From positions 12,117 to 76,116 of the IMG/VR virus record IMGVR_UViG_3300013103_000005: a DNA stretch of 64,000 nt. One strand, given 5' to 3'. Both the position numbers and the translations under genes were made by a program. Under the pieces are notes generated by a model that worked only from the letters and a program-made list of their open reading frames with translations, made no database searches and was not told the origin of the DNA. Origin of the DNA: a virus. Positions within the stretch are counted from its first letter, which is position 1. Each line of letters starts with the position of its first letter. Shown one piece after another: positions 1 to 64,000 of the stretch.

Positions 1-2
1 CT

Positions 3-1166
3 GGATGTAATATATACAGGTCTAACGATAACCCAGAAGGGCCTTATGTTAGATTAAACGATACTCCAATAACTGCTTTATCTTATAGAGATTCTTTAAA
101 AAATATTAGGATTACAGAACGAATACCTACAGGTAAAATAACTTATGGAACAACTCCGACTTGCGATTATATAATTCAAGTAAGCAATTATCCAATCGTT
201 AGACCTGGAACAATTGACGAACACGATTTTAATACAGATGTAACTACTGTAAAAGTTATAATAGATGGTTATGAAGTAACTCCTATTAAATTAGATGGAC
301 CGGAAGGAAAGATTTATTTAGATAGATATAAATGGTTTGATGTACAAACTAACAAATGGATAAATCCTATTTTACCAACTAAAAAAACGGTTATTCAGAT
401 AGGCGAAAATATTTATATAAGTCCAAGTAATTTTATAGGCCAATCTCAAGGTAAAGATTCTGTAGTAGAAGTTAGTTATAATTACATTTCTCATATTGTA
501 AGAACTAATCTAGATAAAAGACTTTATTATAAAGTTACAACTGTTACGACTGACGGTTATGAATCCAGGTTAGAAGAAACTGAACCTCACTCTGTAAGGG
601 AGATTGAGAGATTAGATTATATATGGAAAGAAGCTATTAGAAGAAACAGATGGATTTTACAACAAGCAGGGCATAGAGTAAAATTATATTTTAGGCCTTG
701 GTTTGGTGAACGTTGCGAATGTTGGGAAGAAAGAGGAAGAAATCAAGCAAGATTAGATTGTAAAATTTGTTATGGTACTGGATTTAAAAGCGGGTATTTA
801 GGGCCGATTGATATTTTAATAGCTCCACCTGATACAGAAAAGAATTTAGAATTAACTGATTTAGGTTTATCTTTAAATTGGGTAATATCTACTTGGACAG
901 GGCCGACTCCAGAAATAAATCAAAGAGATTTAATTATAGATAAAGACAATAGAAGATTTACAATCGGACCTGTAAATAAAAAATCTTGTAGGGGAATGAT
1001 TTTGCAACAACATTTTGATATTAGTTTATTAGATGAGACTGATATTAGATATGAAATACCAGTTACAGGATTAGAAGCTTTACATTATATAACTGAAAAG
1101 CCTAATATAGATGATAAGAAAGAGATAAGAGGAAGGACTAAAGTTTTTGAGGATATTATTTACTAA
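3..1166 (+). CDS. 5'-truncated virion neck/head-closure-like protein with Zn-finger (absent from ORF track)
   Basis: Frame 3 is open from the window edge (GCNIYRSNDNPEGPY...) to TAA at 1164-1166; CECW...CKICYGTG motif; lies upstream of the tail genes. Confidence 0.6.
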   Translation, partial: GCNIYRSNDNPEGPYVRLNDTPITALSYRDSLKNIRITERIPTGKITYGTTPTCDYIIQVSNYPIVRPGTIDEHDFNTDVTTVKVIIDGYEVTPIKLDGPEGKIYLDRYKWFDVQTNKWINPILPTKKTVIQIGENIYISPSNFIGQSQGKDSVVEVSYNYISHIVRTNLDKRLYYKVTTVTTDGYESRLEETEPHSVREIERLDYIWKEAIRRNRWILQQAGHRVKLYFRPWFGERCECWEERGRNQARLDCKICYGTGFKSGYLGPIDILIAPPDTEKNLELTDLGLSLNWVISTWTGPTPEINQRDLIIDKDNRRFTIGPVNKKSCRGMILQQHFDISLLDETDIRYEIPVTGLEALHYITEKPNIDDKKEIRGRTKVFEDIIY

Positions 1167-1519
1167 TGGAAGATTTTTTATACCATTATAAAGCATTTGT
1201 TACAAGAGTAATTGATGGTGATACTTTTGAATGTGAATTAGATTTAGGTTTTAAAATAAAGAAATCTAAAGTAAGAGTTAGATTATTAGGTGTTAATACC
1301 CCTGAGTTACATTCTAAAGACGCAGAAGAAAAGAAGGAAGCTTATAGAGCCAAGGAATTTACTAAACAGGAAATAGATAAAAAAGAAGTAATAATTAAAT
1401 CAAATAAAGTAGATGCTTTTGGAAGATGTTTAGCAATAGTCTATTATAAACAAGGTGATGATTGGATAAATCTAAATTCGCTCTTATTAAAGAAGAGACT
1501 AGCTAAGGTATACAAATAA
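1166..1519 (+). CDS. Thermonuclease (SNase-like) family nuclease
   Basis: VIDGDTF, VRLLGVNTPE and DAFGRCLA motifs. Confidence 0.9.
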   Translation: MEDFLYHYKAFVTRVIDGDTFECELDLGFKIKKSKVRVRLLGVNTPELHSKDAEEKKEAYRAKEFTKQEIDKKEVIIKSNKVDAFGRCLAIVYYKQGDDWINLNSLLLKKRLAKVYK

Positions 1520-2025
1520 TGTTAAAAATCTCTATATCCCCAAAGAAAGTAAATCTACCTAAGTGGATTAGGAGAGAAGAATATTTTCCTATACTTTTAA
1601 ATAAAATAGCTAAAACAGGAAGACAAGCGATAAGGAAAAGAATTTTAAATTCTGCTTGGAAATCTCCTAGGGCTGCTAAATCAATAGCTAGGGATTTACA
1701 CGTTCTTAAAAAGAAGAGGGTAGTTAGTTTTTACTTTACTAAACCTTATGTAATTTACCATGAATATGGTGTTAAACGGCAAAAGATGAGATGGCTGGTA
1801 GGGATAAGTAAAGTAATCCCTATCAGAAGAAATAATGAAATTATATTTAGATGGGCTCCAAAGACTTTAAAGGACGCTTGGGTACATCCTGGATTAAAAG
1901 CTAAACACTTTTTTAGAAAAGGAATTGAAGATTTAAAGAAGAAATTTAAGTCAATTACCAATAGAACGCTAAAAAAGTTTATTGCTAAATATAAAAAGAC
2001 AACTCCTCCAAAGATGCCATTTTAG
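1519..2025 (+). CDS. Virion morphogenesis / tail-completion protein (HK97 gp10-like)
   Basis: Basic protein with YHEYG...HPGLKAKHFF pattern; neck-region position. Confidence 0.55.
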   Translation: MLKISISPKKVNLPKWIRREEYFPILLNKIAKTGRQAIRKRILNSAWKSPRAAKSIARDLHVLKKKRVVSFYFTKPYVIYHEYGVKRQKMRWLVGISKVIPIRRNNEIIFRWAPKTLKDAWVHPGLKAKHFFRKGIEDLKKKFKSITNRTLKKFIAKYKKTTPPKMPF

Positions 2026-2039
2026 AAAGGAGTTTATTT

Positions 2040-2297
2040 ATGAAGAAAGTTTCAATAAGGCCATCTGAAGCAGAAGTATTAGATTTCCTTAAGAGAAGAC
2101 TTGGTTATGATTTTATTGAGATTAAAGAAGAGTTTGAAGATTTAGTTAAAACAGTTTTAATGGATTTAGAGTATTTAAACTCCTGGATTGAAAGAGGAGA
2201 TATAGATAAAACTTCCCAAGCTATGTTTGATTTAAAACGTTCTGTTATGCGTTTGATGAATTATACTGATTTTTTAAATAAGATTAAGAAGTTCTAG
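2040..2297 (+). CDS. Hypothetical protein
   Basis: ORF with AAGGAG RBS. Confidence 0.6.
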   Translation: MKKVSIRPSEAEVLDFLKRRLGYDFIEIKEEFEDLVKTVLMDLEYLNSWIERGDIDKTSQAMFDLKRSVMRLMNYTDFLNKIKKF

Positions 2298-2299
2298 CT

Positions 2300-3478
2300 A
2301 TGTATTATATTCTTACAAGACAATTAAAAAATATAATCAAAGACACTTTAAGGGAATGTTTTGATACTCATCCTAAATACAAAGAAATAGATGTTCAAAC
2401 TTCTTATGTATTTAAAGAACGTCCTTCTTATGCAATAGTAGTAAACTCTACAGGAACAAGTTTTACAAAGTTATCAGCCGACCAACAAGTAGGACATTTA
2501 TATAGTTATGCAATTTTAGCTAGAATTTTAGGCAAACCCTGTACCTCGATAGAATGGATAAAAGAAGATAAACAATATTTAGACGAAGGGGGAGAAATAG
2601 CTCCTGCTGGTAAATATTTTATAGAGATAATCTCTGATAAAGAATTTGAATTAAATATACAATATAAAGTTTTTAATGAAGTAATTATAGAAAATGCTCA
2701 AGGCGGGGAATATATATTTCAATTACAACATAAAAATGTAGTGCCTGGTACTTTATCTATGGAAGCCGAAGACCCGTTTACAGTATTCGAGGAAGATAAA
2801 TTTGAAGTAGATTATGAAGAAGGGATTATTAGATGGACAGAACCGGGTGGTATTCCCGAAGGTTGGACGATAAGGGTTACTTATGAATATTTGGACCCTA
2901 ATAGCCCTAAGATTTTCAATTATGAACCTCTTCACTATAACAACGAAGCAATACCGGGAATTATATTAGCCTTTGGAGATAGAATTCATATAGGGGATAA
3001 GCAAGTAGTTATAGTTCAGGAACAAAGGTCAATAAGTCATTATTTGCTAGGTGGGAAATCTAATATTGATATTGATTGCGAAATAGTTGCTCAAGACTTA
3101 TCTTCTTTAGAAGAAATAACAGATTTAGCAACGATGTATTTATGGGGATTAAAAAGAGATGATTTATATAGGGAGTATGGAGTTTTTATAGATGATATTT
3201 CAATAGGTGGAGAATCAGCTGAAGTTAGAGACGATACTGCGGGAGAATTAGAATATAGAAATACAGTTTCATTAAGTTGTATTTGCGATTGGGAAATAGC
3301 CTTTCCTTTACCTAGAGTATTATCGGTAATATGGCCATATACAAGACTTGATGGTCCTGATATTAAGGAAGATGATTTACCAAATTACACCCCGACAAGA
3401 GCAAGTACTTTAGAAGTTACGACTTCTTTTGAGCCTTTTATATTTGGATTTTCTTATAGTGGTGAAAGGATAATATGA
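2300..3478 (+). CDS. Putative tail terminator/neck protein
   Basis: Position before the sheath gene; beta-rich insert (VDYEEGIIRW...VTYEY). Confidence 0.5.
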   Translation: MYYILTRQLKNIIKDTLRECFDTHPKYKEIDVQTSYVFKERPSYAIVVNSTGTSFTKLSADQQVGHLYSYAILARILGKPCTSIEWIKEDKQYLDEGGEIAPAGKYFIEIISDKEFELNIQYKVFNEVIIENAQGGEYIFQLQHKNVVPGTLSMEAEDPFTVFEEDKFEVDYEEGIIRWTEPGGIPEGWTIRVTYEYLDPNSPKIFNYEPLHYNNEAIPGIILAFGDRIHIGDKQVVIVQEQRSISHYLLGGKSNIDIDCEIVAQDLSSLEEITDLATMYLWGLKRDDLYREYGVFIDDISIGGESAEVRDDTAGELEYRNTVSLSCICDWEIAFPLPRVLSVIWPYTRLDGPDIKEDDLPNYTPTRASTLEVTTSFEPFIFGFSYSGERII

Positions 3479-3497
3479 AGTTTAACGCATTAAACTT
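3478..3497. repeat. Dispersed palindrome copy 1 (centre CGCA)
   Basis: AAGTTTAACGCATTAAACTT. Confidence 0.95.
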
Positions 3498-3514
3498 ATC
3501 AGGAGATTTAGATT

Positions 3515-3844
3515 ATGCCTTTATTAGAATTTGAATGTAAGAATGAAAATTGCCCAACAAAAATTTTTGAAAAACTAGTAAATGATAGGAACACTAAATC
3601 CACCTCTTGTCCCAATTGTGGAAGCAGATGTTATAGAGTCGTAGCTTCCCTATTTGGGATAGGAACACAAAATCAATATCAAAACATTGATAGGATTGTA
3701 GGACAAGATGCAGAAAGAAAATGGAAATTATATTACGAAAGGAAAGAACAAAGAGAAAAGTTAATCAAAGAAGGGGTTTTAAAACGACCCAAAAAAGTTT
3801 ATGTTAGTTCTGTAAAAGATAACTCATTTATGAACCCTGGTTAA
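3515..3844 (+). CDS. FmdB-family zinc-ribbon protein
   Basis: MPLLEFECxxxxC...FE...CPNCGS. Confidence 0.75.
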   Translation: MPLLEFECKNENCPTKIFEKLVNDRNTKSTSCPNCGSRCYRVVASLFGIGTQNQYQNIDRIVGQDAERKWKLYYERKEQREKLIKEGVLKRPKKVYVSSVKDNSFMNPG

Positions 3845-3850
3845 TAGGAG

Positions 3851-6631
3851 GTGGATATTATGGGAAACGGTCCTTTTACAAGTTACGTAGGTCCAAATGT
3901 ATTTACAAGAACTAAAACAGAAAGAACTTTACCTTCCCTATTAGCGGGTGTTAGGTTACCTTGCCTTGTAGGCCCGAGTAGGGAGTATAATGAAGCTAAG
4001 AATGTAGAAATTGTAAGAGGTAGTTCAGGAAGAGTTGATATATTAAGAGTTGGTGAGAATGTAAGTTCTCAACTAACAGGTACAAATAGAAACTTCTTTG
4101 TAACTCATACTCCTATCGTTACTGGAGAAGGAATAGGCGAGACTACTTATGACCCAAATGATGTTAAAGTTACTGTTAACGGCGAACAAGTTTCTGTTTT
4201 ATCTGTAAATGGTGAAACTGGAGAGATAACTTTAGTAGAAGCTCCTAAAGCAACAGATATAGTTTTAGTAGATTATTACTTTAACAGAAAAGATACTTTA
4301 GTTACAGATGAAGATATAAGCAATCAAGCTGATGGAAGTAATAAAATATTCTATGTGGCTCATAGACCTATTGTAGATGGTACCGACAATGGAATCATAA
4401 CTAATAATCCAAATAAAGTAACGGTTAAGGTTAATGGAAGTCCCGTAACAGTTGAAGAAGTTGTAGGTGAAGATGGTAAAGTAGTGTTAAAAGATGCTCC
4501 TGGTGCAAGCGATACAGTAACAATTACTTATTACTACAACACTTGGAGGGAGACATTTGATTATTTACCTGACAAGAATGTGAGTGAAATTCTTAAGGTT
4601 GGAGATTCTCCTGGAAGAGCAGATTACAGTGCCAAAGAAGATTTTGTATTACTCGTAAACGAAGATGGTGTTTCTACTTTACATTGGGGAAATACAACAA
4701 AACTTACAATCAAATCTCATACAGATGGAAAAGAATATCTAGACGAAACCCAAATAACTGCTACTCCTGTAGGTGAGAAAATTTATATGGAGGTTGCTAG
4801 TGGTGCGGTTGATGGTGTTAATAAAGAGTTTACAGTTTCTAATGTAATAACAGAAGGAAATGGGACGGGTAAACCTACAAATGACCCTGCTCTCGTTCAA
4901 GTTTACGTAGGAACAACAGTATCAGGAGCAATCAGTGCGGGTCAAGTAGACCTTGCTTATATTAAAGGCGATGAAAAGAAAATAGTATTAAAGAATGCTC
5001 CTGTAGCAGGTAATGTTTATGTTAATTACTGGACTTCTAGATTTGGTGACGGTGATTATGATATAGAAGTGGTAACAGAAGGCGGCCCTGGGGTTGGTGA
5101 ATATAAAATAACTCCACTTCAAGCAGATTTTGTATCCAGTATAGAAGAAGGAACCCATAATGTAACAGACCCTGATTTTGCTACTGAAGGGATAAGATTC
5201 CTAACACAACCAAGAACAATGCCTGGATATTCTGTATCCGAGACTATCACCTTAACTTTTACTAACGACCACGAATTTACCGTATCTTCTGATAAAGGCG
5301 CAGATGGTTCTAGCGGAAGTGGAGAATTAGGAAGAACTTATTTTGATAACAAGACAGGAGTAAGATTTACAATCGACTTTGGCGTTAATGTAGATTATCA
5401 AGCAGGAGATACCTTACAATTTGTAGTAACTCAAAATCCTACTTTCAAAGCAGGAGCATCTATTAACAGATGTATTCCTTCCCTTAATCTTGTAGTTAGT
5501 GATTTGACTAATACAGGTGTAGGTGACGTTACTACTTTAAGCCTGTATGAGAAATCTGGTAAAGAACCTAATGTAGGTGATTTTTATTATGTAGATTACA
5601 AGTATGATAAGAGCGAAGATGATTTTAAAGCAAAAGTATTCTTCAGAGAAGATTTAGACGAAATATTTGCAATTTATGGTGAAGTTTCTGTAGATAATAA
5701 ACTTTCTTTAGGTGCTTGGTTAGCTATAAATAACGGTGCTCCGGGAATAATTCTTAAACAAGTTCCTAGAGCAGAAGGTTCTAATGAGCCAGCTTACCAA
5801 TCTTGGGAAGAAGCATTATTAGAGTTAGAAAAACCTGTAGAAGGTAATTACAGACCCAAAGTACTCGTTCCTTTAACAACCGATGACGATGTTATAGCTT
5901 TGTTTAAGAAACATTGCGAAAGACAATCTTCAATGAGATATAGACAAGAAAGGATATGCTTCTTTGGGTTTCCTGTAGGAACAGATTATAAAACAGTTAG
6001 AGAAAAGGTGGAAGGAACATTCCGTTCAGAAAGAATGACTGCTCTTTATCCTGACGGGGCTATTTTAGGAATAGTTGATGAGTATGGAAATGAAGTAGAG
6101 CATATTGTAGATGGTAGTTTTCTAGCCTGCGCTTATGCTGGGGTAGATACAAATCCTGCTTACACTGTAGCAGACCCGAATACAAGAAGACAAATCGTAG
6201 GATTTAAGAGATTTACTAGAACATTATCAGAAGTTGAGATGGACGAAGTAGCTGCAGTTGGGGTAACTGTTATAGAAGACTTAGACCCGGTTATGAGAGT
6301 AAGACACGCAAGAACAACAAGAGCAGATGACCCATTATTAGTAGAACAAAACATCGTAGAAATAGCAGATTTAGTACAAGAACTTACAAGAATTAACCTT
6401 GATAGATTTATTGGTATTAAATACTTACCTAAAGTTAATGAAGAAATATCTGCTACAGTTTCTGCTATGTTTGATAGACTTATTCAAGCTGAATACATTA
6501 CAGATTATCGTAATGTAAAAGTAGAAACCGACCCGAATGCTCCAGACATAGCAAGGGTATCTGCAGAATATAGGCCAGTATTTGCATTGAACTGGATTGT
6601 AGTAACTTATACTTTAAGAGCTAGATTATAA
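3851..6631 (+). CDS. Contractile tail sheath protein with inserted beta domains (probable start ATG 3860)
   Basis: N-terminal YVGPNVFT; sheath-like C-terminus (DGSFLACAYAG...YRPVFALNWIVVTY); upstream of tube gene. Confidence 0.85.
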   Translation: MDIMGNGPFTSYVGPNVFTRTKTERTLPSLLAGVRLPCLVGPSREYNEAKNVEIVRGSSGRVDILRVGENVSSQLTGTNRNFFVTHTPIVTGEGIGETTYDPNDVKVTVNGEQVSVLSVNGETGEITLVEAPKATDIVLVDYYFNRKDTLVTDEDISNQADGSNKIFYVAHRPIVDGTDNGIITNNPNKVTVKVNGSPVTVEEVVGEDGKVVLKDAPGASDTVTITYYYNTWRETFDYLPDKNVSEILKVGDSPGRADYSAKEDFVLLVNEDGVSTLHWGNTTKLTIKSHTDGKEYLDETQITATPVGEKIYMEVASGAVDGVNKEFTVSNVITEGNGTGKPTNDPALVQVYVGTTVSGAISAGQVDLAYIKGDEKKIVLKNAPVAGNVYVNYWTSRFGDGDYDIEVVTEGGPGVGEYKITPLQADFVSSIEEGTHNVTDPDFATEGIRFLTQPRTMPGYSVSETITLTFTNDHEFTVSSDKGADGSSGSGELGRTYFDNKTGVRFTIDFGVNVDYQAGDTLQFVVTQNPTFKAGASINRCIPSLNLVVSDLTNTGVGDVTTLSLYEKSGKEPNVGDFYYVDYKYDKSEDDFKAKVFFREDLDEIFAIYGEVSVDNKLSLGAWLAINNGAPGIILKQVPRAEGSNEPAYQSWEEALLELEKPVEGNYRPKVLVPLTTDDDVIALFKKHCERQSSMRYRQERICFFGFPVGTDYKTVREKVEGTFRSERMTALYPDGAILGIVDEYGNEVEHIVDGSFLACAYAGVDTNPAYTVADPNTRRQIVGFKRFTRTLSEVEMDEVAAVGVTVIEDLDPVMRVRHARTTRADDPLLVEQNIVEIADLVQELTRINLDRFIGIKYLPKVNEEISATVSAMFDRLIQAEYITDYRNVKVETDPNAPDIARVSAEYRPVFALNWIVVTYTLRARL

Positions 6632-6641
6632 TTTGAAGTCT

Positions 6642-6673
6642 AAGAAGGCAGAGTTTATTCTCTGCCTTCTTTT
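6642..6673 (+). terminator. Rho-independent terminator
   Basis: AAGAAGGCAGAG-tttatt-CTCTGCCTTCTT plus TT after the sheath stop. Confidence 0.8.
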
Positions 6674-6674
6674 A

Positions 6675-6694
6675 AAGTTTAACCTATTAAACTT
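6675..6694. repeat. Palindrome copy 2 (centre CCTA)
   Basis: AAGTTTAACCTATTAAACTT. Confidence 0.8.
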
Positions 6695-6715
6695 CTTTAA
6701 TCAGGGGAGTTCCAA

Positions 6716-6979
6716 ATGAAGCTAGTTAAAATAACAGAGGATAAGTATAAATACGAATTTATTGACAGAATAAACAAACGAACAGCCGAAATGAGAAATT
6801 CATTACAAATTTCTTTTATAAATTGGAAAAACGAGCTTCAAAATTATGAAAGGAAGTTTGGTCCTTTGCCCCAAGAGGTTATAAAGGCTGTAAATAAGAT
6901 TGAAAAGGATACAGAAAGACTTTTAAGAAAGCTCAACGAATTTTATAAAGCAACAGAATTCGGTACCTTTTCTTTTTAG
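6716..6979 (+). CDS. Hypothetical protein
   Basis: ORF with GGGGAG RBS. Confidence 0.6.
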   Translation: MKLVKITEDKYKYEFIDRINKRTAEMRNSLQISFINWKNELQNYERKFGPLPQEVIKAVNKIEKDTERLLRKLNEFYKATEFGTFSF

Positions 6980-7006
6980 TTTGTTTTAGTAACGAAGTCA
7001 AGTTTG

Positions 7007-7026
7007 AACTTTAACGTGTTAAACTT
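7007..7026. repeat. Palindrome copy 3 (centre CGTG, one arm change)
   Basis: AACTTTAACGTGTTAAACTT. Confidence 0.8.
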
Positions 7027-7039
7027 TGAAGAGGTTATA

Positions 7040-7315
7040 ATGAAGCTGGTCAGAATTTCTCCAACAATTGAGGAATTAGGTAGGAAATATATTCAGACGT
7101 TTATTGAAGATATCGAAGATGTCCAATGTCAATTAGAAAGAATCATAAAAGATTACAGGATGTGATTAACGATTTGAGAAAAGTAATCCCCAGATAAGGA
7201 TTAAGTAAAGGAAATTTATTCTTTATTTTATTCTATAAATGCGGCTAATCAAGAGTATAGGGAACTCTTAAATAAAATCACACAGAAATTAGATTTTCTT
7301 TTAAAAGAATTATGA
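7040..7315 (+). pseudogene. Probable degraded small gene (MKLVRISP...)
   Basis: GAGG RBS; 41-codon ORF stops at 7165; coding-like remnant INAANQEYRELLNKITQKLDFLLKEL* downstream. Confidence 0.4.
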
Positions 7316-7353
7316 TAACTGTTAAATCCTTAATTTATTGAGGAGGTGAAATT

Positions 7354-8040
7354 ATGGCTTTAGCAACTAGTTATATACACAGACATGGTGTTAGTCCTAA
7401 CACAAGGACTGTAATATCTTCTAAAAATCGTATATTTGCTTATCCTTCTTCTTCTGAAGAAGGGACCCCTAATGCAGAAATGTTGCAGTTAGGTGGGATT
7501 AGTAGTTTTGCGGTTTCTGATGCAAGAGGAGCTGACCCTGTTAGGGGTATTGGTTATGGAGACCAGATAGCAGAGTTAGTTCCTAGTGTATCTGACCCAA
7601 TTTCTTTATCAGTAGAAAAAACTGCTTTTTACTTCCAGAACATTTTTCAAGCATTTGGATATAGGGCAGGTATTGATGGTGCAGTGAGAGCTATAAAACA
7701 CCATAGATGGCCTTTTGATATTAAACAAGAAATAGTAATACCAGAGATAATTCTAAGAGAATATCCTGGAGGTGGTGGAGGCGGATTACAGCCCGCTACT
7801 ATATTAACTGCTATAAGCAGGGCAATAGGTGGACAAGCAATAGTTACTTGGTACGAGGCTTGTTGGATTACAAGTTATTCTGTAACTTATGCCGCTGATA
7901 CTGCTATCGTAGCAGAAAGTTGTGATATTATGGTAACAGATGTTTCAGATGGACATACAAGAATAACAGAAATATTCAGGTCTGGTAATGATATGATATC
8001 CAGAGCATTTAGAGGGTTAGAAGCAATACTTGGAATTTAA
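7354..8040 (+). CDS. Tail tube protein
   Basis: Follows sheath; VRGIGYGDQIAELVP and WYEACWITSYS tube-like motifs. Confidence 0.75.
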   Translation: MALATSYIHRHGVSPNTRTVISSKNRIFAYPSSSEEGTPNAEMLQLGGISSFAVSDARGADPVRGIGYGDQIAELVPSVSDPISLSVEKTAFYFQNIFQAFGYRAGIDGAVRAIKHHRWPFDIKQEIVIPEIILREYPGGGGGGLQPATILTAISRAIGGQAIVTWYEACWITSYSVTYAADTAIVAESCDIMVTDVSDGHTRITEIFRSGNDMISRAFRGLEAILGI

Positions 8041-8062
8041 TTTATATATTAGGAGATAAATT

Positions 8063-8686
8063 ATGTCTGATATAAATTTGAATTTGAAGAAATTAGAAAA
8101 TTTTTTAAATCAAATAATGGGGGAATTTCCTATAAAACTTAATGATGAAATTACTTTATATTTTAGACCTTTATCTATACAAGAAGAGCAAGAAGCTCAT
8201 ATTGCTGCTTCTCAAAAGCGTAAAGAAGTAGAAGATGAGTTAGCTTATTTTTATCAACTTAAAATAGAAATACTTTCAAGAGCATTATCTAAAATAGCAG
8301 ATTTTTCTATTTCAGAATTAGGAGATAGTGCTTTATCTCATTCAAGAGATTTCTTTAGTAAACTTCCAACTGAAGTAGTTAATTATCTTTTTAATACTTG
8401 GTCTAAAAATACTAATGATAGATTAAATAATTTTAAAATATCAGAAGAACAAACTGATTTAAACGAAGTAAATACATTGAGAGTACCAGAAGACACTAAA
8501 GCAGAAACTCAAGAGGACATTAAAGGAGAGGAATTACAAGAAAAACAAGCCCGAATAAAGCAGGGAATGAAAGAACTAAAACAAAAATATGAAAATAAAG
8601 AAGTCAAACCTGTAAATCCCGCTATTTACAAACTCGGGCAACATGGAGACGGTATTTTAGAAAATGAAGAATCAAAAATGGATTGA
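8063..8686 (+). CDS. Putative tail assembly chaperone
   Basis: Between tube and tape measure; FRPLSIQEEQ. Confidence 0.55.
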   Translation: MSDINLNLKKLENFLNQIMGEFPIKLNDEITLYFRPLSIQEEQEAHIAASQKRKEVEDELAYFYQLKIEILSRALSKIADFSISELGDSALSHSRDFFSKLPTEVVNYLFNTWSKNTNDRLNNFKISEEQTDLNEVNTLRVPEDTKAETQEDIKGEELQEKQARIKQGMKELKQKYENKEVKPVNPAIYKLGQHGDGILENEESKMD

Positions 8687-9554
8687 AGCTTTATTATTTA
8701 GGGGATTTTTAGTAGATGTTAAAAAGCTAGGAAATTTAAGAATAGTTTTTAAATCTCTAAATCAACACGAGCATTCTTTAATTCAAATATTAACATCTAC
8801 TGAATTAGAGAAATTACTTTATACTTTAGCTTATAGTGTTTTCTTATTTGGTAGCATAAATGTTTTAAAAGGAAATAGGGAAGAAAATATAGAAACGTTA
8901 GTGCAAGTATTTTCAAAATTAAATAAAGACTTAATAACTCGCCTTACAGACCTCTCCTTTATGTCCTACCTTGAGTCTTCTGCAATCGAAGATTTATCAG
9001 AATATTCTCAAACAGATTCTTCTAAAATAAAATATTTGGAATACAAAGCTACCAATTTACCTTTAAATCATCCTACTCTTACAGGTATTCCCGGAACAGA
9101 GAATTTAGGTTTAAATTTATATCAATCACAATGGTTAGTCTTAATGGAAGCCAGGCTTAAAAGAGAACAACAAGAAGAAATCTATGAATGGGTAAAATTT
9201 TTAGGTGCTTTTATAAATCCTGAAGCTGTTAAGAAATTAAATCAAATAGATAAACAACAAGAAATATTAGAACAAGATATTGGATTTGAAATTGAAGATG
9301 AATATTTGTTAAAGAAACCAATTAAAACAACTCAAGATTTAATAGACGAAGTGGAGAAGTCTATTAAAGGTGAGATGGACATACACGATAAAATAATAGC
9401 TGAAGCTGAACGTATGTGGATTAAAGAAGAATATGAAAAATACAAAAAGAGGATGGAACAAAGAAAGAAAGAATCTAATCTTGAACCTGGAGTATTTGGA
9501 GAAAGTAGGGTTATTCATATAAATGATGTTAAGAAGAAAAGTTTAACGCGTTAA
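8664..9554 (+). CDS. Putative second tail assembly chaperone
   Basis: Immediately before tape measure; FKSLNQHE parallels the preceding gene. Confidence 0.5.
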   Translation: MKNQKWIEALLFRGFLVDVKKLGNLRIVFKSLNQHEHSLIQILTSTELEKLLYTLAYSVFLFGSINVLKGNREENIETLVQVFSKLNKDLITRLTDLSFMSYLESSAIEDLSEYSQTDSSKIKYLEYKATNLPLNHPTLTGIPGTENLGLNLYQSQWLVLMEARLKREQQEEIYEWVKFLGAFINPEAVKKLNQIDKQQEILEQDIGFEIEDEYLLKKPIKTTQDLIDEVEKSIKGEMDIHDKIIAEAERMWIKEEYEKYKKRMEQRKKESNLEPGVFGESRVIHINDVKKKSLTR

Positions 9555-9560
9555 ACTTTT
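9537..9560. repeat. Palindrome copy 4 (perfect, 24 bp)
   Basis: AAAAGTTTAACGCGTTAAACTTTT. Confidence 0.98.
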
Positions 9561-9572
9561 GTGAGGTAGACT

Positions 9573-12104
9573 ATGCCTGATGAAGAACTAAAACAGACAA
9601 TAAAATTAGAAGCTGATGTCTCGCCTGCTGAGACTGCGTATGATAAATTCCATAAAAATATGGATAAAGCTCTCCGTGCGTCTTTTGATTTAGCTTCTAG
9701 GTTACCTAAGATAGATAAGGAGCGTCTAGAGACCCTTGATAGAGTCTCTAAAGTAGTGGATAGAATTACAAGGACTATTATCAGACAAAAACAAATACCA
9801 GAAGAAAATTTAACCGTTTTAAATAGGATTTTAAATAATACCGCTGATGTTAATGAATTACTCCAACAAAGAGATGTAACAATCAGAGAACTGCAATCTA
9901 AAGTAGAGAATTTAAATAAACAATTGGAAAATCGAAGAAAAATTGAAAAGAAGATAAGTAAAGAAACAGAAGAATCTATTAACTTATCTGAAAGAGAAAA
10001 AGAAATAGCTAAAGAAATAGAACGAATTCACGAAGACTTAAAGAAAAGACAAATTTCTTTAGTTGAAATACGAAAGAAAGGAAAGGAAGCTTATGAAGAA
10101 GCTCTTAAAGTAGCTTTAAAACAAGGTAAATCAGAAGAAGAAGCAAAGCAAATAGCAAAAGCACGTTCTAAAGAAGTTGTGGAAGGACTTAAGAAAGAAA
10201 AAGGCGAATCTAAAGTTTTGGGTAAAATATTAAGTGAGATTACTGATTTATTAGGTAGATTTGCAATTCCAGTCGCCGCTTTAGCTTCCTTTACCGGCGC
10301 TGTAGCTTTATTGGTAGATGCAGAAGGCAAAGCAAGACAATTGAGGGGAACTTTAATGGATATATCTGGAATAATAGGAAAATTGAACTTAGCTTTTGAT
10401 GTTACAGGCGGGGCATCTCAAGATTTATCTAAAACAATAGATACCTTAGTTAGATTAGGCGATGAATATAACTTAACTTTAGACGAAGTTACCTCAACCC
10501 TCAAGAATATGGCAGAAATAGGGGTAGATGTAAGTAAAGACTTTACAGGAGCAATTAAAGAAAGCGGAGAAATGGCTATTCTTTTAGGAAGGGATATTCA
10601 GTCGGCTGCTTCCTTTCTAGCTGAAGGTGTGGAAGAATTAGGAATACAAAGCAAAACTTTAGTGGATACTTTTGCAGATTTATATGACGAAATGATTATG
10701 TCAGGGATGGGGGCAAGTAGATTTTCTTCTTTAATTATGAATAGTGCCCAATCATTAGCTTTCTTAGGCGGACAAATGAAAGAGACCGCTAATTTAATTG
10801 CATTGTTAGGAGAAGGAGCTGGTTGGTCTTCTAAGATGACAGAAAGAGCTTTCGAAGATTTAAGAAGCGCAGGAGAGAATTTAAGCGATAATTTAATTTA
10901 CATCGCATTACAATCAGAAAGTACTAGAAAAATATTAGCTGATTTTATTTCCGACCAGATAAGGAAGTCAACTCAATTAGGAAAATTGTGGAGAGAAATT
11001 TTCCAGACTGCAGATGTAGAAAGAATAAGAAAATCGTTAGAAAGATTAACCCCGTTTGATTTAAAAGCAATTATATCAGAACTTCCAGGAGAACAAAAAT
11101 TATTTACCGTTTTAGGAGCGATACAGGATAATTTACTTGGGATTAGGGATATAACTAAAATATCAGGGGTACAAAGAGAATTACTTAAATCATTATTAAA
11201 TTTTAGTGATAAACAATTAACCCAATTTCAAATTATTTATAAAAGATTAGAAGATAGGTTACACGGTATAGCGACCCCATTGGAATTTTTAACCGCGACT
11301 GGGGAAAAACAGAAAGAATATCTTGAACGTGTTAGAAAGCAGATAGGAGAAACGGCAGCTCAGAATTTAGAACAATTAAGGAAAAATTTAGACGAAATGT
11401 TTAAAACTCGTACAAGACAAGAATCGTTATTCGAGAGGGTACAAAAATGGATTGAAAGGAAATCTCTACAATTAGGAAATCATCTCCTAGAAATAGAAAG
11501 TTGGCTAGAAAAGATGACAAACCTAATGTCTTGGAAATGGTTTGGGAAAGTGATTTCCCCGAGGGGATTAGGAATCATAGAATTTATAGAGGAAACTAAA
11601 AAGGCGAGGGAATCTTCAGAAAGAGTTAAAAAACTTCAAGAATCTCAACTTTATTTTTTGAAAAAGCAAGTTAAAGATTTAGGAGGCCTTGGTGAAAGCA
11701 TTCGTGTTTATGCCGAACAGGGAGAAACAACATCTAAAAAACTTTATAGATATCAAAAAGAAATAAGCAGATGGATTTCTGATTATATTAAGTTATTAAA
11801 AAAGCAAGGAATTAAACCTAAAGATTTAGAATCCCTTGCAGAAACTATTAGGCGTGAAGGTGGGACGAGGGCAGATTATCTAGAAGCTCTCATAAAATTA
11901 TCTAATAAAGAAATAAAACAGACCGAGGAATTAGGAAGGAAAGAAGCGTATATTACAATAAATATTCAAGGCAGATTAGAACCCGAACAAAGAATAAAAT
12001 TGGAAACTTCATTAACAAGAGCTATTCAAAGAGGTTTTGAAACTCAAGCTGTTAGAAAAGAAGTTTATAATATTCAAACTGCTTCCACTTTTAAAGGTAG
12101 ATAA
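9573..12104 (+). CDS. Tape measure protein
   Basis: 843 aa, helical/coiled-coil with A/G/L-rich core; canonical position. Confidence 0.8.
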   Translation: MPDEELKQTIKLEADVSPAETAYDKFHKNMDKALRASFDLASRLPKIDKERLETLDRVSKVVDRITRTIIRQKQIPEENLTVLNRILNNTADVNELLQQRDVTIRELQSKVENLNKQLENRRKIEKKISKETEESINLSEREKEIAKEIERIHEDLKKRQISLVEIRKKGKEAYEEALKVALKQGKSEEEAKQIAKARSKEVVEGLKKEKGESKVLGKILSEITDLLGRFAIPVAALASFTGAVALLVDAEGKARQLRGTLMDISGIIGKLNLAFDVTGGASQDLSKTIDTLVRLGDEYNLTLDEVTSTLKNMAEIGVDVSKDFTGAIKESGEMAILLGRDIQSAASFLAEGVEELGIQSKTLVDTFADLYDEMIMSGMGASRFSSLIMNSAQSLAFLGGQMKETANLIALLGEGAGWSSKMTERAFEDLRSAGENLSDNLIYIALQSESTRKILADFISDQIRKSTQLGKLWREIFQTADVERIRKSLERLTPFDLKAIISELPGEQKLFTVLGAIQDNLLGIRDITKISGVQRELLKSLLNFSDKQLTQFQIIYKRLEDRLHGIATPLEFLTATGEKQKEYLERVRKQIGETAAQNLEQLRKNLDEMFKTRTRQESLFERVQKWIERKSLQLGNHLLEIESWLEKMTNLMSWKWFGKVISPRGLGIIEFIEETKKARESSERVKKLQESQLYFLKKQVKDLGGLGESIRVYAEQGETTSKKLYRYQKEISRWISDYIKLLKKQGIKPKDLESLAETIRREGGTRADYLEALIKLSNKEIKQTEELGRKEAYITINIQGRLEPEQRIKLETSLTRAIQRGFETQAVRKEVYNIQTASTFKGR

Positions 12105-12106
12105 TT

Positions 12107-12802
12107 ATGAATTTTAAAAACATAGCTTCAATTTCAACTGCCGCTTTTATGGTAGGCCAGGGCATAAGAGCCCTAAAAGCAAGAGAACAATATGAAGATT
12201 CTTTAGTAACAGATTCTAAAGTTCCTTTTTATATTAGGTATAGATTACCTCAAGGGTTTGATAAACAATCTTTAGAAAAATTGAATTTAAGAAATTTATT
12301 TGATGATACTGGTGATGTAGAAATTGAACTAGAGATTAATCCTTCTTCATTAGAAATTTCTTGTACTCCTTTAATAAACACAACTCAAACAGATGGTGGT
12401 TGGGTTGAGGAATATTGGGGAGAACAAGCAGACACTATTTCTGCTTCTGGAAGAAGCCCTGTGGGTATAATTACAGGGACAGAAGAAGCAAATAAGCATA
12501 TAAGAACTAAAAACAATGTAGAACTAATTCAAAGAACAGATGAAAGGATAAGGTCTAAATACTATCAAATGATTTTAAAATTAGAACATATATTTGCTAA
12601 TCAAGGTTTTATTTATGATGAATATGGGGAATTGATAGCAGAAGGAATTACTGAAATTCAATTTGGAGATTTCTTATACAGAGGAATATTTATTTCATTT
12701 AGTATAACAGAAACTGCTGAAAGTCCTTTTATCTGGGATTATTCTTTTGATTTTAAAGTAAACAAAGATAATATTCTTAATGTTAGAGGTGTGTTTAGAT
12801 AA
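12107..12802 (+). CDS. Baseplate/tail-tube initiator-like protein
   Basis: INPSSLEI...QTDGGWVEEYWG...ESPFIWDYSFDF. Confidence 0.6.
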   Translation: MNFKNIASISTAAFMVGQGIRALKAREQYEDSLVTDSKVPFYIRYRLPQGFDKQSLEKLNLRNLFDDTGDVEIELEINPSSLEISCTPLINTTQTDGGWVEEYWGEQADTISASGRSPVGIITGTEEANKHIRTKNNVELIQRTDERIRSKYYQMILKLEHIFANQGFIYDEYGELIAEGITEIQFGDFLYRGIFISFSITETAESPFIWDYSFDFKVNKDNILNVRGVFR

Positions 12803-13482
12803 TGTTAACAAAAAGACAAACTCATAGATACGATGTTAGGAGATTTGGTACTACAATTTCTAAATCAAAAGTTGAAAGAAAAGAAACTAGAAAAGGTATT
12901 GTTTTAGAAACTAAAAAAGACCTAAAACAACCTTCTGAAAAAGTAAATTATTATTTTAGCCCAATGACTTTTAGAAATACTTTACCAGAAACAGACCCTA
13001 ATTTACCTTTAAACGAAGTTACATTATACGTAAACCCAATCGAGAGAACAGAAAATATAGATTTTTTATTTACTGAAAATAGAACTTCTACTGGTATTAA
13101 AGATTCTGTTTGGGGAGTAGGAAGACCTGTATGGAATTTTAATGGAGTAGTAGGAGGATTTCTACACCCTGAATACGGTTTAGTTTGGACAATGGAGAAA
13201 TTAAAGAAATCTCCTGCTTGGAATTTATTTATAGATTTTTTAGATTTCTATAGATTTAATGGAAAATTCAATTATCCTTCAAACAAAAATCCAATAGCTA
13301 GTAAAATCTTATTTAACAAAACTTCCCCAATATTATTTATAGTTCCTATTGAAATCGAATATGCTGAATTTAAAGTGTTTGGAAACTTTAATGATTTTAG
13401 GTATTCCTTTAATTCAGAATCTCCTTTTACTGTAAGTATTTCATTTTCTTTTAACATAGAACGCAAAGAGAAAATTTTATGA
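12802..13482 (+). CDS. Baseplate/tail-tube initiator-like protein (paralog of preceding gene)
   Basis: LYVNP...WG...ESPFTVSISFSF pattern shared with 12107. Confidence 0.55.
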   Translation: MLTKRQTHRYDVRRFGTTISKSKVERKETRKGIVLETKKDLKQPSEKVNYYFSPMTFRNTLPETDPNLPLNEVTLYVNPIERTENIDFLFTENRTSTGIKDSVWGVGRPVWNFNGVVGGFLHPEYGLVWTMEKLKKSPAWNLFIDFLDFYRFNGKFNYPSNKNPIASKILFNKTSPILFIVPIEIEYAEFKVFGNFNDFRYSFNSESPFTVSISFSFNIERKEKIL

Positions 13483-13506
13483 AAAGTTTAACGCGTTAAA
13501 CTTTTC
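13481..13506. repeat. Palindrome copy 5 (perfect, 26 bp)
   Basis: GAAAAGTTTAACGCGTTAAACTTTTC. Confidence 0.98.
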
Positions 13507-13517
13507 GAGGAGAAGCT

Positions 13518-15905
13518 ATGTTAACAACAAAACAAATAAAGAGATACGATGTTAGAAATATAGGAACAGTTTTACCTAAACCTGAATCTAATGGTAAAGT
13601 AAAAACTAAAAGTATTGTCAAAGAAATAGAAGAACAAAAAGTATATTCTTCAACCCCACCTTTCCCTAAATATAAGAGGGTCAAACGCATTGCTCCAGAC
13701 GCAAGAATAAGAATAAATCAAAGTTTTGAAGTAAGATATTGCCCAAATTGCCCTTGCACCACCACCGCTGATGTAAACTTAATGAGTTTTACTACAAATT
13801 TAAATATCAATTCAGTTCCCGGTACCGCTAGTTTGACCTTTGTAGTAGATAAAAATCAAAGACATAGATATTTTATAGGCGATGAGACTATTTTTAAAGA
13901 GATGGATGAAATTGAGATTTTAGTTAAAAGCAATTTTACAGAAGGGGATAATTTACCTCAATACGATAAATATTATACAGTCTTCAAAGGTATTATTACA
14001 GGAATAGGGGTAGATGAAAGTGCGGGCGTTTTGACCATTTCAATAGATTGTGCTGATATTTTAAGGTTATGGGAATTAACCAGACTTAATTTACACCCCG
14101 GGGTAGATACTTTATTTTATACTACTAATAAACAAGATATTCTAAACAGAATGAATATAGCGTTAAAGCAAGATATATTTCAATTTTTAGTTACTTTAAT
14201 GTCTTACCAATTTATTGATTGGATAGTCCCTGCTAATCTAGTAAATACTGTTTACGGAATTGGAATAAATGAACCTATAGAAACAAAAAGATTATTTCAC
14301 GAATGGCAATCTTATTGGAGAAAAAGGTTAACAAAAACTGCCAATATGTTATTGATTTTAGATTATCAAGGCGGAGCTATAAATATTCAAGCGGGAAAGC
14401 AAATAAATTTATCAGAATTTCAAAAGCAGGGTTTAATTAGTTTTGGAGATTTTGGCATTACAGATGATTTCAGACCCTTAATTCAAGAAGCTTTACAAGG
14501 CGGTATTTCTTTACAATCAGAATTTAAAACTTATTTAGAAATAGCTAATCAATTAAAAGAATATTTACATTGGGAATTTTATATGGATAGTACTGGGGAT
14601 TTAGTTTTTAAGCCTCCGTTTTATAATTTAGATACAAGACCTTGTAAGATTTATAACATCGACGATATTGATATTGTAAGCAAATCGTTAGGGTGGAATG
14701 AGTCTCAAGTAATTACTTCTGTAAATGTCAGAGGTTCAATCCACGAATTGTTAGCGGGTGGAAGCGAACAACCCGAAGCTTTATATATAGATTATAACTT
14801 AACTAAAAGATATGGATTAAGACAGATGATAGATTACGATATTCCTTATATCAGAAATAAAGACCTTGCTTTCGGTTATGCTATAATGGAATTAGACAGA
14901 TTAAATACATTAAGAAGAGAAGGTTCAATTACGATAATAGGAAGGCCTGAATTAAGATTGGGATTTCCTATTTATGTTAAGAGTTTAGATACCTTTTATT
15001 ATATAACAGGTATCAGCCATAATTTTACTTTTGGTGGTACTTATACGACCACAATTTCTTATATAGGAGCTAGGAGCAAATATAAACCTTTAACTAATGT
15101 TCCTGTTAGGATTAATGGTGTTTATAAGAACGTTTATTTAGAATGGGAGAAATATCCTACAGAATTAGAAACTACAAAAGAATTAGAATCTAAAATTTTA
15201 CCCGACGCTCAATCAGAAAGAAATTTAAATGCCTCTGAATCACAAGGGTATTTTATCACTACTAAAACAAAAGAAGCAAAAATTAAACCTAAAAAGACAC
15301 AAGATTTTAGGAACAAATTATTAGAGAATAGTCCAAATATCATCGATGTAGAATTTTATAGGAATAAAAAACAGATAGAAGAAGAAAAATCTAAAGCAAC
15401 AGAAAACACTGCTAAATCAATAAAAATAGGAGAATGGGTGGAGAAGCAATCCAATATTAAAGTTTGGGACTTAATGACTGGAAATTATCTTGAAAATCTT
15501 AAAACGCTTAAACCTGTTTCAGATGAAGAAGGGTATGAAATTGTAGGCAGTTTTCCTTATGGAAATTTAAATTACATAGATGAAGAAGGCAAAATATTAA
15601 GAAAGTCTTCTTTGACAATAACAAATAAAATTCAAAAAGCTTCTTTAAAAGCTAGTAATATGACTCCTACAAAAGGTAATAAACTTTCCAAAACTGAAAC
15701 AGGAGATAAACGACATATAAGAACCAAAGATTTAAGAGAAGCTTTTAGTATAGTAGGGAGGTCCTATAAAGCTAGTGAAATGAGACCTCAAGTAGAAACT
15801 TTAAATACTATTTGTGATTGTGATTGTCATAAAGTGAATTATAGGGAAGGCAGAAATTTGAGGATAGCTGAGGACAAAATAAATTTAAATACAAATCTTG
15901 CCTAA
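13518..15905 (+). CDS. Baseplate hub protein (gp27/gpD-like)
   Basis: WEFYMDSTGDLVFKPP, GRPELRLGFPIY, YYITGISHNF. Confidence 0.7.
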   Translation: MLTTKQIKRYDVRNIGTVLPKPESNGKVKTKSIVKEIEEQKVYSSTPPFPKYKRVKRIAPDARIRINQSFEVRYCPNCPCTTTADVNLMSFTTNLNINSVPGTASLTFVVDKNQRHRYFIGDETIFKEMDEIEILVKSNFTEGDNLPQYDKYYTVFKGIITGIGVDESAGVLTISIDCADILRLWELTRLNLHPGVDTLFYTTNKQDILNRMNIALKQDIFQFLVTLMSYQFIDWIVPANLVNTVYGIGINEPIETKRLFHEWQSYWRKRLTKTANMLLILDYQGGAINIQAGKQINLSEFQKQGLISFGDFGITDDFRPLIQEALQGGISLQSEFKTYLEIANQLKEYLHWEFYMDSTGDLVFKPPFYNLDTRPCKIYNIDDIDIVSKSLGWNESQVITSVNVRGSIHELLAGGSEQPEALYIDYNLTKRYGLRQMIDYDIPYIRNKDLAFGYAIMELDRLNTLRREGSITIIGRPELRLGFPIYVKSLDTFYYITGISHNFTFGGTYTTTISYIGARSKYKPLTNVPVRINGVYKNVYLEWEKYPTELETTKELESKILPDAQSERNLNASESQGYFITTKTKEAKIKPKKTQDFRNKLLENSPNIIDVEFYRNKKQIEEEKSKATENTAKSIKIGEWVEKQSNIKVWDLMTGNYLENLKTLKPVSDEEGYEIVGSFPYGNLNYIDEEGKILRKSSLTITNKIQKASLKASNMTPTKGNKLSKTETGDKRHIRTKDLREAFSIVGRSYKASEMRPQVETLNTICDCDCHKVNYREGRNLRIAEDKINLNTNLA

Positions 15906-15925
15906 AGTTTAACGCATTAAACTTT
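15904..15925. repeat. Palindrome copy 6 (CGCA)
   Basis: AAAGTTTAACGCATTAAACTTT. Confidence 0.95.
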
Positions 15926-16041
15926 CCTATAACGAAAAATAATACACTTATTTTTCGTTGTAAATAAAGGAAGGTATATGGGTATTATCCTAGCTAAAAC
16001 TTTGAAGGATTGGGTCGGTTCTGCTCGTTGACGGAAGTAAT

Positions 16042-17424
16042 TTGAGGTGGTTTATGATTAAAAGAGAACTAGGTATAAGGGAAGAACCTTTCTTTGGAAA
16101 AGCTTATAAAACAAATTTCCTAGAATTGGGAAGAATAGCGTTTGTAGATTATGAAAGAAATAAATGTTCTGTACTTACTTTTTCTGGTGCTTTTTATAAC
16201 GAAGTTAGATGGACTTCTGATAAAAGTACTCGTTCGGGGAGTAAAAGAGTTCCTGAACTAGGGGATATTGTTTTATTAGGGAGATTACCTCAAACAGAAC
16301 ATTGGTCTCAACCTATTATAATTGGATTTTTAGAATGGGGATTTGAACCTGCTAAAAAGTTTAACGCGTTAAACTCTCAAGTTGTAGACTTATACCCATT
16401 AAGATTGAAAACAAGAAAATTATACGAAGGTGAATGGTATGCTAGCAGTACTCAAGGTTCAGATATTGTTTTAGACGAAAATATATGGTTCTCCACTTCT
16501 AATGGAAATGAAATTTATATAAGAAAAGAAGACGGGCTTATAGCTCATATTTGTTTATCTCAAATAATACAAACAGAAGCAGGAATTATTAGAAATGGTT
16601 TAGTATTTAGGGATGAATTAACAGATATTACAAAAGCAATGATATTAAAAGATGGGCATAAATGGTATGTAATTACTAAAGATGGTTTTACGAATAAATT
16701 AAGCGAAGGTGGAATTCCTTTTGTAGAATATAGACACGAATTACCAGAATTTGGAGATGGTATTATTGATGTTACTGAATTCAATTCAAATGTAAATATA
16801 GATAGGATTGACCCTTTGATTGAGTATGTTAGAGGAACAGTAATAGGAAATAATCCTTTAGATACTAATCTTTATGGGAAAGTTATTAAATATGTCTTAT
16901 TTAATAACTGGATAGATACTTCTGCGATTAATCAAGAACAATCTTGTAGTTCTTCAGAAGAAACTACAAAAGCATCTTGCTTTAGAATTAAGTTTAAATC
17001 GAATACTAGAAGAGAAATAACAAAACAAGGTAAAGTATTAGAATATATTTCAAAAGACGATAATAATATTTCTGAAGAAAGATATTTAGAAGGTGCTAAA
17101 AAAGAAGTTATAGGTAAAGAGAATTCTAAAAACGAAAGTATAAGACAAGATTTAGCAGGTGGTATTCATTTAACTATTGGAAAGGATATAAATGGGAATG
17201 CTAGGGTAGAAATATTAAATGGCGGGGCAAAGATAACTATAACCCAGGCTAATAATAATGGTTATGGTTTAGAAGCTTCTATCCAAGGAAATGTCAAAGT
17301 AGATATTCAAGGAAATGCAGATCTAAATGTTTCTGGAAATACAAATTTAATTACTGGTGGGAATACTAGTATTCAATCTAGTGGAATAGTAACTATACGG
17401 GGTTCTTTAGTTCAAATAAATTAA
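16042..17424 (+). CDS. Baseplate central spike (gp5/gpV-like; probable start ATG 16054)
   Basis: N-terminal OB-like PELGDIVLLG; C-terminal beta-helix repeats (QGNVKVDIQGNADLNVSGN); followed by PAAR gene. Confidence 0.75.
   Translation: MRWFMIKRELGIREEPFFGKAYKTNFLELGRIAFVDYERNKCSVLTFSGAFYNEVRWTSDKSTRSGSKRVPELGDIVLLGRLPQTEHWSQPIIIGFLEWGFEPAKKFNALNSQVVDLYPLRLKTRKLYEGEWYASSTQGSDIVLDENIWFSTSNGNEIYIRKEDGLIAHICLSQIIQTEAGIIRNGLVFRDELTDITKAMILKDGHKWYVITKDGFTNKLSEGGIPFVEYRHELPEFGDGIIDVTEFNSNVNIDRIDPLIEYVRGTVIGNNPLDTNLYGKVIKYVLFNNWIDTSAINQEQSCSSSEETTKASCFRIKFKSNTRREITKQGKVLEYISKDDNNISEERYLEGAKKEVIGKENSKNESIRQDLAGGIHLTIGKDINGNARVEILNGGAKITITQANNNGYGLEASIQGNVKVDIQGNADLNVSGNTNLITGGNTSIQSSGIVTIRGSLVQIN
16358..16375. 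repeat. Palindrome copy 7 (intragenic, reads FNALN)
   Basis: AGTTTAACGCGTTAAACT. Confidence 0.95.
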
Positions 17425-17425
17425 A

Positions 17426-17698
17426 ATGGCGCTTAATGTAGCTTTACTCGGAAGTTCTAGCAATCACGGCGGAAGCATTATTTCAGGAACCTCTGTAACC
17501 ACATTAGCGAATAATACCTCTATCGCTATGATAGGTTCTTTACATAATTGCCCTAGAGAAGGGCACGGAATAACCCCTATCGTTAGTTCTATGGCTTCTA
17601 TTAGTTTTGCAGAAGGGAGTCTTATAGCAACTGTAGGAAGTATTTGTGGTTGTGGAGCAGTTATAATTACAGGTTCTTCTAATGTTCTAGCCGGTTGA
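17426..17698 (+). CDS. PAAR-repeat spike tip protein
   Basis: VALLGSSSNHGG, HNCPREGHG, IATVGSICGCGAVIITGS. Confidence 0.9.
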   Translation: MALNVALLGSSSNHGGSIISGTSVTTLANNTSIAMIGSLHNCPREGHGITPIVSSMASISFAEGSLIATVGSICGCGAVIITGSSNVLAG

Positions 17699-17699
17699 A

Positions 17700-17719
17700 A
17701 AGTTTAACGCGTTAAACTT
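17700..17719. repeat. Palindrome copy 8
   Basis: AAGTTTAACGCGTTAAACTT. Confidence 0.98.
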
Positions 17720-17738
17720 ATTTAAGGAGATTTAGATT

Positions 17739-18140
17739 ATGCCTAGTACTCCAACAACTCCATTATCAAATGTGGAATGGGGCGAATTTCAAGATTTTAT
17801 TTCTTCTCAAATACAATTAGTGTTAGATAAATTAGATGAAATATTTAATACTTACACAGGAAATTATCCTTCTAATTCTCAGCAAAATATTCAAAGATTA
17901 AGATATATTCAAGAAACAAATGCTTCGGGTCAAGCTCCAATGTCTTTATTTACCCAAGCAATTTTTGAATATATGACTAAAACAGATTTAAACGGAGATG
18001 GAAAAATATTTGGTCACGACTTTGTCTGGGAACAACCGCAACCAGCTTTAGAAGGGGTTACCTTAGCAGCTAAACAAAGAAATCCTAATATCGAAGTGGT
18101 GCCTGGTGAACCTCCTCCCGATTTAATTTATAATGGGTGA
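17739..18140 (+). CDS. Hypothetical protein
   Basis: ORF with AAGGAG RBS. Confidence 0.6.
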   Translation: MPSTPTTPLSNVEWGEFQDFISSQIQLVLDKLDEIFNTYTGNYPSNSQQNIQRLRYIQETNASGQAPMSLFTQAIFEYMTKTDLNGDGKIFGHDFVWEQPQPALEGVTLAAKQRNPNIEVVPGEPPPDLIYNG

Positions 18141-18301
18141 TAGGTCGGCGGGTCGTGTATTTATTTACCCATCCCTCTAACCCCCACCCACCACCCATTA
18201 TATTAATACTCTATTTTTATTATACAATAAAAATAGAAATAAATAAAAATTAATGAAGAAAAATATTAATTAACATAAACACGGCATGCGGTAGGTGTTA
18301 G

Positions 18302-18502
18302 ATGGAAAGAATATTTGAAAATAAAAATTGGAAGATTGAAATTGGGGATAATGATGTTATTTATTTGACTAAAAAGTTTGGAAATAAAGATATTCAAGTT
18401 ATAATTATTTCTCCTAATGATAAAATTATTTCTTTTAAGAATGTCTTCCTAATCGGTGATTTATTTTCTATTAAACAAATAGAAAAAGGTTTAACGCATT
18501 AA
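18302..18502 (+). CDS. Hypothetical protein
   Basis: Short ORF whose stop lies in a palindrome copy. Confidence 0.5.
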   Translation: MERIFENKNWKIEIGDNDVIYLTKKFGNKDIQVIIISPNDKIISFKNVFLIGDLFSIKQIEKGLTH

Positions 18503-18504
18503 AC
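18489..18504. repeat. Palindrome copy 9 (CGCA)
   Basis: GTTTAACGCATTAAAC. Confidence 0.9.
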
Positions 18505-18519
18505 TTTTGAAAGGTTTAA

Positions 18520-19002
18520 TTGATGCTTGATTTTTTAGGTAAATTTAATAAAAAAGATTATGATGAATTAAAACAATTTATAGATTCCGAAGAAGCCAAT
18601 TTAAATGAAATTTTATCCTTTATAGATTATAGAATTCAATCATTGACTACTTTATTAAATAAATTATCTCAAGCAGAACAGACTTTAGGAATTAAAACTA
18701 CTTTAACAAAAGATGAATCTAATTTATCCCCTCAGACTCCTAATAGTACTCAAAATGAAGTAGATAACGATTTTGAAGTAGCATCTTCAATAAGGTCTTT
18801 AAAATATCCATTTGAATCTATCATTAAATTTAAAGGCGAAAATTTAGAATTTAGGATTAAAAAGGTCTTAGATGAGATAACAAGCCTTAAAAATTTTAAG
18901 TATTATATAGAGGAATGGTTAAAAACAAAACAGAAAGATATAGTAGATTCTAAAGTGCAAAGGTTTTTATCTAGTGATAATTACCCAGAAGTAAAAGTTT
19001 AA
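18520..19002 (+). CDS. Hypothetical protein
   Basis: ORF bounded by two palindrome copies. Confidence 0.6.
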   Translation: MMLDFLGKFNKKDYDELKQFIDSEEANLNEILSFIDYRIQSLTTLLNKLSQAEQTLGIKTTLTKDESNLSPQTPNSTQNEVDNDFEVASSIRSLKYPFESIIKFKGENLEFRIKKVLDEITSLKNFKYYIEEWLKTKQKDIVDSKVQRFLSSDNYPEVKV

Positions 19003-19016
19003 CGCGTTAAACTTTT
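18993..19016. repeat. Palindrome copy 10
   Basis: AAAAGTTTAACGCGTTAAACTTTT. Confidence 0.98.
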
Positions 19017-19021
19017 GGGGT

Positions 19022-19741
19022 TTGAATATGGCTACATTAGATTTATCAGTTAGAAAGATTTGTAAACATCAAGTCAAAAAAGAAAAACAAGCTATCGAAC
19101 CTGATGGAAAAACAATTAGGCTCGATAGACCTGTTTCTTCTAAAAGTTCTATTAAGCTTTATATAAATGGGTACGAAATCCCTAAAAATCAGTATTCAGT
19201 AGTAGAAGACGAATTAGGGGTTACCCTCGATAAAGTTAAAATAGTTTTAAAGAACCCGAGAAAAAGTTATTTAGATGATGTAGTTGAAATTGATTATAAT
19301 ACAACTGTATCTAATTGTAGAATGTGCCACGGAAGGGGCGAATTAGATGACTTGAATACTTCTACTGCTAAAAGTTTAATTTTTATTTCAGATAGAGATA
19401 AACTAAGACAAGATATAGATAAGATAATTGTTACGGTATTAAATTCCAATCCGTTTCATCAATGGTATGGAACTTTATTAACTGAATATATTGGCAAAAA
19501 GATATCTAATTTAGATAGATTAAGGAGAAGAATAACGATAGAAGTCCAAGACGCTTTAGAAAAGTTAAAAGACTTACAGAGACAACAAGAAACTTATCAA
19601 TCTTTATCTGATGGAGAAGTATTATTAAGATTTGAAGGATTAGATGTAATGATTCACGGCCAGAACACAATTAAAATAGATTTTACAGTAATGACTAGGG
19701 AATTGGATATGTTAAAGGTATCCCAAGTTTATAGGTTTTAG
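19022..19741 (+). CDS. Baseplate wedge/sheath initiator (gp25-like)
   Basis: KLRQDIDKIIVT...SNPFHQWYGT; CRMCHG; precedes baseplate J gene. Confidence 0.65.
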   Translation: MNMATLDLSVRKICKHQVKKEKQAIEPDGKTIRLDRPVSSKSSIKLYINGYEIPKNQYSVVEDELGVTLDKVKIVLKNPRKSYLDDVVEIDYNTTVSNCRMCHGRGELDDLNTSTAKSLIFISDRDKLRQDIDKIIVTVLNSNPFHQWYGTLLTEYIGKKISNLDRLRRRITIEVQDALEKLKDLQRQQETYQSLSDGEVLLRFEGLDVMIHGQNTIKIDFTVMTRELDMLKVSQVYRF

Positions 19742-19742
19742 A

Positions 19743-19764
19743 AAAGTTTAACGCATTAAACTTT
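19743..19764. repeat. Palindrome copy 11 (CGCA)
   Basis: AAAGTTTAACGCATTAAACTTT. Confidence 0.95.
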
Positions 19765-19775
19765 GAGGAGATAGA

Positions 19776-22700
19776 ATGGAAGTTCAAAGGCCAACAGAAA
19801 TTCATATAGACACTAGGGAAAATTCAGTAATACTCACGATACTTAAACCCGAACAAGAAGAAATAATCGGGATAAATATTTATTACTCCGAACAAATGGG
19901 AGGAGGTGTTAACGGTTATTCTAAGATTAACCCTACTCCCATCACAGAAATACAATCTGAAATAGAATATACTGAACCTATTTCCGAAACAGTAGAAATT
20001 AAAGGCGACCAGAAGACAACTACAAAGATAGAAAGGATAAAGAAGAAGCAATATTTTATTTACGAACATACAGGATTAGAAGCAAATAAAACTTATTATT
20101 ATGTAGTTACATCCGTAGCTTATGATTCAGGAACAGGACAATACTATGAGAGTCCTTATTCAATAGAAGTTAGCGGTACCCCTTTTATTTTAACGGATGC
20201 TATACAAGAAATAAAAACTCGTTCTCATTTAGAAATAGTACAATCTTACATTCAATCTATATGGGAAAATTATCCCGATTTAGACTTAAAGCCCGGAACA
20301 GTTAATAGGGATATTTTAATAGACCCGCCTTCTAAAGAACTAGAAAAAATATATACGATTTTAGATTTCATTTCCAAGTCTCAATCGATTGTAACATTAT
20401 TACGAATGGACGATGCTGATAATGATAGAGTATCTGACGACGTAGCAACTAGTCCTTATAAGCAAAAACTTAAAGAAGCTTTTATGTTTGAAACTGACGA
20501 AGAAGTACAAGCTTTAATAGATTCTGCTTTTGATAAAAAAGCTTCTGATGTAGGTATAACTAGGGGAACAGCGGAATATGCTATTGGAGAAGTGATATTT
20601 TATAGCGATTATGACTTTACTACTTTAACATCAGAAATAGAAATACCGGCAGGAACTATTGTAAGTACCTTAGCAGATCCTGAAGCAGGAATAGAAGCTC
20701 AAAGATTTGTAACCTTGTCTACAATAAATATAGTCCCTGAAACTGTAGAAGATTATTACAACCCTTCGAGAGCAAGGTATGAATTTCCTGTAGCTATAAG
20801 AGCAATGGAAACAGGTTCTAAAGGAAATGTTCCTGCTGAAACTATAACAGTTATAGAAACAGAGATTCCTGCTTATGGATTTAATGTTATAAATCTAGAG
20901 GCAACTTTAAATGGACAGGACGAAGAATCTAATTGGTCACTAGCCCAAAGAACCTTATTAGCTTTTATTGGGGTTGATATAGGAACAAAAGGTGGTTATT
21001 TGCGTTCAATCGCTGCTCATGAAAATGTAGAGGAAGCAAAAGTAATAGAATCAGGCAATTACTATATGCAGAGAGATTATGATGAGGTAAGACATAAGCA
21101 TATAGGTGGTAAAGTAGATATTTATGTAAGAGGAGATAATTTAGTAGAAAAAACCGACAAATTTGCTTTTGAATATCCTTTAGTTTCCGATGAAGTAGCC
21201 ACGATTGTTAATTCTTCTTCTATGGTTATTGAGACTACAAATAGCGATGTTTCTTCAGACAAACCTATCTTTACAGTTTTATGGATTAGAAATAATACTA
21301 AATCTGCTTATTATAATCTTTCAAAATTGCAAATAATAAATGGAACCCAAATAGATATTGACGAGACAATCCCTGAAAATTCTAGTATAGGAATGGACGA
21401 TACTGATGTTATAGAAATTGCTTATAGATATAGGGCAGATATAGACCATATATTTAAAACTCAACCCGTAAGAAGTATTAGTGATTTAGATGGTTTGATT
21501 TCAGGAACAGATTTAGAAGCAGTTGCTATCTTAGCAAAAACAGAAGACCCGTTGTTATTAGGTAATTCTGCTAAAGCTAGCGATTTTGTTAGATTTAAAT
21601 GGGATGGTTCAATCCCTTTAGATAGAGAAAAAGTAGAAGATGAGGAAAAAACTTTAACAGGAACAGATTGGGTTTATTTAGATAAGAGGGGAATTGATTC
21701 TGAAACGGTAGTGGTTAAAGATAGTACGGGAACTACAATTTATGTTTTAAATCAAGATTATGAATTACAAACAGAAGATAATTTAGTTAAAATTAGAAGA
21801 ATTACAACTGGGGCTATCGGAGATGGAGATACGGTAAAAGTAGATTATTATCATAAACATAATGTAGATGGGGAGACTTTAGTTTTAAGACATCAGGTTT
21901 TTGTTCCAATACAAAATTATGGGGTTGATGAACAATATTTGAAAGTAAAATCTTCAGATGGTTCTGTTACTTATGATAAAAATATTGATTACGAATTATT
22001 ATCAGAAACAGAAGATTCTCCAATACAAATAAGGAGGATTCCAGGAGGAGCAATAGCCGATGGGGCGACTGTAAAGGTTTATTATGAATGCACTGAAAAT
22101 GTAACTGCTAAATATGTAGTGAATAGTACTATACAAAGTGCTCAAACTGCGATAGAAGAAAAGAGGCATATTACTGCAGATGTAGTTTGCAAAGAAGTTT
22201 TTATAACCAAAGTAGATATTTCAATCAAAGTCAAAAAGAAAGAAAATGCTACTATAAGTGCCTTGAATGGCGGTATTAGAACTGCTATTTCAAATTTCTT
22301 AAATAATCTCAGAATCGGAGAAAGCGTACATCAATCAGATATTATAGGGGTAATAGAATCTGTTCCTGAGGTAGATTATGTTCAAGTGCCTTTAGAAAAA
22401 ATTGCTAGAATAGACGATTCAATAATAGTTAAGGAAAGAATAGATAATTCAAGAGCTAATTGGTCTAAAATAACAGGACTTACAGTAGATTATTATCGTT
22501 CAGACCCGAATATTTTAAAACATCCTACAATTGATAATGGTGGATATTGGTACGAATTTGTAGGAATGTATGCTAATGATTTTCCTTTAGAACAAGTTTA
22601 TACAGAATCAGAAGTAGGACAAGCTCCTGGAAGATTCTTTATAGGTGATTTAGGGAGTGGTATCGTAGTGAGTGTTTCAATTCCAGATTTCTTTCCTCCT

Positions 22701-22832
22701 GGAAGGGATGTAAATGATATAAATTGGACTATAACATATCACGTTTTTAATGAAACAGGCCCTAATGATTTAGAAGTATCAGACCTTGAAAAGTTAGAAT
22801 TAAATAATCTAGATATTGCATTGTTAGAATAA
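19776..22832 (+). CDS. Baseplate J/gp6-like wedge protein with extra domains
   Basis: EIPAGTIVST, GSKGNVPAETIT, NGQDEESNWSL, GGKVDIYV; N-terminal FN3-like domain. Confidence 0.85.
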   Translation: MEVQRPTEIHIDTRENSVILTILKPEQEEIIGINIYYSEQMGGGVNGYSKINPTPITEIQSEIEYTEPISETVEIKGDQKTTTKIERIKKKQYFIYEHTGLEANKTYYYVVTSVAYDSGTGQYYESPYSIEVSGTPFILTDAIQEIKTRSHLEIVQSYIQSIWENYPDLDLKPGTVNRDILIDPPSKELEKIYTILDFISKSQSIVTLLRMDDADNDRVSDDVATSPYKQKLKEAFMFETDEEVQALIDSAFDKKASDVGITRGTAEYAIGEVIFYSDYDFTTLTSEIEIPAGTIVSTLADPEAGIEAQRFVTLSTINIVPETVEDYYNPSRARYEFPVAIRAMETGSKGNVPAETITVIETEIPAYGFNVINLEATLNGQDEESNWSLAQRTLLAFIGVDIGTKGGYLRSIAAHENVEEAKVIESGNYYMQRDYDEVRHKHIGGKVDIYVRGDNLVEKTDKFAFEYPLVSDEVATIVNSSSMVIETTNSDVSSDKPIFTVLWIRNNTKSAYYNLSKLQIINGTQIDIDETIPENSSIGMDDTDVIEIAYRYRADIDHIFKTQPVRSISDLDGLISGTDLEAVAILAKTEDPLLLGNSAKASDFVRFKWDGSIPLDREKVEDEEKTLTGTDWVYLDKRGIDSETVVVKDSTGTTIYVLNQDYELQTEDNLVKIRRITTGAIGDGDTVKVDYYHKHNVDGETLVLRHQVFVPIQNYGVDEQYLKVKSSDGSVTYDKNIDYELLSETEDSPIQIRRIPGGAIADGATVKVYYECTENVTAKYVVNSTIQSAQTAIEEKRHITADVVCKEVFITKVDISIKVKKKENATISALNGGIRTAISNFLNNLRIGESVHQSDIIGVIESVPEVDYVQVPLEKIARIDDSIIVKERIDNSRANWSKITGLTVDYYRSDPNILKHPTIDNGGYWYEFVGMYANDFPLEQVYTESEVGQAPGRFFIGDLGSGIVVSVSIPDFFPPGRDVNDINWTITYHVFNETGPNDLEVSDLEKLELNNLDIALLE

Positions 22833-22852
22833 AGTTTAACGCGTTAAACTTT
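22831..22852. repeat. Palindrome copy 12
   Basis: AAAGTTTAACGCGTTAAACTTT. Confidence 0.98.
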
Positions 22853-22863
22853 GAGGATAGGAG

Positions 22864-24198
22864 ATGATAAATTATACTATTCTTAAAAATCCTAGATTAT
22901 ATGAGAGAAATAAAGAATGGTTTAAGACTTTAAAAGAATTAGAAGAAAGCTTTACGAACGATTTATTATCTTTATTAGCTAGTAATTACGATACAAATAT
23001 CCCTTCTACCCTTTACGGATTGCATTATAAAGCTTTAGCTAGAGAATTTTCTCAATTTATTATAGATTCTCAAGAAGTAGTTAATGATTTATTTCCAGAT
23101 ATATCAAGACTAGAAGCTATTTGGAAAAATTTAGGAAGTTATTTAGGAGAACCTGGTAAAGGATTTCCACCTCACGAAGTAGATATAAATACTAATGAAG
23201 ATTATCGTGATTTATTACTTGCTATTAAGTTTTGTTTGCTTGGCGGTTCTACTTATGATAATCTTAAAGAAGGGATGAGATTATTTTTAGGAGAGAATAT
23301 AGAAGTTTATGAAGAATATTTAGAACCGCCAGATGAAATAGCAAAAACTTTTATGTTTAGGGTTCAAGTATTGATTCCAGATGATTTATCTGGTCAGTAC
23401 TTGTTAACAAGGGCTTTTAGAAATGCTCAAAAATTATTAAATTTAGTAAAACCTGCTCACACATTAGGAAGAGTCGTTCCAACTTTTACAGAAGAGTTTC
23501 ATATTTATGATTGTAATTTTTATAGAGATGAAAATGGAAATTTGATTCTTTTTAGCGGAGCAGAACATCCTTATGAAGGAGCATTCACTTTAAACGATGT
23601 GGATTTGTATTATGATTTTTTAATGTCTGAATCTATTTATATGGCAAGACATCACCATGTAGGTTTATTTGGAAAATCAAGATTAAAAGGTTATGATATA
23701 AATTGGAAAGATAAAGAGAATCTAATAATTACTAAAATTCAAAATCATTTGCATAGGGATAGTTCTTATTATGGCGGCCCTTTTGGGTGGGGAATATTAG
23801 GTTATGGCGGAAGTAATTTTATCATAGTCAATCTAGGTGAGGTAAGAGGCAAGGGATGGCTTAATTTTGATTATACTGGTAACAGGTTCTTATGGCCACA
23901 TAAACCTATAAATACATCTAATAGAATTTGTGAGTCTTCGAGAATATTCAGGGTTAAACGAGATTTAGAAAATTATAATTTGGATTCTATTCAGGAAGAT
24001 TATTATTGGACTGAGAAAATATCTGATACTTATTCCATTACAGAAGAGGTTTCTGGAGTAGAGTTTGTTTTAGGGCCTAGTGGAAGTTGGACATCAGAAT
24101 TGAATACAGGATTAGATATTTTAGGGCCAATTCCAACTAATATTCAAGCAGGAGACCCAACGATTACCAATATTACTATTGAATATACAGAGTTATAA
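22864..24198 (+). CDS. Baseplate wedge protein (gpI/gp7-like)
   Basis: EDYRDLL...GGST...LVKPAHT after the J gene. Confidence 0.65.
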   Translation: MINYTILKNPRLYERNKEWFKTLKELEESFTNDLLSLLASNYDTNIPSTLYGLHYKALAREFSQFIIDSQEVVNDLFPDISRLEAIWKNLGSYLGEPGKGFPPHEVDINTNEDYRDLLLAIKFCLLGGSTYDNLKEGMRLFLGENIEVYEEYLEPPDEIAKTFMFRVQVLIPDDLSGQYLLTRAFRNAQKLLNLVKPAHTLGRVVPTFTEEFHIYDCNFYRDENGNLILFSGAEHPYEGAFTLNDVDLYYDFLMSESIYMARHHHVGLFGKSRLKGYDINWKDKENLIITKIQNHLHRDSSYYGGPFGWGILGYGGSNFIIVNLGEVRGKGWLNFDYTGNRFLWPHKPINTSNRICESSRIFRVKRDLENYNLDSIQEDYYWTEKISDTYSITEEVSGVEFVLGPSGSWTSELNTGLDILGPIPTNIQAGDPTITNITIEYTEL

Positions 24199-24228
24199 TT
24201 AAATCTATTAAGCTCGGAGGTAGAAGAA

Positions 24229-24753
24229 ATGCCTACCTTTACTAAGAGGTTAAATTTAGAAAAGCCGAAACGTGGAGAATATCTTAATACTTGGGATATC
24301 CCACTTAACGCTAATTTTGATAAATTAGACCAATATCTCGGCGAACATTTAGAAAATGGTTTCGTTCATGTTCATGTAGGTACTTATCCACCGTCTCACC
24401 CAGAGACTGAAGGACCCGCTATTTGGTTGGATACTTCTTCTAGCCCTCCTGTTTTAAAGGTTTGGGATTCTGTTCAAGATTCTTGGGTAATTATTACCGG
24501 CGGGGGCGTACCGGGTGCGAATAGGCAAGTAGAATATCATCAGATTACCCAAGCTGAATTAGACGCTGGGTGTTTTGATTTAACTAAAGGAACTCCAGTT
24601 GCGCCTGCGGAGGTTATCCTTTGTCCTATTGGGGGAATCCCTCAGCAATATGGGGTCGACTTTTCTGTTTCTGGGAGGACTATTAATTTGTATGGGGATT
24701 TGCTTAATGATTTGGCTGATGGAGACTGGTTAAGGGTAGTTTACGAAACATAA
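24229..24753 (+). CDS. Tail fibre adaptor-like protein
   Basis: LNLEKP...WDIPLNANFDKLD, IWLDTS; C-terminal domain shared with next gene. Confidence 0.6.
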   Translation: MPTFTKRLNLEKPKRGEYLNTWDIPLNANFDKLDQYLGEHLENGFVHVHVGTYPPSHPETEGPAIWLDTSSSPPVLKVWDSVQDSWVIITGGGVPGANRQVEYHQITQAELDAGCFDLTKGTPVAPAEVILCPIGGIPQQYGVDFSVSGRTINLYGDLLNDLADGDWLRVVYET

Positions 24754-24773
24754 TTATTTTAAGGAGGTGCGGT

Positions 24774-26483
24774 ATGTCTAAATTAAAAACTAAATGGATT
24801 GAGGATGCAGCTATAACAAAGGAAAAGCTTAATTCGGATGTTGCGGGGGATGGTTTATCTGGTGGAGCAGGGTCGGCTTTATCTGTTAATGTGGATAATT
24901 CGACACTTGAGATATTCTCTGATTCATTACAAGTTAAATCAGAAGGTATTACTGAGAGCCATCTTGCTATAACTGTAGCGGGAGAAGGCCTTACAGGTGG
25001 AGGTGGTTCTCCTTTATCTGTTCAAGTGGACGATTCTTCTATTGAAATAGCGACGGGGGTTTTACGAATCAAAACCGGTGGTGTTCTTAATGAAATGTTA
25101 GCAGGCGGTATTACAGATGATAAGCTGTTTAATACTTATATAAACGCAGATGGAACTACACCGTTGTTTGGAAACTGGGATTTAGGCGGGACTTTTACTA
25201 TAACAAACGTTCCTAACCCTACTTCTGACAGTCAAATCGCAAATAAAAGTTATGTTGATAGCGTTGCCCAAGGACTTGATGTTAAGGATAGCGTGAGAGC
25301 TTTAGCAGATTCTAATGTTACAACTAGCGGGACAACTACTATAGATGGAGTTTCTTTGTCTGCTGGTGATAGGGTGTTATTAACTGGCCAGACAAATGGT
25401 GTAGAAAACGGTATTTGGGTGGTTCAGACAGGTTCTTGGACGAGACCAGATGATTTTGCTAATGGAAGTTCTGTTGCTGGTGCTTTTACCTTCGTAGAAT
25501 CAGGGAATACTTACGCCGATAGTGGATGGGTATGTACTAACGATAGTGGTTCTGATATCGTTGGAACAGATAGTTTATCCTTCTCGCAATTTTCTGGGGC
25601 AGGCCAAATAACTGCTGGGGCTGGTTTAACTAAAACTGGAAATACTTTAAACGTTGGTCAGAATTCTACAGGTGGTATTAAGGTAAACGCAGATGATATT
25701 CAACTTAATGTAGATAATTCAACTATTGAGATTTCAGGAACAGATCCTGGAACTGTTCAAGTTAAGGCAGGTGGAATAACAGGAAATCATTTAAGTTCTT
25801 CAGTAGCCGGGGCTGGTTTAACAGGTGGTGGAGGAAACGCTCTATCTGTAAACGTAGATAATTCTACTATTGAGATTATAGCAGATGCCCTACAAGTAAA
25901 AGCCGGAGGGATAACAGAAAATCATTTAAATACCTCGGTTGCGGGAAATGGTTTAACAGGCGGTGGCGGTAATCCTCTCGCAGTTGGAGCTGGTTCTGGT
26001 ATAACTGTAAACGCTGACTCAATCGAGGTAAATCCTGCTGATTTAATCTCTGGCGGTTCTGCAGAGATAGACGGTGATAAAATAGATATAGATTGGAATC
26101 CTTCTAATTATACACCAACTACTTCCCCATCGGAGGTAGATAATGTTGACCAATTGACTGCCCATTTGGCAGGAATCGATAATGCTCTGGCTGGAATCTC
26201 TACAGAGAATATTTACCAAGAAATGCATACTATAACTTCCGCAGAAGAGACTGCCGGTTATTTTACATTAACACATACCCCTGTTAATGCGAGGAGCGTG
26301 AGAGTAGATGTTGTAGGTGGGATTAGACAAATAAATAAACAAGCAGTTAATGGAACCGGGCTGACCCCTGATTTTGATATTTTAAATAATAATCAGTTGC
26401 ACTTTAATAACAACGGCGGAGCAACAGGGCTTAGCGGAGATTTATCAGCTGGCGATACTTTGATTATTTGTTATCAATACTAA
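24774..26483 (+). CDS. Gly-rich repetitive fibre protein
   Basis: Repeats of VNVDNSTIEI...QVKAGGIT..HL..SVAG.GLTGGGG; GDRVLLTGQT...ENGIWV. Confidence 0.75.
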   Translation: MSKLKTKWIEDAAITKEKLNSDVAGDGLSGGAGSALSVNVDNSTLEIFSDSLQVKSEGITESHLAITVAGEGLTGGGGSPLSVQVDDSSIEIATGVLRIKTGGVLNEMLAGGITDDKLFNTYINADGTTPLFGNWDLGGTFTITNVPNPTSDSQIANKSYVDSVAQGLDVKDSVRALADSNVTTSGTTTIDGVSLSAGDRVLLTGQTNGVENGIWVVQTGSWTRPDDFANGSSVAGAFTFVESGNTYADSGWVCTNDSGSDIVGTDSLSFSQFSGAGQITAGAGLTKTGNTLNVGQNSTGGIKVNADDIQLNVDNSTIEISGTDPGTVQVKAGGITGNHLSSSVAGAGLTGGGGNALSVNVDNSTIEIIADALQVKAGGITENHLNTSVAGNGLTGGGGNPLAVGAGSGITVNADSIEVNPADLISGGSAEIDGDKIDIDWNPSNYTPTTSPSEVDNVDQLTAHLAGIDNALAGISTENIYQEMHTITSAEETAGYFTLTHTPVNARSVRVDVVGGIRQINKQAVNGTGLTPDFDILNNNQLHFNNNGGATGLSGDLSAGDTLIICYQY

Positions 26484-26492
26484 GATTTAACT

Positions 26493-26516
26493 GAGGAGGC
26501 TTAATGCCTCCTCTTT
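26493..26516 (+). terminator. Rho-independent terminator
   Basis: GAGGAGGC-ttaat-GCCTCCTC-TTT. Confidence 0.7.
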
Positions 26517-26523
26517 AATTTAT

Positions 26524-26910
26524 TTGGAGGAGATTAGTATGAAACGAGGAAAGAACGAAAATCCCTTGTATCAAAGGATGAAGAATATTCAATTAGCTTT
26601 AGAAAATTTAGGATTTGATAAGTTAGAAATACCCGAAGCTCCGGGTGAATACCCTGATTGGTTAAAAATAGTTTATAAAGATTTATTTTTATTAGTGAAT
26701 ACTGCTAGGTTAGACCCTTCTGTTTCTTCAGAAAAGTTAGTTAATTTAGGCTTATTAGCTAAAAGGATTTGTGAATACTTATATTTATCGGCTAAGCATT
26801 TTTCTGAGATAAGTAATGTAGATATTTCTCAACTAGGTAATTTGGATGTAGTTGGGATGATAGTCGAAAAATTCGAACAAGAAAGGGCTAAGTTAAATTC
26901 CGACAGTTGA
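26524..26910 (+). CDS. Hypothetical protein (probable start ATG 26539)
   Basis: ORF with GGAGGAG RBS. Confidence 0.55.
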   Translation: MEEISMKRGKNENPLYQRMKNIQLALENLGFDKLEIPEAPGEYPDWLKIVYKDLFLLVNTARLDPSVSSEKLVNLGLLAKRICEYLYLSAKHFSEISNVDISQLGNLDVVGMIVEKFEQERAKLNSDS

Positions 26911-26944
26911 AGTCCTTTCTGTGGGATATATCCGTGGGTGGTTA

Positions 26945-26968
26945 GAAAGTTTAACGCGTTAAACTTTC
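26945..26968. repeat. Palindrome copy 13
   Basis: GAAAGTTTAACGCGTTAAACTTTC. Confidence 0.98.
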
Positions 26969-27010
26969 AAGACCACGAACACGGCAAAAAGCAGAAAGGA
27001 GGTTATAATA

Positions 27011-28762
27011 ATGAGTAAAACAAAACGAAAATGGATTATTTTGGATTATACTAACCCAGACGCCCTAAGGGCGGAGGATATCCCTTACGATGCCTCTCAG
27101 TCGATGAGGGCGAGATTTGATTCTCATTTAACTTCAGATGACCACACCCAGTATCTACTTGCAAATGGAAGCAGGCAGTTAACTGGAGACTGGGATATTG
27201 GAGATGGTAGAAGCATATTAGCAGACAAAATCAGGGCAAGAGATGGGGATGGGTTAGCACTTTATGACGACGGTGGGAATGGTATTTTTATTCAGGATGG
27301 TGGCAATGTAGGAATAGGGACAGATAGTCCGGAGTTTAAATTACAGATAAATGATGGATTGAAAACAAGAGTTATGATTCATGAGTCTTCTAATATTGTA
27401 GGACCACGGCTTGTGTTATATAGTTCTCAAACAGGAAGTGCCCCAACACTTGAACTCGGAGTGGCTACTCAAGATTACGGCAACTATGTTCTAGCAAATT
27501 GGGCATATTTGGCAGGAAATTCACTTAATGAAGGTATTGCGATTTTAGGAAATCTTAATGACCAATTTCCTTATGGTTTATTTGTTAAAAACGGCGGCAA
27601 CGTAGGAATAGGAACAAATAGCCCCGGTGAAAAATTAAGTATATATAGTAATAGCACTGATAACGATTTTTATGCTTTAGGTTTAGGTGTTGCAAGTACG
27701 AGAAGATGGAAGATATTATTAGGAGGATACAATCAGCATTCAGAATATGGAAATTATCCCCTGATAATACAAAGGGATATGGGTACATATAGTGGGGCTT
27801 TTGTGATAGAAGGGGATAGTCCAGTAGTAGTTAGAAAATCTGGCAAGGTAGGGATAGGAACAAGTAATCCGACCAATTTATTTGACGTCAACAAAAGTGA
27901 TGGAAATGGAGTGTTTGCTGGTTTAGGCGACCTTTCCCAAACTAACCCTTTGGTTTATATAGGGGGAACGGGTTCGCATAGTTATCTAGAAACAAGGAAT
28001 AACTATGAATTATGGATTGGTGTAAACAATCATCCTGCAACTAATATACCAGAAATAGTAATAAAAACATCGGGTAATGTAGGAATAGGGACAAATAGTA
28101 CTCATTCTAAATTAACAGTAGCGGGGCATATCACCCCTTCTACGGATAACGCTTATGACATTGGAACTTCTTCATATCGTTGGGATGATATATGGGCAAC
28201 AAATGGAACAATACAAACTTGCGATGAAAGAGATAAAGATTTAATTTCAGACGCTCAATTAGGGCTAGATTTCATAAATAGATTAAGACCTGTAACTTTT
28301 AAATGGAAAGATTATTCATCTGAAGCAGTTTACGAAACTAGAACGAAGCAGAAAACCCAATTGGTAACAAAAACGAGGGAAAAAGAGATTATAGAATTAG
28401 TAGATGGTAAATATGTTAAAAAGGTAATAACTGAGGAATACCAAGAGGAAGAACCTGTATATGAAGAATATGACCTTTATGATGAAGAAGGGAATATTAT
28501 TGGCAAACATAAAGTTCCTGTTATGGAAGAATACCAAGAAGAAGTTCAGCCTGCGATTTCCAGGACTTATATAAGAAAGCATTATGGATTGGTCGCCCAA
28601 GAAGTAAAACAAGTATTAGATGAGTTAGGGATAGATACTGAAGACTTTGCCCCTTTAATAATAGATGAAGAAACAGGAAAGTACGGGTTGAGGTATCAAG
28701 AATTGATTCCGATTTTAATTAAAGCTATTCAAGAACTTTATCAAATGATTAACAATAATTAG
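27011..28762 (+). CDS. Tail fibre with C-terminal peptidase S74 intramolecular chaperone
   Basis: Four G(N/K)VGIGT repeats; TCDERDK...LRPVTFKWK...HYGLVAQEV...LIKAIQEL. Confidence 0.9.
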   Translation: MSKTKRKWIILDYTNPDALRAEDIPYDASQSMRARFDSHLTSDDHTQYLLANGSRQLTGDWDIGDGRSILADKIRARDGDGLALYDDGGNGIFIQDGGNVGIGTDSPEFKLQINDGLKTRVMIHESSNIVGPRLVLYSSQTGSAPTLELGVATQDYGNYVLANWAYLAGNSLNEGIAILGNLNDQFPYGLFVKNGGNVGIGTNSPGEKLSIYSNSTDNDFYALGLGVASTRRWKILLGGYNQHSEYGNYPLIIQRDMGTYSGAFVIEGDSPVVVRKSGKVGIGTSNPTNLFDVNKSDGNGVFAGLGDLSQTNPLVYIGGTGSHSYLETRNNYELWIGVNNHPATNIPEIVIKTSGNVGIGTNSTHSKLTVAGHITPSTDNAYDIGTSSYRWDDIWATNGTIQTCDERDKDLISDAQLGLDFINRLRPVTFKWKDYSSEAVYETRTKQKTQLVTKTREKEIIELVDGKYVKKVITEEYQEEEPVYEEYDLYDEEGNIIGKHKVPVMEEYQEEVQPAISRTYIRKHYGLVAQEVKQVLDELGIDTEDFAPLIIDEETGKYGLRYQELIPILIKAIQELYQMINNN

Positions 28763-28764
28763 TA

Positions 28765-28977
28765 TTGGGAAGGAGGAGAATTATGATTAAATTAGGATTT
28801 GAGGAAAATGAATTGAGAACATTAATTTCCTTTTTGGATAGGGTTACTGTAACAGGAATAAGGGAAAATATTGCCTATATGAACCTTATTCAAAAATTAG
28901 AATCCGTTTTAGTTGCTAAAGAAGATAATGATAAGGAGGATAAGAATGAAACTAAAGATAGGAAAAATGATAGGTGA
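28765..28977 (+). CDS. Hypothetical protein
   Basis: AGGAGGAG RBS before the internal ATG. Confidence 0.5.
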   Translation: MGRRRIMIKLGFEENELRTLISFLDRVTVTGIRENIAYMNLIQKLESVLVAKEDNDKEDKNETKDRKNDR

Positions 28978-29155
28978 TTGGGGAAAACGTGTTATAGGCG
29001 AAGCTATAAGTAGTAAGAAAACATTAGCTACTTGCGGGGCTATTGTTTTTCTTACCCAAGTGAATCAAAAATACGCTTTGATAGCTTTTGTAGTTTGGAT
29101 GGTTTGTCAGACAGCTATTGATGTTTCTAAAATTTTAAAGGGTAAGAAAGAGTGA
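28913..29155 (+). CDS. Small membrane protein, holin candidate
   Basis: Two short hydrophobic segments, basic C-terminus; AAGGAGG RBS before MKLKIG. Confidence 0.45.
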   Translation: MLKKIMIRRIRMKLKIGKMIGDWGKRVIGEAISSKKTLATCGAIVFLTQVNQKYALIAFVVWMVCQTAIDVSKILKGKKE

Positions 29156-29652
29156 AAGAACTTTTTCTTTTGAAGGAACAATTAGCGACTTTAACAGAAG
29201 CTATTAAAAATTTTAAGGAAGAAGCGAGAAAGGAATATGAGCAGATAAGGGCTCTGCAGAGGGAGGTATCTTCTCTTTCTGCAGAGCTTAACTTTTTGAA
29301 GACGAGAATACAAGACCATAGGGAAGATATAAGCAAGGCGTTATTTAAGATTGCGGATAATGAAAAATATTTAGAAGGACTTAAAGTTTCTGTCGATAAT
29401 ATTCAAAAAAGTTTAACAAATCTTTGGGACGAGTTTAGAAATTGTCAGAATAGAATGAAGGAATCAATGATAAAGGAATTGAGGGAAGAAAGGCAAAGGG
29501 CATTAGACGAAAAGAAAGAATTTAAATTTTGGTCTTTAGAATACAGATGGAAAGTTATTGGAGCATTGATAGGGATAGCTGGTGTATTAGTCCCTATTGG
29601 ATTGTATTTTTTTGATTTAATGATTAAATTTATTTTTAAACATTGGAGGTAG
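29152..29652 (+). CDS. Coiled-coil protein with C-terminal transmembrane helix
   Basis: Heptad pattern then VIGALIGIAGVLVPIGLYFF. Confidence 0.6.
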   Translation: MKELFLLKEQLATLTEAIKNFKEEARKEYEQIRALQREVSSLSAELNFLKTRIQDHREDISKALFKIADNEKYLEGLKVSVDNIQKSLTNLWDEFRNCQNRMKESMIKELREERQRALDEKKEFKFWSLEYRWKVIGALIGIAGVLVPIGLYFFDLMIKFIFKHWR

Positions 29653-29658
29653 TTAAAA

Positions 29659-30108
29659 ATGGAAGGGGAAAAAAGAAATATTTTATTGATAGAAGACGAT
29701 CCTACTTATGGAAAAATAATTAAAGATTATTTAAATTCGAAAGGATTTAATTTAATATGGGCGGATACAGGAGAAGAAGGTCTTCAAGAAGTTTCTAAAT
29801 GGAATGGACTTTTAGATTTGATTATCGTTGATATGGAATTGCCGGGGATGGATGGGGCAGAAGTAATTAGATGGGTTAGAAAGTTAGGTTATGGTGTCCC
29901 GATTATCATTTTAACGGGAAGCTCAGATATTGATTTAGAAAGCTTTTCAGAGTTTGACGTTTACGATGTTTTAGAAAAGCCTAAAGCGCCAGAAGAAATA
30001 GAAGAAATAATCGTAAATTGTTTTGAACAAATTAAAAATTTATCAAAAACTATTTCGCAAGCTTTAGAGGATTTAAAGGAGTTGTTATGCGAAATAAAGT
30101 CCTCTTAA
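29659..30108 (+). CDS. Stand-alone response regulator receiver (CheY-like) protein
   Basis: ILLIEDD, DLIIVDMELPGMDG, PIIILTG, LEKP. Confidence 0.92.
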   Translation: MEGEKRNILLIEDDPTYGKIIKDYLNSKGFNLIWADTGEEGLQEVSKWNGLLDLIIVDMELPGMDGAEVIRWVRKLGYGVPIIILTGSSDIDLESFSEFDVYDVLEKPKAPEEIEEIIVNCFEQIKNLSKTISQALEDLKELLCEIKSS

Positions 30109-30884
30109 TTATCTTGATTTTCTTTATTCAGGGTTGTTCCTTTATAGAGGTAAGGAAAACTTATTATCGTAAAGATTATGGGAGAAAGCCCCAAGAAAAA
30201 GAATTATCTTTTACTTCAAAAAGGGCTTTAGCGACTGGCGCTACTTTGAATAATATGACAGCTGCCAAGGTTTATTATCAAGGAACAGAACCTCAGAGTA
30301 AAGAAGCTAAAATTCTTTACGATATGTCTTATAGATTTATGAGTTTAGCTGGGGTTAAAGCTGATTTTGACCCTTCCGACCCTGAAAGCGTTGCTAAAAT
30401 ATTCGAAGAAGCAGATAGGGCTTTAGAAGAGAAAGAAAGGATTATACATCAACTTAAAGAAGATGTTAAAAGATATTTACAAGAAAAGGAGAAAATTGTT
30501 AGGGATAAAGAAGCAGAATTACAAGCTTTAAATAACAAATGGCAAGTAAAATTAGGAAATTTATGGTTTTGGATTTGGGTGATTATTATAGGTTTTATCG
30601 CCTTAATTATCTTTTGCCCTGCGATAGGCATTCCTTTATTAAGCAGAACAGTAGGATTAACTTTGAAAGCTGGCAAGAATACGATGAAAGCAATTGAAGC
30701 TATTAGGGATAAATGGAAAGAAGAAGAAAGATTAGCAAAAGAAAGAGGGGATATGAAAAGATACGAACAAATAAGAAAGGTAAGGGAAGAATTAGAATCT
30801 GAATTACATAAAGCACAATCAGAAGAAGAAAAATTACATATAAAGAAATTGAAAGCTAAAGGGGTGATTAAGAATGATTCTTAG
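30087..30884 (+). CDS. Lipoprotein with internal TM helix (spanin-like candidate)
   Basis: Signal peptide with lipobox IQG-C; coiled coil; LWFWIWVIIIGFIALIIF. Confidence 0.55.
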   Translation: MRNKVLLIILIFFIQGCSFIEVRKTYYRKDYGRKPQEKELSFTSKRALATGATLNNMTAAKVYYQGTEPQSKEAKILYDMSYRFMSLAGVKADFDPSDPESVAKIFEEADRALEEKERIIHQLKEDVKRYLQEKEKIVRDKEAELQALNNKWQVKLGNLWFWIWVIIIGFIALIIFCPAIGIPLLSRTVGLTLKAGKNTMKAIEAIRDKWKEEERLAKERGDMKRYEQIRKVREELESELHKAQSEEEKLHIKKLKAKGVIKNDS

Positions 30885-31428
30885 GTTTTTATTAAAATAT
30901 GCAGTGAATTTAGGGATGGTTTTTACTAGATGGATAGGAAGGAAATTAGATTCCTTAGAAGTTTCGAAAGTTGATTTAGACCGAGCTTTAGTTGAAATGG
31001 AATGGGTTAAAGAGAATATAAAACAACCTATAGAACTAGAAGAATATTTTAGAGATAATAATTGGAAGTGGGAATCTGACCCTTTAAGTGGATTTTTGGA
31101 TTATGTATCTGATGTAGAAATTACTTTTGCTAAGAAAGCTGGGGATTGTGATGACCTTGCAGAAGTTTGGAAATGGAAATTTCCATTTTTAAAGAAGTAT
31201 GCAGTAGTTCCTTTAAATCCTTTTAAAGAAGCAGGTCATGTAATAGCAGTAGGGAAAGTTTCTCCAACCAGGATTTTAGTATGTTCTAACTTAAAAATTT
31301 TAGCTTGGGTGGAAAAAGATAACGAGATAGAAGCGATTAGGGAAGTTTACAAAGATAGTAAAAGAGAAATTAAATGGATTTTTGAATTTAATGATAAGAA
31401 TTTTGTAAGGAGGGTTTATGCCTTCTAA
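30874..31428 (+). CDS. Transglutaminase-like cysteine protease
   Basis: GDCDDLA and GHVIAV motifs. Confidence 0.6.
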   Translation: MILRFLLKYAVNLGMVFTRWIGRKLDSLEVSKVDLDRALVEMEWVKENIKQPIELEEYFRDNNWKWESDPLSGFLDYVSDVEITFAKKAGDCDDLAEVWKWKFPFLKKYAVVPLNPFKEAGHVIAVGKVSPTRILVCSNLKILAWVEKDNEIEAIREVYKDSKREIKWIFEFNDKNFVRRVYAF

Positions 31429-33568
31429 AGAGTTTAACGCGTTAAACTTTTCCGCTTCTGGGGCAAATTTTCATAAAACAATATTGACTAGTAGTGGGGT
31501 AAAATTAGCTCCTTTTATTCCTTTGAGGAATAGATTTTATTATGGAACATATACGACCCCGCCATTCTTCATTGGAAATAATGGCGGGAGAATAGATAAA
31601 ATATCTTGGCAAGGAAACATTCCCCCTAATACTAACGTCCAAGCAGAAGTTCAATTCGGTCCCGATGATGGATTGTCTAATAATTTTGCTAATTGGGGAG
31701 ATTGGCAGCCCTTACTTACTCAAATAGATGGGTTTAATGAGTCTGCTGGAACTTTATTAGATAATGAAACTGTTTTATTATTGCATTTTAATATAGAGAC
31801 CTCGCCGACGGAAATAAAAGATTCATCCCCTAAAGGTCATATAGTACAAATCTTTAGAAATGTTTATTTGGTAAATACACCTTCTAAATTCGGAGATTCT
31901 GCTTATTTTAGCGGTGCGGGTTGTTTAAAAATCGCTGATTGTCCTGATTGGGATTTTGGAGGCGAGGATTTTACGATAGATTTTTGGATTAAGAGAAATA
32001 GGTTAACTCAAAGGGAGCTATTGGCGGGACAGACTAATAGTTTGGGTAATAGAAACGCTACTTCAGTATGGATTGAAATTTCGGCAACGGATCAATTAAT
32101 CGTTTGGGTTTGTGAATCTACTAAACGATACGGGGGCGTTTTTGGAACTATTAGGGATTATAATTGGCATCATATTGCTGTAGTAAGAAACGGAAATAAT
32201 CTATACGGGTTTGTAGACGGGATTTTGCGAAATACGTTTAATGTTACTAATGTTGTCGTTAATAATGTTAATAGTAATTTTGCTATCGGGTGTGTAGGGG
32301 ATAGGAATACTTATTTTTTCAACGGATGGATGGACGAATTTAGGATAAGCAAAGGAATCGCAAGATGGACTAGGGATTTTATTCCCCCGTCTAAGGAGTA
32401 TCATATTGAGACTTACGGGGTAGACGATAAAACTAAGTTATTGTTACATTTTAATGCAGAAGGAGCTAATATTATAGATTCTTCTTTTTCAAACCACATC
32501 GTAGAGGTTTATGGTGATGTTATTCAAGTTACGAATCCGAGTAAATTTGGAAAGGCTTGTTTTTTTGATGGGAATGGCGATTATTTACAAATAGCTAATA
32601 GCCCTGATTGGGAATTCGGTTTAGAGGATTTTACTATAGATTTTTGGATTTATATTAATTCCTTTTCCGCAAGGGATATGGTAGTCGTAACTTATTTTGA
32701 TACTTTTCCAGAATGGTGGGTCGCGGTTCGCCAGAATGGCGATGGATGGAATGTTTGGCTTAATGGAGGGACAAATATTAATGATCCTTTGACTACTGGG
32801 GTTTGGTATCACGTTGCTTTAGTTCGTTGCTCTGATACTATTTATTTCTTCAGGGATGGAGAATTAAAGGCTAGTTGGTATTCTGTTAATAACGATTTGT
32901 CGGGTAGGCAGTTTCTTAGAATAGGAAGGGCTTACGATTCAGGGAGTCACGATTTAGATGCTGTTATTGATGAATTAAGGATAAGCAAAGGGATTGCTAG
33001 ATGGGTTTCTAATTTTATTCCTCCTAGTCAGGAATATCATCAAGGTTTAGGGATAATGAGTTGGAATAGGAGTTCAGAAAAATTAGGAATTATTAGGGAT
33101 GCTAGCGAAAAAGTGGAAGGTACTTCTTCAATGAAGTTAGAGGTTTCTAAAGGTTCGTTGAGAACTTATGTTTACCGAGAATTTGGTGCTGGTATTTCTT
33201 TGCAAAACGCTAAATATATTTCTTTTTATGTTAAGTCAGAAGAGATAGGTATCCCTTTAATTTTACATATAGATTCAGTCAATTCGGGAATTTCTACTGT
33301 ATACCCAAAAGCCTTTCCTATAAGGGTAATTGAGAAAAATGTTTGGAGAGAATATAGGTTCGATTTATCTTCCATTCCTGATACAGACGACCTTAAAAAT
33401 CCTTCTGTAGGTTTAAGATACATAGCCTTCGAGATAAATTCGGATTCAAAGTTTGGTATTTGGATTGATGATATTAGGATTGGGAATTATATAATAAATA
33501 ATGAGGCATTATCTATTTCTGGGGATAAGTATTGTAGGGTAAGATTAACATTATCAAGGAGTCATTAA
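31418..33568 (+). CDS. Virion protein with tandem LamG (concanavalin-like) domains and CBM-like C-terminal region
   Basis: Two repeats of LLLHFN...SKFG...EDFTIDFWI...W.H.A.VR...DE.RISKGIARW. Confidence 0.85.
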   Translation: MPSKEFNALNFSASGANFHKTILTSSGVKLAPFIPLRNRFYYGTYTTPPFFIGNNGGRIDKISWQGNIPPNTNVQAEVQFGPDDGLSNNFANWGDWQPLLTQIDGFNESAGTLLDNETVLLLHFNIETSPTEIKDSSPKGHIVQIFRNVYLVNTPSKFGDSAYFSGAGCLKIADCPDWDFGGEDFTIDFWIKRNRLTQRELLAGQTNSLGNRNATSVWIEISATDQLIVWVCESTKRYGGVFGTIRDYNWHHIAVVRNGNNLYGFVDGILRNTFNVTNVVVNNVNSNFAIGCVGDRNTYFFNGWMDEFRISKGIARWTRDFIPPSKEYHIETYGVDDKTKLLLHFNAEGANIIDSSFSNHIVEVYGDVIQVTNPSKFGKACFFDGNGDYLQIANSPDWEFGLEDFTIDFWIYINSFSARDMVVVTYFDTFPEWWVAVRQNGDGWNVWLNGGTNINDPLTTGVWYHVALVRCSDTIYFFRDGELKASWYSVNNDLSGRQFLRIGRAYDSGSHDLDAVIDELRISKGIARWVSNFIPPSQEYHQGLGIMSWNRSSEKLGIIRDASEKVEGTSSMKLEVSKGSLRTYVYREFGAGISLQNAKYISFYVKSEEIGIPLILHIDSVNSGISTVYPKAFPIRVIEKNVWREYRFDLSSIPDTDDLKNPSVGLRYIAFEINSDSKFGIWIDDIRIGNYIINNEALSISGDKYCRVRLTLSRSH
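31431..31448. repeat. Palindrome copy 14 (reads FNALN in the downstream gene)
   Basis: AGTTTAACGCGTTAAACT. Confidence 0.95.
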
Positions 33569-33569
33569 A

Positions 33570-34130
33570 ATGAAATTCGTGGATAATTATAAGATAAATA
33601 CTGAGTATTTTACTATTAAAAAGAAAAATTCAAATGAAGATAAATTTCCATTAGTTATTGGGGAAGTTTTCATAATTTCTAAAAAGGGGATTATTAAAAA
33701 GGAATTTAAATTACCAAATAAAATTCTAAACGGTGCGGGTTTAATGTTAGCACAGTTTTGTCAAAACGAAACTTTAAGCGGGTTGACTTATATAGCGGTA
33801 GGAACAGGAGACCCTAGTTGGGGAGATAATCCACCAGAACCAGATGTAACTCAAACGGAATTAGTAGCAGAGATTTATAGAAAGCCTATAATGGTTAGAA
33901 GATATTTGGATGAAAGTTTTAATACTGTTCCTGGTCCGACTCGTATAATAGAAGTGGAGGTAACTTTTATGGAACACGAAGCTAACGGGCCTTGGAGAGA
34001 AATGGGATTGTTTGGAGGAAACGCCACCGCCGATTTAAATTCGGGTTATTTGTTTGCAGCTAGAAATTTTAAGGTTAAAAATAAAGAGGATGATGAGCAA
34101 GTTTCGATAGCTTGGAGATTATATTTCTGA
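33570..34130 (+). CDS. Baseplate/tail-fibre attachment protein
   Basis: YIAVGTGD...TELVAEIYRK...EANGPWREMGLF. Confidence 0.65.
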   Translation: MKFVDNYKINTEYFTIKKKNSNEDKFPLVIGEVFIISKKGIIKKEFKLPNKILNGAGLMLAQFCQNETLSGLTYIAVGTGDPSWGDNPPEPDVTQTELVAEIYRKPIMVRRYLDESFNTVPGPTRIIEVEVTFMEHEANGPWREMGLFGGNATADLNSGYLFAARNFKVKNKEDDEQVSIAWRLYF

Positions 34131-34149
34131 AGTTTAACGCGTTAAACTT
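34130..34149. repeat. Palindrome copy 15
   Basis: AAGTTTAACGCGTTAAACTT. Confidence 0.98.
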
Positions 34150-34172
34150 TTGATTGGAATTGGGATTTAAAA

Positions 34173-35876
34173 ATGTGTATTAAGATTGTTCATAAAAAGG
34201 ATAAATTCTTTACTGTTTGGGAATATCTTAATGAGCCTTATTTAATTCGCCTTCCTAACGAAACTTTAATCCACTTCGATTTTATTCCTTCCTTAAAAGC
34301 TAAATATAAAATAGAAATCTTTCCTTTTGAAAAGTATAATCAATTACGACACGAAAGAAAGTTTAGACTATCTTTAAAAGAAAACCCCGATAAAACTTTT
34401 TCTGAATTTTTTGTCAAAGAAAAGCAACCTTTGCATTATCAGCTAATTGGAATGAATTTTATTTATAACGCCAAATCTGTTCTGTTAGCTGATGATGTAG
34501 GATTAGGTAAGACTTTGCAAAGTATAGGAGCTTTAATAAGGTCTGTAATAGAGAATAAAATTGATATAGGGATTATTTTTTGTCCAAATACGCTTAAATT
34601 TCAATGGGAACAAGAGTTTGAGAATTCTTTAATCAAAGAAGTTTTAAGAAAGATTAGAATATTTAGAATTAGGGGAGAAAAAGGATTAAGGAATAAGTTT
34701 TATTCAATGGTTTTAAAGTGTAAAAAAGTGCCAGTTTTATTATTGAATTATGAATTATTTTTGAGAGATTATATTAAAATAAATCAAGTATTAAAGAAGT
34801 TTAAAAGAAGATTTGTAATTTGCGACGAAGCTTCCAGAATTAAAAATCCAAATACAAAAACTCATAAATTGATTTGTAAATTCTTTTCTAAATCTGAATA
34901 TAAAGTTTGTTTAACTGCTACCCCAATAGAAAATGGGTTGGAAGATTTATATGGAATAATGAGATTGGTTGATAAAGCCTTATTCTGGTCTTATAGATTT
35001 TTTTGTAATAGATATTTACAAATCGAAGAATTTAGGAATTTTAAAACTGGAGGAATTTATAAGAAAGTTGTAGGTTATAAGAAACTGGACGAAGTTAGGT
35101 ATAGATTATCCCCATATTATCTACAAAGGACTACTAAAGATTTAGAATTAGAATTGCCCCGAATTTTAATTTCTAATTACCCAGTAGATTTAACAGAAAC
35201 TCAAAAAGAAATTTACGAAAAAATAAGGTCAGATATTGATTGGGAGGATAAGAGAACGAATATTTTAGCGCAATTTATTCATTTGAGAAAAGCTTGTAAT
35301 TCTCCAAATTTATTCGAAGGTTATTCGGGGAAATCTTCTAAAATAGAAGAAATTAAGATATTACTATCTTCAGAGCTTAGAAATAAGAAAGTTATTATTT
35401 TTTCAGAGAGTAAAAAATTTATTAAAGAAATGATTAAGGAATTAAAGGATTTTAAACCTGCCTTTATTTACGGTGGGATGAAAGAGGGTGAAAGAGATAT
35501 GCAATATTCGATTTTCAATAAAGGTAAAACAAGATTGCTTTTAATGACAAGTGCGGGGGAAAGAGGCTTAAATTTTCCTAGTGCTAATGTCGTAATAAAT
35601 GCGGATTTACCTTATAATCCCGCTAGGTTAAAACAAAGGATAGGAAGGGCTAGGAGATTAGATTCTAAGACGAATGTTTTAACAGTTATAAATTTATATG
35701 CTAGGGATACTATTGAAGAAAGGGTGTTTGAGATTTTTCATAATAAAGCTAAACTTTTTTCTAAAATTTTTGATGATAGTTTTGATTTGGAAAGGGTAAA
35801 AATAAATATAGAGAAGTGGGATAAAGATAAGTTGAAAAGTTTAATAGAGGGTAAAAATGGAATCGTTGATAATTAA
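34173..35876 (+). CDS. SNF2-family helicase/ATPase
   Basis: LADDVGLGKT, CDEAS, LTATPIEN, GERGLN, QRIGRARR. Confidence 0.92.
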   Translation: MCIKIVHKKDKFFTVWEYLNEPYLIRLPNETLIHFDFIPSLKAKYKIEIFPFEKYNQLRHERKFRLSLKENPDKTFSEFFVKEKQPLHYQLIGMNFIYNAKSVLLADDVGLGKTLQSIGALIRSVIENKIDIGIIFCPNTLKFQWEQEFENSLIKEVLRKIRIFRIRGEKGLRNKFYSMVLKCKKVPVLLLNYELFLRDYIKINQVLKKFKRRFVICDEASRIKNPNTKTHKLICKFFSKSEYKVCLTATPIENGLEDLYGIMRLVDKALFWSYRFFCNRYLQIEEFRNFKTGGIYKKVVGYKKLDEVRYRLSPYYLQRTTKDLELELPRILISNYPVDLTETQKEIYEKIRSDIDWEDKRTNILAQFIHLRKACNSPNLFEGYSGKSSKIEEIKILLSSELRNKKVIIFSESKKFIKEMIKELKDFKPAFIYGGMKEGERDMQYSIFNKGKTRLLLMTSAGERGLNFPSANVVINADLPYNPARLKQRIGRARRLDSKTNVLTVINLYARDTIEERVFEIFHNKAKLFSKIFDDSFDLERVKINIEKWDKDKLKSLIEGKNGIVDN

Positions 35877-36081
35877 CCCTAAAAGGATTTTAGTAGCAGA
35901 TAAAGGCATTTTAGTGATATCTAAGGGTAGGAGTTTATTATTTAGTAATCATAGCTTAAATGTTAAAGAAGATGAGGATTTTAATTTCATAATGGTGAAT
36001 GATGAGAATTGGAAGACCTTTATGGATACTGTTTTGTCCAATAACAATGTTCCTGTAATTGATTTAAGAGAGGGTAAGTAA
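35857..36081 (+). CDS. Hypothetical protein
   Basis: Coupled ORF with GAGGG RBS. Confidence 0.55.
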   Translation: MESLIINPKRILVADKGILVISKGRSLLFSNHSLNVKEDEDFNFIMVNDENWKTFMDTVLSNNNVPVIDLREGK

Positions 36082-36461
36082 TGAATTATTTGCCTACAGA
36101 AGTAAATACTATTTCTACATCTTTGAAAGGTTATGATAGCTTATCGGAATTAAAGGGAAAGCTTATAACCTTAGTTTTAGAAGGAGAATTTCCTTATAAG
36201 GTAGGGAATTCTTTGACCTATAAACACGAGAAATCTATCAACCACGGGCTATTAGTAGATATAGTTAGGGATAAAAATTGTGCTATAATGATATTGTCTC
36301 CAAAAGACCCACTTTTGACTTTTATTTATCTCCCTAGAAATATTGAGATAGAAGTTAGACCTGTTCCCCCAGAAGTTTTGTCAGAATGGAGGAATGTTAT
36401 ATTAAATAATGTAGATTCAAATTACTTAACTAATCTTAAGGAGCTTCCTAGTGGAGAATAA
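36081..36461 (+). CDS. Hypothetical protein
   Basis: Translationally coupled ORF. Confidence 0.55.
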   Translation: MNYLPTEVNTISTSLKGYDSLSELKGKLITLVLEGEFPYKVGNSLTYKHEKSINHGLLVDIVRDKNCAIMILSPKDPLLTFIYLPRNIEIEVRPVPPEVLSEWRNVILNNVDSNYLTNLKELPSGE

Positions 36462-37395
36462 AAAGGTTTTAATTTACGATGGAAATTGGTTTGCCTTTAG
36501 GACTTTTGTAACCCATAGGCTTTGTACTTCTGATGGGAAGGATACTACAATTATCTATGGGTTATTGCAAGATTGGGGATTGATGTTTAAGAAGTTTGAT
36601 ATAGATTTTCCGATTATTTGTTGGGATGGAAAAAAAGCTTCAGAGAAGAAAAGAAGGATTTATCCTAAATATAAAGAGCATAGGAAAGGAAGGGTAGATA
36701 TAGATTGGGGATCTTATTTTTACAGTATATCGGTATGTAAAGAATTTTTAAAAAAGGTTAAAATCCCTTCCCTGGAATTTGAGGATTTGGAAGGGGATGA
36801 GGTTATTGCTGAAATAGTTTATAAATTAAAAAAGGATAATTTTTGTTTTATTAGGGCTACAGATAAAGATATGATTCAGTTATTGGATAAAAATGTAAGC
36901 ATTATTAAGGATATAGATAAGATAATTACCCACGATTTTTTTAAGGAGAACAATATAAATAAGAAAGCTTGGATTTTTGAGAGGGCGTTGATTGGGGATA
37001 GTTCCGATAATATTAAAGGGATTAGGGGAATTGGTGAAAAAAGAGCAAGGTCAATATTGCAGAGGATAATGGGGGAGAAGAATTATTTTAAATTTTTTGA
37101 AAATAAGGAATATAATAAAACTAAATGGCGGGATAAAGCTTTATTTGACTTGATTAGAGAAAATTTGGACTTAGTTAGGACTAATATTAGATTGATGTAT
37201 TTGAGACCGAAGGGAATCAAAATAAAAATAAGCGAGCCTTCGATAGACTCCAAAATTTGGAATGAGATAATGAAAGAATACGAAATTAGAAAATTTAATG
37301 TATCGGAAGGTTTTAAACAATTTAAGGATATTTTTAAGGAGGGATTAGATGGGAAAGGAAAAGAAAAAGAAAAAGAAAAAATTTCAAGAAATTGA
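36451..37395 (+). CDS. 5'-3' exonuclease / flap endonuclease
   Basis: YDGN, WDG, YKEHR, EGDEVI, DKDMIQL, GDSSDNIKGIRGIGEK. Confidence 0.92.
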   Translation: MENKKVLIYDGNWFAFRTFVTHRLCTSDGKDTTIIYGLLQDWGLMFKKFDIDFPIICWDGKKASEKKRRIYPKYKEHRKGRVDIDWGSYFYSISVCKEFLKKVKIPSLEFEDLEGDEVIAEIVYKLKKDNFCFIRATDKDMIQLLDKNVSIIKDIDKIITHDFFKENNINKKAWIFERALIGDSSDNIKGIRGIGEKRARSILQRIMGEKNYFKFFENKEYNKTKWRDKALFDLIRENLDLVRTNIRLMYLRPKGIKIKISEPSIDSKIWNEIMKEYEIRKFNVSEGFKQFKDIFKEGLDGKGKEKEKEKISRN

Positions 37396-38161
37396 AAAGA
37401 GAGGGTTCGAATGGAAAGAAGAAGTAGGCTTGATTAATAATTATCTTAACCTTATTTCTTGTAAAGGGCTTGTTAATGATGTCGTGATAGATTTAACCCC
37501 TAAAAAAGCAATTGCTTTCGGCGTCTCTATTCACGGTGTTATTATTTTTAAAGTAGAATTTGAGAGTGAAGGGATTGATGGTAGTGGGTCTTTAGCTATT
37601 TCAGATATTTCTCAATTACAAAAAGTTTTATCTAGATTTAGTGGAGAGGTTGTTTTTTCTTCGGAGGGAGAGGTTTTGACCTTAAGCCAGTCTCAGAAAA
37701 AAGCTACCTTAGCACTTACGACTCCCGATAATGTAGAATCTTATAGGGTTTCTGATTCAATAAGCCTTAAAGATTTAAAGTTATCTACCCCACAAGGAAA
37801 TTGGGATTTTTCTAAAGGAACAGAGCTTGAGATTAAGGTAGATTGGCTTAAAGGTTTAGTTGCTGATGCGACTGTTTTTGACGAAAGGAATTTTTGGTTT
37901 AGGTCTAAAGCAGATATTTTAGAAGTTCAAATAGGTTTGGATGTTAATCAATTTGTAGATTATCTAGAAGTAGAAGGGTTGGAAGAAAAGGAAGTGGATT
38001 CTTATTTTGAATTTGGATTTCAAGAGGTTTTATCCAGCCTTCAAGGGGATAATGTAACAATGATGTTTTTAAGCGGGCAAGCTGTGTTAATCAGGGGCGA
38101 GTTAGATAACGGAATCAAATATGATTTTGCTATATGCGAGGCGGAAAGAGATGAGGAATAG
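37349..38161 (+). CDS. Putative sliding clamp (PCNA/gp45-like)
   Basis: ~250 aa acidic alpha/beta two-domain pattern, next to clamp loader. Confidence 0.6.
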   Translation: MGKEKKKKKKKFQEIEKRGFEWKEEVGLINNYLNLISCKGLVNDVVIDLTPKKAIAFGVSIHGVIIFKVEFESEGIDGSGSLAISDISQLQKVLSRFSGEVVFSSEGEVLTLSQSQKKATLALTTPDNVESYRVSDSISLKDLKLSTPQGNWDFSKGTELEIKVDWLKGLVADATVFDERNFWFRSKADILEVQIGLDVNQFVDYLEVEGLEEKEVDSYFEFGFQEVLSSLQGDNVTMMFLSGQAVLIRGELDNGIKYDFAICEAERDEE

Positions 38162-38699
38162 GGATGTCGTAATTATGGTAGGAGATTGTGAAAAGCCTAA
38201 AGGATTTAGTAGGGTGGAAATTTTTAGAAAGGATATTTTTAGTACCAAGGGTTTTAGAAAGGGATTATTTGTGGATGCTGATAATTTAAATTTAACTTCT
38301 TTAGATATTAAATGGATTTGCGAGAATTCTAAATTCCCAACCCTTATTTTGGTTAGAAATAGGGAGAAATTAAAATCCATTTCCCCGAATATAAAAGTTA
38401 TCGAAAAAAGGGAATGGGGGAAGTCCTTTGATATTTTTGAATGTTTAAATATTATTTTAAAGGAAAGGGACAGAACTAAGGTTTTGAATTATCTGAACGA
38501 GGTCAGACCTCCCGCCTTGTTGCTTTTTAATTGGTTAATAAGTAACATAGACCAGATAGGGAATATACCTTTACTTATGTATTTAGATGAGCATATTTTA
38601 AATAAGAAGTCTGTCGAATGGTTTTATGAATTTTTAGCTTTGGGGATTAAACCTGTTTCTAAGTATATAAGATATAAATATAGGATAAGAAAAGTTTAA
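38121..38699 (+). CDS. Putative degenerate clamp-loader subunit (probable start 38151)
   Basis: Between clamp and RFC; degenerate Walker B-like LFVDAD. Confidence 0.4.
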   Translation: MILLYARRKEMRNRDVVIMVGDCEKPKGFSRVEIFRKDIFSTKGFRKGLFVDADNLNLTSLDIKWICENSKFPTLILVRNREKLKSISPNIKVIEKREWGKSFDIFECLNIILKERDRTKVLNYLNEVRPPALLLFNWLISNIDQIGNIPLLMYLDEHILNKKSVEWFYEFLALGIKPVSKYIRYKYRIRKV

Positions 38700-38713
38700 C
38701 GCATTAAACTTTT
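38690..38713. repeat. Palindrome copy 16 (CGCA)
   Basis: AAAAGTTTAACGCATTAAACTTTT. Confidence 0.95.
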
Positions 38714-38725
38714 GAGGATTTTAAA

Positions 38726-39580
38726 ATGTTAACAGAACAATTAAGACCTAAAAAATTGGAAGATGTGGTTGGACAAAAGGAAATCGTAAATAAACTGAAG
38801 GAATTTGTAAAGAAAGGAGAAATCCCTAATTTATTGTTTTACGGAAATCCTGGAGTTGGTAAAACTACAGTTGCTCATATTATAGGTAGAGAGATTTTAG
38901 GCAAAACATTTAAAACAAACTTTATCGATATGAACGCTTCTTCGGATAGAGGTATTGATACTATTAGAGGGTTAATACAGGAGAGAGCTAAAGTTAGGTC
39001 TTTAGGAACGAACAAACCGAAAATAATATTTCTTGACGAAGCAGAAATGATGACAAGAGACGCTCAAACCGCTCTAAGGCGAATAATGGAGGATTATTAT
39101 AAGACTTGTAGATTTATACTTTCCTGTAATTTTATTGAAAAGATTATAGAGCCTATAAGAGATAGATGTTCTCCTTTTCATTTTAAAGACATTCCTTATA
39201 AGACAATTGCTAAATATCTCTTAAAGAAGGTCAATCCAATATTATCAAAACCTTTATCTAAAAAACAAGTAATAGCTATATCTAAAAAAGCAAATGGGAG
39301 TTTACGAAGAGCTTTGAATTTAGTAGAGGCAGGGTATAATAAAGAAGTAAAAATAGAAAAGCCTTTATTATCTTTATCCACTAAAGAATTTTTTGATTTA
39401 GTTTATAGTAATGAATATGACCCTGATATTTTATTTCAAAAATTACATCAAGAAGTAGTTTCTAAAAAGAATATAAAAGCATTAGTTATTTTAGCAGATA
39501 CCGATTATAGGATGAGTTTAGCTACAAATAAAATGTTACAGTTAATGAGTTGCTTTGTTAAGATTAGGAGGAAAAAATGA
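38726..39580 (+). CDS. rfcS: Replication factor C small subunit-like clamp loader
   Basis: LRPKKLEDVVGQ, GNPGVGKT, NASSDRGID, LDEAE, AQTALRRIME, IRDRC. Confidence 0.92.
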   Translation: MLTEQLRPKKLEDVVGQKEIVNKLKEFVKKGEIPNLLFYGNPGVGKTTVAHIIGREILGKTFKTNFIDMNASSDRGIDTIRGLIQERAKVRSLGTNKPKIIFLDEAEMMTRDAQTALRRIMEDYYKTCRFILSCNFIEKIIEPIRDRCSPFHFKDIPYKTIAKYLLKKVNPILSKPLSKKQVIAISKKANGSLRRALNLVEAGYNKEVKIEKPLLSLSTKEFFDLVYSNEYDPDILFQKLHQEVVSKKNIKALVILADTDYRMSLATNKMLQLMSCFVKIRRKK

Positions 39581-40245
39581 AGGACAAAAATTCTATTCAG
39601 GTCAAGATAGTTCCTTTAGAAAGGATAAAGCCTTTTGAGAAAAATCCTAGGGTAATGAACCCTAAGGCAATTGAAAGTGTTGCCAATTCTATTAAAGAAT
39701 TTGGGTTCAACGTTCCGATAGTGGTTAATTCCGAAATGAAGATTTGCTGTGGTCATACGAGATACGAAGCAGCCAAACTTTTAGGGTTAAAGAAAGTTCC
39801 TGTGATTATTAGGGATATGGACGAGAAGGATTTTCTTTCTTATAATATTATCGATAATAAAACTTCTGAACTTAATGAATGGAATTTTGAAATGCTCAGA
39901 AAAAATATTCAGGATTTGGATAAGGATTTAACGGAATTTGGTTTTACAGAAGAAGATTTAGACATAATTCTTTCATCTGAGGAAGAATTATGTTCTTTTT
40001 CTGAAGATGAGTTACCTGAGTATGATAAAAGCTTGACAGAAGATACAGATAAACCAGAAGAAAGATTCCATTGTACAATATTTTTTGATTCCAAAGAAGA
40101 TTGGGAGCTTTTAGCTAAATTATCGGGAAAAGAAGGAAGTAAGTATTTAGAAGGAAGTATGATTGTAGAAAATTTAAAGAATTTTTTAGGTAAAAAGTTT
40201 AAAAAATTGCAGAAGATTATGGAGGGTTCGGATGGAGAAAATTAA
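39577..40245 (+). CDS. ParB/Srx N-terminal domain protein
   Basis: KNPR...SIKEFGFNVPIVV...GHTRYEAAK...DNK. Confidence 0.88.
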   Translation: MKDKNSIQVKIVPLERIKPFEKNPRVMNPKAIESVANSIKEFGFNVPIVVNSEMKICCGHTRYEAAKLLGLKKVPVIIRDMDEKDFLSYNIIDNKTSELNEWNFEMLRKNIQDLDKDLTEFGFTEEDLDIILSSEEELCSFSEDELPEYDKSLTEDTDKPEERFHCTIFFDSKEDWELLAKLSGKEGSKYLEGSMIVENLKNFLGKKFKKLQKIMEGSDGEN

Positions 40246-41518
40246 AGCGACTTATTCCAGCCCTAGATGGAGTGGGGAATTATTAGATTGTAGTATGCCC
40301 ATGACCTTCGACCAATATTCTAGATGTTCGTTTAATTGTGTTTATTGTTTTAGTTTTTTTCAAAAAATTTATAATAAAGGTATGAGTGAAAAGAAGAAGA
40401 AAGACTATGCCGAAGGTATTGTTACTTCGGTGAACGCAGAAAAAGTGATAGAAAACTTTCGCAGGAGTTTGAACGGGGAAGATGTATGGCAGTTTTCTTG
40501 GTATATTAAAAATCGATATGTGATGCAATGGGGTGGTTTAGCAGATCCTTTTGATTTATACGAGAGAAAATTCGGGGTAGGTTTAAAATTATTAAGATTT
40601 TTTAGGGAAATAGAATACCCGATTAGCTTTTCAACTAAGGGAACTTGGTGGATAGAGGATAAAAGATATAGGGAATTATTTGAGGAGAATTCTTTTTGGA
40701 ATGTCAAAGTAAGTATAATAAGTTTAGAAGAGAAAGTGGCCAAAGTAATTGAGAGAGGATGTCCGACAGTGAGAGAAAGGCTAGACCTAATCGAAAAATT
40801 ATCCAATATAGGGATATTAACGACGTTGAGATTAAGGCCTTTTATTCCTAAAATCTCGGATAAAACATATCTTTCTTTAATTAAGGAAGCTTCTAATAGG
40901 GGAGCTAAAGCAGTTAGTACGGAATTTTTTTGTTTGTCCACTAATGTTAAAAAGGAAAGATTCAAACCTATTTCTGAATTGGCTGGTATTGATATTTGGG
41001 ATTTCTATAAAAGGCTTTCGCCTTCAAGAAGTTCTTTTTATAAAAGGTTAAATTATGAATATAAGAGGCCGTATTTTAAGAAAATGGAAGAATTATGCAA
41101 AGAGTTAGGATTAAGATTTTATGTGAGCGACGCGCATCATAAGGAGAGATGTAATAATGGGAGTTGTTGTGGTTTACCCGAAAATTCTGGGGCGATTTCT
41201 AATTATTTTAAGGGTCAATTTACCTACGCTATCGTTTTAGCTAAAAAGAAAGGGGAGGTAAGATTTTCAGATTTAGAAGGTGTAGAAAACTGGAAGAAAA
41301 TCCCTTGGAGTTATGCTCAAGGATTAAATACTCATAATCAAGTATGTCGGCTTAAAAGAAAAAATTGGACGGTTTATGATTATGTTAAATTTATTTGGAA
41401 TAGTCCTGAGAATAGTTTATCCCCTTACAAGTATTTTGAAGGAATGTTAATACCTTATGCTAAAGATAAGGAAGGAAATTTGATTTATAAGTTTAATAGG
41501 GAAAAATATGGAAGGTAA
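40232..41518 (+). CDS. Radical SAM enzyme (spore photoproduct lyase-like)
   Basis: CSFNCVYC; GGLADPF, STKG, E...PT..ERL, RLRPFIP; C-terminal SCCG. Confidence 0.85.
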   Translation: MEKIKATYSSPRWSGELLDCSMPMTFDQYSRCSFNCVYCFSFFQKIYNKGMSEKKKKDYAEGIVTSVNAEKVIENFRRSLNGEDVWQFSWYIKNRYVMQWGGLADPFDLYERKFGVGLKLLRFFREIEYPISFSTKGTWWIEDKRYRELFEENSFWNVKVSIISLEEKVAKVIERGCPTVRERLDLIEKLSNIGILTTLRLRPFIPKISDKTYLSLIKEASNRGAKAVSTEFFCLSTNVKKERFKPISELAGIDIWDFYKRLSPSRSSFYKRLNYEYKRPYFKKMEELCKELGLRFYVSDAHHKERCNNGSCCGLPENSGAISNYFKGQFTYAIVLAKKKGEVRFSDLEGVENWKKIPWSYAQGLNTHNQVCRLKRKNWTVYDYVKFIWNSPENSLSPYKYFEGMLIPYAKDKEGNLIYKFNREKYGR

Positions 41519-41942
41519 AGAAAATTTCATAAGTATTTTAGAGGATTTTAAGAGATTGGAAGAAAAGAACCTAGAAGTTTTTTTATTATTAAACGGAAAA
41601 GATTTTGAAGATATTTCTAAAATTCTTATAAGTTGGAGAAAGATAAAAATAGAATATAAAGGCACGGGTTTGGAAATACCAGAAGACCTAGAAGGTAGAT
41701 GGGCTTGGTTATGGAAGAATATTAAATGGGACAAAAGGAAATTGGAAAAATTAACTATGTTAGATTCTTCAAGGTTATCTAGGATTGTTGAATTTCTTAT
41801 TTCTAATAGAATAATTTTTCCCGATGGGACAATTCATAAATCCGCTTCCTTACTTTTAAGGGCTAAGATTAAAGAAATAATTAGGAAGATACCGACGGAT
41901 AAGGATAAATCTAAAAATAGAAAGGGGTTTGTAGATGGCTGA
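41508..41942 (+). CDS. Hypothetical protein, possible winged helix
   Basis: Coupled ORF; RLSRIVEFLISNRIIFPDGTI. Confidence 0.5.
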   Translation: MEGKENFISILEDFKRLEEKNLEVFLLLNGKDFEDISKILISWRKIKIEYKGTGLEIPEDLEGRWAWLWKNIKWDKRKLEKLTMLDSSRLSRIVEFLISNRIIFPDGTIHKSASLLLRAKIKEIIRKIPTDKDKSKNRKGFVDG

Positions 41943-43215
41943 TGTATTATTTGTACATCCTCCTAAACCTTATCTAAGAGACCCTAATGCTCAGTTTCCT
42001 TTAGGTCTTTTATATGTAGAAGCCTCGGCGAGAAAGGAAGGGTTCGAAACTAAAGTTTTAAATGCTTCTTCGCTTTCTTTGGAAGAAACTGTAGTTAGGA
42101 TTCTAGACCTTGACCCGTCCGTGATTGGTTACACTGGAACAGTTTTAGATTTGCCTTATATTTTTAAAATACAAGATGAATTGGAAAAGAAAAAAATCTA
42201 TCCCTTTGTATTAGGTGGGCCTTGTGTTTTTGCATTTTTAGAATCTGATTTGCGGTTAAGGTTTAAAAGTCCTTTTACGATATGTATTGGGGAAGGGGAG
42301 CCTGTGATAGGTCGAATAATACAAGACCTTAAGAAAGGGTCTCCTAAAAAATCTTACACGGGTTTTAATGAAGATATTAAAAATTTACCTAGGCCAGACC
42401 GAACATTAATCCAAGACGATTTGTCGGGGAATGTTTTCCTTAGTACTAGGTCAGATAAAGCGACTATTATTTTATCCTCACGAGGATGTGTTTTTAAATG
42501 TTGTTTTTGTACTGCACCTCATCTTTCTAAAGGGAAAGTAAGATTTAGGGATTTGTCAGATTTTTCAAGGGAATTAGATGAGATTAAAGATTTAGGAGTC
42601 AATTATCTTAGGTTTAGTGATGATAATTTTAGTTTAAATAGAAATTTTGTATCGGAGGTTTGCAAGCTTTTAAGGGAAAAAGGGTTTTATTTTCGTGTTT
42701 CTTGTAGGACTAAGCCCAATGACCTAGATTTTTTTAAATTATTAAAAGATAGCGGGTGTTTAGAAATAGGATTTGGGGTAGAAACCTGCGATGAAAGGGT
42801 ACTTAAAGTAATCGGAAAAGGACAAACCGTATCTGATATAGAAAAAGCTTTGACTAATGCAAAGAAAGCCGGGTTATTCGTAAGGGTTTTGTTGATGTCT
42901 AATCTCCCAGGAGAAGATTCCCAAAGCTCTTATAGAACTATATCGGTTTTAAATTCTTTGCCTTGGGATTCTATAAGTGTTACTGTTTTAAAGCCTTTCC
43001 CCGGTTCGGAAATATGGCGTAACCCTCAAAAATTTGGGTGTGAAATAATAGATAAAGATTTCTTTTCCTATAATATTTATGCCTATGATTCCTTAGGCGA
43101 AAGGCCTCATAAGCCGGCAATCAGGCCGTTTAATTTGGATTTATGGGAAGTGAGAAAAAATATTGAGGTTTTATTTGATTGGGCAAAAAAGACAGGAAAA
43201 CTTAATAAGGGGTAA
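41935..43215 (+). CDS. Cobalamin (B12)-binding radical SAM enzyme
   Basis: PLGLLYV, VLGGP, IGEGE, SRGCVFKCCFC, DDNF, GVET, PFPGS. Confidence 0.92.
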   Translation: MADVLFVHPPKPYLRDPNAQFPLGLLYVEASARKEGFETKVLNASSLSLEETVVRILDLDPSVIGYTGTVLDLPYIFKIQDELEKKKIYPFVLGGPCVFAFLESDLRLRFKSPFTICIGEGEPVIGRIIQDLKKGSPKKSYTGFNEDIKNLPRPDRTLIQDDLSGNVFLSTRSDKATIILSSRGCVFKCCFCTAPHLSKGKVRFRDLSDFSRELDEIKDLGVNYLRFSDDNFSLNRNFVSEVCKLLREKGFYFRVSCRTKPNDLDFFKLLKDSGCLEIGFGVETCDERVLKVIGKGQTVSDIEKALTNAKKAGLFVRVLLMSNLPGEDSQSSYRTISVLNSLPWDSISVTVLKPFPGSEIWRNPQKFGCEIIDKDFFSYNIYAYDSLGERPHKPAIRPFNLDLWEVRKNIEVLFDWAKKTGKLNKG

Positions 43216-43218
43216 GAT

Positions 43219-44310
43219 ATGAAGATAGGTGTAGTAAGATATTGTTTACCATTAACTTTATCCAGAAGTTCGTCTAGCGGAGGCGGTTGGATTTTGGAGG
43301 ACATCTTAAGAGGCCTTATGGGTAAAGGCCACGAAATCTTTATTTTGTCGGAGGTTAATAAAAAGGATTCTTTGTTTTGGAACAGGTATAAATTTAAATT
43401 TAGCTTTTATAAAGTTCCCAAAAATTTAGATTTATTATTAGTTATACAAGGCCCTTTTAATGTTACTTTTTGTTCGAAAAATTTCGGGCCTTATTTAAAA
43501 GGATTTAATCGGGTTTTGGCTCAATATAGCGGCCCCGTGGGGTTGTTAGTATGGGATTATGAATTACCTGTTTTCCTTAGTTCTAAAAATAAGTCTTATC
43601 TTAAAATGTGCGAAGGATTAGGTGAGAATTTTCTAATAAGGGATAAGAAATGGGTCGTAATAGTTTCAGACAAAGAACTCGTGAGAAAAAAATGGTCTAG
43701 TCCTTTTTTTGATTTTTTAAAAGAAGGAAAGATAATCGAAGGGGTAGATTTTTGTAAGTTAGGATTTTCTTTAGATAAATATTCTGCTCCACAAATGGGA
43801 GACTTGCTTTCCTATTTTGGTAGTGATAGGAAAGGAAGGCTCAAGGTATTCGAAAGATATTATTTACAAAGCGGTCTTTTAGTTAATCTTTTTGGAAATT
43901 GGAATAAAAAGAACCTTAGAAGCTTAAAAAAATATCCTAATTTAAAGTTTAAAGGCAAACTAACCGAAAGGGAAGTCTGGGATGCTATGAGAAAAACATT
44001 TTTTCAGATTTATATTTCAGATGATTTCTACAATAAAAAGCACTTTATTACTAGAAGGTTTTATATAGGGATTTTAAGTGGGTCAGTGGTGTTATTTCAG
44101 AAAGAATCGACCCCAGTTTCTAAAGGTTGGATTCCTAAAAAATTTATTGTTTCTTCAGGTGATGAAGTTCGTGAATTTATAATTAAAAATAAAGATTTTA
44201 ATAAAAGAAAAATTTTGGTAGATGAATTACAAGAGATTATAGATACGAGTAAGATTAAAGACCATAGGGAAAAGACCTTGGAAACTATCGAAAGGATAGT
44301 TAGAATATGA
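43219..44310 (+). CDS. GT-B glycosyltransferase resembling T4 DNA beta-glucosyltransferase
   Basis: YFGSDRKGR, GLLVNLFGN, FKGKL, ISDDFYNKKHFITRRFY are collinear with T4 BGT motifs as recalled from memory; similar length. Confidence 0.7.
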   Translation: MKIGVVRYCLPLTLSRSSSSGGGWILEDILRGLMGKGHEIFILSEVNKKDSLFWNRYKFKFSFYKVPKNLDLLLVIQGPFNVTFCSKNFGPYLKGFNRVLAQYSGPVGLLVWDYELPVFLSSKNKSYLKMCEGLGENFLIRDKKWVVIVSDKELVRKKWSSPFFDFLKEGKIIEGVDFCKLGFSLDKYSAPQMGDLLSYFGSDRKGRLKVFERYYLQSGLLVNLFGNWNKKNLRSLKKYPNLKFKGKLTEREVWDAMRKTFFQIYISDDFYNKKHFITRRFYIGILSGSVVLFQKESTPVSKGWIPKKFIVSSGDEVREFIIKNKDFNKRKILVDELQEIIDTSKIKDHREKTLETIERIVRI

Positions 44311-46682
44311 ATTTTTTATCCAAGGAACTTCCTTGTTCTAACAAATGTCGTCTTTATAAAACCTGTAAAACCCCTTGTATTAAGGGAAGGGGAAATCCTA
44401 ATGCAGATATTTTTCTTATAGGCGAGGCCCCGGGGGAAGAAGAGGATGAGCAGGGAAAAGTATTCGTAGGGCGTTCTGGAAAAATTTTAGAAAAAGCCCT
44501 TGAAAAAGTTGGAATTAAGAATTTTTATATTACAAATGCAGTTGCTTGCAGACCTCCTAATAATAGGGAGCCGACCCAAAAGGAAATTGAGGCCTGTAAG
44601 CCTCGTCTCTTAAAGGAAATAAAGAAGATAAAGCCTAAAACGATTATTTTATTAGGCAATACTGCTCTTAAATCCTTGTTTGCCAAAACCAAAATAAGCG
44701 ATTATTTGAATCAGGATTTGGAATTTGAAGGAATTAAGGTTTATGCCAATTATCACCCTGCTGCTTTATTAAGAAATCCCGCCTTGAAAAAACCTTTTCT
44801 AGAGGTTTTGATTAGGGCTAAGAAAGGATTGATATCAAATAAGATAAGGAGAGAATATTGGTTATTAGAGACTTACGAAGAAATAAAAGATTTTTTGAAA
44901 TCTTTGTTGAAAAAAGAATGGGTAGCTTTTGATATCGAGACTTTAGGTTTGGATTATTTGGCTAAGAGAGCTAGGTTATTGTCTATCGCCTTTTCGGGCG
45001 AGATTGGAAAGGCATTTGCTTTTTCTTTAGATAAGAAAAGGTTGGGGTTGTTGGAATATAGAAAGAGGATTAAATTATTAAATAATTTCTTTAATCATAG
45101 GTCTACCCCGAAATTGATAGGCCATAATGTTAAATTCGATTGTGCTTATTTAAAGTATTTCGGGGTCGATGTGGATAATTTAAAGTGGGATACACAGCTA
45201 GCTCATCATTTATTGAATGAAGAGATGTTGATGCCTGGTTTAAAGGAATTGGCTAAAAGATATACGGATTTAGGGGATTATAATGAACCTGTTAAGGGAT
45301 ATATGAATAATCTAGATTTTTTACCAGAAAAAACTATTTTAACTTATAATTGTTATGATGCGGATGCTACTTTTAGAATTTTTGTTTACGAGTATAAGAA
45401 ATTGAAAAAAGAACCTAACCTTTTATGGGTTTTGAATAATATCTTGCTTCCCGCCAGTTATGTCTTAATGTTAATGGAAATGCAAGGAGCTTCTTTAGAT
45501 TTGGAATACGTTTATAAGTTGAAGAAAAAGTTCGAAAATGAGAAAAATGAGATTATAAGAAAGCTTGAAAAATCTAAAGCGATTAGAAAATCTGTAGAAA
45601 TATTGAAAACTAAATTTAATTTTAATTCTTCAGACCATTTAAGGGTTCTGTTGTATGAGGTTTTGAAGTTACCTGTCGATAAATCCAACCTTACTAAAAC
45701 GGGCTTGCCTTCGGCTAAGGTTGAAGTACTTAAAAAATTTTCTGATAGATATAAAATTATAGGTTCTCTCCTTAGACTTTCTAAGGTTAAAAAGATGTTA
45801 ACTACTTATCTAGAACCTGCTGAAGATTGGCTTTCTTCGGATGGGAAGGTCCATACAACTTATAATTTAACAGGGACAGTTACAGGAAGATTAAGTTCCG
45901 AAAGACCAAATAGTCAAAATTTTCCTAGAGATAAAACTATAAAGAAAATGTTTATAGCTTCGCCAGGGAATCTGATTATTCAAGCTGATTATAGTCAGAT
46001 GGAATTAAGGGTAATGGCTTGTGCCTCTAGGGATAAAAGATTGATAGAAATTTATAATAAGGGATTAGACGCTCATAAGATGGCTGCCTCGGCTATGTAT
46101 AATGTTCCTTATGATAAAGTAACGCCAGAACAAAGACAATTTGCCAAAGGTGCCGTAAGTTTTGGATTAAATTATGGTAGGGGAGCTAAGGCACTTGCTA
46201 GAGATTTGAATATTTCTGTTGAGGAAGCAGAAAGATTTAGGAGGGATTATTTTAAAAGGTATTCGGGTGTCGCTAGGTACATAGAAGAAGTAAAAAAGAC
46301 TTTAAGAAAACAAGGTTATGTTGAGAGCTTATTTGGAAGAAGAAGGAGATTACCTAATATTTATTCAAAGGATGAATATAAAAGAAGCGAAGCAGAGAGA
46401 CAAGCGGTAAATTTTATAATTCAGTCAACCGCTTCAGATATAACACTTTTAGCGTTATATAAAATATATAAGAGGATTAAAAAAGAAGAAAAATTATCGA
46501 GGCTGATTTTTACTATACACGATTCAGTTGTTTTAGAGGTACCCGAAAGCGAAGTGGATTGGTGTGTAGAAATGTTGAAGAAAGAAATGGTAGATTTTAA
46601 ATTTGATTGGTTAGTAGTTCCTTTAGCAATTGAAATAGATATAATGAAAAATTGGGGAGAAACTATTAGAACCATAGAATGA
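44307..46682 (+). CDS. polA: Family A DNA polymerase with N-terminal family-4 uracil-DNA glycosylase-like domain and 3'-5' exonuclease
   Basis: GEAPG, CRPPNNR, YHPAA; FDIET, HNVKFD; [18 protein letters not shown]. Confidence 0.95.
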
Positions 46683-46683
46683 A

Positions 46684-46701
46684 AGTTTAACGCGTTAAAC
46701 T
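46684..46701. repeat. Palindrome copy 17
   Basis: AGTTTAACGCGTTAAACT. Confidence 0.95.
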
Positions 46702-47361
46702 ATGGAAGAGATTTATAGAACATCTTTAGGAATTTTGTATAAAGGTGATTGTTTAGATTATTTAAAGATTCAACCAGATAAAAGTATGGACGTGGTTGTT
46801 ACTGACCCGCCTTATGGTGTTAGAAATGACGATTGGGATTTGGAATTTGATAAAAATTTGAAAGAATGGTTGGGAAATTGTTTAAGAATTAGTAAAAGAT
46901 GTCTTTGGTTTTGCTCTGGTATAAAGCTACCTATGATACTAAGTCTTTATTCTGAATTACAGCGTCTTTTAATATGGGTTAAACCCAAAGGCAGTCAGTT
47001 TAGCGGAGCAATGAATTCTAATCTATGGTATAGTATAGAACCAATTTTAGTTTATGGGGAGATGCTGCCGAACGATAAGAATAAAAAATACGGATATTCT
47101 CATTTTGTTTATAGAACAGTACCAGAAAGGAAGTATGGGCATCCGACTACAAAACCGTTAGGGTTAATGAAAGACCTTATTTATTTTTATTCTAATGAGA
47201 ATGAAATTGTTTTAGACCCCTTTATGGGTAGTGGAACAACAGCAGTAGCCTGTGAATTATTAAGGAGAAAGTGGGTTGGGATAGAGAAAGAAGAAAAGTA
47301 TTGTAAAATAATAATAGAACGTTTAAAAACAGAAGCGAGACCAAGAAAGACCTTTATTTAG
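46702..47361 (+). CDS. DNA N4-cytosine/N6-adenine methyltransferase, beta class
   Basis: DPPY precedes HPTTKP and DPFMGSGTT. Confidence 0.92.
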   Translation: MEEIYRTSLGILYKGDCLDYLKIQPDKSMDVVVTDPPYGVRNDDWDLEFDKNLKEWLGNCLRISKRCLWFCSGIKLPMILSLYSELQRLLIWVKPKGSQFSGAMNSNLWYSIEPILVYGEMLPNDKNKKYGYSHFVYRTVPERKYGHPTTKPLGLMKDLIYFYSNENEIVLDPFMGSGTTAVACELLRRKWVGIEKEEKYCKIIIERLKTEARPRKTFI

Positions 47362-47368
47362 GGAAGAT

Positions 47369-48850
47369 ATGAAAAATAAAATAACAATCGAACATCAATT
47401 TATATTTGCTTTACTCGAAGACCCGGGTAGGTTTAAAAAATTAAGAGGTATTAGTTCAAATTATTTATTAAATCCTGTAGCAAAACTACTTTTTAGAAAG
47501 TTATTAAATTATCATAGGCGGACAAAGAAATTTTTAGATATAGAAGCATTAGGGACTTATATATCTTCTATACCTAAGAAAAAATTAAGAAAGAAATTTT
47601 CAGAGTTTTATTCTGAATTGGCAACCCTTGTAGAAATTTCAGAATCTCAATTTGAATATATTTTAGAACAAATCAAAAAGAATTATAAAAAGAAATTGAT
47701 TAGTAATAAAGTTTATGATGTATTAGTGGCTAATGAGAATGAAGACAATCCAGACAAAGCAGAAAAATTATGGACATTGGGTTTACAGGAATTGAGGAGA
47801 CAATCTCCAGAAGAAGCTCCTTTAATAGACTTAGATGATGAATTATCTACAAGTTTAGAAGAATACGAGAAAATGAAGAACGAAGATAAGAAAGCAGTTC
47901 CTACAGGTATAGATTTAATTGATATGTATACGGGAGGATTATATCCTGGAGAATTGTGGTTGTTAGGCGGTTATACTTCAGAAGGTAAAACTACAGTATT
48001 AACGAATATAGCGAGAAATATAGTAGTTAATGGGTATAATGTTTTGTTTATAACTTTAGAAGAAACTGTAAAACAAATGAGGTGGAGATTTGCTTGTTGC
48101 CATTCTAATTATATTAAAAATGGTTCTGCTATTCCTGGGGTAGTTTATTCTAAAATAGAAACAACCGCTTTAGAACCAGAAGAATTGAAAAAGTATAAAA
48201 AGACAATAAAGGATTGGTATAAAAATAAAAATAGGGGAAGAATATTTTTCTGGCAAGCACCTGCGAACACGATGGTGATTACAGTTGAAGATATTATGAA
48301 TTATTTAGCGATGGATATTAGATTAGATGCCGTGCTTATAGATTATGCTCAATTAGTGAGACCTACAAAAAGAATAGGAAATACAAGATATGAAATGACA
48401 GAGGTTATAGAGGATTTGAAACAACTAGCTTTAACTTTTAACGATGGTAAAGGGATACCTATATTGACCGCTTGGCAAATATCAAGGAAGGGTAGAAATA
48501 ATGCAGAGAAAAGAGGTTATTATATTAAAGAAGATTTTAGCGAAACTTCATTTTCAGAAAGAACTTCTGATGTGATGTTATGGTTTTTAACTACTGATGA
48601 GTTTAAAGAAGCAGGTTTAATTAAATATGGAATAGCTAAAAATAGAGGTGGGCCAACTGAAATTAAAGGAAGATTTTTAAAACAGAATTTCGCTACGAAT
48701 TATATAGGAACAAAAACATTAGACCAGAATGAGGTAGATAAGATATTAAAGAATTATCAAGGCGAGAAGAAAGCTTCAGAAGAATTTGTGGTAGAAGATT
48801 TTGAAGAAGAAGGATTTTTCGACGACATTGAGGAATTTGAAGAAGTTTAA
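47369..48850 (+). CDS. dnaB: DnaB-like replicative helicase
   Basis: PTGIDLID...GGL, GYTSEGKT, ITLEE, IDYAQL, QISR, KNRGG. Confidence 0.9.
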   Translation: MKNKITIEHQFIFALLEDPGRFKKLRGISSNYLLNPVAKLLFRKLLNYHRRTKKFLDIEALGTYISSIPKKKLRKKFSEFYSELATLVEISESQFEYILEQIKKNYKKKLISNKVYDVLVANENEDNPDKAEKLWTLGLQELRRQSPEEAPLIDLDDELSTSLEEYEKMKNEDKKAVPTGIDLIDMYTGGLYPGELWLLGGYTSEGKTTVLTNIARNIVVNGYNVLFITLEETVKQMRWRFACCHSNYIKNGSAIPGVVYSKIETTALEPEELKKYKKTIKDWYKNKNRGRIFFWQAPANTMVITVEDIMNYLAMDIRLDAVLIDYAQLVRPTKRIGNTRYEMTEVIEDLKQLALTFNDGKGIPILTAWQISRKGRNNAEKRGYYIKEDFSETSFSERTSDVMLWFLTTDEFKEAGLIKYGIAKNRGGPTEIKGRFLKQNFATNYIGTKTLDQNEVDKILKNYQGEKKASEEFVVEDFEEEGFFDDIEEFEEV

Positions 48851-48862
48851 CGCATTAAACTT
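48843..48862. repeat. Palindrome copy 18 (CGCA)
   Basis: AAGTTTAACGCATTAAACTT. Confidence 0.95.
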
Positions 48863-48880
48863 TTGAGGACTTTTTGATAA

Positions 48881-49474
48881 ATGAAGAACGAAAAAATTTT
48901 GAAAATAATCAGAGAAGAATTGGATTTATTTAAGGTGTTAGATTTTTATAATATAGAATATAACCCTTCCAAAACAAAACAGATGATAATTTGTCCTTTC
49001 CATTCGGAAATAAAACCCTCTTTATCTATTTCTGAAGATGGAAAATTATGGCATTGTTTTGGGTGTAATGCAGGCGGAGATGTTATAAAGTTTATTGAAG
49101 AAATAGCTAAATGTGATTTTAAAGAAGCTATAGAAATAGCAAAGGAAATATTGGGAATTAAAAAAGGAAAAATCAAAATTAAAAAAGTTGTAAAGACGAA
49201 AGTTAAAGAAAAGATTTTGTTTGAAGATGTTCAAGAGGATTTGAAAAATAAATTACTCGAAGAATTGAAATTGATGTATAAGACTTATAGAATTGTTTGT
49301 GATTTTCCTTTGTATTTGGATAAGATTTATGATTATGTTTTGAGCGTTGTTTTTGAAAAAGAAAGATGGTCTGTATCCTCTGTGAGAACCTTCCTTTCCC
49401 AATCCGAATCTTTATTTAGGCTCTCCTTTGAAAACCCTCCTAAAATTTCAAGATGGTATCCAGAAAAAGTTTAA
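48881..49474 (+). CDS. CHC2 zinc-finger (DnaG primase ZBD-like) protein without TOPRIM domain
   Basis: CPFHSEIKPS...WHCFGCNAGGDVI. Confidence 0.85.
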   Translation: MKNEKILKIIREELDLFKVLDFYNIEYNPSKTKQMIICPFHSEIKPSLSISEDGKLWHCFGCNAGGDVIKFIEEIAKCDFKEAIEIAKEILGIKKGKIKIKKVVKTKVKEKILFEDVQEDLKNKLLEELKLMYKTYRIVCDFPLYLDKIYDYVLSVVFEKERWSVSSVRTFLSQSESLFRLSFENPPKISRWYPEKV

Positions 49475-49488
49475 CGCGTTAAACTTTT
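49465..49488. repeat. Palindrome copy 19
   Basis: AAAAGTTTAACGCGTTAAACTTTT. Confidence 0.98.
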
Positions 49489-49585
49489 CAAAAAAAAAAT
49501 TAAAAATTTTTGTTTAAATTTATAAATTATTGGTTTATAATATTTTATGATTTTAAAATTTTTTAAAAAATTTTAAATTTTTCAC

Positions 49586-49613
49586 TTGCATTTTATCGTA
49601 TATACGTTATAAT
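49586..49613 (+). promoter_or_regulatory. Sigma70-type early promoter with long AT-rich upstream tract
   Basis: TTGCAT-16 nt-TATAAT after ~95 nt of A/T tracts. Confidence 0.65.
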
Positions 49614-49649
49614 ATACTATAGAATATAAAGGTTCTTTGAAAATTTTAA

Positions 49650-50125
49650 TCTTCTTTATTTCTCCCGAGACCCTCAAGAGGAAGCGGAGGGTGAGAATCC
49701 TCTTAAAAAACACAAAGGGAGAAATAAAGAAGAACGCGAGGGACGGCGGACAGTCCAAGACGCACTCAGGTGGGTGCCGAAATCGGAAAGCCTACGAAGG
49801 CCAAGTAGGCGAGTACGAGAGTAATTGGCTAGGGAAACCACCGAGAAGGTCGGTCGGGGGTTGGCTCTGAGCCCTTGATGGTCTAGATGCGAAAGGCAAG
49901 CTCGCCTTTAAATCCCTTCCTCAAACCATTTCACTTCTCCTTCCTTCTTTAAAACCTAACAAAAGAACCCAAGACACTTGCTGAGTAGGTCCGAATCTGT
50001 CAAGGGTGGCTTGTATAAGCGATCGGAGCACCTGTGTCCGGGACAGGATACCTGACGGATTTAGGCTTTTCTTGAGAGCTAACGCTCTCAAGCTAATAAG
50101 GCTATCTTTAGTCTTATTAGCTAGT
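49650..50125 (+). ncRNA. Candidate structured RNA / leader of unknown family
   Basis: GC-rich island with a 17-bp perfect stem, several hairpins and GNRA loops, downstream of the promoter. Confidence 0.5.
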
Positions 50126-50166
50126 GGGCGTTATACATTATTAATATATGTATAGGAGGGAGGAAA

Positions 50167-50565
50167 ATGGCTAGAATTCAATTCAGAAAATTCGAATATG
50201 ATAGAATTCTTCTCAAACTTTCCGATGACATTCACGGTTTCATCAGAGAAAAAGCGAAAAATATGGAAGTTTGCTGTTACGAGTATAAAGACAGTCGCCT
50301 CCATATCGTTATCGGAACGACTTGGGATGGGTCGTTCCATAATCCAGGGCTTATTATTAAAGCGGAAGCGGAAATACTCAGAAAGGGATTCTGGAAACGT
50401 CTCCGCAAAAAGCTTAAAGAAGCAGAAGAGTTTTTCAGAAAAAGAATGGAGGGGGAAGAGAGCATCAACTGGGACGCTCTTAATAAAATAAAAAGAATGA
50501 GAGGACATGCCGAGGCAATCCGTCGTTGGGAGTTGTCTCGGAAAAATAATAACCTTTTTTCATAA
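50167..50565 (+). CDS. Early hypothetical protein (paralog 1)
   Basis: Strong RBS; GFWKRLRKKLKEAE...RWELSRKN. Confidence 0.75.
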   Translation: MARIQFRKFEYDRILLKLSDDIHGFIREKAKNMEVCCYEYKDSRLHIVIGTTWDGSFHNPGLIIKAEAEILRKGFWKRLRKKLKEAEEFFRKRMEGEESINWDALNKIKRMRGHAEAIRRWELSRKNNNLFS

Positions 50566-50576
50566 GGAGGAAGAAA

Positions 50577-50966
50577 ATGACGAGGCACTTCTATGTTAGT
50601 GAAATATGGAATTTAAAAAATGAAAAGAAGTTCAAAAAATATATATGGCTTGGGGTCTCACCTGAAATGTTCCAAGCCATATTAAGGAAAGGCGAGACAT
50701 TTACTTATGAAGATTCTCGCCTTTCCATTAAAATCGGGTGGAAGTGGTCTGAGTCGTTTCATGCCTCAGACACGACCACCGATATACAGGTCTATACAAA
50801 AAAGCGTTCTGGATTTTTCAAACGCCTTCGCAAGAAGCTCAAAGAAGCGGAGGCGTTTTTTCTTGGAACAGAAGATGATATGTTCTCTGCCTTAGATGAT
50901 ATTAAGAAGCAAAAAAGAGAAATTGAGGCAATTTCCAGATGGGAGTTGTCTCGTAAGAATGCTTAA
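50577..50966 (+). CDS. Early hypothetical protein (paralog 2)
   Basis: GFFKRLRKKLKEAE...RWELSRKN. Confidence 0.75.
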   Translation: MTRHFYVSEIWNLKNEKKFKKYIWLGVSPEMFQAILRKGETFTYEDSRLSIKIGWKWSESFHASDTTTDIQVYTKKRSGFFKRLRKKLKEAEAFFLGTEDDMFSALDDIKKQKREIEAISRWELSRKNA

Positions 50967-50987
50967 CCTTTTTAAGGAGAGAAGAAA

Positions 50988-51176
50988 ATGAAATTCAAGA
51001 AAGGCAACAAAGTCAAAATTAAAGTCGGTCGCCTAATGTCTTCTTACAGGTGGCTAGCTGATAAGGAACTAACCTATATTGGAAAATATAAAAGGGGTGC
51101 TACCACCTATGCGATTTTAAAGACGCAGGGTGGTAGCAGAATAGACGTAAATATTAAGAATGTAGAAAGGAGGTGA
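50988..51176 (+). CDS. Small basic SH3/KOW-like protein
   Basis: MKFKKGNKVKIK; AAGGAG RBS. Confidence 0.55.
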   Translation: MKFKKGNKVKIKVGRLMSSYRWLADKELTYIGKYKRGATTYAILKTQGGSRIDVNIKNVERR

Positions 51177-51180
51177 TATT

Positions 51181-51537
51181 ATGGCAAGATATCTGACCAA
51201 TGCTTTTAGCTTAAATATGATTGGAAATAAGACAGGAATGTTTATTGTACAGAACGCAGACTTGAAGACCCTCCGGGAAATATCCGATTTGCAATCGGTA
51301 ATTGGTCATCAAGCTACTGCTGATTTACTTACAGAACTTCTTGGGCGAAAGATTGAATTCAATCGAGTAGCCCTTGAACTCAAAAGCGGGGATATATTAT
51401 ATGTGGTTACTGTTTTCAAAAATGGTAAGCCTTTCCGTCTCCCAGAAGGAAAGGTGCTTACTAAGGAAGAACTGAAAGGGTTAGAATTAAAGATTAAAGT
51501 TATCCAGTTTGTATCGGATAACCAGAAAGAAATGTAG
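51181..51537 (+). CDS. acrIII-1: DUF1874 / AcrIII-1-like viral ring nuclease
   Basis: YLTNAFSLNM, SVIGHQATA, NRVALELKSGD, RLPEGKVL. Confidence 0.85.
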   Translation: MARYLTNAFSLNMIGNKTGMFIVQNADLKTLREISDLQSVIGHQATADLLTELLGRKIEFNRVALELKSGDILYVVTVFKNGKPFRLPEGKVLTKEELKGLELKIKVIQFVSDNQKEM

Positions 51538-51552
51538 GGAGGAGGTGAGATT

Positions 51553-51753
51553 ATGAGAGGTTTCAAAAAATTATTGAAAGTTTTAGAAGAAAATCCAAAT
51601 ATGATAGTTAGCAACATAGGAAGTGGTAAATATAGAATAGAAGAAATTACCGCAGGAGAATTGAGAGTACACCTTTATTACCTATTATACGATATTTGTT
51701 GTGAGCTTGGTCTGGAGAAGGAAAGAGAAGATATTAAAGAACTTTTTAAATGA
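51553..51753 (+). CDS. Hypothetical protein
   Basis: GGAGGTG RBS. Confidence 0.6.
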   Translation: MRGFKKLLKVLEENPNMIVSNIGSGKYRIEEITAGELRVHLYYLLYDICCELGLEKEREDIKELFK

Positions 51754-51766
51754 AAGGAGGTGGATT

Positions 51767-52600
51767 ATGGAACTTATTAGGATTGAAGAAATTGAAAGAT
51801 TGGTAAACGAGACAGGTAAGAAAGGTCTTAAAGACCTGCTTGCCAGGATGAAAGAGTTAGAACAAGGTAAGGTAGAAAAGGAAACTGTGGATAGATTACT
51901 AGCTAAGAAAGAATGTCCTGAATGTGGTAGAGAAGTTGAAAAGGGTGGAGAGTTATGTTATGTATGTCAAAAAAGAAAGGAGGAAGAAGAAAGGCAAAAG
52001 AAAATAAGTAATAATATTACTACCTTGTTTAATTATCTAAAAGAAAAATCCGAGTTTTATACTAAAGACGAGAGTACAATTTATTATTTTGAAAGATATA
52101 AGGAGACTAAAATTCAATACAGTATAAGGAGGGAAGGTTTATATTATAGAAAGTCCTTCCGTCCTTACGCTTATGCAATAGAAATTTACGACGATAATAA
52201 TTATAGAATTGCTTCCAGGATTAAGAAGGATATTTTACAATTAAGTAAAGAAGAGATTAAAAAGTTAGCTGAAATTATCCATAATAAGATAGAAAAAAAG
52301 GCTCAAGAGGAGAGAAAGAAAATAGACCAAAGGGTTAAGGAATTGAAGAAAGAAGAGGAAATCAAAGCGAAAGTCAAAGAAAAATTTGGGGTAGAAGCTT
52401 CCCCATATTATTACCGAGTTGGAAATAGATTTGAAAAAGGAAGTTCTTTTTATTTTGAATACGAAGGGCATAAGATATATACTTATGATGGAAAAACATT
52501 TCAGATAGATGGCTTACAATTAGATGCAAAGAAAACAAGAGAATACATACAAAAAATAAATGAAGTTAAGAGTGAATTCGCCAAATACAATATAGAATAA
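51767..52600 (+). CDS. Hypothetical protein with zinc finger
   Basis: AAGGAGGTG RBS before ATG 51767; CPECG...CYVC. Confidence 0.65.
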   Translation: MELIRIEEIERLVNETGKKGLKDLLARMKELEQGKVEKETVDRLLAKKECPECGREVEKGGELCYVCQKRKEEEERQKKISNNITTLFNYLKEKSEFYTKDESTIYYFERYKETKIQYSIRREGLYYRKSFRPYAYAIEIYDDNNYRIASRIKKDILQLSKEEIKKLAEIIHNKIEKKAQEERKKIDQRVKELKKEEEIKAKVKEKFGVEASPYYYRVGNRFEKGSSFYFEYEGHKIYTYDGKTFQIDGLQLDAKKTREYIQKINEVKSEFAKYNIE

Positions 52601-52623
52601 TTTTATTTTAAGGGAGGTGTAAA

Positions 52624-53604
52624 ATGGAAAGAAAGAAAATGAATATAGGGATTGAAATTCCTTTCAGCAGATACACAACAAAAACAGACGTCAGAGAAGC
52701 CCTGTCAAGGAACAAAAACAAAATAAAAGTGAGGGTAAAGGATTACCCTAAGGTTTTTGAGTATCTAGAAAAAAGATATTGGAAGAAATGCTTCAGAGAA
52801 GAAGCAGAGAAGTATAGAACAAAAGCTGTCCGAGTCTGTGAAAAAGCTAGACAAAAATGGCTTGATAAAAAAGGCGAGTTTTTATGGAGTCATTACGGAG
52901 AACAACTTACTAGAAAACAAAAAGTCTATTACAAAGGATGGGGAGGCAGAGGATATACAGAGGACAATGGAAAATGGGGGTGGAAAAGGAGGGTTTGGCA
53001 TTATGCAAGGATTAGGGAAGAGTGGGAGGATGGACAAAGGAAATTAATATTCTCTATAGGAGACGAAGAACCTGAACACATCTTTACAATTCCACAAGGA
53101 TTCTATTATGACCCACAAAAACAAGACTATATCAAAAGAATAGCACCAAATGCTTATTATATTCTGGTTTTCCAAAGAAAAAGAGCTAAATTTCAATTGG
53201 TGGTTGAATACAAAAATGAAGAGTATCACTTTGGTTATACCCTAGAAATGTATTCAGACAGAACCCTTAGAAAGAAAATACAAGAAGGTATTGCTTATAT
53301 AAAAGAAAGGAGAAGCAGGAGAGCTCAAGAAATTCTTAAAAACAGACTTGCTCGTCGTATTCAAAAATGGCTTGCCTCTCCTGAAAAACTTAAGCAGGTT
53401 TGGGTCACTGTTCAAGATAGCCTGAATGCCGGTAATTGCAAAGCACAGACAATGAGTGTTTATGAAACCCTTCAGGCAAGATTAGGAACTTCAAAAGAAA
53501 TTGGAGCAGTCAGGGCAGATTATCTTCTGACTATTAGAGATGACTTCTATGCAAAAAGAGCAATAGAAAGGGCAATTTTAAGAAAATTACAGGTGGTCTC
53601 TTGA
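52624..53604 (+). CDS. Hypothetical protein
   Basis: Long basic ORF with RBS; VTVQDSLNAGNC motif. Confidence 0.65.
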   Translation: MERKKMNIGIEIPFSRYTTKTDVREALSRNKNKIKVRVKDYPKVFEYLEKRYWKKCFREEAEKYRTKAVRVCEKARQKWLDKKGEFLWSHYGEQLTRKQKVYYKGWGGRGYTEDNGKWGWKRRVWHYARIREEWEDGQRKLIFSIGDEEPEHIFTIPQGFYYDPQKQDYIKRIAPNAYYILVFQRKRAKFQLVVEYKNEEYHFGYTLEMYSDRTLRKKIQEGIAYIKERRSRRAQEILKNRLARRIQKWLASPEKLKQVWVTVQDSLNAGNCKAQTMSVYETLQARLGTSKEIGAVRADYLLTIRDDFYAKRAIERAILRKLQVVS

Positions 53605-53652
53605 CTATCTTTTTGTTTTTAGAAAAACCTTTTTAGAAAAGGAGGGTTTAAA

Positions 53653-53850
53653 ATGAAAAAATGGATATTTAAAGTCAATCCTAATTGTTCAGAAGTAAAA
53701 AGATTCAGAGAGAAACTTTACGATGACCCTTACTCTGCATATTGTCCTGGTGATATATTAGCAGAAATTAGGAGGGACTGGGAGAGGAGACATTTATCTA
53801 AATGTAAAGAGTGTAGAGATTATGCTTGTGCTAATACAGGTATTGAATAG
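53653..53850 (+). CDS. Small Cys-containing hypothetical protein
   Basis: RBS; HLSKCKEC. Confidence 0.6.
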   Translation: MKKWIFKVNPNCSEVKRFREKLYDDPYSAYCPGDILAEIRRDWERRHLSKCKECRDYACANTGIE

Positions 53851-53864
53851 AAAGGAGGACAGAA

Positions 53865-54062
53865 ATGGAAAAACAAAATTTAAAGATTATGAAATGCCTA
53901 TGGTGTGGTAAAAATTTCGAGGGGGATATTTTTATGTATCCCTTCTGTGATGATTGTATAGGTAAAATAGCAGAAGTTGAGGAGATAGTAAGAAAAATCT
54001 GTGGGAGGTATATAAACCTATGTAAAGAACTGGAATTGAAATGGAAGCAGAAGAAATTTTAA
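53865..54062 (+). CDS. Small zinc-finger protein
   Basis: CLWCG...FCDDC. Confidence 0.6.
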   Translation: MEKQNLKIMKCLWCGKNFEGDIFMYPFCDDCIGKIAEVEEIVRKICGRYINLCKELELKWKQKKF

Positions 54063-54086
54063 AGAAATTTTATAAGGAGGTGCAAA

Positions 54087-54194
54087 ATGAAATTTGAAGA
54101 CATTGCTATAGGTTTATTGTTGGGTATCCTGTTCGGCTTGCTATTTGGCTGGGCAGGGGTTATAACAAATGGATTTTCAAATTGTCCGTTTTGA
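54087..54194 (+). CDS. 35-aa membrane peptide (absent from ORF track)
   Basis: AAGGAGGTG RBS; MKFEDIAIGLLLGILFGLLFGWAGVITNGFSNCPF. Confidence 0.55.
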   Translation: MKFEDIAIGLLLGILFGLLFGWAGVITNGFSNCPF

Positions 54195-54208
54195 GAAAGG
54201 AGAAGAAA

Positions 54209-54661
54209 ATGAGGTACGAGATTAAACTAAAAACAATAAAGATAAAAATTAAGGAAGAGAATCTTGTGTCCTCTGAATCCTTAATCACTCCCGAGCATGC
54301 AGTAAAGTTGCTTAAAGGAATTTACAGGGATTTAGATGCAGACCAGGAGCATTTTGGTATTCTCTTCCTTAACTCTCAAAATCAGATTATTGGCTTCAAG
54401 ATTTTATTCTCTGGTGGACAAAATTTTTCTCAGATGGATATGAAAATTTTGTTCAGGAACATTCTTTTATTCGGAGCTACAGCGGTAATCATATTCCACA
54501 ATCATCCTAGCGGGAACCCGAAGCCTTCTGAAGAAGACAAACTCATAACAGAAAGAATTAAAAAAGGCTGCGATTTGTTAGAAATTATATTATTAGACCA
54601 CATAATTATTACAATGGATAGTGAAAATTTTTACAGTTTTAAAGAAAATAGACTTTTTTAA
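54209..54661 (+). CDS. radC: JAB-domain (RadC-like) protein
   Basis: QEHF...LNSQN...HNHPSGNPKPSEED...LLDHII. Confidence 0.9.
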   Translation: MRYEIKLKTIKIKIKEENLVSSESLITPEHAVKLLKGIYRDLDADQEHFGILFLNSQNQIIGFKILFSGGQNFSQMDMKILFRNILLFGATAVIIFHNHPSGNPKPSEEDKLITERIKKGCDLLEIILLDHIIITMDSENFYSFKENRLF

Positions 54662-54677
54662 TGAAAGGAGTGTAATT

Positions 54678-55049
54678 ATGAGAAAAGAATTTAATTACAA
54701 AATAGTAAATGGAAAGAATATTCCTGAAGAGCATAACAGGAGAATCCATAACTTTCTATATGCTCTTAATAATTTGTTACCACTGGAGAAAAGACTATCT
54801 GACACAGAAATAGAACAGATAGCCATTTTTTTAAGAGAGAGAACAAAACTTAAGGAAGGAGGTGGTGTTATGAAATGCAAAACTAAAGGTTGTAATAATG
54901 AAGCAATGGGGAATGGGATTGTTATTTGTGAAGAGTGTAGTAAGCGGTTAAAAGAAGAAATGGAAAGAGAAGAAGAAGAGATGCAGAGGATGTATTTGAG
55001 AATGGTTGATATGCAAGCTGACGCAGGTTATTTAGGTCATACGTTTTGA
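54678..55049 (+). CDS. Hypothetical protein with internal in-frame start at 54870
   Basis: RBSs before ATG 54678 and ATG 54870; C-terminal CKTKGC...CEEC. Confidence 0.55.
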   Translation: MRKEFNYKIVNGKNIPEEHNRRIHNFLYALNNLLPLEKRLSDTEIEQIAIFLRERTKLKEGGGVMKCKTKGCNNEAMGNGIVICEECSKRLKEEMEREEEEMQRMYLRMVDMQADAGYLGHTF

Positions 55050-55071
55050 AAAGTTTAACGCGTTAAACTTT
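55050..55071. repeat. Palindrome copy 20
   Basis: AAAGTTTAACGCGTTAAACTTT. Confidence 0.98.
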
Positions 55072-55091
55072 ATTTCAGGAAGGAGGTAATA

Positions 55092-55268
55092 ATGTCTATA
55101 AAATGTTTAGTAGATAAAGACCTCTTAAAAAAGGTAGAGGAAGCTAGAAAAGAAATTTATAAAGCAGTAGAAGAATATAATTGTAAACCTTTAATGTTGG
55201 TTTTACCTTTTATCACAGGTCCTATTTGGGAAGTTGCTAATCGTAAATGGAAAGAAATAGAAGATTGA
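55092..55268 (+). CDS. 58-aa hypothetical protein (absent from ORF track)
   Basis: AAGGAGGT RBS; MSIKCLVDKDLL...KEIED*. Confidence 0.6.
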   Translation: MSIKCLVDKDLLKKVEEARKEIYKAVEEYNCKPLMLVLPFITGPIWEVANRKWKEIED

Positions 55269-55287
55269 TTAAGGAAAGGAGGTAGTT

Positions 55288-55620
55288 ATGGTTAAGAAAA
55301 AAGAATCTAAAAAGATAAAAGTTACAGCAAAGATTAAAGGTAAAATTGTAATTACCCAAGACATATTAGAAAAGTATTTAAAACTTAAAAAGTATGTAGA
55401 GAAACTAAAACTACTTAATGAGTCGATAAAAGAGGAGCTTAATAAAGGAACCCCCGTAGAAGAAGGGCCCATTAAAGCTTGGATAGATGAGGTTGAAAAG
55501 AGAAAGGTAAATTGGAAGGGATTGCTGGAAGAAAAGATAGGGAAGGATAAGGTTAAAGAAATTTGGGATAATGCACCAAAAACTAAAGAATACCATTTAC
55601 AAGTTAAAGAAATTAGATAG
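55288..55620 (+). CDS. Hypothetical protein
   Basis: Strong RBS. Confidence 0.65.
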   Translation: MVKKKESKKIKVTAKIKGKIVITQDILEKYLKLKKYVEKLKLLNESIKEELNKGTPVEEGPIKAWIDEVEKRKVNWKGLLEEKIGKDKVKEIWDNAPKTKEYHLQVKEIR

Positions 55621-55625
55621 AGGAG

Positions 55626-55928
55626 GTGATTATGAATTGTCCTTATTGTGAATCAAATAAATTAGAAAGTACTGGGAAATACATTAATGGTAAATTATTT
55701 ATTAGATGTTTGTCTTGTGATAGAGTTTTTGTTCCTGATAAGAAAGATTATTCGAAAGGAGGTGAGTTAGTCTATTTAAAATTATCAGAAAGGGTGGGTT
55801 GTTTAGAAGCAACACTAAATCATATTTTAAAGAAGTTAAGTAAGAAGCTTGTATTAACAGAATACGAAAAGGGACAAATGGATACTATAAGGATTGTATT
55901 AGAATTGTTGGGAAGGGTGCATAAATGA
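55626..55928 (+). CDS. Zinc-ribbon protein
   Basis: CPYCES...RCLSCD. Confidence 0.65.
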   Translation: MIMNCPYCESNKLESTGKYINGKLFIRCLSCDRVFVPDKKDYSKGGELVYLKLSERVGCLEATLNHILKKLSKKLVLTEYEKGQMDTIRIVLELLGRVHK

Positions 55929-56034
55929 AAGCTATAAGAAGGGTTTATCGCACAGAGTTTAGGTTTACATCCAATATGAAATTTAAGAAGACTAAAAGGA
56001 AAGGGAAGGATTTTGGTAAGATATTGGATAGAAA

Positions 56035-56050
56035 GTTTAATGTGTTAAAC
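56035..56050. repeat. Palindrome copy 21 (centre TGTG)
   Basis: GTTTAATGTGTTAAAC. Confidence 0.8.
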
Positions 56051-56075
56051 CTTAATTTAAGGAAAGGAGGTAATT

Positions 56076-56426
56076 ATGATAGTAAAGAAAGAATTTGATT
56101 ATAAAGTAGTTTACATTTCAAATGATTTAGATGAGTTAGTAAACTTAATCGAAGAGAAGATAGGAGAACCTATACATCTCCAATCAAATTATTCTGGTTA
56201 TGCTATTGGAACAGAAGACGAGGAAGGAAATGTGTGGTATGGTGGATGCGACCCGTCTAATTTTATAAACGAAACGTGTCCGCCTGATTGTCCAAAATGG
56301 GATAATGGATTTTGTGATAATCCTTGCGAGAGACAAGGCAAGGGTTGGTATCAATGGGCTTGTTATAAAGAAGATTATGAAACGCCTTTACCTCAAGCTA
56401 TTTCTGCTATTCATAGGGAAGTTTAA
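56076..56426 (+). CDS. Cys-rich hypothetical protein
   Basis: Strong RBS; six Cys in ~40 aa. Confidence 0.65.
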   Translation: MIVKKEFDYKVVYISNDLDELVNLIEEKIGEPIHLQSNYSGYAIGTEDEEGNVWYGGCDPSNFINETCPPDCPKWDNGFCDNPCERQGKGWYQWACYKEDYETPLPQAISAIHREV

Positions 56427-56438
56427 CGCGTTAAACTT
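56419..56438. repeat. Palindrome copy 22
   Basis: AAGTTTAACGCGTTAAACTT. Confidence 0.98.
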
Positions 56439-56647
56439 TGAAAGGAGGTGATAATATGAAGATTTTTGGAAGGAACGAACAATTTGTAAATATTAGGAAA
56501 ATTGCAGAAAATGTTCACGAAGTAGTGTTCTTTACCGATGGCTATAGTTGTTTATTTAATGTTAAAGATTTGGATGAGGAAAAGATAAGGAATATGAATT
56601 CTTTTCCTGAGATAATTTATTATTTATTCTCTTTAAAGAAGGCTTAA
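56438..56647 (+). CDS. Hypothetical protein (probable start 56456)
   Basis: AAGGAGGTG RBS. Confidence 0.55.
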   Translation: MKGGDNMKIFGRNEQFVNIRKIAENVHEVVFFTDGYSCLFNVKDLDEEKIRNMNSFPEIIYYLFSLKKA

Positions 56648-56666
56648 TTAATGAAAGGAGGTAGTT

Positions 56667-57230
56667 ATGAAGAGGTATAACATAAATCCAATCAGGGAAA
56701 ATTTTTCTTGGGGAGAAATGGATGTTATTAGATTAGGACAGCGTGGAAGAGGAAGAAGTTTAGCCTTAGTCCCATATCACGCACCCAAAGATTGTGAATT
56801 CTTAGACATATCTTTAACTAAGTCAGGAAAATATAAGATAGTTAAAGGAGAAAAGGATGATAAATGGTTAGCTGTAGTTTCTGGAGCTGGGACTTATACT
56901 AGAGATACTTACGGAACGGTATATTGTCTTCCAAAGGATAAAGAAAATATAAAAATTGTTGCAGTAGGTTCTGGAGCTTATGGGGATGCTGGGAGGATAG
57001 GAAGTTGGTATGATTTTCTAGCTATCGTTCCTAATAATACATTTCTTAAAGTAAGGCCAGCCGGCGGAAAATTTAAAATGCCTAGATACTGGTTATATTT
57101 TAGCGAAGACAAAGTATTTGAGATAAGAAAGGAAGAGATTGGAATTTTTTGCGACCGGATGGATTTAGAAGTTCCTCCAGAGGACTTTAGGGAATTAGTG
57201 GATTTAAGTGAAATCGAAATTGGGATTTAA
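56667..57230 (+). CDS. Hypothetical protein
   Basis: Strong RBS; LGQRGRGR and GAYGDAGRIG motifs. Confidence 0.65.
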   Translation: MKRYNINPIRENFSWGEMDVIRLGQRGRGRSLALVPYHAPKDCEFLDISLTKSGKYKIVKGEKDDKWLAVVSGAGTYTRDTYGTVYCLPKDKENIKIVAVGSGAYGDAGRIGSWYDFLAIVPNNTFLKVRPAGGKFKMPRYWLYFSEDKVFEIRKEEIGIFCDRMDLEVPPEDFRELVDLSEIEIGI

Positions 57231-57300
57231 TGAAGGGAGGTAGTTATGTGTCATATAAAAGGATTTATTAACTAGAGAAAATTTAATTAGGAGGTTGAAA

Positions 57301-57432
57301 ATGAAAAGGAAAAGGTGTAAATATTGTGGAAAATTTTTAAATAGGTATAGTGTTAAATTTAATGTATGTTTGTCTTGTTATTTAAAGACCCTAAATAATA
57401 TCATCGAGTATCAGTTAAAATTGAAAGTTTAA
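57301..57432 (+). CDS. 43-aa zinc-finger peptide (absent from ORF track)
   Basis: AGGAGG RBS; CKYCG...CLSC; stop lies inside a palindrome copy. Confidence 0.55.
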   Translation: MKRKRCKYCGKFLNRYSVKFNVCLSCYLKTLNNIIEYQLKLKV

Positions 57433-57445
57433 CGCGTTAAACTTT
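57424..57445. repeat. Palindrome copy 23
   Basis: AAAGTTTAACGCGTTAAACTTT. Confidence 0.98.
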
Positions 57446-57463
57446 ATTTAGAAGGAGGTAGTT

Positions 57464-58105
57464 ATGTGCCATACTATAATTAGACGTTCTAAAACTTATG
57501 GATATATTTATTATCCTAATCCTCACTTTAGATTGTATATTGGTTTAAAAAAGATGGAAATAGGTTCTGATGGAAATTTATATCCTATTTTTAGAAGGAT
57601 AAAGTACCCATTTATTCTTTCATATAATTCTTTAATCCGAGCGTTCGGGTTGACTACAGAAGAACCGATTTGTAAGCAAGAGATACAATTAGCACTTAAC
57701 GTTATTCGACCCTCTCTAACTTCTAAGTTTGAGTTGCAGTTTTTTAATTTGCTAAGAGAAATAAAGGCTGGAATCCATATATCCCCGATATTAGCTTTCT
57801 TTGAGGATTTTTCATCCTTACACATACCTTATGAAGATGAAGATGAAAGTTTACGGGAACAAGAATTTACTTATATTGTATTTTTCAAAGAAAGTGATAT
57901 TATTTTTTATGACGGTGAAACTGTTTCGGTGACAGAATTTTATCTTCCAGATAAGAACGAATTAAATAAAGTTAGAAATTTCTTAGATAAAACTTACAAT
58001 TCTTTGATAAAAAGTAGTCCTACTTTTGAAGATTTTTTAGTAAATAATGAAAGTTTATTATTAAAAGAAAAATTTAATATTAATAATTTTAAAGAAGAAG
58101 AATGA
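57464..58105 (+). CDS. Hypothetical protein
   Basis: Strong RBS. Confidence 0.6.
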   Translation: MCHTIIRRSKTYGYIYYPNPHFRLYIGLKKMEIGSDGNLYPIFRRIKYPFILSYNSLIRAFGLTTEEPICKQEIQLALNVIRPSLTSKFELQFFNLLREIKAGIHISPILAFFEDFSSLHIPYEDEDESLREQEFTYIVFFKESDIIFYDGETVSVTEFYLPDKNELNKVRNFLDKTYNSLIKSSPTFEDFLVNNESLLLKEKFNINNFKEEE

Positions 58106-58176
58106 AGATAGAATTAGTTTCGAAATAAATATGGATAATAATTTAGAAAATTAAATGATTAGAAGGAGGTGATATT

Positions 58177-59148
58177 ATGTCTCACAATATAGAAATAAGA
58201 AATGGAAGGGCTATGACTTTTTCAGTTGGGGAGGTCCCTTGGCACGGATTGGGTAAGGTGTTAGAGAATCCCTTGACCGCTAAGGAAGCAATAAAAGAAG
58301 CAGGGTTAGATTGGGAGGTGGTTCTTGAACCTTTAATTACCAAAAATACAAGAAGAGAAGTAACCTTTAAGAAAGCAGTGGTGAGAACTGACTACAATGA
58401 GGTTTTGGGAGTTGTAGGAAATATTTATACCCCAATTCAAAATTCTGAGGCTTTCGACTTCTTTGATTCGGTAGTAGGAGAAGGACAAGCTATATATCAT
58501 ACCGCAGGTTCTTTACAGAATGGTAAAAGAATTTGGATACTTGCTAAACTAACAGGTTCTCCGATAACCGTTACTAAATCTGATGTTGTAGAAAAATATT
58601 TGTTACTGACCAATTCCCACGATGGTAGTAGTGCCTTGAGAATGTTCTTTACTCCTGTAAGGGTAGTTTGTAATAATACTCTAAATGTAGCTTTACAAAA
58701 AGGGGTAAGAGAAGGAATATCTATAAGACATTCTACAAATATAAAACAGAAAGTCCAGGAAGCAAGAAGAGTTTTAGGTATATCATTAAAGTATTATGAA
58801 GTATTTCAAGACCAAGTAAAATTATTATCAAAGAAATCTATTACACAATCTATACTTAATGATTATTTAAGAGAGCTATTTCCTACTAACAAAGAAGCTT
58901 TTGACGATACGAGGGTATTAAATATGAGAGCAGAAGTAGAAGAAGTGTTTAATAGTCCTAGAAATACCTTACCAGGAATTAGAGGAACCGCTTGGGCAAT
59001 GTTTAACGCGGTAGCAGAATATGCTGACCATTGGAAGACCTTTAGAGGCGGTAGTGCTGATAATAGATTAAGAAGTATATGGTTTGGTAGTTCTGCTAGA
59101 CTAAAACAAAAGGCGTTTGAGAAGGCTTTGGAGATAGCAAAAGTTTAA
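58177..59148 (+). CDS. DUF932/DUF945-family phage protein
   Basis: PWHGLG, AGLDWEV, YTPIQN, NSHDGS, RVVCNNTL, GTAWAMFNAVAEY. Confidence 0.88.
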   Translation: MSHNIEIRNGRAMTFSVGEVPWHGLGKVLENPLTAKEAIKEAGLDWEVVLEPLITKNTRREVTFKKAVVRTDYNEVLGVVGNIYTPIQNSEAFDFFDSVVGEGQAIYHTAGSLQNGKRIWILAKLTGSPITVTKSDVVEKYLLLTNSHDGSSALRMFFTPVRVVCNNTLNVALQKGVREGISIRHSTNIKQKVQEARRVLGISLKYYEVFQDQVKLLSKKSITQSILNDYLRELFPTNKEAFDDTRVLNMRAEVEEVFNSPRNTLPGIRGTAWAMFNAVAEYADHWKTFRGGSADNRLRSIWFGSSARLKQKAFEKALEIAKV

Positions 59149-59162
59149 CGCGTTAAACTTTT
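59139..59162. repeat. Palindrome copy 24
   Basis: AAAAGTTTAACGCGTTAAACTTTT. Confidence 0.98.
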
Positions 59163-59181
59163 TGGGAGGAGGTGAACTAAA

Positions 59182-59343
59182 ATGAAGAAAGCAATATGTG
59201 TAAAATTGTCTGAGAATTTATTAAAGCAAATAAGGGAAGCCGTAAAGAAATATAATTTTTCGAGTCAAAATAATTTTATCGAGACGTCTATAATTAAACA
59301 TTTACAGGAATTAAATATGAAATTTCCTAAGAAAAATTTTTAA
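59182..59343 (+). CDS. Ribbon-helix-helix (CopG/NikR-like) DNA-binding protein (absent from ORF track)
   Basis: GGAGGTG RBS; MKKAICVKLSENLLKQIREAVKKYNFSSQNNFIETSIIKHL. Confidence 0.7.
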   Translation: MKKAICVKLSENLLKQIREAVKKYNFSSQNNFIETSIIKHLQELNMKFPKKNF

Positions 59344-59416
59344 AAATTTTATTAAAAATTTAAAAATTTGTATATAATAAAAATAACAGAAATTAAATTA
59401 TTAGGACAGAAAGGAG

Positions 59417-59839
59417 GTGGTTATGGCTAATGATGAGGTTTTTAAAGAAATCGATTTTGCTTGTAGGACGGTTCAGAAAATGTTTAGGAGATACGATGAG
59501 GATACATATCAAGACCTTTGGGTGATAGTGTTAGATAAAAAACTCGTGAATAAATACGACCCAAGTCAAGGTGTTAAACTAAATACCTTTATTACCCATT
59601 GTCTCAAAAACTTTATGATAATTAAGCTTAAAAAGGAAAATAATATTAGCTCTAAAGAGCTTCAAATGTCTTCCCTAGAAAAGGAAGACGAAGATTTTAT
59701 ATTTAATGTTTACCAAACAGATGCGGATTTACCAGAGATTTTAGAAGGTTTGGAATATTATCCCAAAAAGTTCAAAGATTGGGGATTAACCGGTAGTGAT
59801 TTTAAGGGTAGAGGTGTTATACATTATAACCGTTTTTAA
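59417..59839 (+). CDS. Sigma-70 region-2-like protein
   Basis: EDTYQDLW...KYDPSQGVKLNTFITHCLKN resembles region 2 (FDPxxGxKFSTY). Confidence 0.65.
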   Translation: MVMANDEVFKEIDFACRTVQKMFRRYDEDTYQDLWVIVLDKKLVNKYDPSQGVKLNTFITHCLKNFMIIKLKKENNISSKELQMSSLEKEDEDFIFNVYQTDADLPEILEGLEYYPKKFKDWGLTGSDFKGRGVIHYNRF

Positions 59840-59845
59840 GGAGGG

Positions 59846-60820
59846 ATGTTTATGGCTAAAAATAATAAAGCTAAGGAAGAAACAATTAATCTAGAGGAAC
59901 TGGAATTAGAGGAAGGGTTGGACGAATTAAATGTTGAGGAGGAGCCCGAACCTAGACGCAAGAAAAATGGGAAATCTAATGGTAAAGTAAAAAATGGTAA
60001 ATCTAAGAACGGAAATGGAAAGCAGGGAGAAAACAAATCGGGAGTAGCTGAAGGCGACGATATTGTAGAAATTAAGATTGATGATTACTTAGATAAGTCT
60101 TTTAATTTGAGAGAGGATACCCCAGTAGATGATTTGATTAATTCTATAAAGCAAAAAGGTTTGATTCATTTACCCGTGGTGAGTTCTAATGGAAAGTTAT
60201 TAGACGGGCAAAGAAGATTACTTGCATTGAAAAAGTTAGGTTATAAGACAATTAAGGCGAGGGTTTTATATGAGGAGGATGAAGGAGACCAGTTTTTGAT
60301 TTCCCTTATATCTAATGAAGCTAGGAAAGATTTAGACGAATTGGAAAAGGCATCCGCTTATCAAAAAGCACTTGATTCCGGTTATGTTAAAAGTCAAAAG
60401 GAATTAGCAGATTTGTTAGGTTTATCTAAGGGAAGGGTAAGTCAAATATTATCCTTACTAAACCCCGATAAAATAGATGAAGAAGCTTTAGAAGAAATAA
60501 AAGAAGAGGTTTCCGCTTCAAAAGCAAGAGCTTTGAAGAAAGCCCCTAAGGAGAAACAGAAAGAAGTGGCAAAGAAAATTAAATCTGGTGCAAAGGTATC
60601 TGGCGCTAAGTTTGTTCAAAGAATACCTAAAACTGAACTCCCTGAGAATGTTAAGATAGAGGTTAACCCAGATGCCGTGATTATTACTTTTAAAATACCA
60701 GAAGGAACTAAAACTATGGAAGGGTTCGATTTGGTTAAGGTAATTAAGGATAAGCTTAAGGAATTCGATCCTTCAATTAATGATGTAATAAAATTGGCTA
60801 GAAAGCAGGTACTCGTATAA
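59846..60820 (+). CDS. parB: ParB/Spo0J-family protein with HTH
   Basis: SIKQKGLIHLP...DGQRR...SNEARKDL...SQKELADLLGLSKGRVSQIL. Confidence 0.88.
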   Translation: MFMAKNNKAKEETINLEELELEEGLDELNVEEEPEPRRKKNGKSNGKVKNGKSKNGNGKQGENKSGVAEGDDIVEIKIDDYLDKSFNLREDTPVDDLINSIKQKGLIHLPVVSSNGKLLDGQRRLLALKKLGYKTIKARVLYEEDEGDQFLISLISNEARKDLDELEKASAYQKALDSGYVKSQKELADLLGLSKGRVSQILSLLNPDKIDEEALEEIKEEVSASKARALKKAPKEKQKEVAKKIKSGAKVSGAKFVQRIPKTELPENVKIEVNPDAVIITFKIPEGTKTMEGFDLVKVIKDKLKEFDPSINDVIKLARKQVLV

Positions 60821-61293
60821 TGAATAAAGAAAGATTTATAGACCGTTTACAAAGGATTTCTAGGGTTCGCCTCTTTAAAGATATTACAGAGGCGAGCCCC
60901 GAATCTTTTTCTCAAAAAGTTTATGAAGTAGTAACTGCTCATAGTAAAGCAGTTGAGTTATTAAACTTAGCTTTGAAATGGAGACAGGAAACTAAATTAG
61001 AATATGAAGACTTGAAGTCTTTAACTAAACTTCAAAGGACTAAATTGATGATTGAGGATGAGTTTGTAAACGATGGTAATAAAAATGAAAAGAAAGATAG
61101 GTGTGAATATCAAATGAGGGGTTTAATTAGGAATCTAGATGAAAAGAAAAATGAGTTGGAAGAGTACGAGGCTCTCGTTGAAATGGCTAGAAATGTTGTT
61201 AAAGATGCAGAAATAAGAAAGCAAGGCCTTAATCAACAATTAGCATTATATAAAATAAAAACAGAGGTTGAAGTTGAGTTTGGAGAGGTTTAA
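60820..61293 (+). CDS. Coiled-coil hypothetical protein (UvsY-like context)
   Basis: Helical; next to SSB-like and RecA genes. Confidence 0.45.
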   Translation: MNKERFIDRLQRISRVRLFKDITEASPESFSQKVYEVVTAHSKAVELLNLALKWRQETKLEYEDLKSLTKLQRTKLMIEDEFVNDGNKNEKKDRCEYQMRGLIRNLDEKKNELEEYEALVEMARNVVKDAEIRKQGLNQQLALYKIKTEVEVEFGEV

Positions 61294-61303
61294 CGCGTTA
61301 AAC
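61288..61303. repeat. Palindrome copy 25
   Basis: GTTTAACGCGTTAAAC. Confidence 0.95.
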
Positions 61304-61327
61304 TTTATTTATGAAAGGAGGTAGTTT

Positions 61328-62293
61328 ATGGCACAAAAAATAGAATGGGGCGATGAATCGGCAATAGGAGGATATACCCAATTTTATAGACCAACTAAAG
61401 CAACTTATGATAGGATTAGGATTTTAGGTTCTCCATTAGTTTACTATATGCACTTCAATCCTAAGACACAAAGGAATGAAAGATGTACAGAAGACGAGGA
61501 TTGTAAGTGGTGTAAGAAAGGACACGAACCTACAAAGAAGTTTGGTTGTATGATAGCCCTAATAGCTCAAATCAAGCCTCAAGATTTTGTAGCAAAGAGA
61601 AAGTGGAAACCCGTTTATGATGAATCAGTTCCTGAAGATAAATCCAAAAAAGAAAGATTAGGTAGAATAATGAAATGGCGTTTTGGTATGGATAAGATGT
61701 TATCTATTGCTCAAGAAATAAGAAAGTATGCTAATGAACATAATGTTAGTATGGAAGAGGCCAGGAAAGTATTACTATCTAAAGATTGGTTAGTTCAGTG
61801 TTCTGATGAGCAAAAGCAAACTTTAATCCTGACCCCTTTATTGAAGGAGAAGTCTTTGTTAGCTGGTAATAAGGCCTTTCTTAAAAGATTTGAAGAACAT
61901 AAGGATGATATGGAGAAGTTCCTTGATAACGAATTAAAGAGATTAAAACAGGATACCGAGGAGGATTTGGAAGAAGAATTCTTTGAAGATGAGGACTTAG
62001 AACAAGAAGATTTAGAGGATGAAGATTTAGAGGAAAGTGAAGGAGAAGATGAATTAGAAGAAGAGGAAGATGAGTTAGAAAGCGAAGAAGAAACCGAAGA
62101 TGAAGAAGATGAAGACGAGGAAGAAGATGAAGACGAATTAGGAGACGAAGATGATGAAGATGAGGAAGAAGAGGGCGAGGAGGATGAAGAAGAGGATGAC
62201 CTAGACGAATTCGATGATTTAGAAGAGGAAGAAGAGGAAGAAGAGGAAGAAGAGGAAGTTAGACCTAAAAGGAAGAAAGGTAGGAGGAAGTAG
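61328..62293 (+). CDS. Putative single-stranded DNA-binding protein (gp32-like) with very long acidic tail
   Basis: RIRIL...HF...C...CKWC; ~100-aa D/E tail. Confidence 0.6.
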   Translation: MAQKIEWGDESAIGGYTQFYRPTKATYDRIRILGSPLVYYMHFNPKTQRNERCTEDEDCKWCKKGHEPTKKFGCMIALIAQIKPQDFVAKRKWKPVYDESVPEDKSKKERLGRIMKWRFGMDKMLSIAQEIRKYANEHNVSMEEARKVLLSKDWLVQCSDEQKQTLILTPLLKEKSLLAGNKAFLKRFEEHKDDMEKFLDNELKRLKQDTEEDLEEEFFEDEDLEQEDLEDEDLEESEGEDELEEEEDELESEEETEDEEDEDEEEDEDELGDEDDEDEEEEGEEDEEEDDLDEFDDLEEEEEEEEEEEEVRPKRKKGRRK

Positions 62294-62321
62294 GCTTTAA
62301 TGCCTACTTCTTTCTTTCTTT
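62287..62321 (+). terminator. Rho-independent terminator
   Basis: GAAGTAGGC-tttaat-GCCTACTTC-TTTCTTTCTTT. Confidence 0.75.
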
Positions 62322-62790
62322 GAAGGAGTTGTTTATGTTAATATTAGCTATAGACCCTGGGATTAAAGGAGCTGTAGCAGTTTATAATGATATTTACGAT
62401 GAAGTGAGTGTCTATACACCTTCTGAATCTCAAAGAATGATTTGTGATTTTTTAGACTCTCTAGATAAATCCCAAGGAATAAAAGCATATATAGAAAAAG
62501 TACATTCAATGCCCAAGGAAGGCGTTAAATCGGTTTGGACTTTTTCAGGAAATTATCATAGTTGGACTATGGGATTTATTTGTTTTGAGATTCCTTTTGA
62601 AGAAATAGCTCCTAGAGAATGGCAGTCTTATATAAAGTTCTTGCCTAAGGAAAAGAAAGCTAGAAAATTAGAAATTAAAAGACAAATGGAAAATTTGTAT
62701 CCTCATCTTAAAGTAACTTTACAAAATGCAGATGCTTTGGCGATACTAACTGCTGTTTTAAGAAGGGAGAAATATGGCAAAAAAGAATGA
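62320..62790 (+). CDS. RuvC-like Holliday junction resolvase
   Basis: ILAIDPG, YIEKV, PREWQ, ADALAI. Confidence 0.8.
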   Translation: MKELFMLILAIDPGIKGAVAVYNDIYDEVSVYTPSESQRMICDFLDSLDKSQGIKAYIEKVHSMPKEGVKSVWTFSGNYHSWTMGFICFEIPFEEIAPREWQSYIKFLPKEKKARKLEIKRQMENLYPHLKVTLQNADALAILTAVLRREKYGKKE

Positions 62791-63754
62791 AGTAATCGAT
62801 GAAGTTATTAAAGCCCTAAATAAAAAATATCATAATGCTATTATAACAGAAAGAACTAGGTATGAGTTTTATCCATCTGGAATAGTTCAATGGGATGCTT
62901 TTATAGGGGGATTACCTAAAGGAACTCTTATAGAAATATTTGGGGATGAGGAAGTAGGTAAAACTACATTAGCTTTGACTTTTTGCGGGGCTATTCAAAA
63001 AGCAGACCCCAAAAGGAAAATACTTTATTGTGATTTTGAGGATGTTATTGATTTAGGTTATGCTGGAAGAATATGCGATACCTCTAGCAAATCCTTTATT
63101 TTAGCTCAACCTGAATCTTTAGAGGAGGGATGGAATTTAATATTAGATGTGTTAGAACAAATCCCGGTAAGTTGTATTGTTGTAGATAGCGTAGCTGCTA
63201 TGGTGCCCGAAGCAGAATTAGACGGTGATATGACAAAAGACCAAATAGGTTTATTACCTAGAAAGGTAGGTCAAGCATTAAGAAAGTCCTTAGGCTTAAT
63301 AAGAAGAAAGAAAGTAGTAGCAATTTTCATAAATCAAACTAGGTTAAAGATAGGGGTTTTGTTTGGAGACCCCGAGACTACACCTGGAGGAAAATCTATC
63401 AAGTTCAGGGCGGCTATTAGGGCTAGATTAACTAAGACGAATTCTCAAAAATACATCCCGAAGGGTTTTGAATATGCAGAACTTTGTAGGTGTAAATTAG
63501 TCAAAAATAAAATCACGGGAAGAAAGACAACATTTGAATGGTTGGTTGCGCCTGATTTAGGGATTATCAGAGAGGAAGAAATATTAAGGGCCGCTTTGAA
63601 TTATAGGATATTGGAAGAAATTACAGAAAGAAAAGGAAAAGGGTTTTATTATAAAGGGAATCATTTGGGGAAAACCAGGTTAGAGGTGGTGGAAAGGGTA
63701 TTTAGGGACGAAAAGAATTATCAGAAGATTTATAAAGAAATAATGGAGGTATGA
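62774..63754 (+). CDS. recA: RecA/UvsX recombinase
   Basis: GGLPKG...EIFGDEEVGKTT, VDSVAAMVP, FINQTR, ETTPGG, KNK. Confidence 0.95.
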   Translation: MAKKNEVIDEVIKALNKKYHNAIITERTRYEFYPSGIVQWDAFIGGLPKGTLIEIFGDEEVGKTTLALTFCGAIQKADPKRKILYCDFEDVIDLGYAGRICDTSSKSFILAQPESLEEGWNLILDVLEQIPVSCIVVDSVAAMVPEAELDGDMTKDQIGLLPRKVGQALRKSLGLIRRKKVVAIFINQTRLKIGVLFGDPETTPGGKSIKFRAAIRARLTKTNSQKYIPKGFEYAELCRCKLVKNKITGRKTTFEWLVAPDLGIIREEEILRAALNYRILEEITERKGKGFYYKGNHLGKTRLEVVERVFRDEKNYQKIYKEIMEV

Positions 63755-63987
63755 AAAAATTAAGGTTGCCAGAAGAATTTTGTAAATACAAAGATTGCCC
63801 GAGATATAGACAAATAAAGGTAGGAGAATTTAGAAAACTTTATGAAAGGAATCCCGAACATTTTATAAATAGATGCAAGGAAAATTGTTTATTTAGTGCT
63901 ATGGACTATTATTTATGGACTTTGGAGAGAAAAAGAAATGTTAAAACAAATAAGAAGAATAAAGGCAAGAAATTATCGTTCGTTTAA
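63751..63987 (+). CDS. Hypothetical protein
   Basis: GGAGG RBS; four Cys. Confidence 0.5.
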   Translation: MKKLRLPEEFCKYKDCPRYRQIKVGEFRKLYERNPEHFINRCKENCLFSAMDYYLWTLERKRNVKTNKKNKGKKLSFV

Positions 63988-64000
63988 GGAGTTAGAAATA

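Follow-up and report, generated by a model that had tools for sequence, protein, structure and literature searches.

What is the 22-letter DNA palindrome that an uncultured marine tailed phage carries between its genes, roughly every 2.6 kb, and what might read it? The window considered here is a 64-kb stretch of this phage (bases 12117-76116 of a 76,116-bp IMG/VR record), and all genes of the phage lie on one strand. As judged from sequence comparisons, the palindromes are probably dispersed docking sites, akin to parS or to the KorB operator, for an orphan ParB protein encoded by the phage itself.

The palindrome, RAA-GTTTAACGCRTTAAAC-TTT, is present in 25 copies in the window and is the most repeated word of the contig. 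A motif scan for GTTTAACGCGTTAAAC with at most two mismatches returned 24 matches in the window, whereas 0.01 were expected by chance and 0/100 shuffles reached 24; copy 6677, with the centre CCTA and three mismatches to GTTTAACGCGTTAAAC, is the 25th. The count of 25 in the initial annotation was therefore confirmed by the scan against shuffles, and its breakdown was exact: 16 perfect cores, six copies with the centre CGCA, and three others (6677, CCTA; 7009, C..CGTG; 56035, TGTG). The sites that it listed were also right, but its start coordinates, counted from the flanking A's, precede those of the 16-mers by 0-4 nt. A scan of the full 76-kb contig against a null, which had been suggested as a check, yielded 29 copies, the four extra ones upstream of the window, and a reversed-pattern control gave 0 matches on the contig. 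Elsewhere, the 18-mer of the palindrome gave four single hits and no repeat family in 185,579 species genomes, and the palindrome word had only one other hit in IMG/VR. Among 118 other loci of at least 8 kb, no 6+6 palindrome had more than three dispersed copies; two loci reached three copies, and one of these was a canonical parS beside parB, which served as a positive control.

Within the window, 23 of the 25 copies are intergenic, in agreement with the earlier description of copies that fill the space from a stop codon to the following RBS, and sites are present in the head, tail, replication and small-gene regions. Usually 14-25 nt separate the end of the 16-mer from the next start codon, and this interval holds the Shine-Dalgarno sequence; through the TAA within the motif, 13 of the 29 contig copies supply the stop codon of the preceding gene. 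At 3477..3498 (centre CGCA), a stop is located 1 nt before the 16-mer and the next ATG 19 nt after it; copy 6677 (6674..6695) directly follows the intrinsic terminator at 6642-6671, as had been claimed for one copy; the perfect copy at 9538..9559 holds the TAA stop of the ORF 8664-9554; copy 15907 (15904..15925, CGCA) adjoins a stop and is 131 nt from the next start; and the copies at 18486..18507 (CGCA) and 18994..19015 (perfect) hold the upstream stop. Further along, copies precede a baseplate-J-like gene (19743..19764, CGCA), a tail-fibre gene, in a 100-nt gap (26946..26967, perfect), an SNF2 helicase gene (34129..34150, perfect) and a clamp-loader-like AAA gene (38691..38712, CGCA), or are located between the DNA polymerase and DNA methyltransferase genes (46682..46703, perfect) and between a DnaB-like helicase and a primase zinc-ribbon gene (48842..48863, CGCA). 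Copy 49469 (49466..49487, perfect) is at the end of the primase gene, with AT-rich non-coding DNA after it and 206 nt to the next start, and the perfect copy at 59140..59161 is upstream of a block made up of a small ORF, a sigma-like gene and parB. Two perfect copies are inside ORFs, 16359 (16356..16377, in ORF 16042-17424, open frame F N A L N) and 31432 (31429..31450, codons 5-11 of ORF 31418-33568), both in the sole reading frame that the motif leaves open. The motif scan also placed perfect copies at 13483..13504, 17699..17720, 22831..22852, 55050..55071, 56418..56439 and 57424..57445, and variants at 7006..7027 (C at arm position 1, centre CGTG) and 56032..56053 (centre TGTG).

The element is exactly 22 bp long and has a mirror-symmetric conservation and information profile; no conservation was found among the copies of the window phage within 30 nt outside it. 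The inner arm positions are identical (12/12) in 29/29 contig copies, and none of the 29 carries a compensatory or G-U arm variant; thus, it is base identity that is conserved, not only pairing. Altogether, a nearly invariant, symmetric 22 bp between unconserved flanks is in line with the earlier view of a sequence-constrained cis-acting element. The centre is strand-polarised in the window phage, where CGCA occurs nine times (ten with CCTA), TGCG never, and left-half variants once.

The proposed reader is an orphan ParB-type protein of 324 aa encoded at 59846..60820 on the plus strand, composed of a disordered Lys-rich N-terminus, a ParB N-domain with GxRR, a ParB HTH and a subfamily-specific C-terminal domain. 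HTH_ParB (PF17762) matched the protein at 1.6e-10 and its orthologue in the nearest relative, G001, at 4.1e-11; the ParB N-domain (PF02195) matched at 3e-4 and 4.8e-4, respectively, both below the Pfam cut-off. A phmmer comparison with ParBs of the PDB covered residues 70-250 (4UMK, 4.9e-15; 6T1F, 1.2e-10; Noc, 5e-10), and the AF2 model, with a pLDDT of 84-93 over residues 130-210, found its best folds in Noc, Spo0J, ParB (ParB-CDP) and KorB, with Noc chains at the top. G121, R123, R124, N157 and R160 are invariant across the seven-member subfamily, and the GxRR arginine patch and the N..R of box III are kept in the phage ParB; the canonical box III glutamate is missing in the whole subfamily and the window phage has GQRR, not GERR, which makes the CTP-switch behaviour of the protein uncertain. 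ParB is the sole protein common to both phages with a recognisable sequence-specific DNA-binding domain. A search for ParA (PF13614) found no match in either the contig or G001, which is 80% complete, but matched 14/14 control genomes, and the ParA-binding motif (L/F/I)G(K/R)G(L/F/I), as defined in PMC12704722, is absent from the translated ParB N-terminus. Furthermore, no integrase was found in either contig. The lack of ParA and integrase in both phages suggests an orphan ParB in the style of Noc or KorB and not a partition system; a ParABS system was rejected, given no ParA, no ParA-binding motif on ParB, and sites dispersed at about one per 2.6 kb. In both phages, parB directly follows a gene (59417..59839, plus strand, in the window) whose product, of 140 aa in the window phage, weakly resembles sigma-70 region 2 over one stretch and might be a partner of ParB or read the palindrome in its place (Sigma70_r2, 5.9e-4, below the cut-off; PDB sigma, 0.006; homologue in G001, 8e-7), the model of which was unusable (pLDDT 52).

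G001, a 111-kb contig whose polymerase and ParB are 54% and 48% identical to those of the window phage, has a palindrome family of its own, CTTTCA-CGCA-TGAAAG, in 15 copies that are all intergenic, together with a canonical HTH ParB. Two tandem copies are located 32 and 73 nt upstream of the sigma-like/parB block. The asymmetric centre occurs in both orientations relative to the co-directional genes on its two sides and to the uniform GC skew, and this fits an orientation-blind reading of duplex DNA. One G001 copy, site 11483, is at the same gene junction as the perfect window site 61288 (61285..61306), at about 50% protein divergence, and the sequence of this shared-junction site changed in step with the rest of its family. 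Both the dispersed palindrome family and the HTH ParB are absent from three more distant relatives: G003 (complete) has ParB_N only and no HTH ParB, G005 (complete) has no ParB, and in G002 (74% complete) no HTH ParB was found. The pairing of a palindrome family with an HTH ParB was thus seen in two genomes (n = 2), and in other ParB-encoding phage loci sites were clustered or lacking, never dispersed.

The half-sites themselves resemble parS. GTTTAAC in the window phage and CTTTCAC in G001 are each one position off the parS half-site GTTTCAC (6/7), and the parS of Burkholderia cenocepacia chromosome II, gTTTATGCGCATAAAc, matches the palindrome in its length of 16 bp and in the outer GTTTA/TAAAC. 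For the ParB of Caulobacter, base 1 is read by residue 173, an R where the base is G and a Q where it is A, and A6 is accompanied by a small residue at 201 (PMC7383237). In alignments, residue 173 and base 1 are K and G in the window phage and E and C in G001, and residue 201 and base 6 are S and A in both; the co-occurrence of sites and ParB and the K/E-G/C co-variation rest on n = 2, because two genomes carry the pairing. The likeness to parS is not unique, since KorA-type operators look alike: the KorA operator OA, TGTTTAGCTAAACA, is an AT-rich GTTTA...TAAAC palindrome of an unrelated HTH protein. Of the options in the initial annotation, the parS-type protein-loading site is therefore favoured by the ParB gene, the parallel in G001, the parS-like half-sites and the co-variation at residue 173.

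If ParB is the reader, a dimer would bind the duplex 22-bp palindrome with one helix-turn-helix per half-site, G1-T-T-T-A-A6-C-G, in the manner of ParB on parS, Noc on NBS and KorB on OB, and may load there as a nucleotide-gated clamp. The consequence that we prefer is a gating or silencing of transcription at the junctions of gene blocks, because in both phages the sites precede Shine-Dalgarno sequences by 3-12 nt; alternatively, ParB could coat the whole phage genome. Further points against ParB as the reader are that the polarised centre in the window phage is unexplained by a symmetric dimer, and the constant position just upstream of the Shine-Dalgarno also fits a role at the RNA level. 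It is conceivable, if quite improbable, that a nucleotide-gated ParB clamp loaded at every junction palindrome acts with the sigma-like protein to switch the transcription of each gene block on and off; such a clamp-coupled phage transcription programme would follow the logic of T4 gp45/gp55, with ParB replacing the replication clamp.

The KorB/OB system of the IncP-1 plasmid RK2 is similar in that a ParB-family HTH protein, itself a structural match to the modelled phage ParB, controls genes from short palindromes across a whole mobile replicon; however, RK2 has 12 OB sites placed relative to promoters, whereas the phage has 29 sites within 76 kb, located after a stop codon and ahead of the following RBS. 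Moreover, KorB serves partition in RK2, which also encodes the ParA homologue IncC, and KorB has the clamp-locking partners KorA and TrbA, while no ParA and no KorA-like partner were identified in the phage, whose replicon is that of a tailed phage without integrase. KorB is a CTP-gated sliding clamp (PMC11790492). Noc of Bacillus, which supplies the best structural matches of the phage ParB model, is presented in the cited accounts as an orphan ParB paralogue with no ParA partner that nucleates on scattered 16-bp palindromes, NBS (PMC8429893, PMC7383237). Unlike the phage palindrome in site sequence, NBS serve a protein that ties the chromosome to the membrane and blocks division, whereas the N-terminus of the phage ParB is a disordered Lys-rich tail. 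Chromosomal and chromid ParB-parS systems, including that of B. cenocepacia chromosome II, have in common with the phage a 16-bp palindrome core with outer GTTTA/TAAAC, the same N-domain and HTH, and the same behaviour of positions 173 and 201; however, parS sites are few, clustered near parB or the origin, and segregate DNA with ParA and SMC, whereas the phage sites extend over all modules, no ParA was found, and the centre is 2 bp longer than in canonical parS. SopB and IR1-4 of the phage-plasmid N15 likewise join a phage-encoded ParB-family protein to several separate inverted repeats, but there four sites and the SopA ATPase partition a linear plasmid prophage, and the phage has some 30 or more sites and no detected ParA.

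Stoperators of Cluster A mycobacteriophages, which are 13 bp long, oriented with transcription and located in short intergenic gaps, give the closest functional picture for sites between cistrons. As described in the cited source, they have many genome-wide copies where the bound protein stops transcription elongation, and they are asymmetric and bound by the monomeric immunity repressor of a temperate phage (PMC9283540). A stoperator was rejected here, as the site is a 22-bp palindrome with ParB as its candidate reader, G001 copies have both orientations between co-directional genes, and there is no integrase. A literature search found no description of a plasmid-style genome-wide ParB/site system for such phages. 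The earlier statement that this is not a described element is fair for the sequence, but sites of the ParB/KorB/Noc kind are already known.

Another DNA-binding protein of the phage could bind the palindromes, with ParB having other targets or none, and this we consider rather unlikely. The symmetric, sequence-conserved profile would suit any dimeric DNA binder, KorA-type operators look similar, and several proteins of unknown function are conserved between both phages; candidates are those encoded at 37349-38161, 38121-38699, 60820-61293 and 61328-62293 and by the 53-aa ORF 59182-59343. However, only ParB among the shared proteins has a recognisable domain of the required type, the RHH call for the 53-aa ORF was not significant (E = 0.082), and the parS-like half-site and the co-variation of residue 173 with base 1 are specific to ParB.

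About equally doubtful is an RNA hairpin in polycistronic mRNA, serving as a processing site, a 5'/3' stabiliser or a translation-initiation insulator, in the manner of T7 RNase III sites or intercistronic stabiliser hairpins. The one-strand gene order with copies in stop-to-RBS gaps, the polarity of the centre with transcription in the window phage (CGCR, never TGCG), the distance of 15-54 nt that G001 sites keep to start codons however long the intergenic gap, and the inclusion of some G001 copies in a palindrome of 40 nt with a fold energy of -19 to -21 kcal/mol are all consistent with it. Against this, the stem in the window phage has one G-C pair per arm and folds weakly (-5 kcal/mol), bases outside the 22 nt pair no more than expected by chance, and shuffling the flanks leaves the local MFE unchanged. 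The arms lack compensatory or wobble variation, the outer arms in G001 decay without compensation and the element there has both orientations relative to transcription, and copy 6677 comes straight after a strong terminator, which leaves no space for a promoter. These data weaken the mRNA-hairpin option of the initial annotation. An intrinsic terminator was ruled out by the same single G-C pair and low fold energy and by a G001 version without a T-tract in one orientation; the true, GC-rich terminators are at 6642-6671, about 26493 and 62282-62315, and the terminator scan called 62282-62315 and not the palindromes, which thus differ from terminators as had been claimed.

A selfish or recombinogenic repeat, spread by copying without a trans-acting reader (REP/MITE-like, an attC-like cassette boundary or a PeSL-like shuffling site), is very unlikely, and support for the recombination option raised earlier is circumstantial. 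The G001 copies, which have about 60 bp of decaying flanks in common, point in either direction and include tandem pairs with a spacing of 41 or 65 bp; replication genes are common to the two phages, most structural genes are not; and a G001 site at the clamp-loader/polymerase junction is at the exact place where the window phage carries an inserted five-gene module. However, copies in the window phage share nothing beyond the 22 bp, and an almost invariant core between unrelated flanks indicates selection on the core. The word is nearly absent from other genomes, and one site was kept at the same junction while its sequence changed with its family. A REP/RAYT or MITE-like repeat was rejected, as neither contig has a Y1/RAYT transposase (PF01797) and the 18-mer hits in species genomes are single.

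Least probable is a phage-specific promoter that coincides with or overlaps the palindrome and is used by host RNA polymerase with the sigma-like protein, as in T4 gp55 or SPO1 gp34 late promoters: the region-2-like gene upstream of parB in both phages, a right-arm TAAACT that keeps A-11 and T-7 of a -10 element, and the location of copy 6677 between a terminator and a gene are in its favour, but the profile is perfectly symmetric with nothing else conserved within 30 nt, copies 15907 and 49469 are far from the next start, two of the copies fall within ORFs, the sigma assignment does not reach the Pfam cut-off and its model is poor, and the Shine-Dalgarno is 3-5 nt after the 16-mer at several sites, so that a start point 6-8 nt after the right-arm -10 would cut it off. 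A promoter scan gave sigma-70-like matches at chance level and did not locate promoters. No palindrome copy is present in the 5.6 kb from 49.5 to 55.05 kb, a block of 14 small genes, which would also suit a promoter; ahead of this block is non-coding, AT-rich DNA with a single promoter-like match.

When up to two mismatches were allowed, 24 matches to GTTTAACGCGTTAAAC were found in the window against an expectation of 0.01 from dinucleotide-preserving shuffles, and the copy at 6677, which has the centre CCTA, brings the total to 25. The classes reported in the initial annotation (16 perfect copies, 6 with CGCA and 3 others) were reproduced exactly. The window covers bases 12117-76116 of a 76,116-bp IMG/VR record; four more copies lie upstream of it, giving 29 in the whole record, and a reversed-pattern control on the record returned 0 matches. 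No other 12-mer set is repeated as often in the contig. In a profile of the 29 copies, the information content has sharp edges, going up at position -3 and down after +18, and these limits define a unit of exactly 22 bp, RAA-GTTTAACGCRTTAAAC-TTT. The profile of this unit is mirror-symmetric, with no conservation in the 30 nt that flank it on each side. The copies agree at all of the twelve inner arm positions (29/29) and differ only in the four central bases and, once, at arm position 1.

All genes of the window phage are on the + strand, and the copies, spaced on average one per 2.6 kb, occupy the gaps between a stop codon and the next ribosome-binding site. In 13 copies, the TAA within the motif is itself the stop of the upstream ORF, and for most copies the next start codon lies 14-25 nt, and the beginning of the Shine-Dalgarno sequence 3-12 nt, past the end of the 16-mer. 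Two copies fall within ORFs, both in the sole frame that the motif leaves open, while about 17 junctions of at least 25 nt carry no copy, nor does a block of 14 small genes at 49.5-55.05 kb. The GC-rich terminators proposed in the initial annotation are real, as is its placing of one palindrome directly after a terminator, since copy 6677 abuts one. An 11-bp AT-rich hairpin (ACGAAAAATAA ... TTATTTTTCGT) at 15925-15960, directly after copy 15907, has no T-tract on either strand and is therefore not a canonical terminator. A DNA methyltransferase ORF (N6/N4; 46702-47361) starts 1 nt past copy 46685 without a Shine-Dalgarno sequence, and its true start may be 46735. Between copy 49469 and the 14 copy-free small genes lies a stretch of about 650 nt (49488-50160) that is AT-rich at its start, holds few, short and doubtful ORFs, and includes a promoter-like match, TTTAAA-17-TATAAT, at 49513-49541.

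The nearest relative available, the 111-kb G001 (IMGVR_UViG_3300028920_000043), is 54% identical to the window phage in the polymerase and 48% in ParB, the orphan ParB-type protein considered below, and it carries 15 copies of CTTTCA-CGCA-TGAAAG, all of them (15/15) intergenic. Between the two phages both arms have changed at the same mirror positions: the window phage has G at half-site base 1 and A at base 5, and G001 has C at both. The G001 copy at 11483 and window copy 61288 occupy the same gene junction, and the G001 block formed by parB and the sigma-like gene that precedes it has two tandem copies upstream, at distances of 32 and 73 nt. Nearly all G001 genes are on one strand and GC skew is uniform, yet copies with the asymmetric centre CGCA point both ways, and a tie of site orientation to replication direction was rejected on this ground. 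Some G001 copies are embedded in a longer 40-nt palindrome, the outer arms of which decay without compensation. Tandem pairs, 41 or 65 bp apart, are frequent in G001 (examples from its pieces L092-L097 are 13765/13806, 45940/45981, 74448/74513 and 92538/92603); the copies have about 60 bp of flanking sequence in common, gagCTAGTTCAaaAG ... CTaaTGAACTAGctc, which forms the 40-nt palindrome with a 2x2 internal loop, and the orientation of the centre relative to these flanks is reversed in some of them.

The candidate reader of these sites, encoded at 59846-60820 (+), is 324 aa long and combines a ParB N-domain with a ParB HTH (1.6e-10). Residues 70-250 match solved ParB, Spo0J and Noc chains (best 4UMK, 4.9e-15), and the AF2 model is confident over residues 71-250, with Noc, Spo0J, ParB-CDP and KorB as best folds. 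A full HMMER scan of 1.8 billion representatives revealed a small subfamily with the same C-terminal domain, whose third member, P0129, comes from a 10.6-kb Logan contig; against isolated phages, tblastn of ParB gave N-domain matches only, at 43% identity or less. G121, R123, R124, N157 and R160 are invariant throughout the subfamily, the box III glutamate is missing from it, and the window phage has GQRR where G001 has GERR. Among the proteins common to both phages, only ParB has a recognisable sequence-specific DNA-binding domain, and neither contig contains a ParA, tyrosine integrase or Y1 transposase. An RHH protein was rejected as site reader (E = 0.082). In both phages the gene immediately upstream of parB (window 59417-59839, +; L092:13301-13771 in G001) encodes a protein of 140-156 aa in which one stretch weakly resembles sigma-70 region 2; the AF2 model of this protein (pLDDT 52) was too poor for a fold search. 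The AT-rich stretch preceding this gene, at about 59343-59416, looks promoter-like by eye and drew no call in a consensus scan.

A single position separates each of the half-sites, GTTTAAC (window phage) and CTTTCAC (G001), from the parS half-site GTTTCAC. The parS of Burkholderia cenocepacia chromosome II, gTTTATGCGCATAAAc, has the 16-bp length and the outer bases of the window palindrome (PMC7022226). Jalal et al. reported that residue 173 of Caulobacter ParB reads base 1, R going with G and Q with A, and that A6 is paired with a small residue at 201 and C6 with R201 (PMC7383237). By alignment, the equivalent of residue 173 is K with G1 in the window phage and E with C1 in G001 (n = 2 genomes), and the equivalent of residue 201 is S with A6 in both; P0129 has Pro at the 173 position. 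Pairing of Lys with G and of Glu with C is the expected pattern. The residue-173 equivalent (K versus E) is a predicted specificity residue matched to G or C at base 1.

The distribution of such families was also examined. Three more distant relatives, read whole, have no dispersed palindrome family (0/3): G003 (complete), which encodes a ParB_N-only protein, G005 (complete), which has no ParB, and G002 (74% complete). Across 118 other loci of at least 8 kb, no palindrome had more than 3 dispersed copies; this number was reached twice, once by canonical parS beside parB, indicating that the scan finds true sites. Canonical parS, TGTTTC-N4-GAAACA, was seen in 2-3 copies within about 2 kb of parB in metagenomic loci of ParB relatives (L153 at 694, 1526 and 2473; L148; L155). 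No dispersed family was present in thirteen other phage ParB loci, and no repeated palindrome in a distant ParB subgroup, where the result is uninformative, the subgroup being represented only by GC-rich contigs of 6.5-7 kb. Searches for related loci with the polymerase alone, the ParB pair or P0129, and with the 3-member ParB alignment on metagenomes, yielded no new clade members; the exact 18-mer had 1 other match in IMG/VR and 4 single matches in GTDB, all at chance level; and one DNA run gave only short fragments from related strains, none of the listed pieces covering a site.

We propose that ParB dimers would dock on the 22-bp sites and, by analogy with KorB, Noc, VirB and BisD, might close as nucleotide-gated clamps and spread, although closure and spreading are uncertain because the ParB motifs are altered. 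A site every 2.6 kb would place the whole genome within spreading reach. Because the sites lie between cistrons, just upstream of ribosome-binding sites, the favoured outcome of binding would be stoperator-like gating or silencing of read-through transcription (PMC9283540), with genome coating as the alternative. A ParABS partition system would bring a ParA, a ParA-binding motif and sites in clusters; the phage has none of the three, so its system is not of that type. In its proposed working it is closest to KorB-OB or Noc-NBS, as a new form of that kind carried by a phage that yielded no integrase. Phages often encode ParB-fold proteins, of which almost all are uncharacterised (PMC12704722), and the dispersed-site ParB relatives known so far (KorB, Noc, VirB and BisD) belong to plasmids, chromosomes and ICEs; no phage ParB/dispersed-site system of this kind was found in the literature searched, and a general search on phage intergenic palindromes returned nothing specific. 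If correct, the proposal would add phages, here a tailed phage with a partner-less HTH ParB and some 30 or more intergenic cognate sites, to the replicons with clamp-based control or coating of the whole genome. Should the sites gate read-through between cistrons, the stoperator strategy would be reached by a second, unrelated route.

The palindromes could instead act as an RNA hairpin upstream of the ribosome-binding site, which would suit their constant placement just 5' of it in both phages and the strand-polarised centre in the window phage (CGCA 9 times, TGCG 0 times). However, the 24-mer fold reaches only -5 kcal/mol, local MFE equals that of shuffled flanks, conservation extends to base identity beyond pairing alone, and G001 copies occur in both orientations, making this explanation doubtful; pairing past the 22-mer is at chance, and on this ground an extended RNA rod around the sites was likewise rejected. 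It is still less probable that the copies are a selfish or recombinogenic repeat without a trans-acting reader, given that window-phage copies have no common flanks, no transposase or integrase was found, and the motif word forms no family in GTDB genomes or in IMG/VR. A minor recombination role is consistent with the mosaic relation of the two phages and with a G001 site at the junction where the window phage carries an inserted module. Least credible is that the palindrome is, or overlaps, a phage-specific promoter read with the sigma-like protein: the place of its gene directly before parB is conserved between the two phages, but the sigma-like assignment is weak, the site profile is symmetric with no second conserved element nearby, several copies are far from any start or within ORFs, and at several sites a start point after a right-arm -10 would cut off the Shine-Dalgarno sequence. 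Sigma-70 promoter matches were at chance level in a promoter scan. An N4-type hairpin promoter was set aside, as no RNA polymerase turned up in what was scanned, and an integron attC, as a direct search found no integrase.

Proteins identified in the phage include a tail sheath, tape measure, baseplate J, tail fibres, an SNF2 helicase, a UDG-fused family A polymerase, a DnaB-like helicase, primase, RecA and resolvase. The polymerase (44307-46682) consists of an N-terminal uracil-DNA-glycosylase-like domain (UDG, 6e-33), a 3'-5' exonuclease and PolA (9e-108), an architecture common to many metagenomic relatives; it is about 33% identical to polymerases of SPO1-like Bacillus phages, and megablast gave no match to isolated phages, none of which is close. 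CheckV puts the 76-kb record at 18% completeness, implying a genome of about 400 kb; its gene content looks like that of a 110-150-kb SPO1-like myovirus (compare G001, 111 kb, 80%), and a distant best hit may have distorted the estimate.

A five-gene block (39577-44310) separates the clamp loader from the polymerase. It encodes a second, ParB_N-only protein without HTH (39577-40245, +; PF02195, 2.5e-14), two radical SAM proteins (40232-41518, +, and the B12-binding 41935-43215, +) with a small unknown protein between them, and an unknown 363-aa protein. No counterpart of the block was detectable in G001, which has a palindrome copy at the corresponding junction. The block may be a DNA-modification module, for which phage ParB activators of thymine dioxygenases offer a comparison (PMC13229309). 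The small-gene region near parB encodes a RadC-like JAB protein (54182-54661) and a DUF932 protein (58177-59148; 4.5e-67). Members of both families often occur in the leading regions of plasmids and ICEs.

Follow-up and report, generated by a model that had tools for sequence, protein, structure and literature searches.

The window, by which we mean the whole stretch of 64,000 nucleotides analysed here, covers bases 12117-76116 of a 76-kb virus contig in IMG/VR (IMGVR_UViG_3300013103_000005), and all of its long ORFs lie on the + strand. Between 49474 and 50167 these genes leave a 692-nt gap without a conserved ORF, and it is in this gap that the element described below is found. On its 5' side the element is preceded by genes for a family A DNA polymerase, a DNA methyltransferase, a DnaB-type helicase, and a 197-aa zinc-ribbon protein which retains, of DnaG, solely the zinc ribbon and the first ~120 residues. 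On its 3' side it is followed by small ORFs mostly without family matches, and the downstream ORFs include one STIV B116-like (AcrIII-1-type) protein and one RadC-like JAB protein. The DNA polymerase is closest to those of SPO1-like Bacillus phages (~33% identity), so the phage appears to be distantly Herelleviridae-like, and on this sequence affiliation a host among the Bacillota is plausible. The features surrounding the element are as follows:

49464..49489, + strand: A/T-rich palindromic hairpin over the stop codon of the DnaG-type zinc-ribbon gene (read from the sequence)
49490..49585, no strand assigned: extremely AT-rich spacer, GC 0.10-0.17
49586..49613, + strand: promoter-like site, TTGCAT (49586-91), a 16-nt spacer and TATAAT (49608-13)
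49631..49643, + strand: boxA-like word GGTTCTTTGAAAA, ~18 nt past the -10 hexamer and 6 nt before helix P1 of the element
50154..50565, + strand: Shine-Dalgarno sequence AGGAGGGAGG and first early ORF (50167-50565, 132 aa), which has no family match

The element stands out in base composition, as the original prediction, made by reading the sequence, had pointed out. In 100-nt windows the GC content is 0.48-0.56 across 49650-50100, against 0.10-0.33 upstream and 0.32-0.38 downstream, and among the bins of the entire 64 kb that at 49801-50100 (0.493) ranks first; the RNA is rich in purines in its 5' half. The + strand is predicted to fold at -179.9 kcal/mol, compared with -151.2±6.7 for dinucleotide shuffles (z -4.26, with none of 100 shuffles as good), and the - strand gives a z of -3.27. 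Part of this stability is due to a perfect 17-bp stem (49650-66/49717-33) and to the hairpins at the 3' end. The homologous stretch of a related phage, described below, shows no stability above its shuffles (z -0.83). Given that result and the contribution of the stem and 3' hairpins, thermodynamics alone is insufficient and the case is carried by conservation and covariation.

Conservation and fold of the element

A search of a 5.8-billion-protein set with the helicase returned one close relative at 50% identity, the next best match being at 26%. This relative lies on L002, an IMG/VR contig of 111 kb which is estimated to be 80% complete, and it belongs to the only close relative of the window phage that was found (helicase 50%, PolA 54% amino-acid identity). 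The gene order of L002 is that of the window, with polymerase, helicase, and zinc-ribbon protein followed by an 860-nt gap which contains a homologous element; it measures ~0.64 kb there and ~0.5 kb in the window phage, and is present as a single copy in each. The likeness consists of short blocks only, and BLAST of the element against the whole L002 record left the homologue undetected. Eight colinear exact blocks of 8-12 nt add up to 75 nt; over 500 shuffles the total was 21±8 and never rose above 50. Expressed as exact conserved nucleotides per 100 nt, the element (14.5) exceeds PolA (11.8), the helicase (7.3), and the primase-like gene (4.5). The ORFs 3' of the gap are unrelated between the two phages, and the first early ORF of the window (50167-50565) has no counterpart in L002. 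Hence the stretch travels with the replication module and not with the early genes.

It had been conceded at the outset that conservation of ORF 49637-49870 as a protein would speak against an RNA. This ORF (77 aa) has no PHROG or Pfam match, and comparison of the six-frame peptides of the gap with those of the L002 gap yielded fragments only (best E above 0.2), so that no peptide conservation was seen in any frame; the flanking helicase gave an E of 1e-143 against L002. The spacing of the conserved blocks differs between the two phages by lengths that are not divisible by three. Taken together, the conserved blocks, the lack of a conserved peptide, the non-triplet spacing, and the unrelated downstream ORFs show that selection acts on the nucleotides of a non-coding stretch.

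Global alignments by MAFFT misalign the element and its core, and the structural alignment was therefore built by script from the anchor blocks. All helices of at least 4 bp were enumerated if they formed in both sequences at an equal offset from the invariant blocks, while P1 and Px were added separately, their arms being either more distant from the anchors or shifted by an indel. Five helices had 5 bp or more and carried two or more compensatory changes, compared with 1.15±1.1 when the segments between blocks were shuffled, and none of 300 shuffles reached 5. The resulting model of ten helices and 48 bp, selected post hoc from two sequences, contains 25 compensatory pairs, 1 one-sided pair, 22 invariant pairs, and no broken pair between the window and L002. 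When the 3' partners were slid by 1-3 nt as a control, 2-5 compensatory and 36-40 broken pairs were obtained. Ten cells of the alignment hold G-U pairs that fit the + strand only, which bears out the earlier remark that G-U-type pairs are used, and because such pairs are valid on one strand they identify the + strand as that of the RNA. The original prediction had asked for homologues and for covariation assessed by R-scape; the compensatory pattern is there, however it comes from a single homologue, and with two sequences R-scape-type statistics are not applicable. The parts of the model are:

49650..49733, + strand: Domain 1, in which the 17-bp stem P1 (49650-66/49717-33) closes off an H-type pseudoknot
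49671-75/49687-91 and 49678-82/49698-702, + strand: Domain 1 pseudoknot stems S1 and S2, respectively
49682-87 and 49706-17, + strand: Domain 1 invariant strands AAGCGG and AAAAACACAAAG (12 nt, A-rich), respectively
49736..49905, + strand: core domain, closed by Px (49736-40/49901-05)
49741-44/49753-56, + strand: P2, with the invariant 8-nt loop GGCGGACA
49769-73/49838-42, + strand: P3, a long-range helix, GGUGG/CCACC here and GGACG/CGUCC in L002
49790-49810, + strand: variable peripheral hairpin (GCCTAC/GTAGGC), 21 nt here and ~90 nt in L002
49853-59/49873-79, + strand: P4, a G-U-rich hairpin
Within 49736..49905, + strand: core invariant blocks CGAAATC, GGCGAGTA, AAGGTCGG, GGGGTTGG, and GATGCGAAAG
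Within the GCGAG/CTCGC domain: TAC-GAGA-GTA hairpin (read from the sequence)
49895..49982, + strand: P6 (49895-900/49977-82)
49906-49976: C/U-rich, G-poor tract in the P6 loop, GC skew -0.49
49982..50062, + strand: Domain 3, with the invariant blocks TGAGTAGGTC (49982-91) and GGATACCTG (50046-54) at its borders
From 49994 and 50053: Domain 3 helices of the window, AATCTGTCA (49994)/TGACGGATT (50053) and CCTGT/ACAGG (read from the sequence)
50071..50133, + strand: two perfect hairpins (50071-92 and 50091-122) or one ~24-bp hairpin (50080-50133)

In Domain 1, which aligns with L002:12305-12387, compensatory pairs number eight in P1 and two in each pseudoknot stem, S1 reading CCCUC/GAGGG here and CGCGC/GCGCG in L002, and S2 reading GAGG/CCUC and GUGC/GCAC. 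The core contributes four such pairs in Px, two each in P2 and P3, and one in P4, while the length change of the hairpin at 49790-49810 is typical of a peripheral RNA helix. Four of the five shared pairs of P6 are compensatory, and as P6 crosses Px it creates a core pseudoknot. Its loop is 87 nt long here, and in L002 it is 34 nt long and not pyrimidine-rich; because of this difference in length and composition, the pyrimidine linker that had been noted, although present at 49906-49976, is not a conserved feature. The interior of Domain 3 likewise differs in size (~60 nt here, ~170 nt in L002), and its internal helices show no match between the two; GATCGG and GGACAG are further words of this domain that L002 has in common.

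All of the helices and motifs listed in the original prediction are present in the window, and they fared differently in the comparison. The closing helix GCGAG (49736-40)/CTCGC (49901-05), our Px, covaries at all four shared pairs. GCACTC/GGGTGC, CCG/CGG, GG-GAAA-CC, and AATCTGTCA/TGACGGATT, however, are not kept in L002: the first and third compete with the covarying P3, and the other two have no counterpart there. A small share of the stretch was also found in one marine DNA run, as a near-identical contig of 176 nt over 49963-50138 with four differences, and the three of these that are listed (50021, 50042, and 50055) lie at loop, mismatch, or wobble-pair positions. No RNA sequencing run with the stretch was among the matches listed.

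No family of Rfam 15 (4227 models) matches the window at gathering thresholds, and at E values up to 10 the regions 49400-50300 and 49960-50200 gave chance-level miRNA and snoRNA matches only; in the L002 gap only a hammerhead adjacent to the element was matched. The Rfam check that had been proposed thus assigns the element to no known family. Group I introns (RF00028) and GIR1 (RF01807) have no match at the element in either record at E up to 10, no split gene flanks it, and the group I matches in the window's record lie elsewhere (C1:8031-8187 and C1:6981-7284). Bacterial RNase P RNA (RF00010), which was found in control genomes, has no match in either record, and ARAGORN finds neither tRNA nor tmRNA in the window. 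A known riboswitch was rejected too, as no aptamer model matches and 49000-50700 contains no terminator-like site. An antisense role for the invariant blocks found no target shared by both phages, and most of these blocks lack the GGA motifs of a CsrA sponge. Likenesses to the sarcin-ricin loop and the L11 site occur in one phage only, and a B12 box is absent from L002.

Further members were sought with similarly negative outcomes. Viral contigs yielded nothing when searched with the helicase or the first early ORF as single proteins, and blastn of the region against 50,697 phage records was likewise without a match. Four block patterns run over IMG/VR gave, beyond the L002 contig, chance matches only, as did one pattern over 241 M JGI metagenome records and 185,579 GTDB species genomes; chance matches here are those without other conserved blocks or in coding sequence. 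Loci recovered with a PolA profile (at most 31% identity) were without the element by a covariance model of its 3' core, and a literal sequence search of the literature returned primers only. Overall, as judged by comparison of the two phages, the element is a conserved, single-copy, pseudoknotted RNA of the + strand from a family absent from Rfam. The description "unrecognised structured ncRNA" in the original prediction therefore holds, there being no Rfam family, no conserved ORF, and both compensatory changes and G-U pairs in L002.

The two ends of the element

The hairpin at 49464..49489 is likely to mark the end of the upstream replication operon, going by its sequence and place. L002 has at the equivalent place a GC-richer hairpin with a U run (12100-12130), and the terminator scan listed neither of the two. 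The AT-rich spacer that follows could be an UP-like promoter flank or a DNA-unwinding tract. A TTGCAT/TATAAT promoter had been reported ahead of the element, and the hexamers are indeed there; the -10 hexamer is perfect, but the -35 hexamer matches TTGACA at three of six positions only, so the site is best called promoter-like, and for this same reason it is missing from the promoter scan. L002 has no comparable promoter-like site on the + strand. The boxA-like word GGTTCTTTGAAAA has its sole exact copy in the window here, matches at up to three mismatches being at chance level, and L002 carries GGTGATCATTGACAA at the equivalent distance from its P1. The word appears to resemble the rrn and nut boxA. 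Its identity as boxA is a lead that fits the picture, the word being a candidate and the binding of NusB-NusE putative. Neither an intrinsic terminator nor a second promoter-like site was found between the element and the first gene, and no terminator-like site occurs in 49000-50700.

A different kind of evidence comes from the 3' end. A relaxed Rfam search of the L002 gap revealed a type II hammerhead at L002:12877-12950 (score 41.1 bits, cut-off 37, E 2e-7), the only hammerhead in the 111-kb record. Its CUGAUGA and GAAA core is intact, the cleavage site is UA, both hairpin stems are present, and so is the pseudoknot between loop I and the 3' tail; these features of type II hammerheads, including the pseudoknot, have been described (PMC3088659). 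The ribozyme starts ~35 nt past the last invariant block and ends 25 nt before the first start codon. Its self-cleavage would yield a structured RNA with a cyclic-phosphate end and an mRNA with a 5' hydroxyl. A hammerhead is also reported for an early transcript of the haloviruses HF1 and HF2; it sits 13 nt ahead of the first ORF, and the 5' end of that transcript was mapped to the position of the cut (PMC3088659). Since a hammerhead follows the same RNA in L002, the element probably ends up as an RNA of its own, cut free from the transcript.

Where L002 carries the hammerhead, the window carries a long hairpin. The hammerhead model RF02276 has no match in the window or its whole record, and the near-words CUGAGUA (49981) and CUGACGG (50051) break the hammerhead core. 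A ribozyme had been among the identities first suggested for the element, and this suggestion did not stand up in so far as no known ribozyme matches in the window. Because no recognisable ribozyme lies at this 3' boundary, the release of the RNA in the window phage is argued by analogy, and on that analogy 50071..50133 would be a processing site cut by RNase III. The two perfect hairpins can refold into the ~24-bp one, and in early transcripts of phages long hairpins of this sort serve as RNase III substrates.

Possible functions of the element

We favour a reading in which the element is a stable early RNA of the rrn kind that acts in trans, led by a boxA-like word and bounded at its 3' end by a processing site, and we would give this reading a probability of roughly 0.45. 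The early transcription unit behind the replication genes would yield the element before any other product, and the position of the element suggests expression at the start of infection. The boxA-like word would guard the long untranslated transcript from premature termination; it would be succeeded by the conserved RNA body and then by a processing site that splits the RNA from the early mRNA, which would be a self-cleaving hammerhead in L002 and a long RNase III-type hairpin in the window phage. Once free, the RNA would serve host takeover in trans, most likely by binding a protein or by providing a scaffold for one. Within this scheme we infer the transcription start, the function of boxA, processing in the window phage, release, stability, and the trans function.

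Three observations lead us to favour a stable RNA, namely that the order of parts mirrors that of a stable-RNA operon, that the RNA is conserved but the genes after it are not, and that the L002 ribozyme sits exactly at the border of RNA and mRNA, where it would sever any put-like tether. The early-transcript hammerhead of HF1 and HF2 offers a precedent (PMC3088659). Against this, the promoter is only promoter-like here (-35 at 3/6) and not evident in L002, and the L002 stretch is no more stable than its shuffles. In addition, a cis function that is finished co-transcriptionally would be equally compatible with later removal of the leader.

Such a function is the core of the main rival, a cis-acting antitermination leader, which we consider unlikely overall while taking it more seriously than the readings that come after it. 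Here the nascent RNA would make the polymerase resistant to termination or pausing, acting through boxA and Nus factors or contacting the polymerase itself in the manner of HK022 put. A long early operon would be read through, and the RNA would be without a role once cut off. Structured antiterminator RNAs do exist, as seen for put and for the EAR element of Bacillus eps operons. A put-like antitermination leader had also been raised in the original prediction, and part of this idea finds support, since the promoter-like site is directly followed by a boxA-like word that L002 retains in part, both in its sequence and in its placement. The absence of an intrinsic terminator and of a second promoter-like site before the first gene, and the co-orientation of all downstream genes, agree with this as well. 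The L002 hammerhead, however, severs the RNA from the polymerase-bound transcript, and put-type modification requires a tether to the polymerase. Furthermore, at 480-640 nt and with two pseudoknots the element is far above any known antiterminator RNA, and downstream terminator-like sites are not clearly enriched (15 vs. 10.1±3.1).

It is improbable that the element is a sensor. In such a reading a metabolite or ion would be bound by one domain or several, such as the 5' pseudoknot with its invariant A-rich strand, and the binding would control the processing, stability, or translation of the early mRNA; gating of hammerhead cleavage in L002 would be one possible form of this. Domain 1 does have a compact layout of pseudoknot plus conserved strand that is common in small aptamers, stem II of the type II hammerhead is closed by flanking RNA so that neighbouring structure could gate the ribozyme, and regulated cleavage has been suggested for phage hammerheads (PMC3088659). 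However, no known aptamer matches, there is no evident expression platform (no terminator and no conserved strand sequestering the Shine-Dalgarno sequence), and the window is without a hammerhead.

A slimmer chance still attaches to a large ribozyme, with a pseudoknotted core that would process itself catalytically or work on a different RNA. The core runs Px, inner helices, P6, Px', loop, P6', an order of strands reminiscent of the P3/P7 topology in group I introns. The core pseudoknot shows full covariation, and many junction strands are invariant. Structured RNAs found beside known self-cleaving ribozymes have proved to be ribozymes before, as with twister-sister, pistol, and hatchet. Nonetheless, the element matches no model of group I, GIR1, RNase P, or any small ribozyme, it has no flanking exons to splice, and topological likeness is weak evidence.

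An origin transcript has an equally slim chance. The AT-rich tract and promoter would then mark a replication origin, with the RNA as a pre-primer or R-loop former like RNA II of ColE1. Synteny with DnaB and the DnaG fragment that holds only the zinc ribbon is conserved, the spacer is extremely AT-rich, and the 5' half of the RNA is rich in purines. The idea also gains a little from the fact that no DnaG catalytic core, Toprim_2, or Prim-Pol domain, hence no primase catalytic domain, was detectable in the window record or the L002 record, but as both records are incomplete the primase may lie elsewhere. The cumulative GC skew rises monotonically through the site without a turn, a hammerhead leaves a 2',3'-cyclic phosphate that is unable to prime, and priming needs neither conserved pseudoknots nor invariant loops. 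Least probable of all is the lack of any RNA function, with conservation at the DNA level (protein-binding sites or a packaging or end sequence) or chance helices, for although only two sequences were compared, the helices were picked post hoc, and the L002 fold is not unusually stable, the compensatory changes preserve pairing, the G-U pairs are valid on one strand, the helix count is above that of 300 of 300 shuffles, and hairpins of variable length lie between invariant blocks.

The early regions of phages are usually read as sets of small proteins for host takeover and anti-defence, and here the first and best-conserved product of the early region appears to be an RNA with the complexity of an rRNA domain. 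It has been kept at 50% helicase identity while the downstream genes have completely turned over. Should it act in trans, an RNA effector would be added to phage host takeover. The pairing of RNA and hammerhead would also give the hammerhead a concrete job, which is to split a stable RNA from an mRNA. With less assurance, and short of even odds, we suggest that the element represents a new class of large pseudoknotted phage RNAs, transcribed like a stable RNA from the first early promoter, released by a ribozyme or RNase III and acting in trans in host takeover, for instance as a decoy or scaffold for a host or phage protein, or else as a new ribozyme. In that case RNA and not protein would be the first effector made by the phage. 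The sequence alone is enough for in vitro checks of cleavage, ends, and structure, which makes this a directly testable system.

Comparison with known systems

The element joins the short list of large structured RNAs whose functions are open, such as GOLLD, ROOL, and OLE. It is like GOLLD and ROOL, and by size OLE and HEARO, in its several hundred nucleotides, many helices, pseudoknots, and invariant junction strands, and it shares with GOLLD and ROOL that it is phage-encoded and without coding potential. It differs from these RNAs in that it matches no Rfam model, is not beside tRNA genes, heads an early operon where it is accompanied by a boxA-like word and a proposed processing site, and has two members. 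The rRNA leader and lambda nut, in which an untranslated structured transcript undergoes Nus antitermination through boxA and is then processed by RNase III, present the same order of parts, with a promoter, a boxA-like word, a long structured RNA, and a separating hairpin or ribozyme. No boxB or boxC was identified in the element, however, and its product is not rRNA.

Type II hammerheads that trim phage transcripts are a further point of comparison, the ribozyme lying 25 nt before the ORF in L002 and 13 nt in HF1 and HF2 (Perreault et al., 2011, PMC3088659). The window differs from these systems in being without a hammerhead, and the new part is the large conserved RNA upstream of the cut. 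Like HK022 put and Bacillus EAR, the element is a structured RNA right after an early or operon promoter which could act on the polymerase, but it is five to eight times larger and is severed by a ribozyme in L002. Finally, it may be likened to the pRNA of phi29, a stable structured RNA encoded by a Firmicutes-type phage, made from an early promoter and serving in trans as part of a machine, although the element has no match to pRNA in Rfam, is three to four times larger, and belongs to a phage whose PolA is SPO1-like and not phi29-like.

Motifs within the RNA

The word GGACAG occurs twice in the structured RNA heading the early genes of the window and twice in the homologous RNA of a distant relative (stretch L002 of its 111-kb IMG/VR record, G001), at the following positions:

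Window 49745-49753: GGACAG copy
Window 50041-50046: GGACAG copy
L002 12399: GGACAG copy
L002 12741: GGACAG copy

In each RNA, one copy lies within the invariant 8-nt hairpin loop of the core and the other within domain 3; such a repeated motif may serve protein binding or a tertiary contact. Helix P6, part of the core pseudoknot, holds in its loop a further feature which is not present in the relative:

Window 49906-49976: C/U-rich, G-poor, unstructured tract of ~70 nt

This tract has a GC skew of -0.49. It looks like a Rho-loading site, and it could also pair with the Shine-Dalgarno sequence AGGAGGGAGG at 50154.

Flanking genes and a hammerhead in the relative

The genes and ribozyme found around the two RNAs are listed below:

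Window 48881-49474: primase-like gene, DnaG Zn ribbon
L002:11485-12111: primase-like gene, DnaG Zn ribbon
L002:12877-12950 (on the minus strand of record G001, at C1:23906-23979): hammerhead type II ribozyme, Rfam match
Window 51181-51537: STIV B116-like protein (DUF1874, AcrIII-1-type)
Window 54182-54661: RadC-like JAB protein

In both phages the primase-like gene spans just DnaG residues ~2-130, the Zn ribbon, and no DNAG_N, Toprim_2 or Prim-Pol domain was detectable in the 76-kb or 111-kb record, both of which are incomplete. The hammerhead (41.1 bits against an Rfam cut-off of 37) is the single type II example in the relative's record, where it lies directly 3' of the homologous RNA and 25 nt upstream of the first early ORF. 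The STIV B116-like and RadC-like proteins are encoded among the small early ORFs of the window, the first seven of which (50167-53604) have no counterpart in the relative over the 21 kb compared.

Marine match and intron-like matches

A 176-nt contig from a 2017 marine metagenome run covers window 49963-50138 with four differences, including 50021 G>A, 50042 G>A and 50055 A>G. The match is a hint of a marine habitat, though the share of matching words is small and the run belongs to a single study. Upstream of the window, the record (G000) gave two sub-threshold group I intron matches (cut-off 50 bits):

G000:C1:8031-8187: 36.1 bits, E 4e-9
G000:C1:6981-7284: 18.6 bits

They may represent one or more introns within the contig's first 12 kb; SPO1-like phages are known to carry group I introns.
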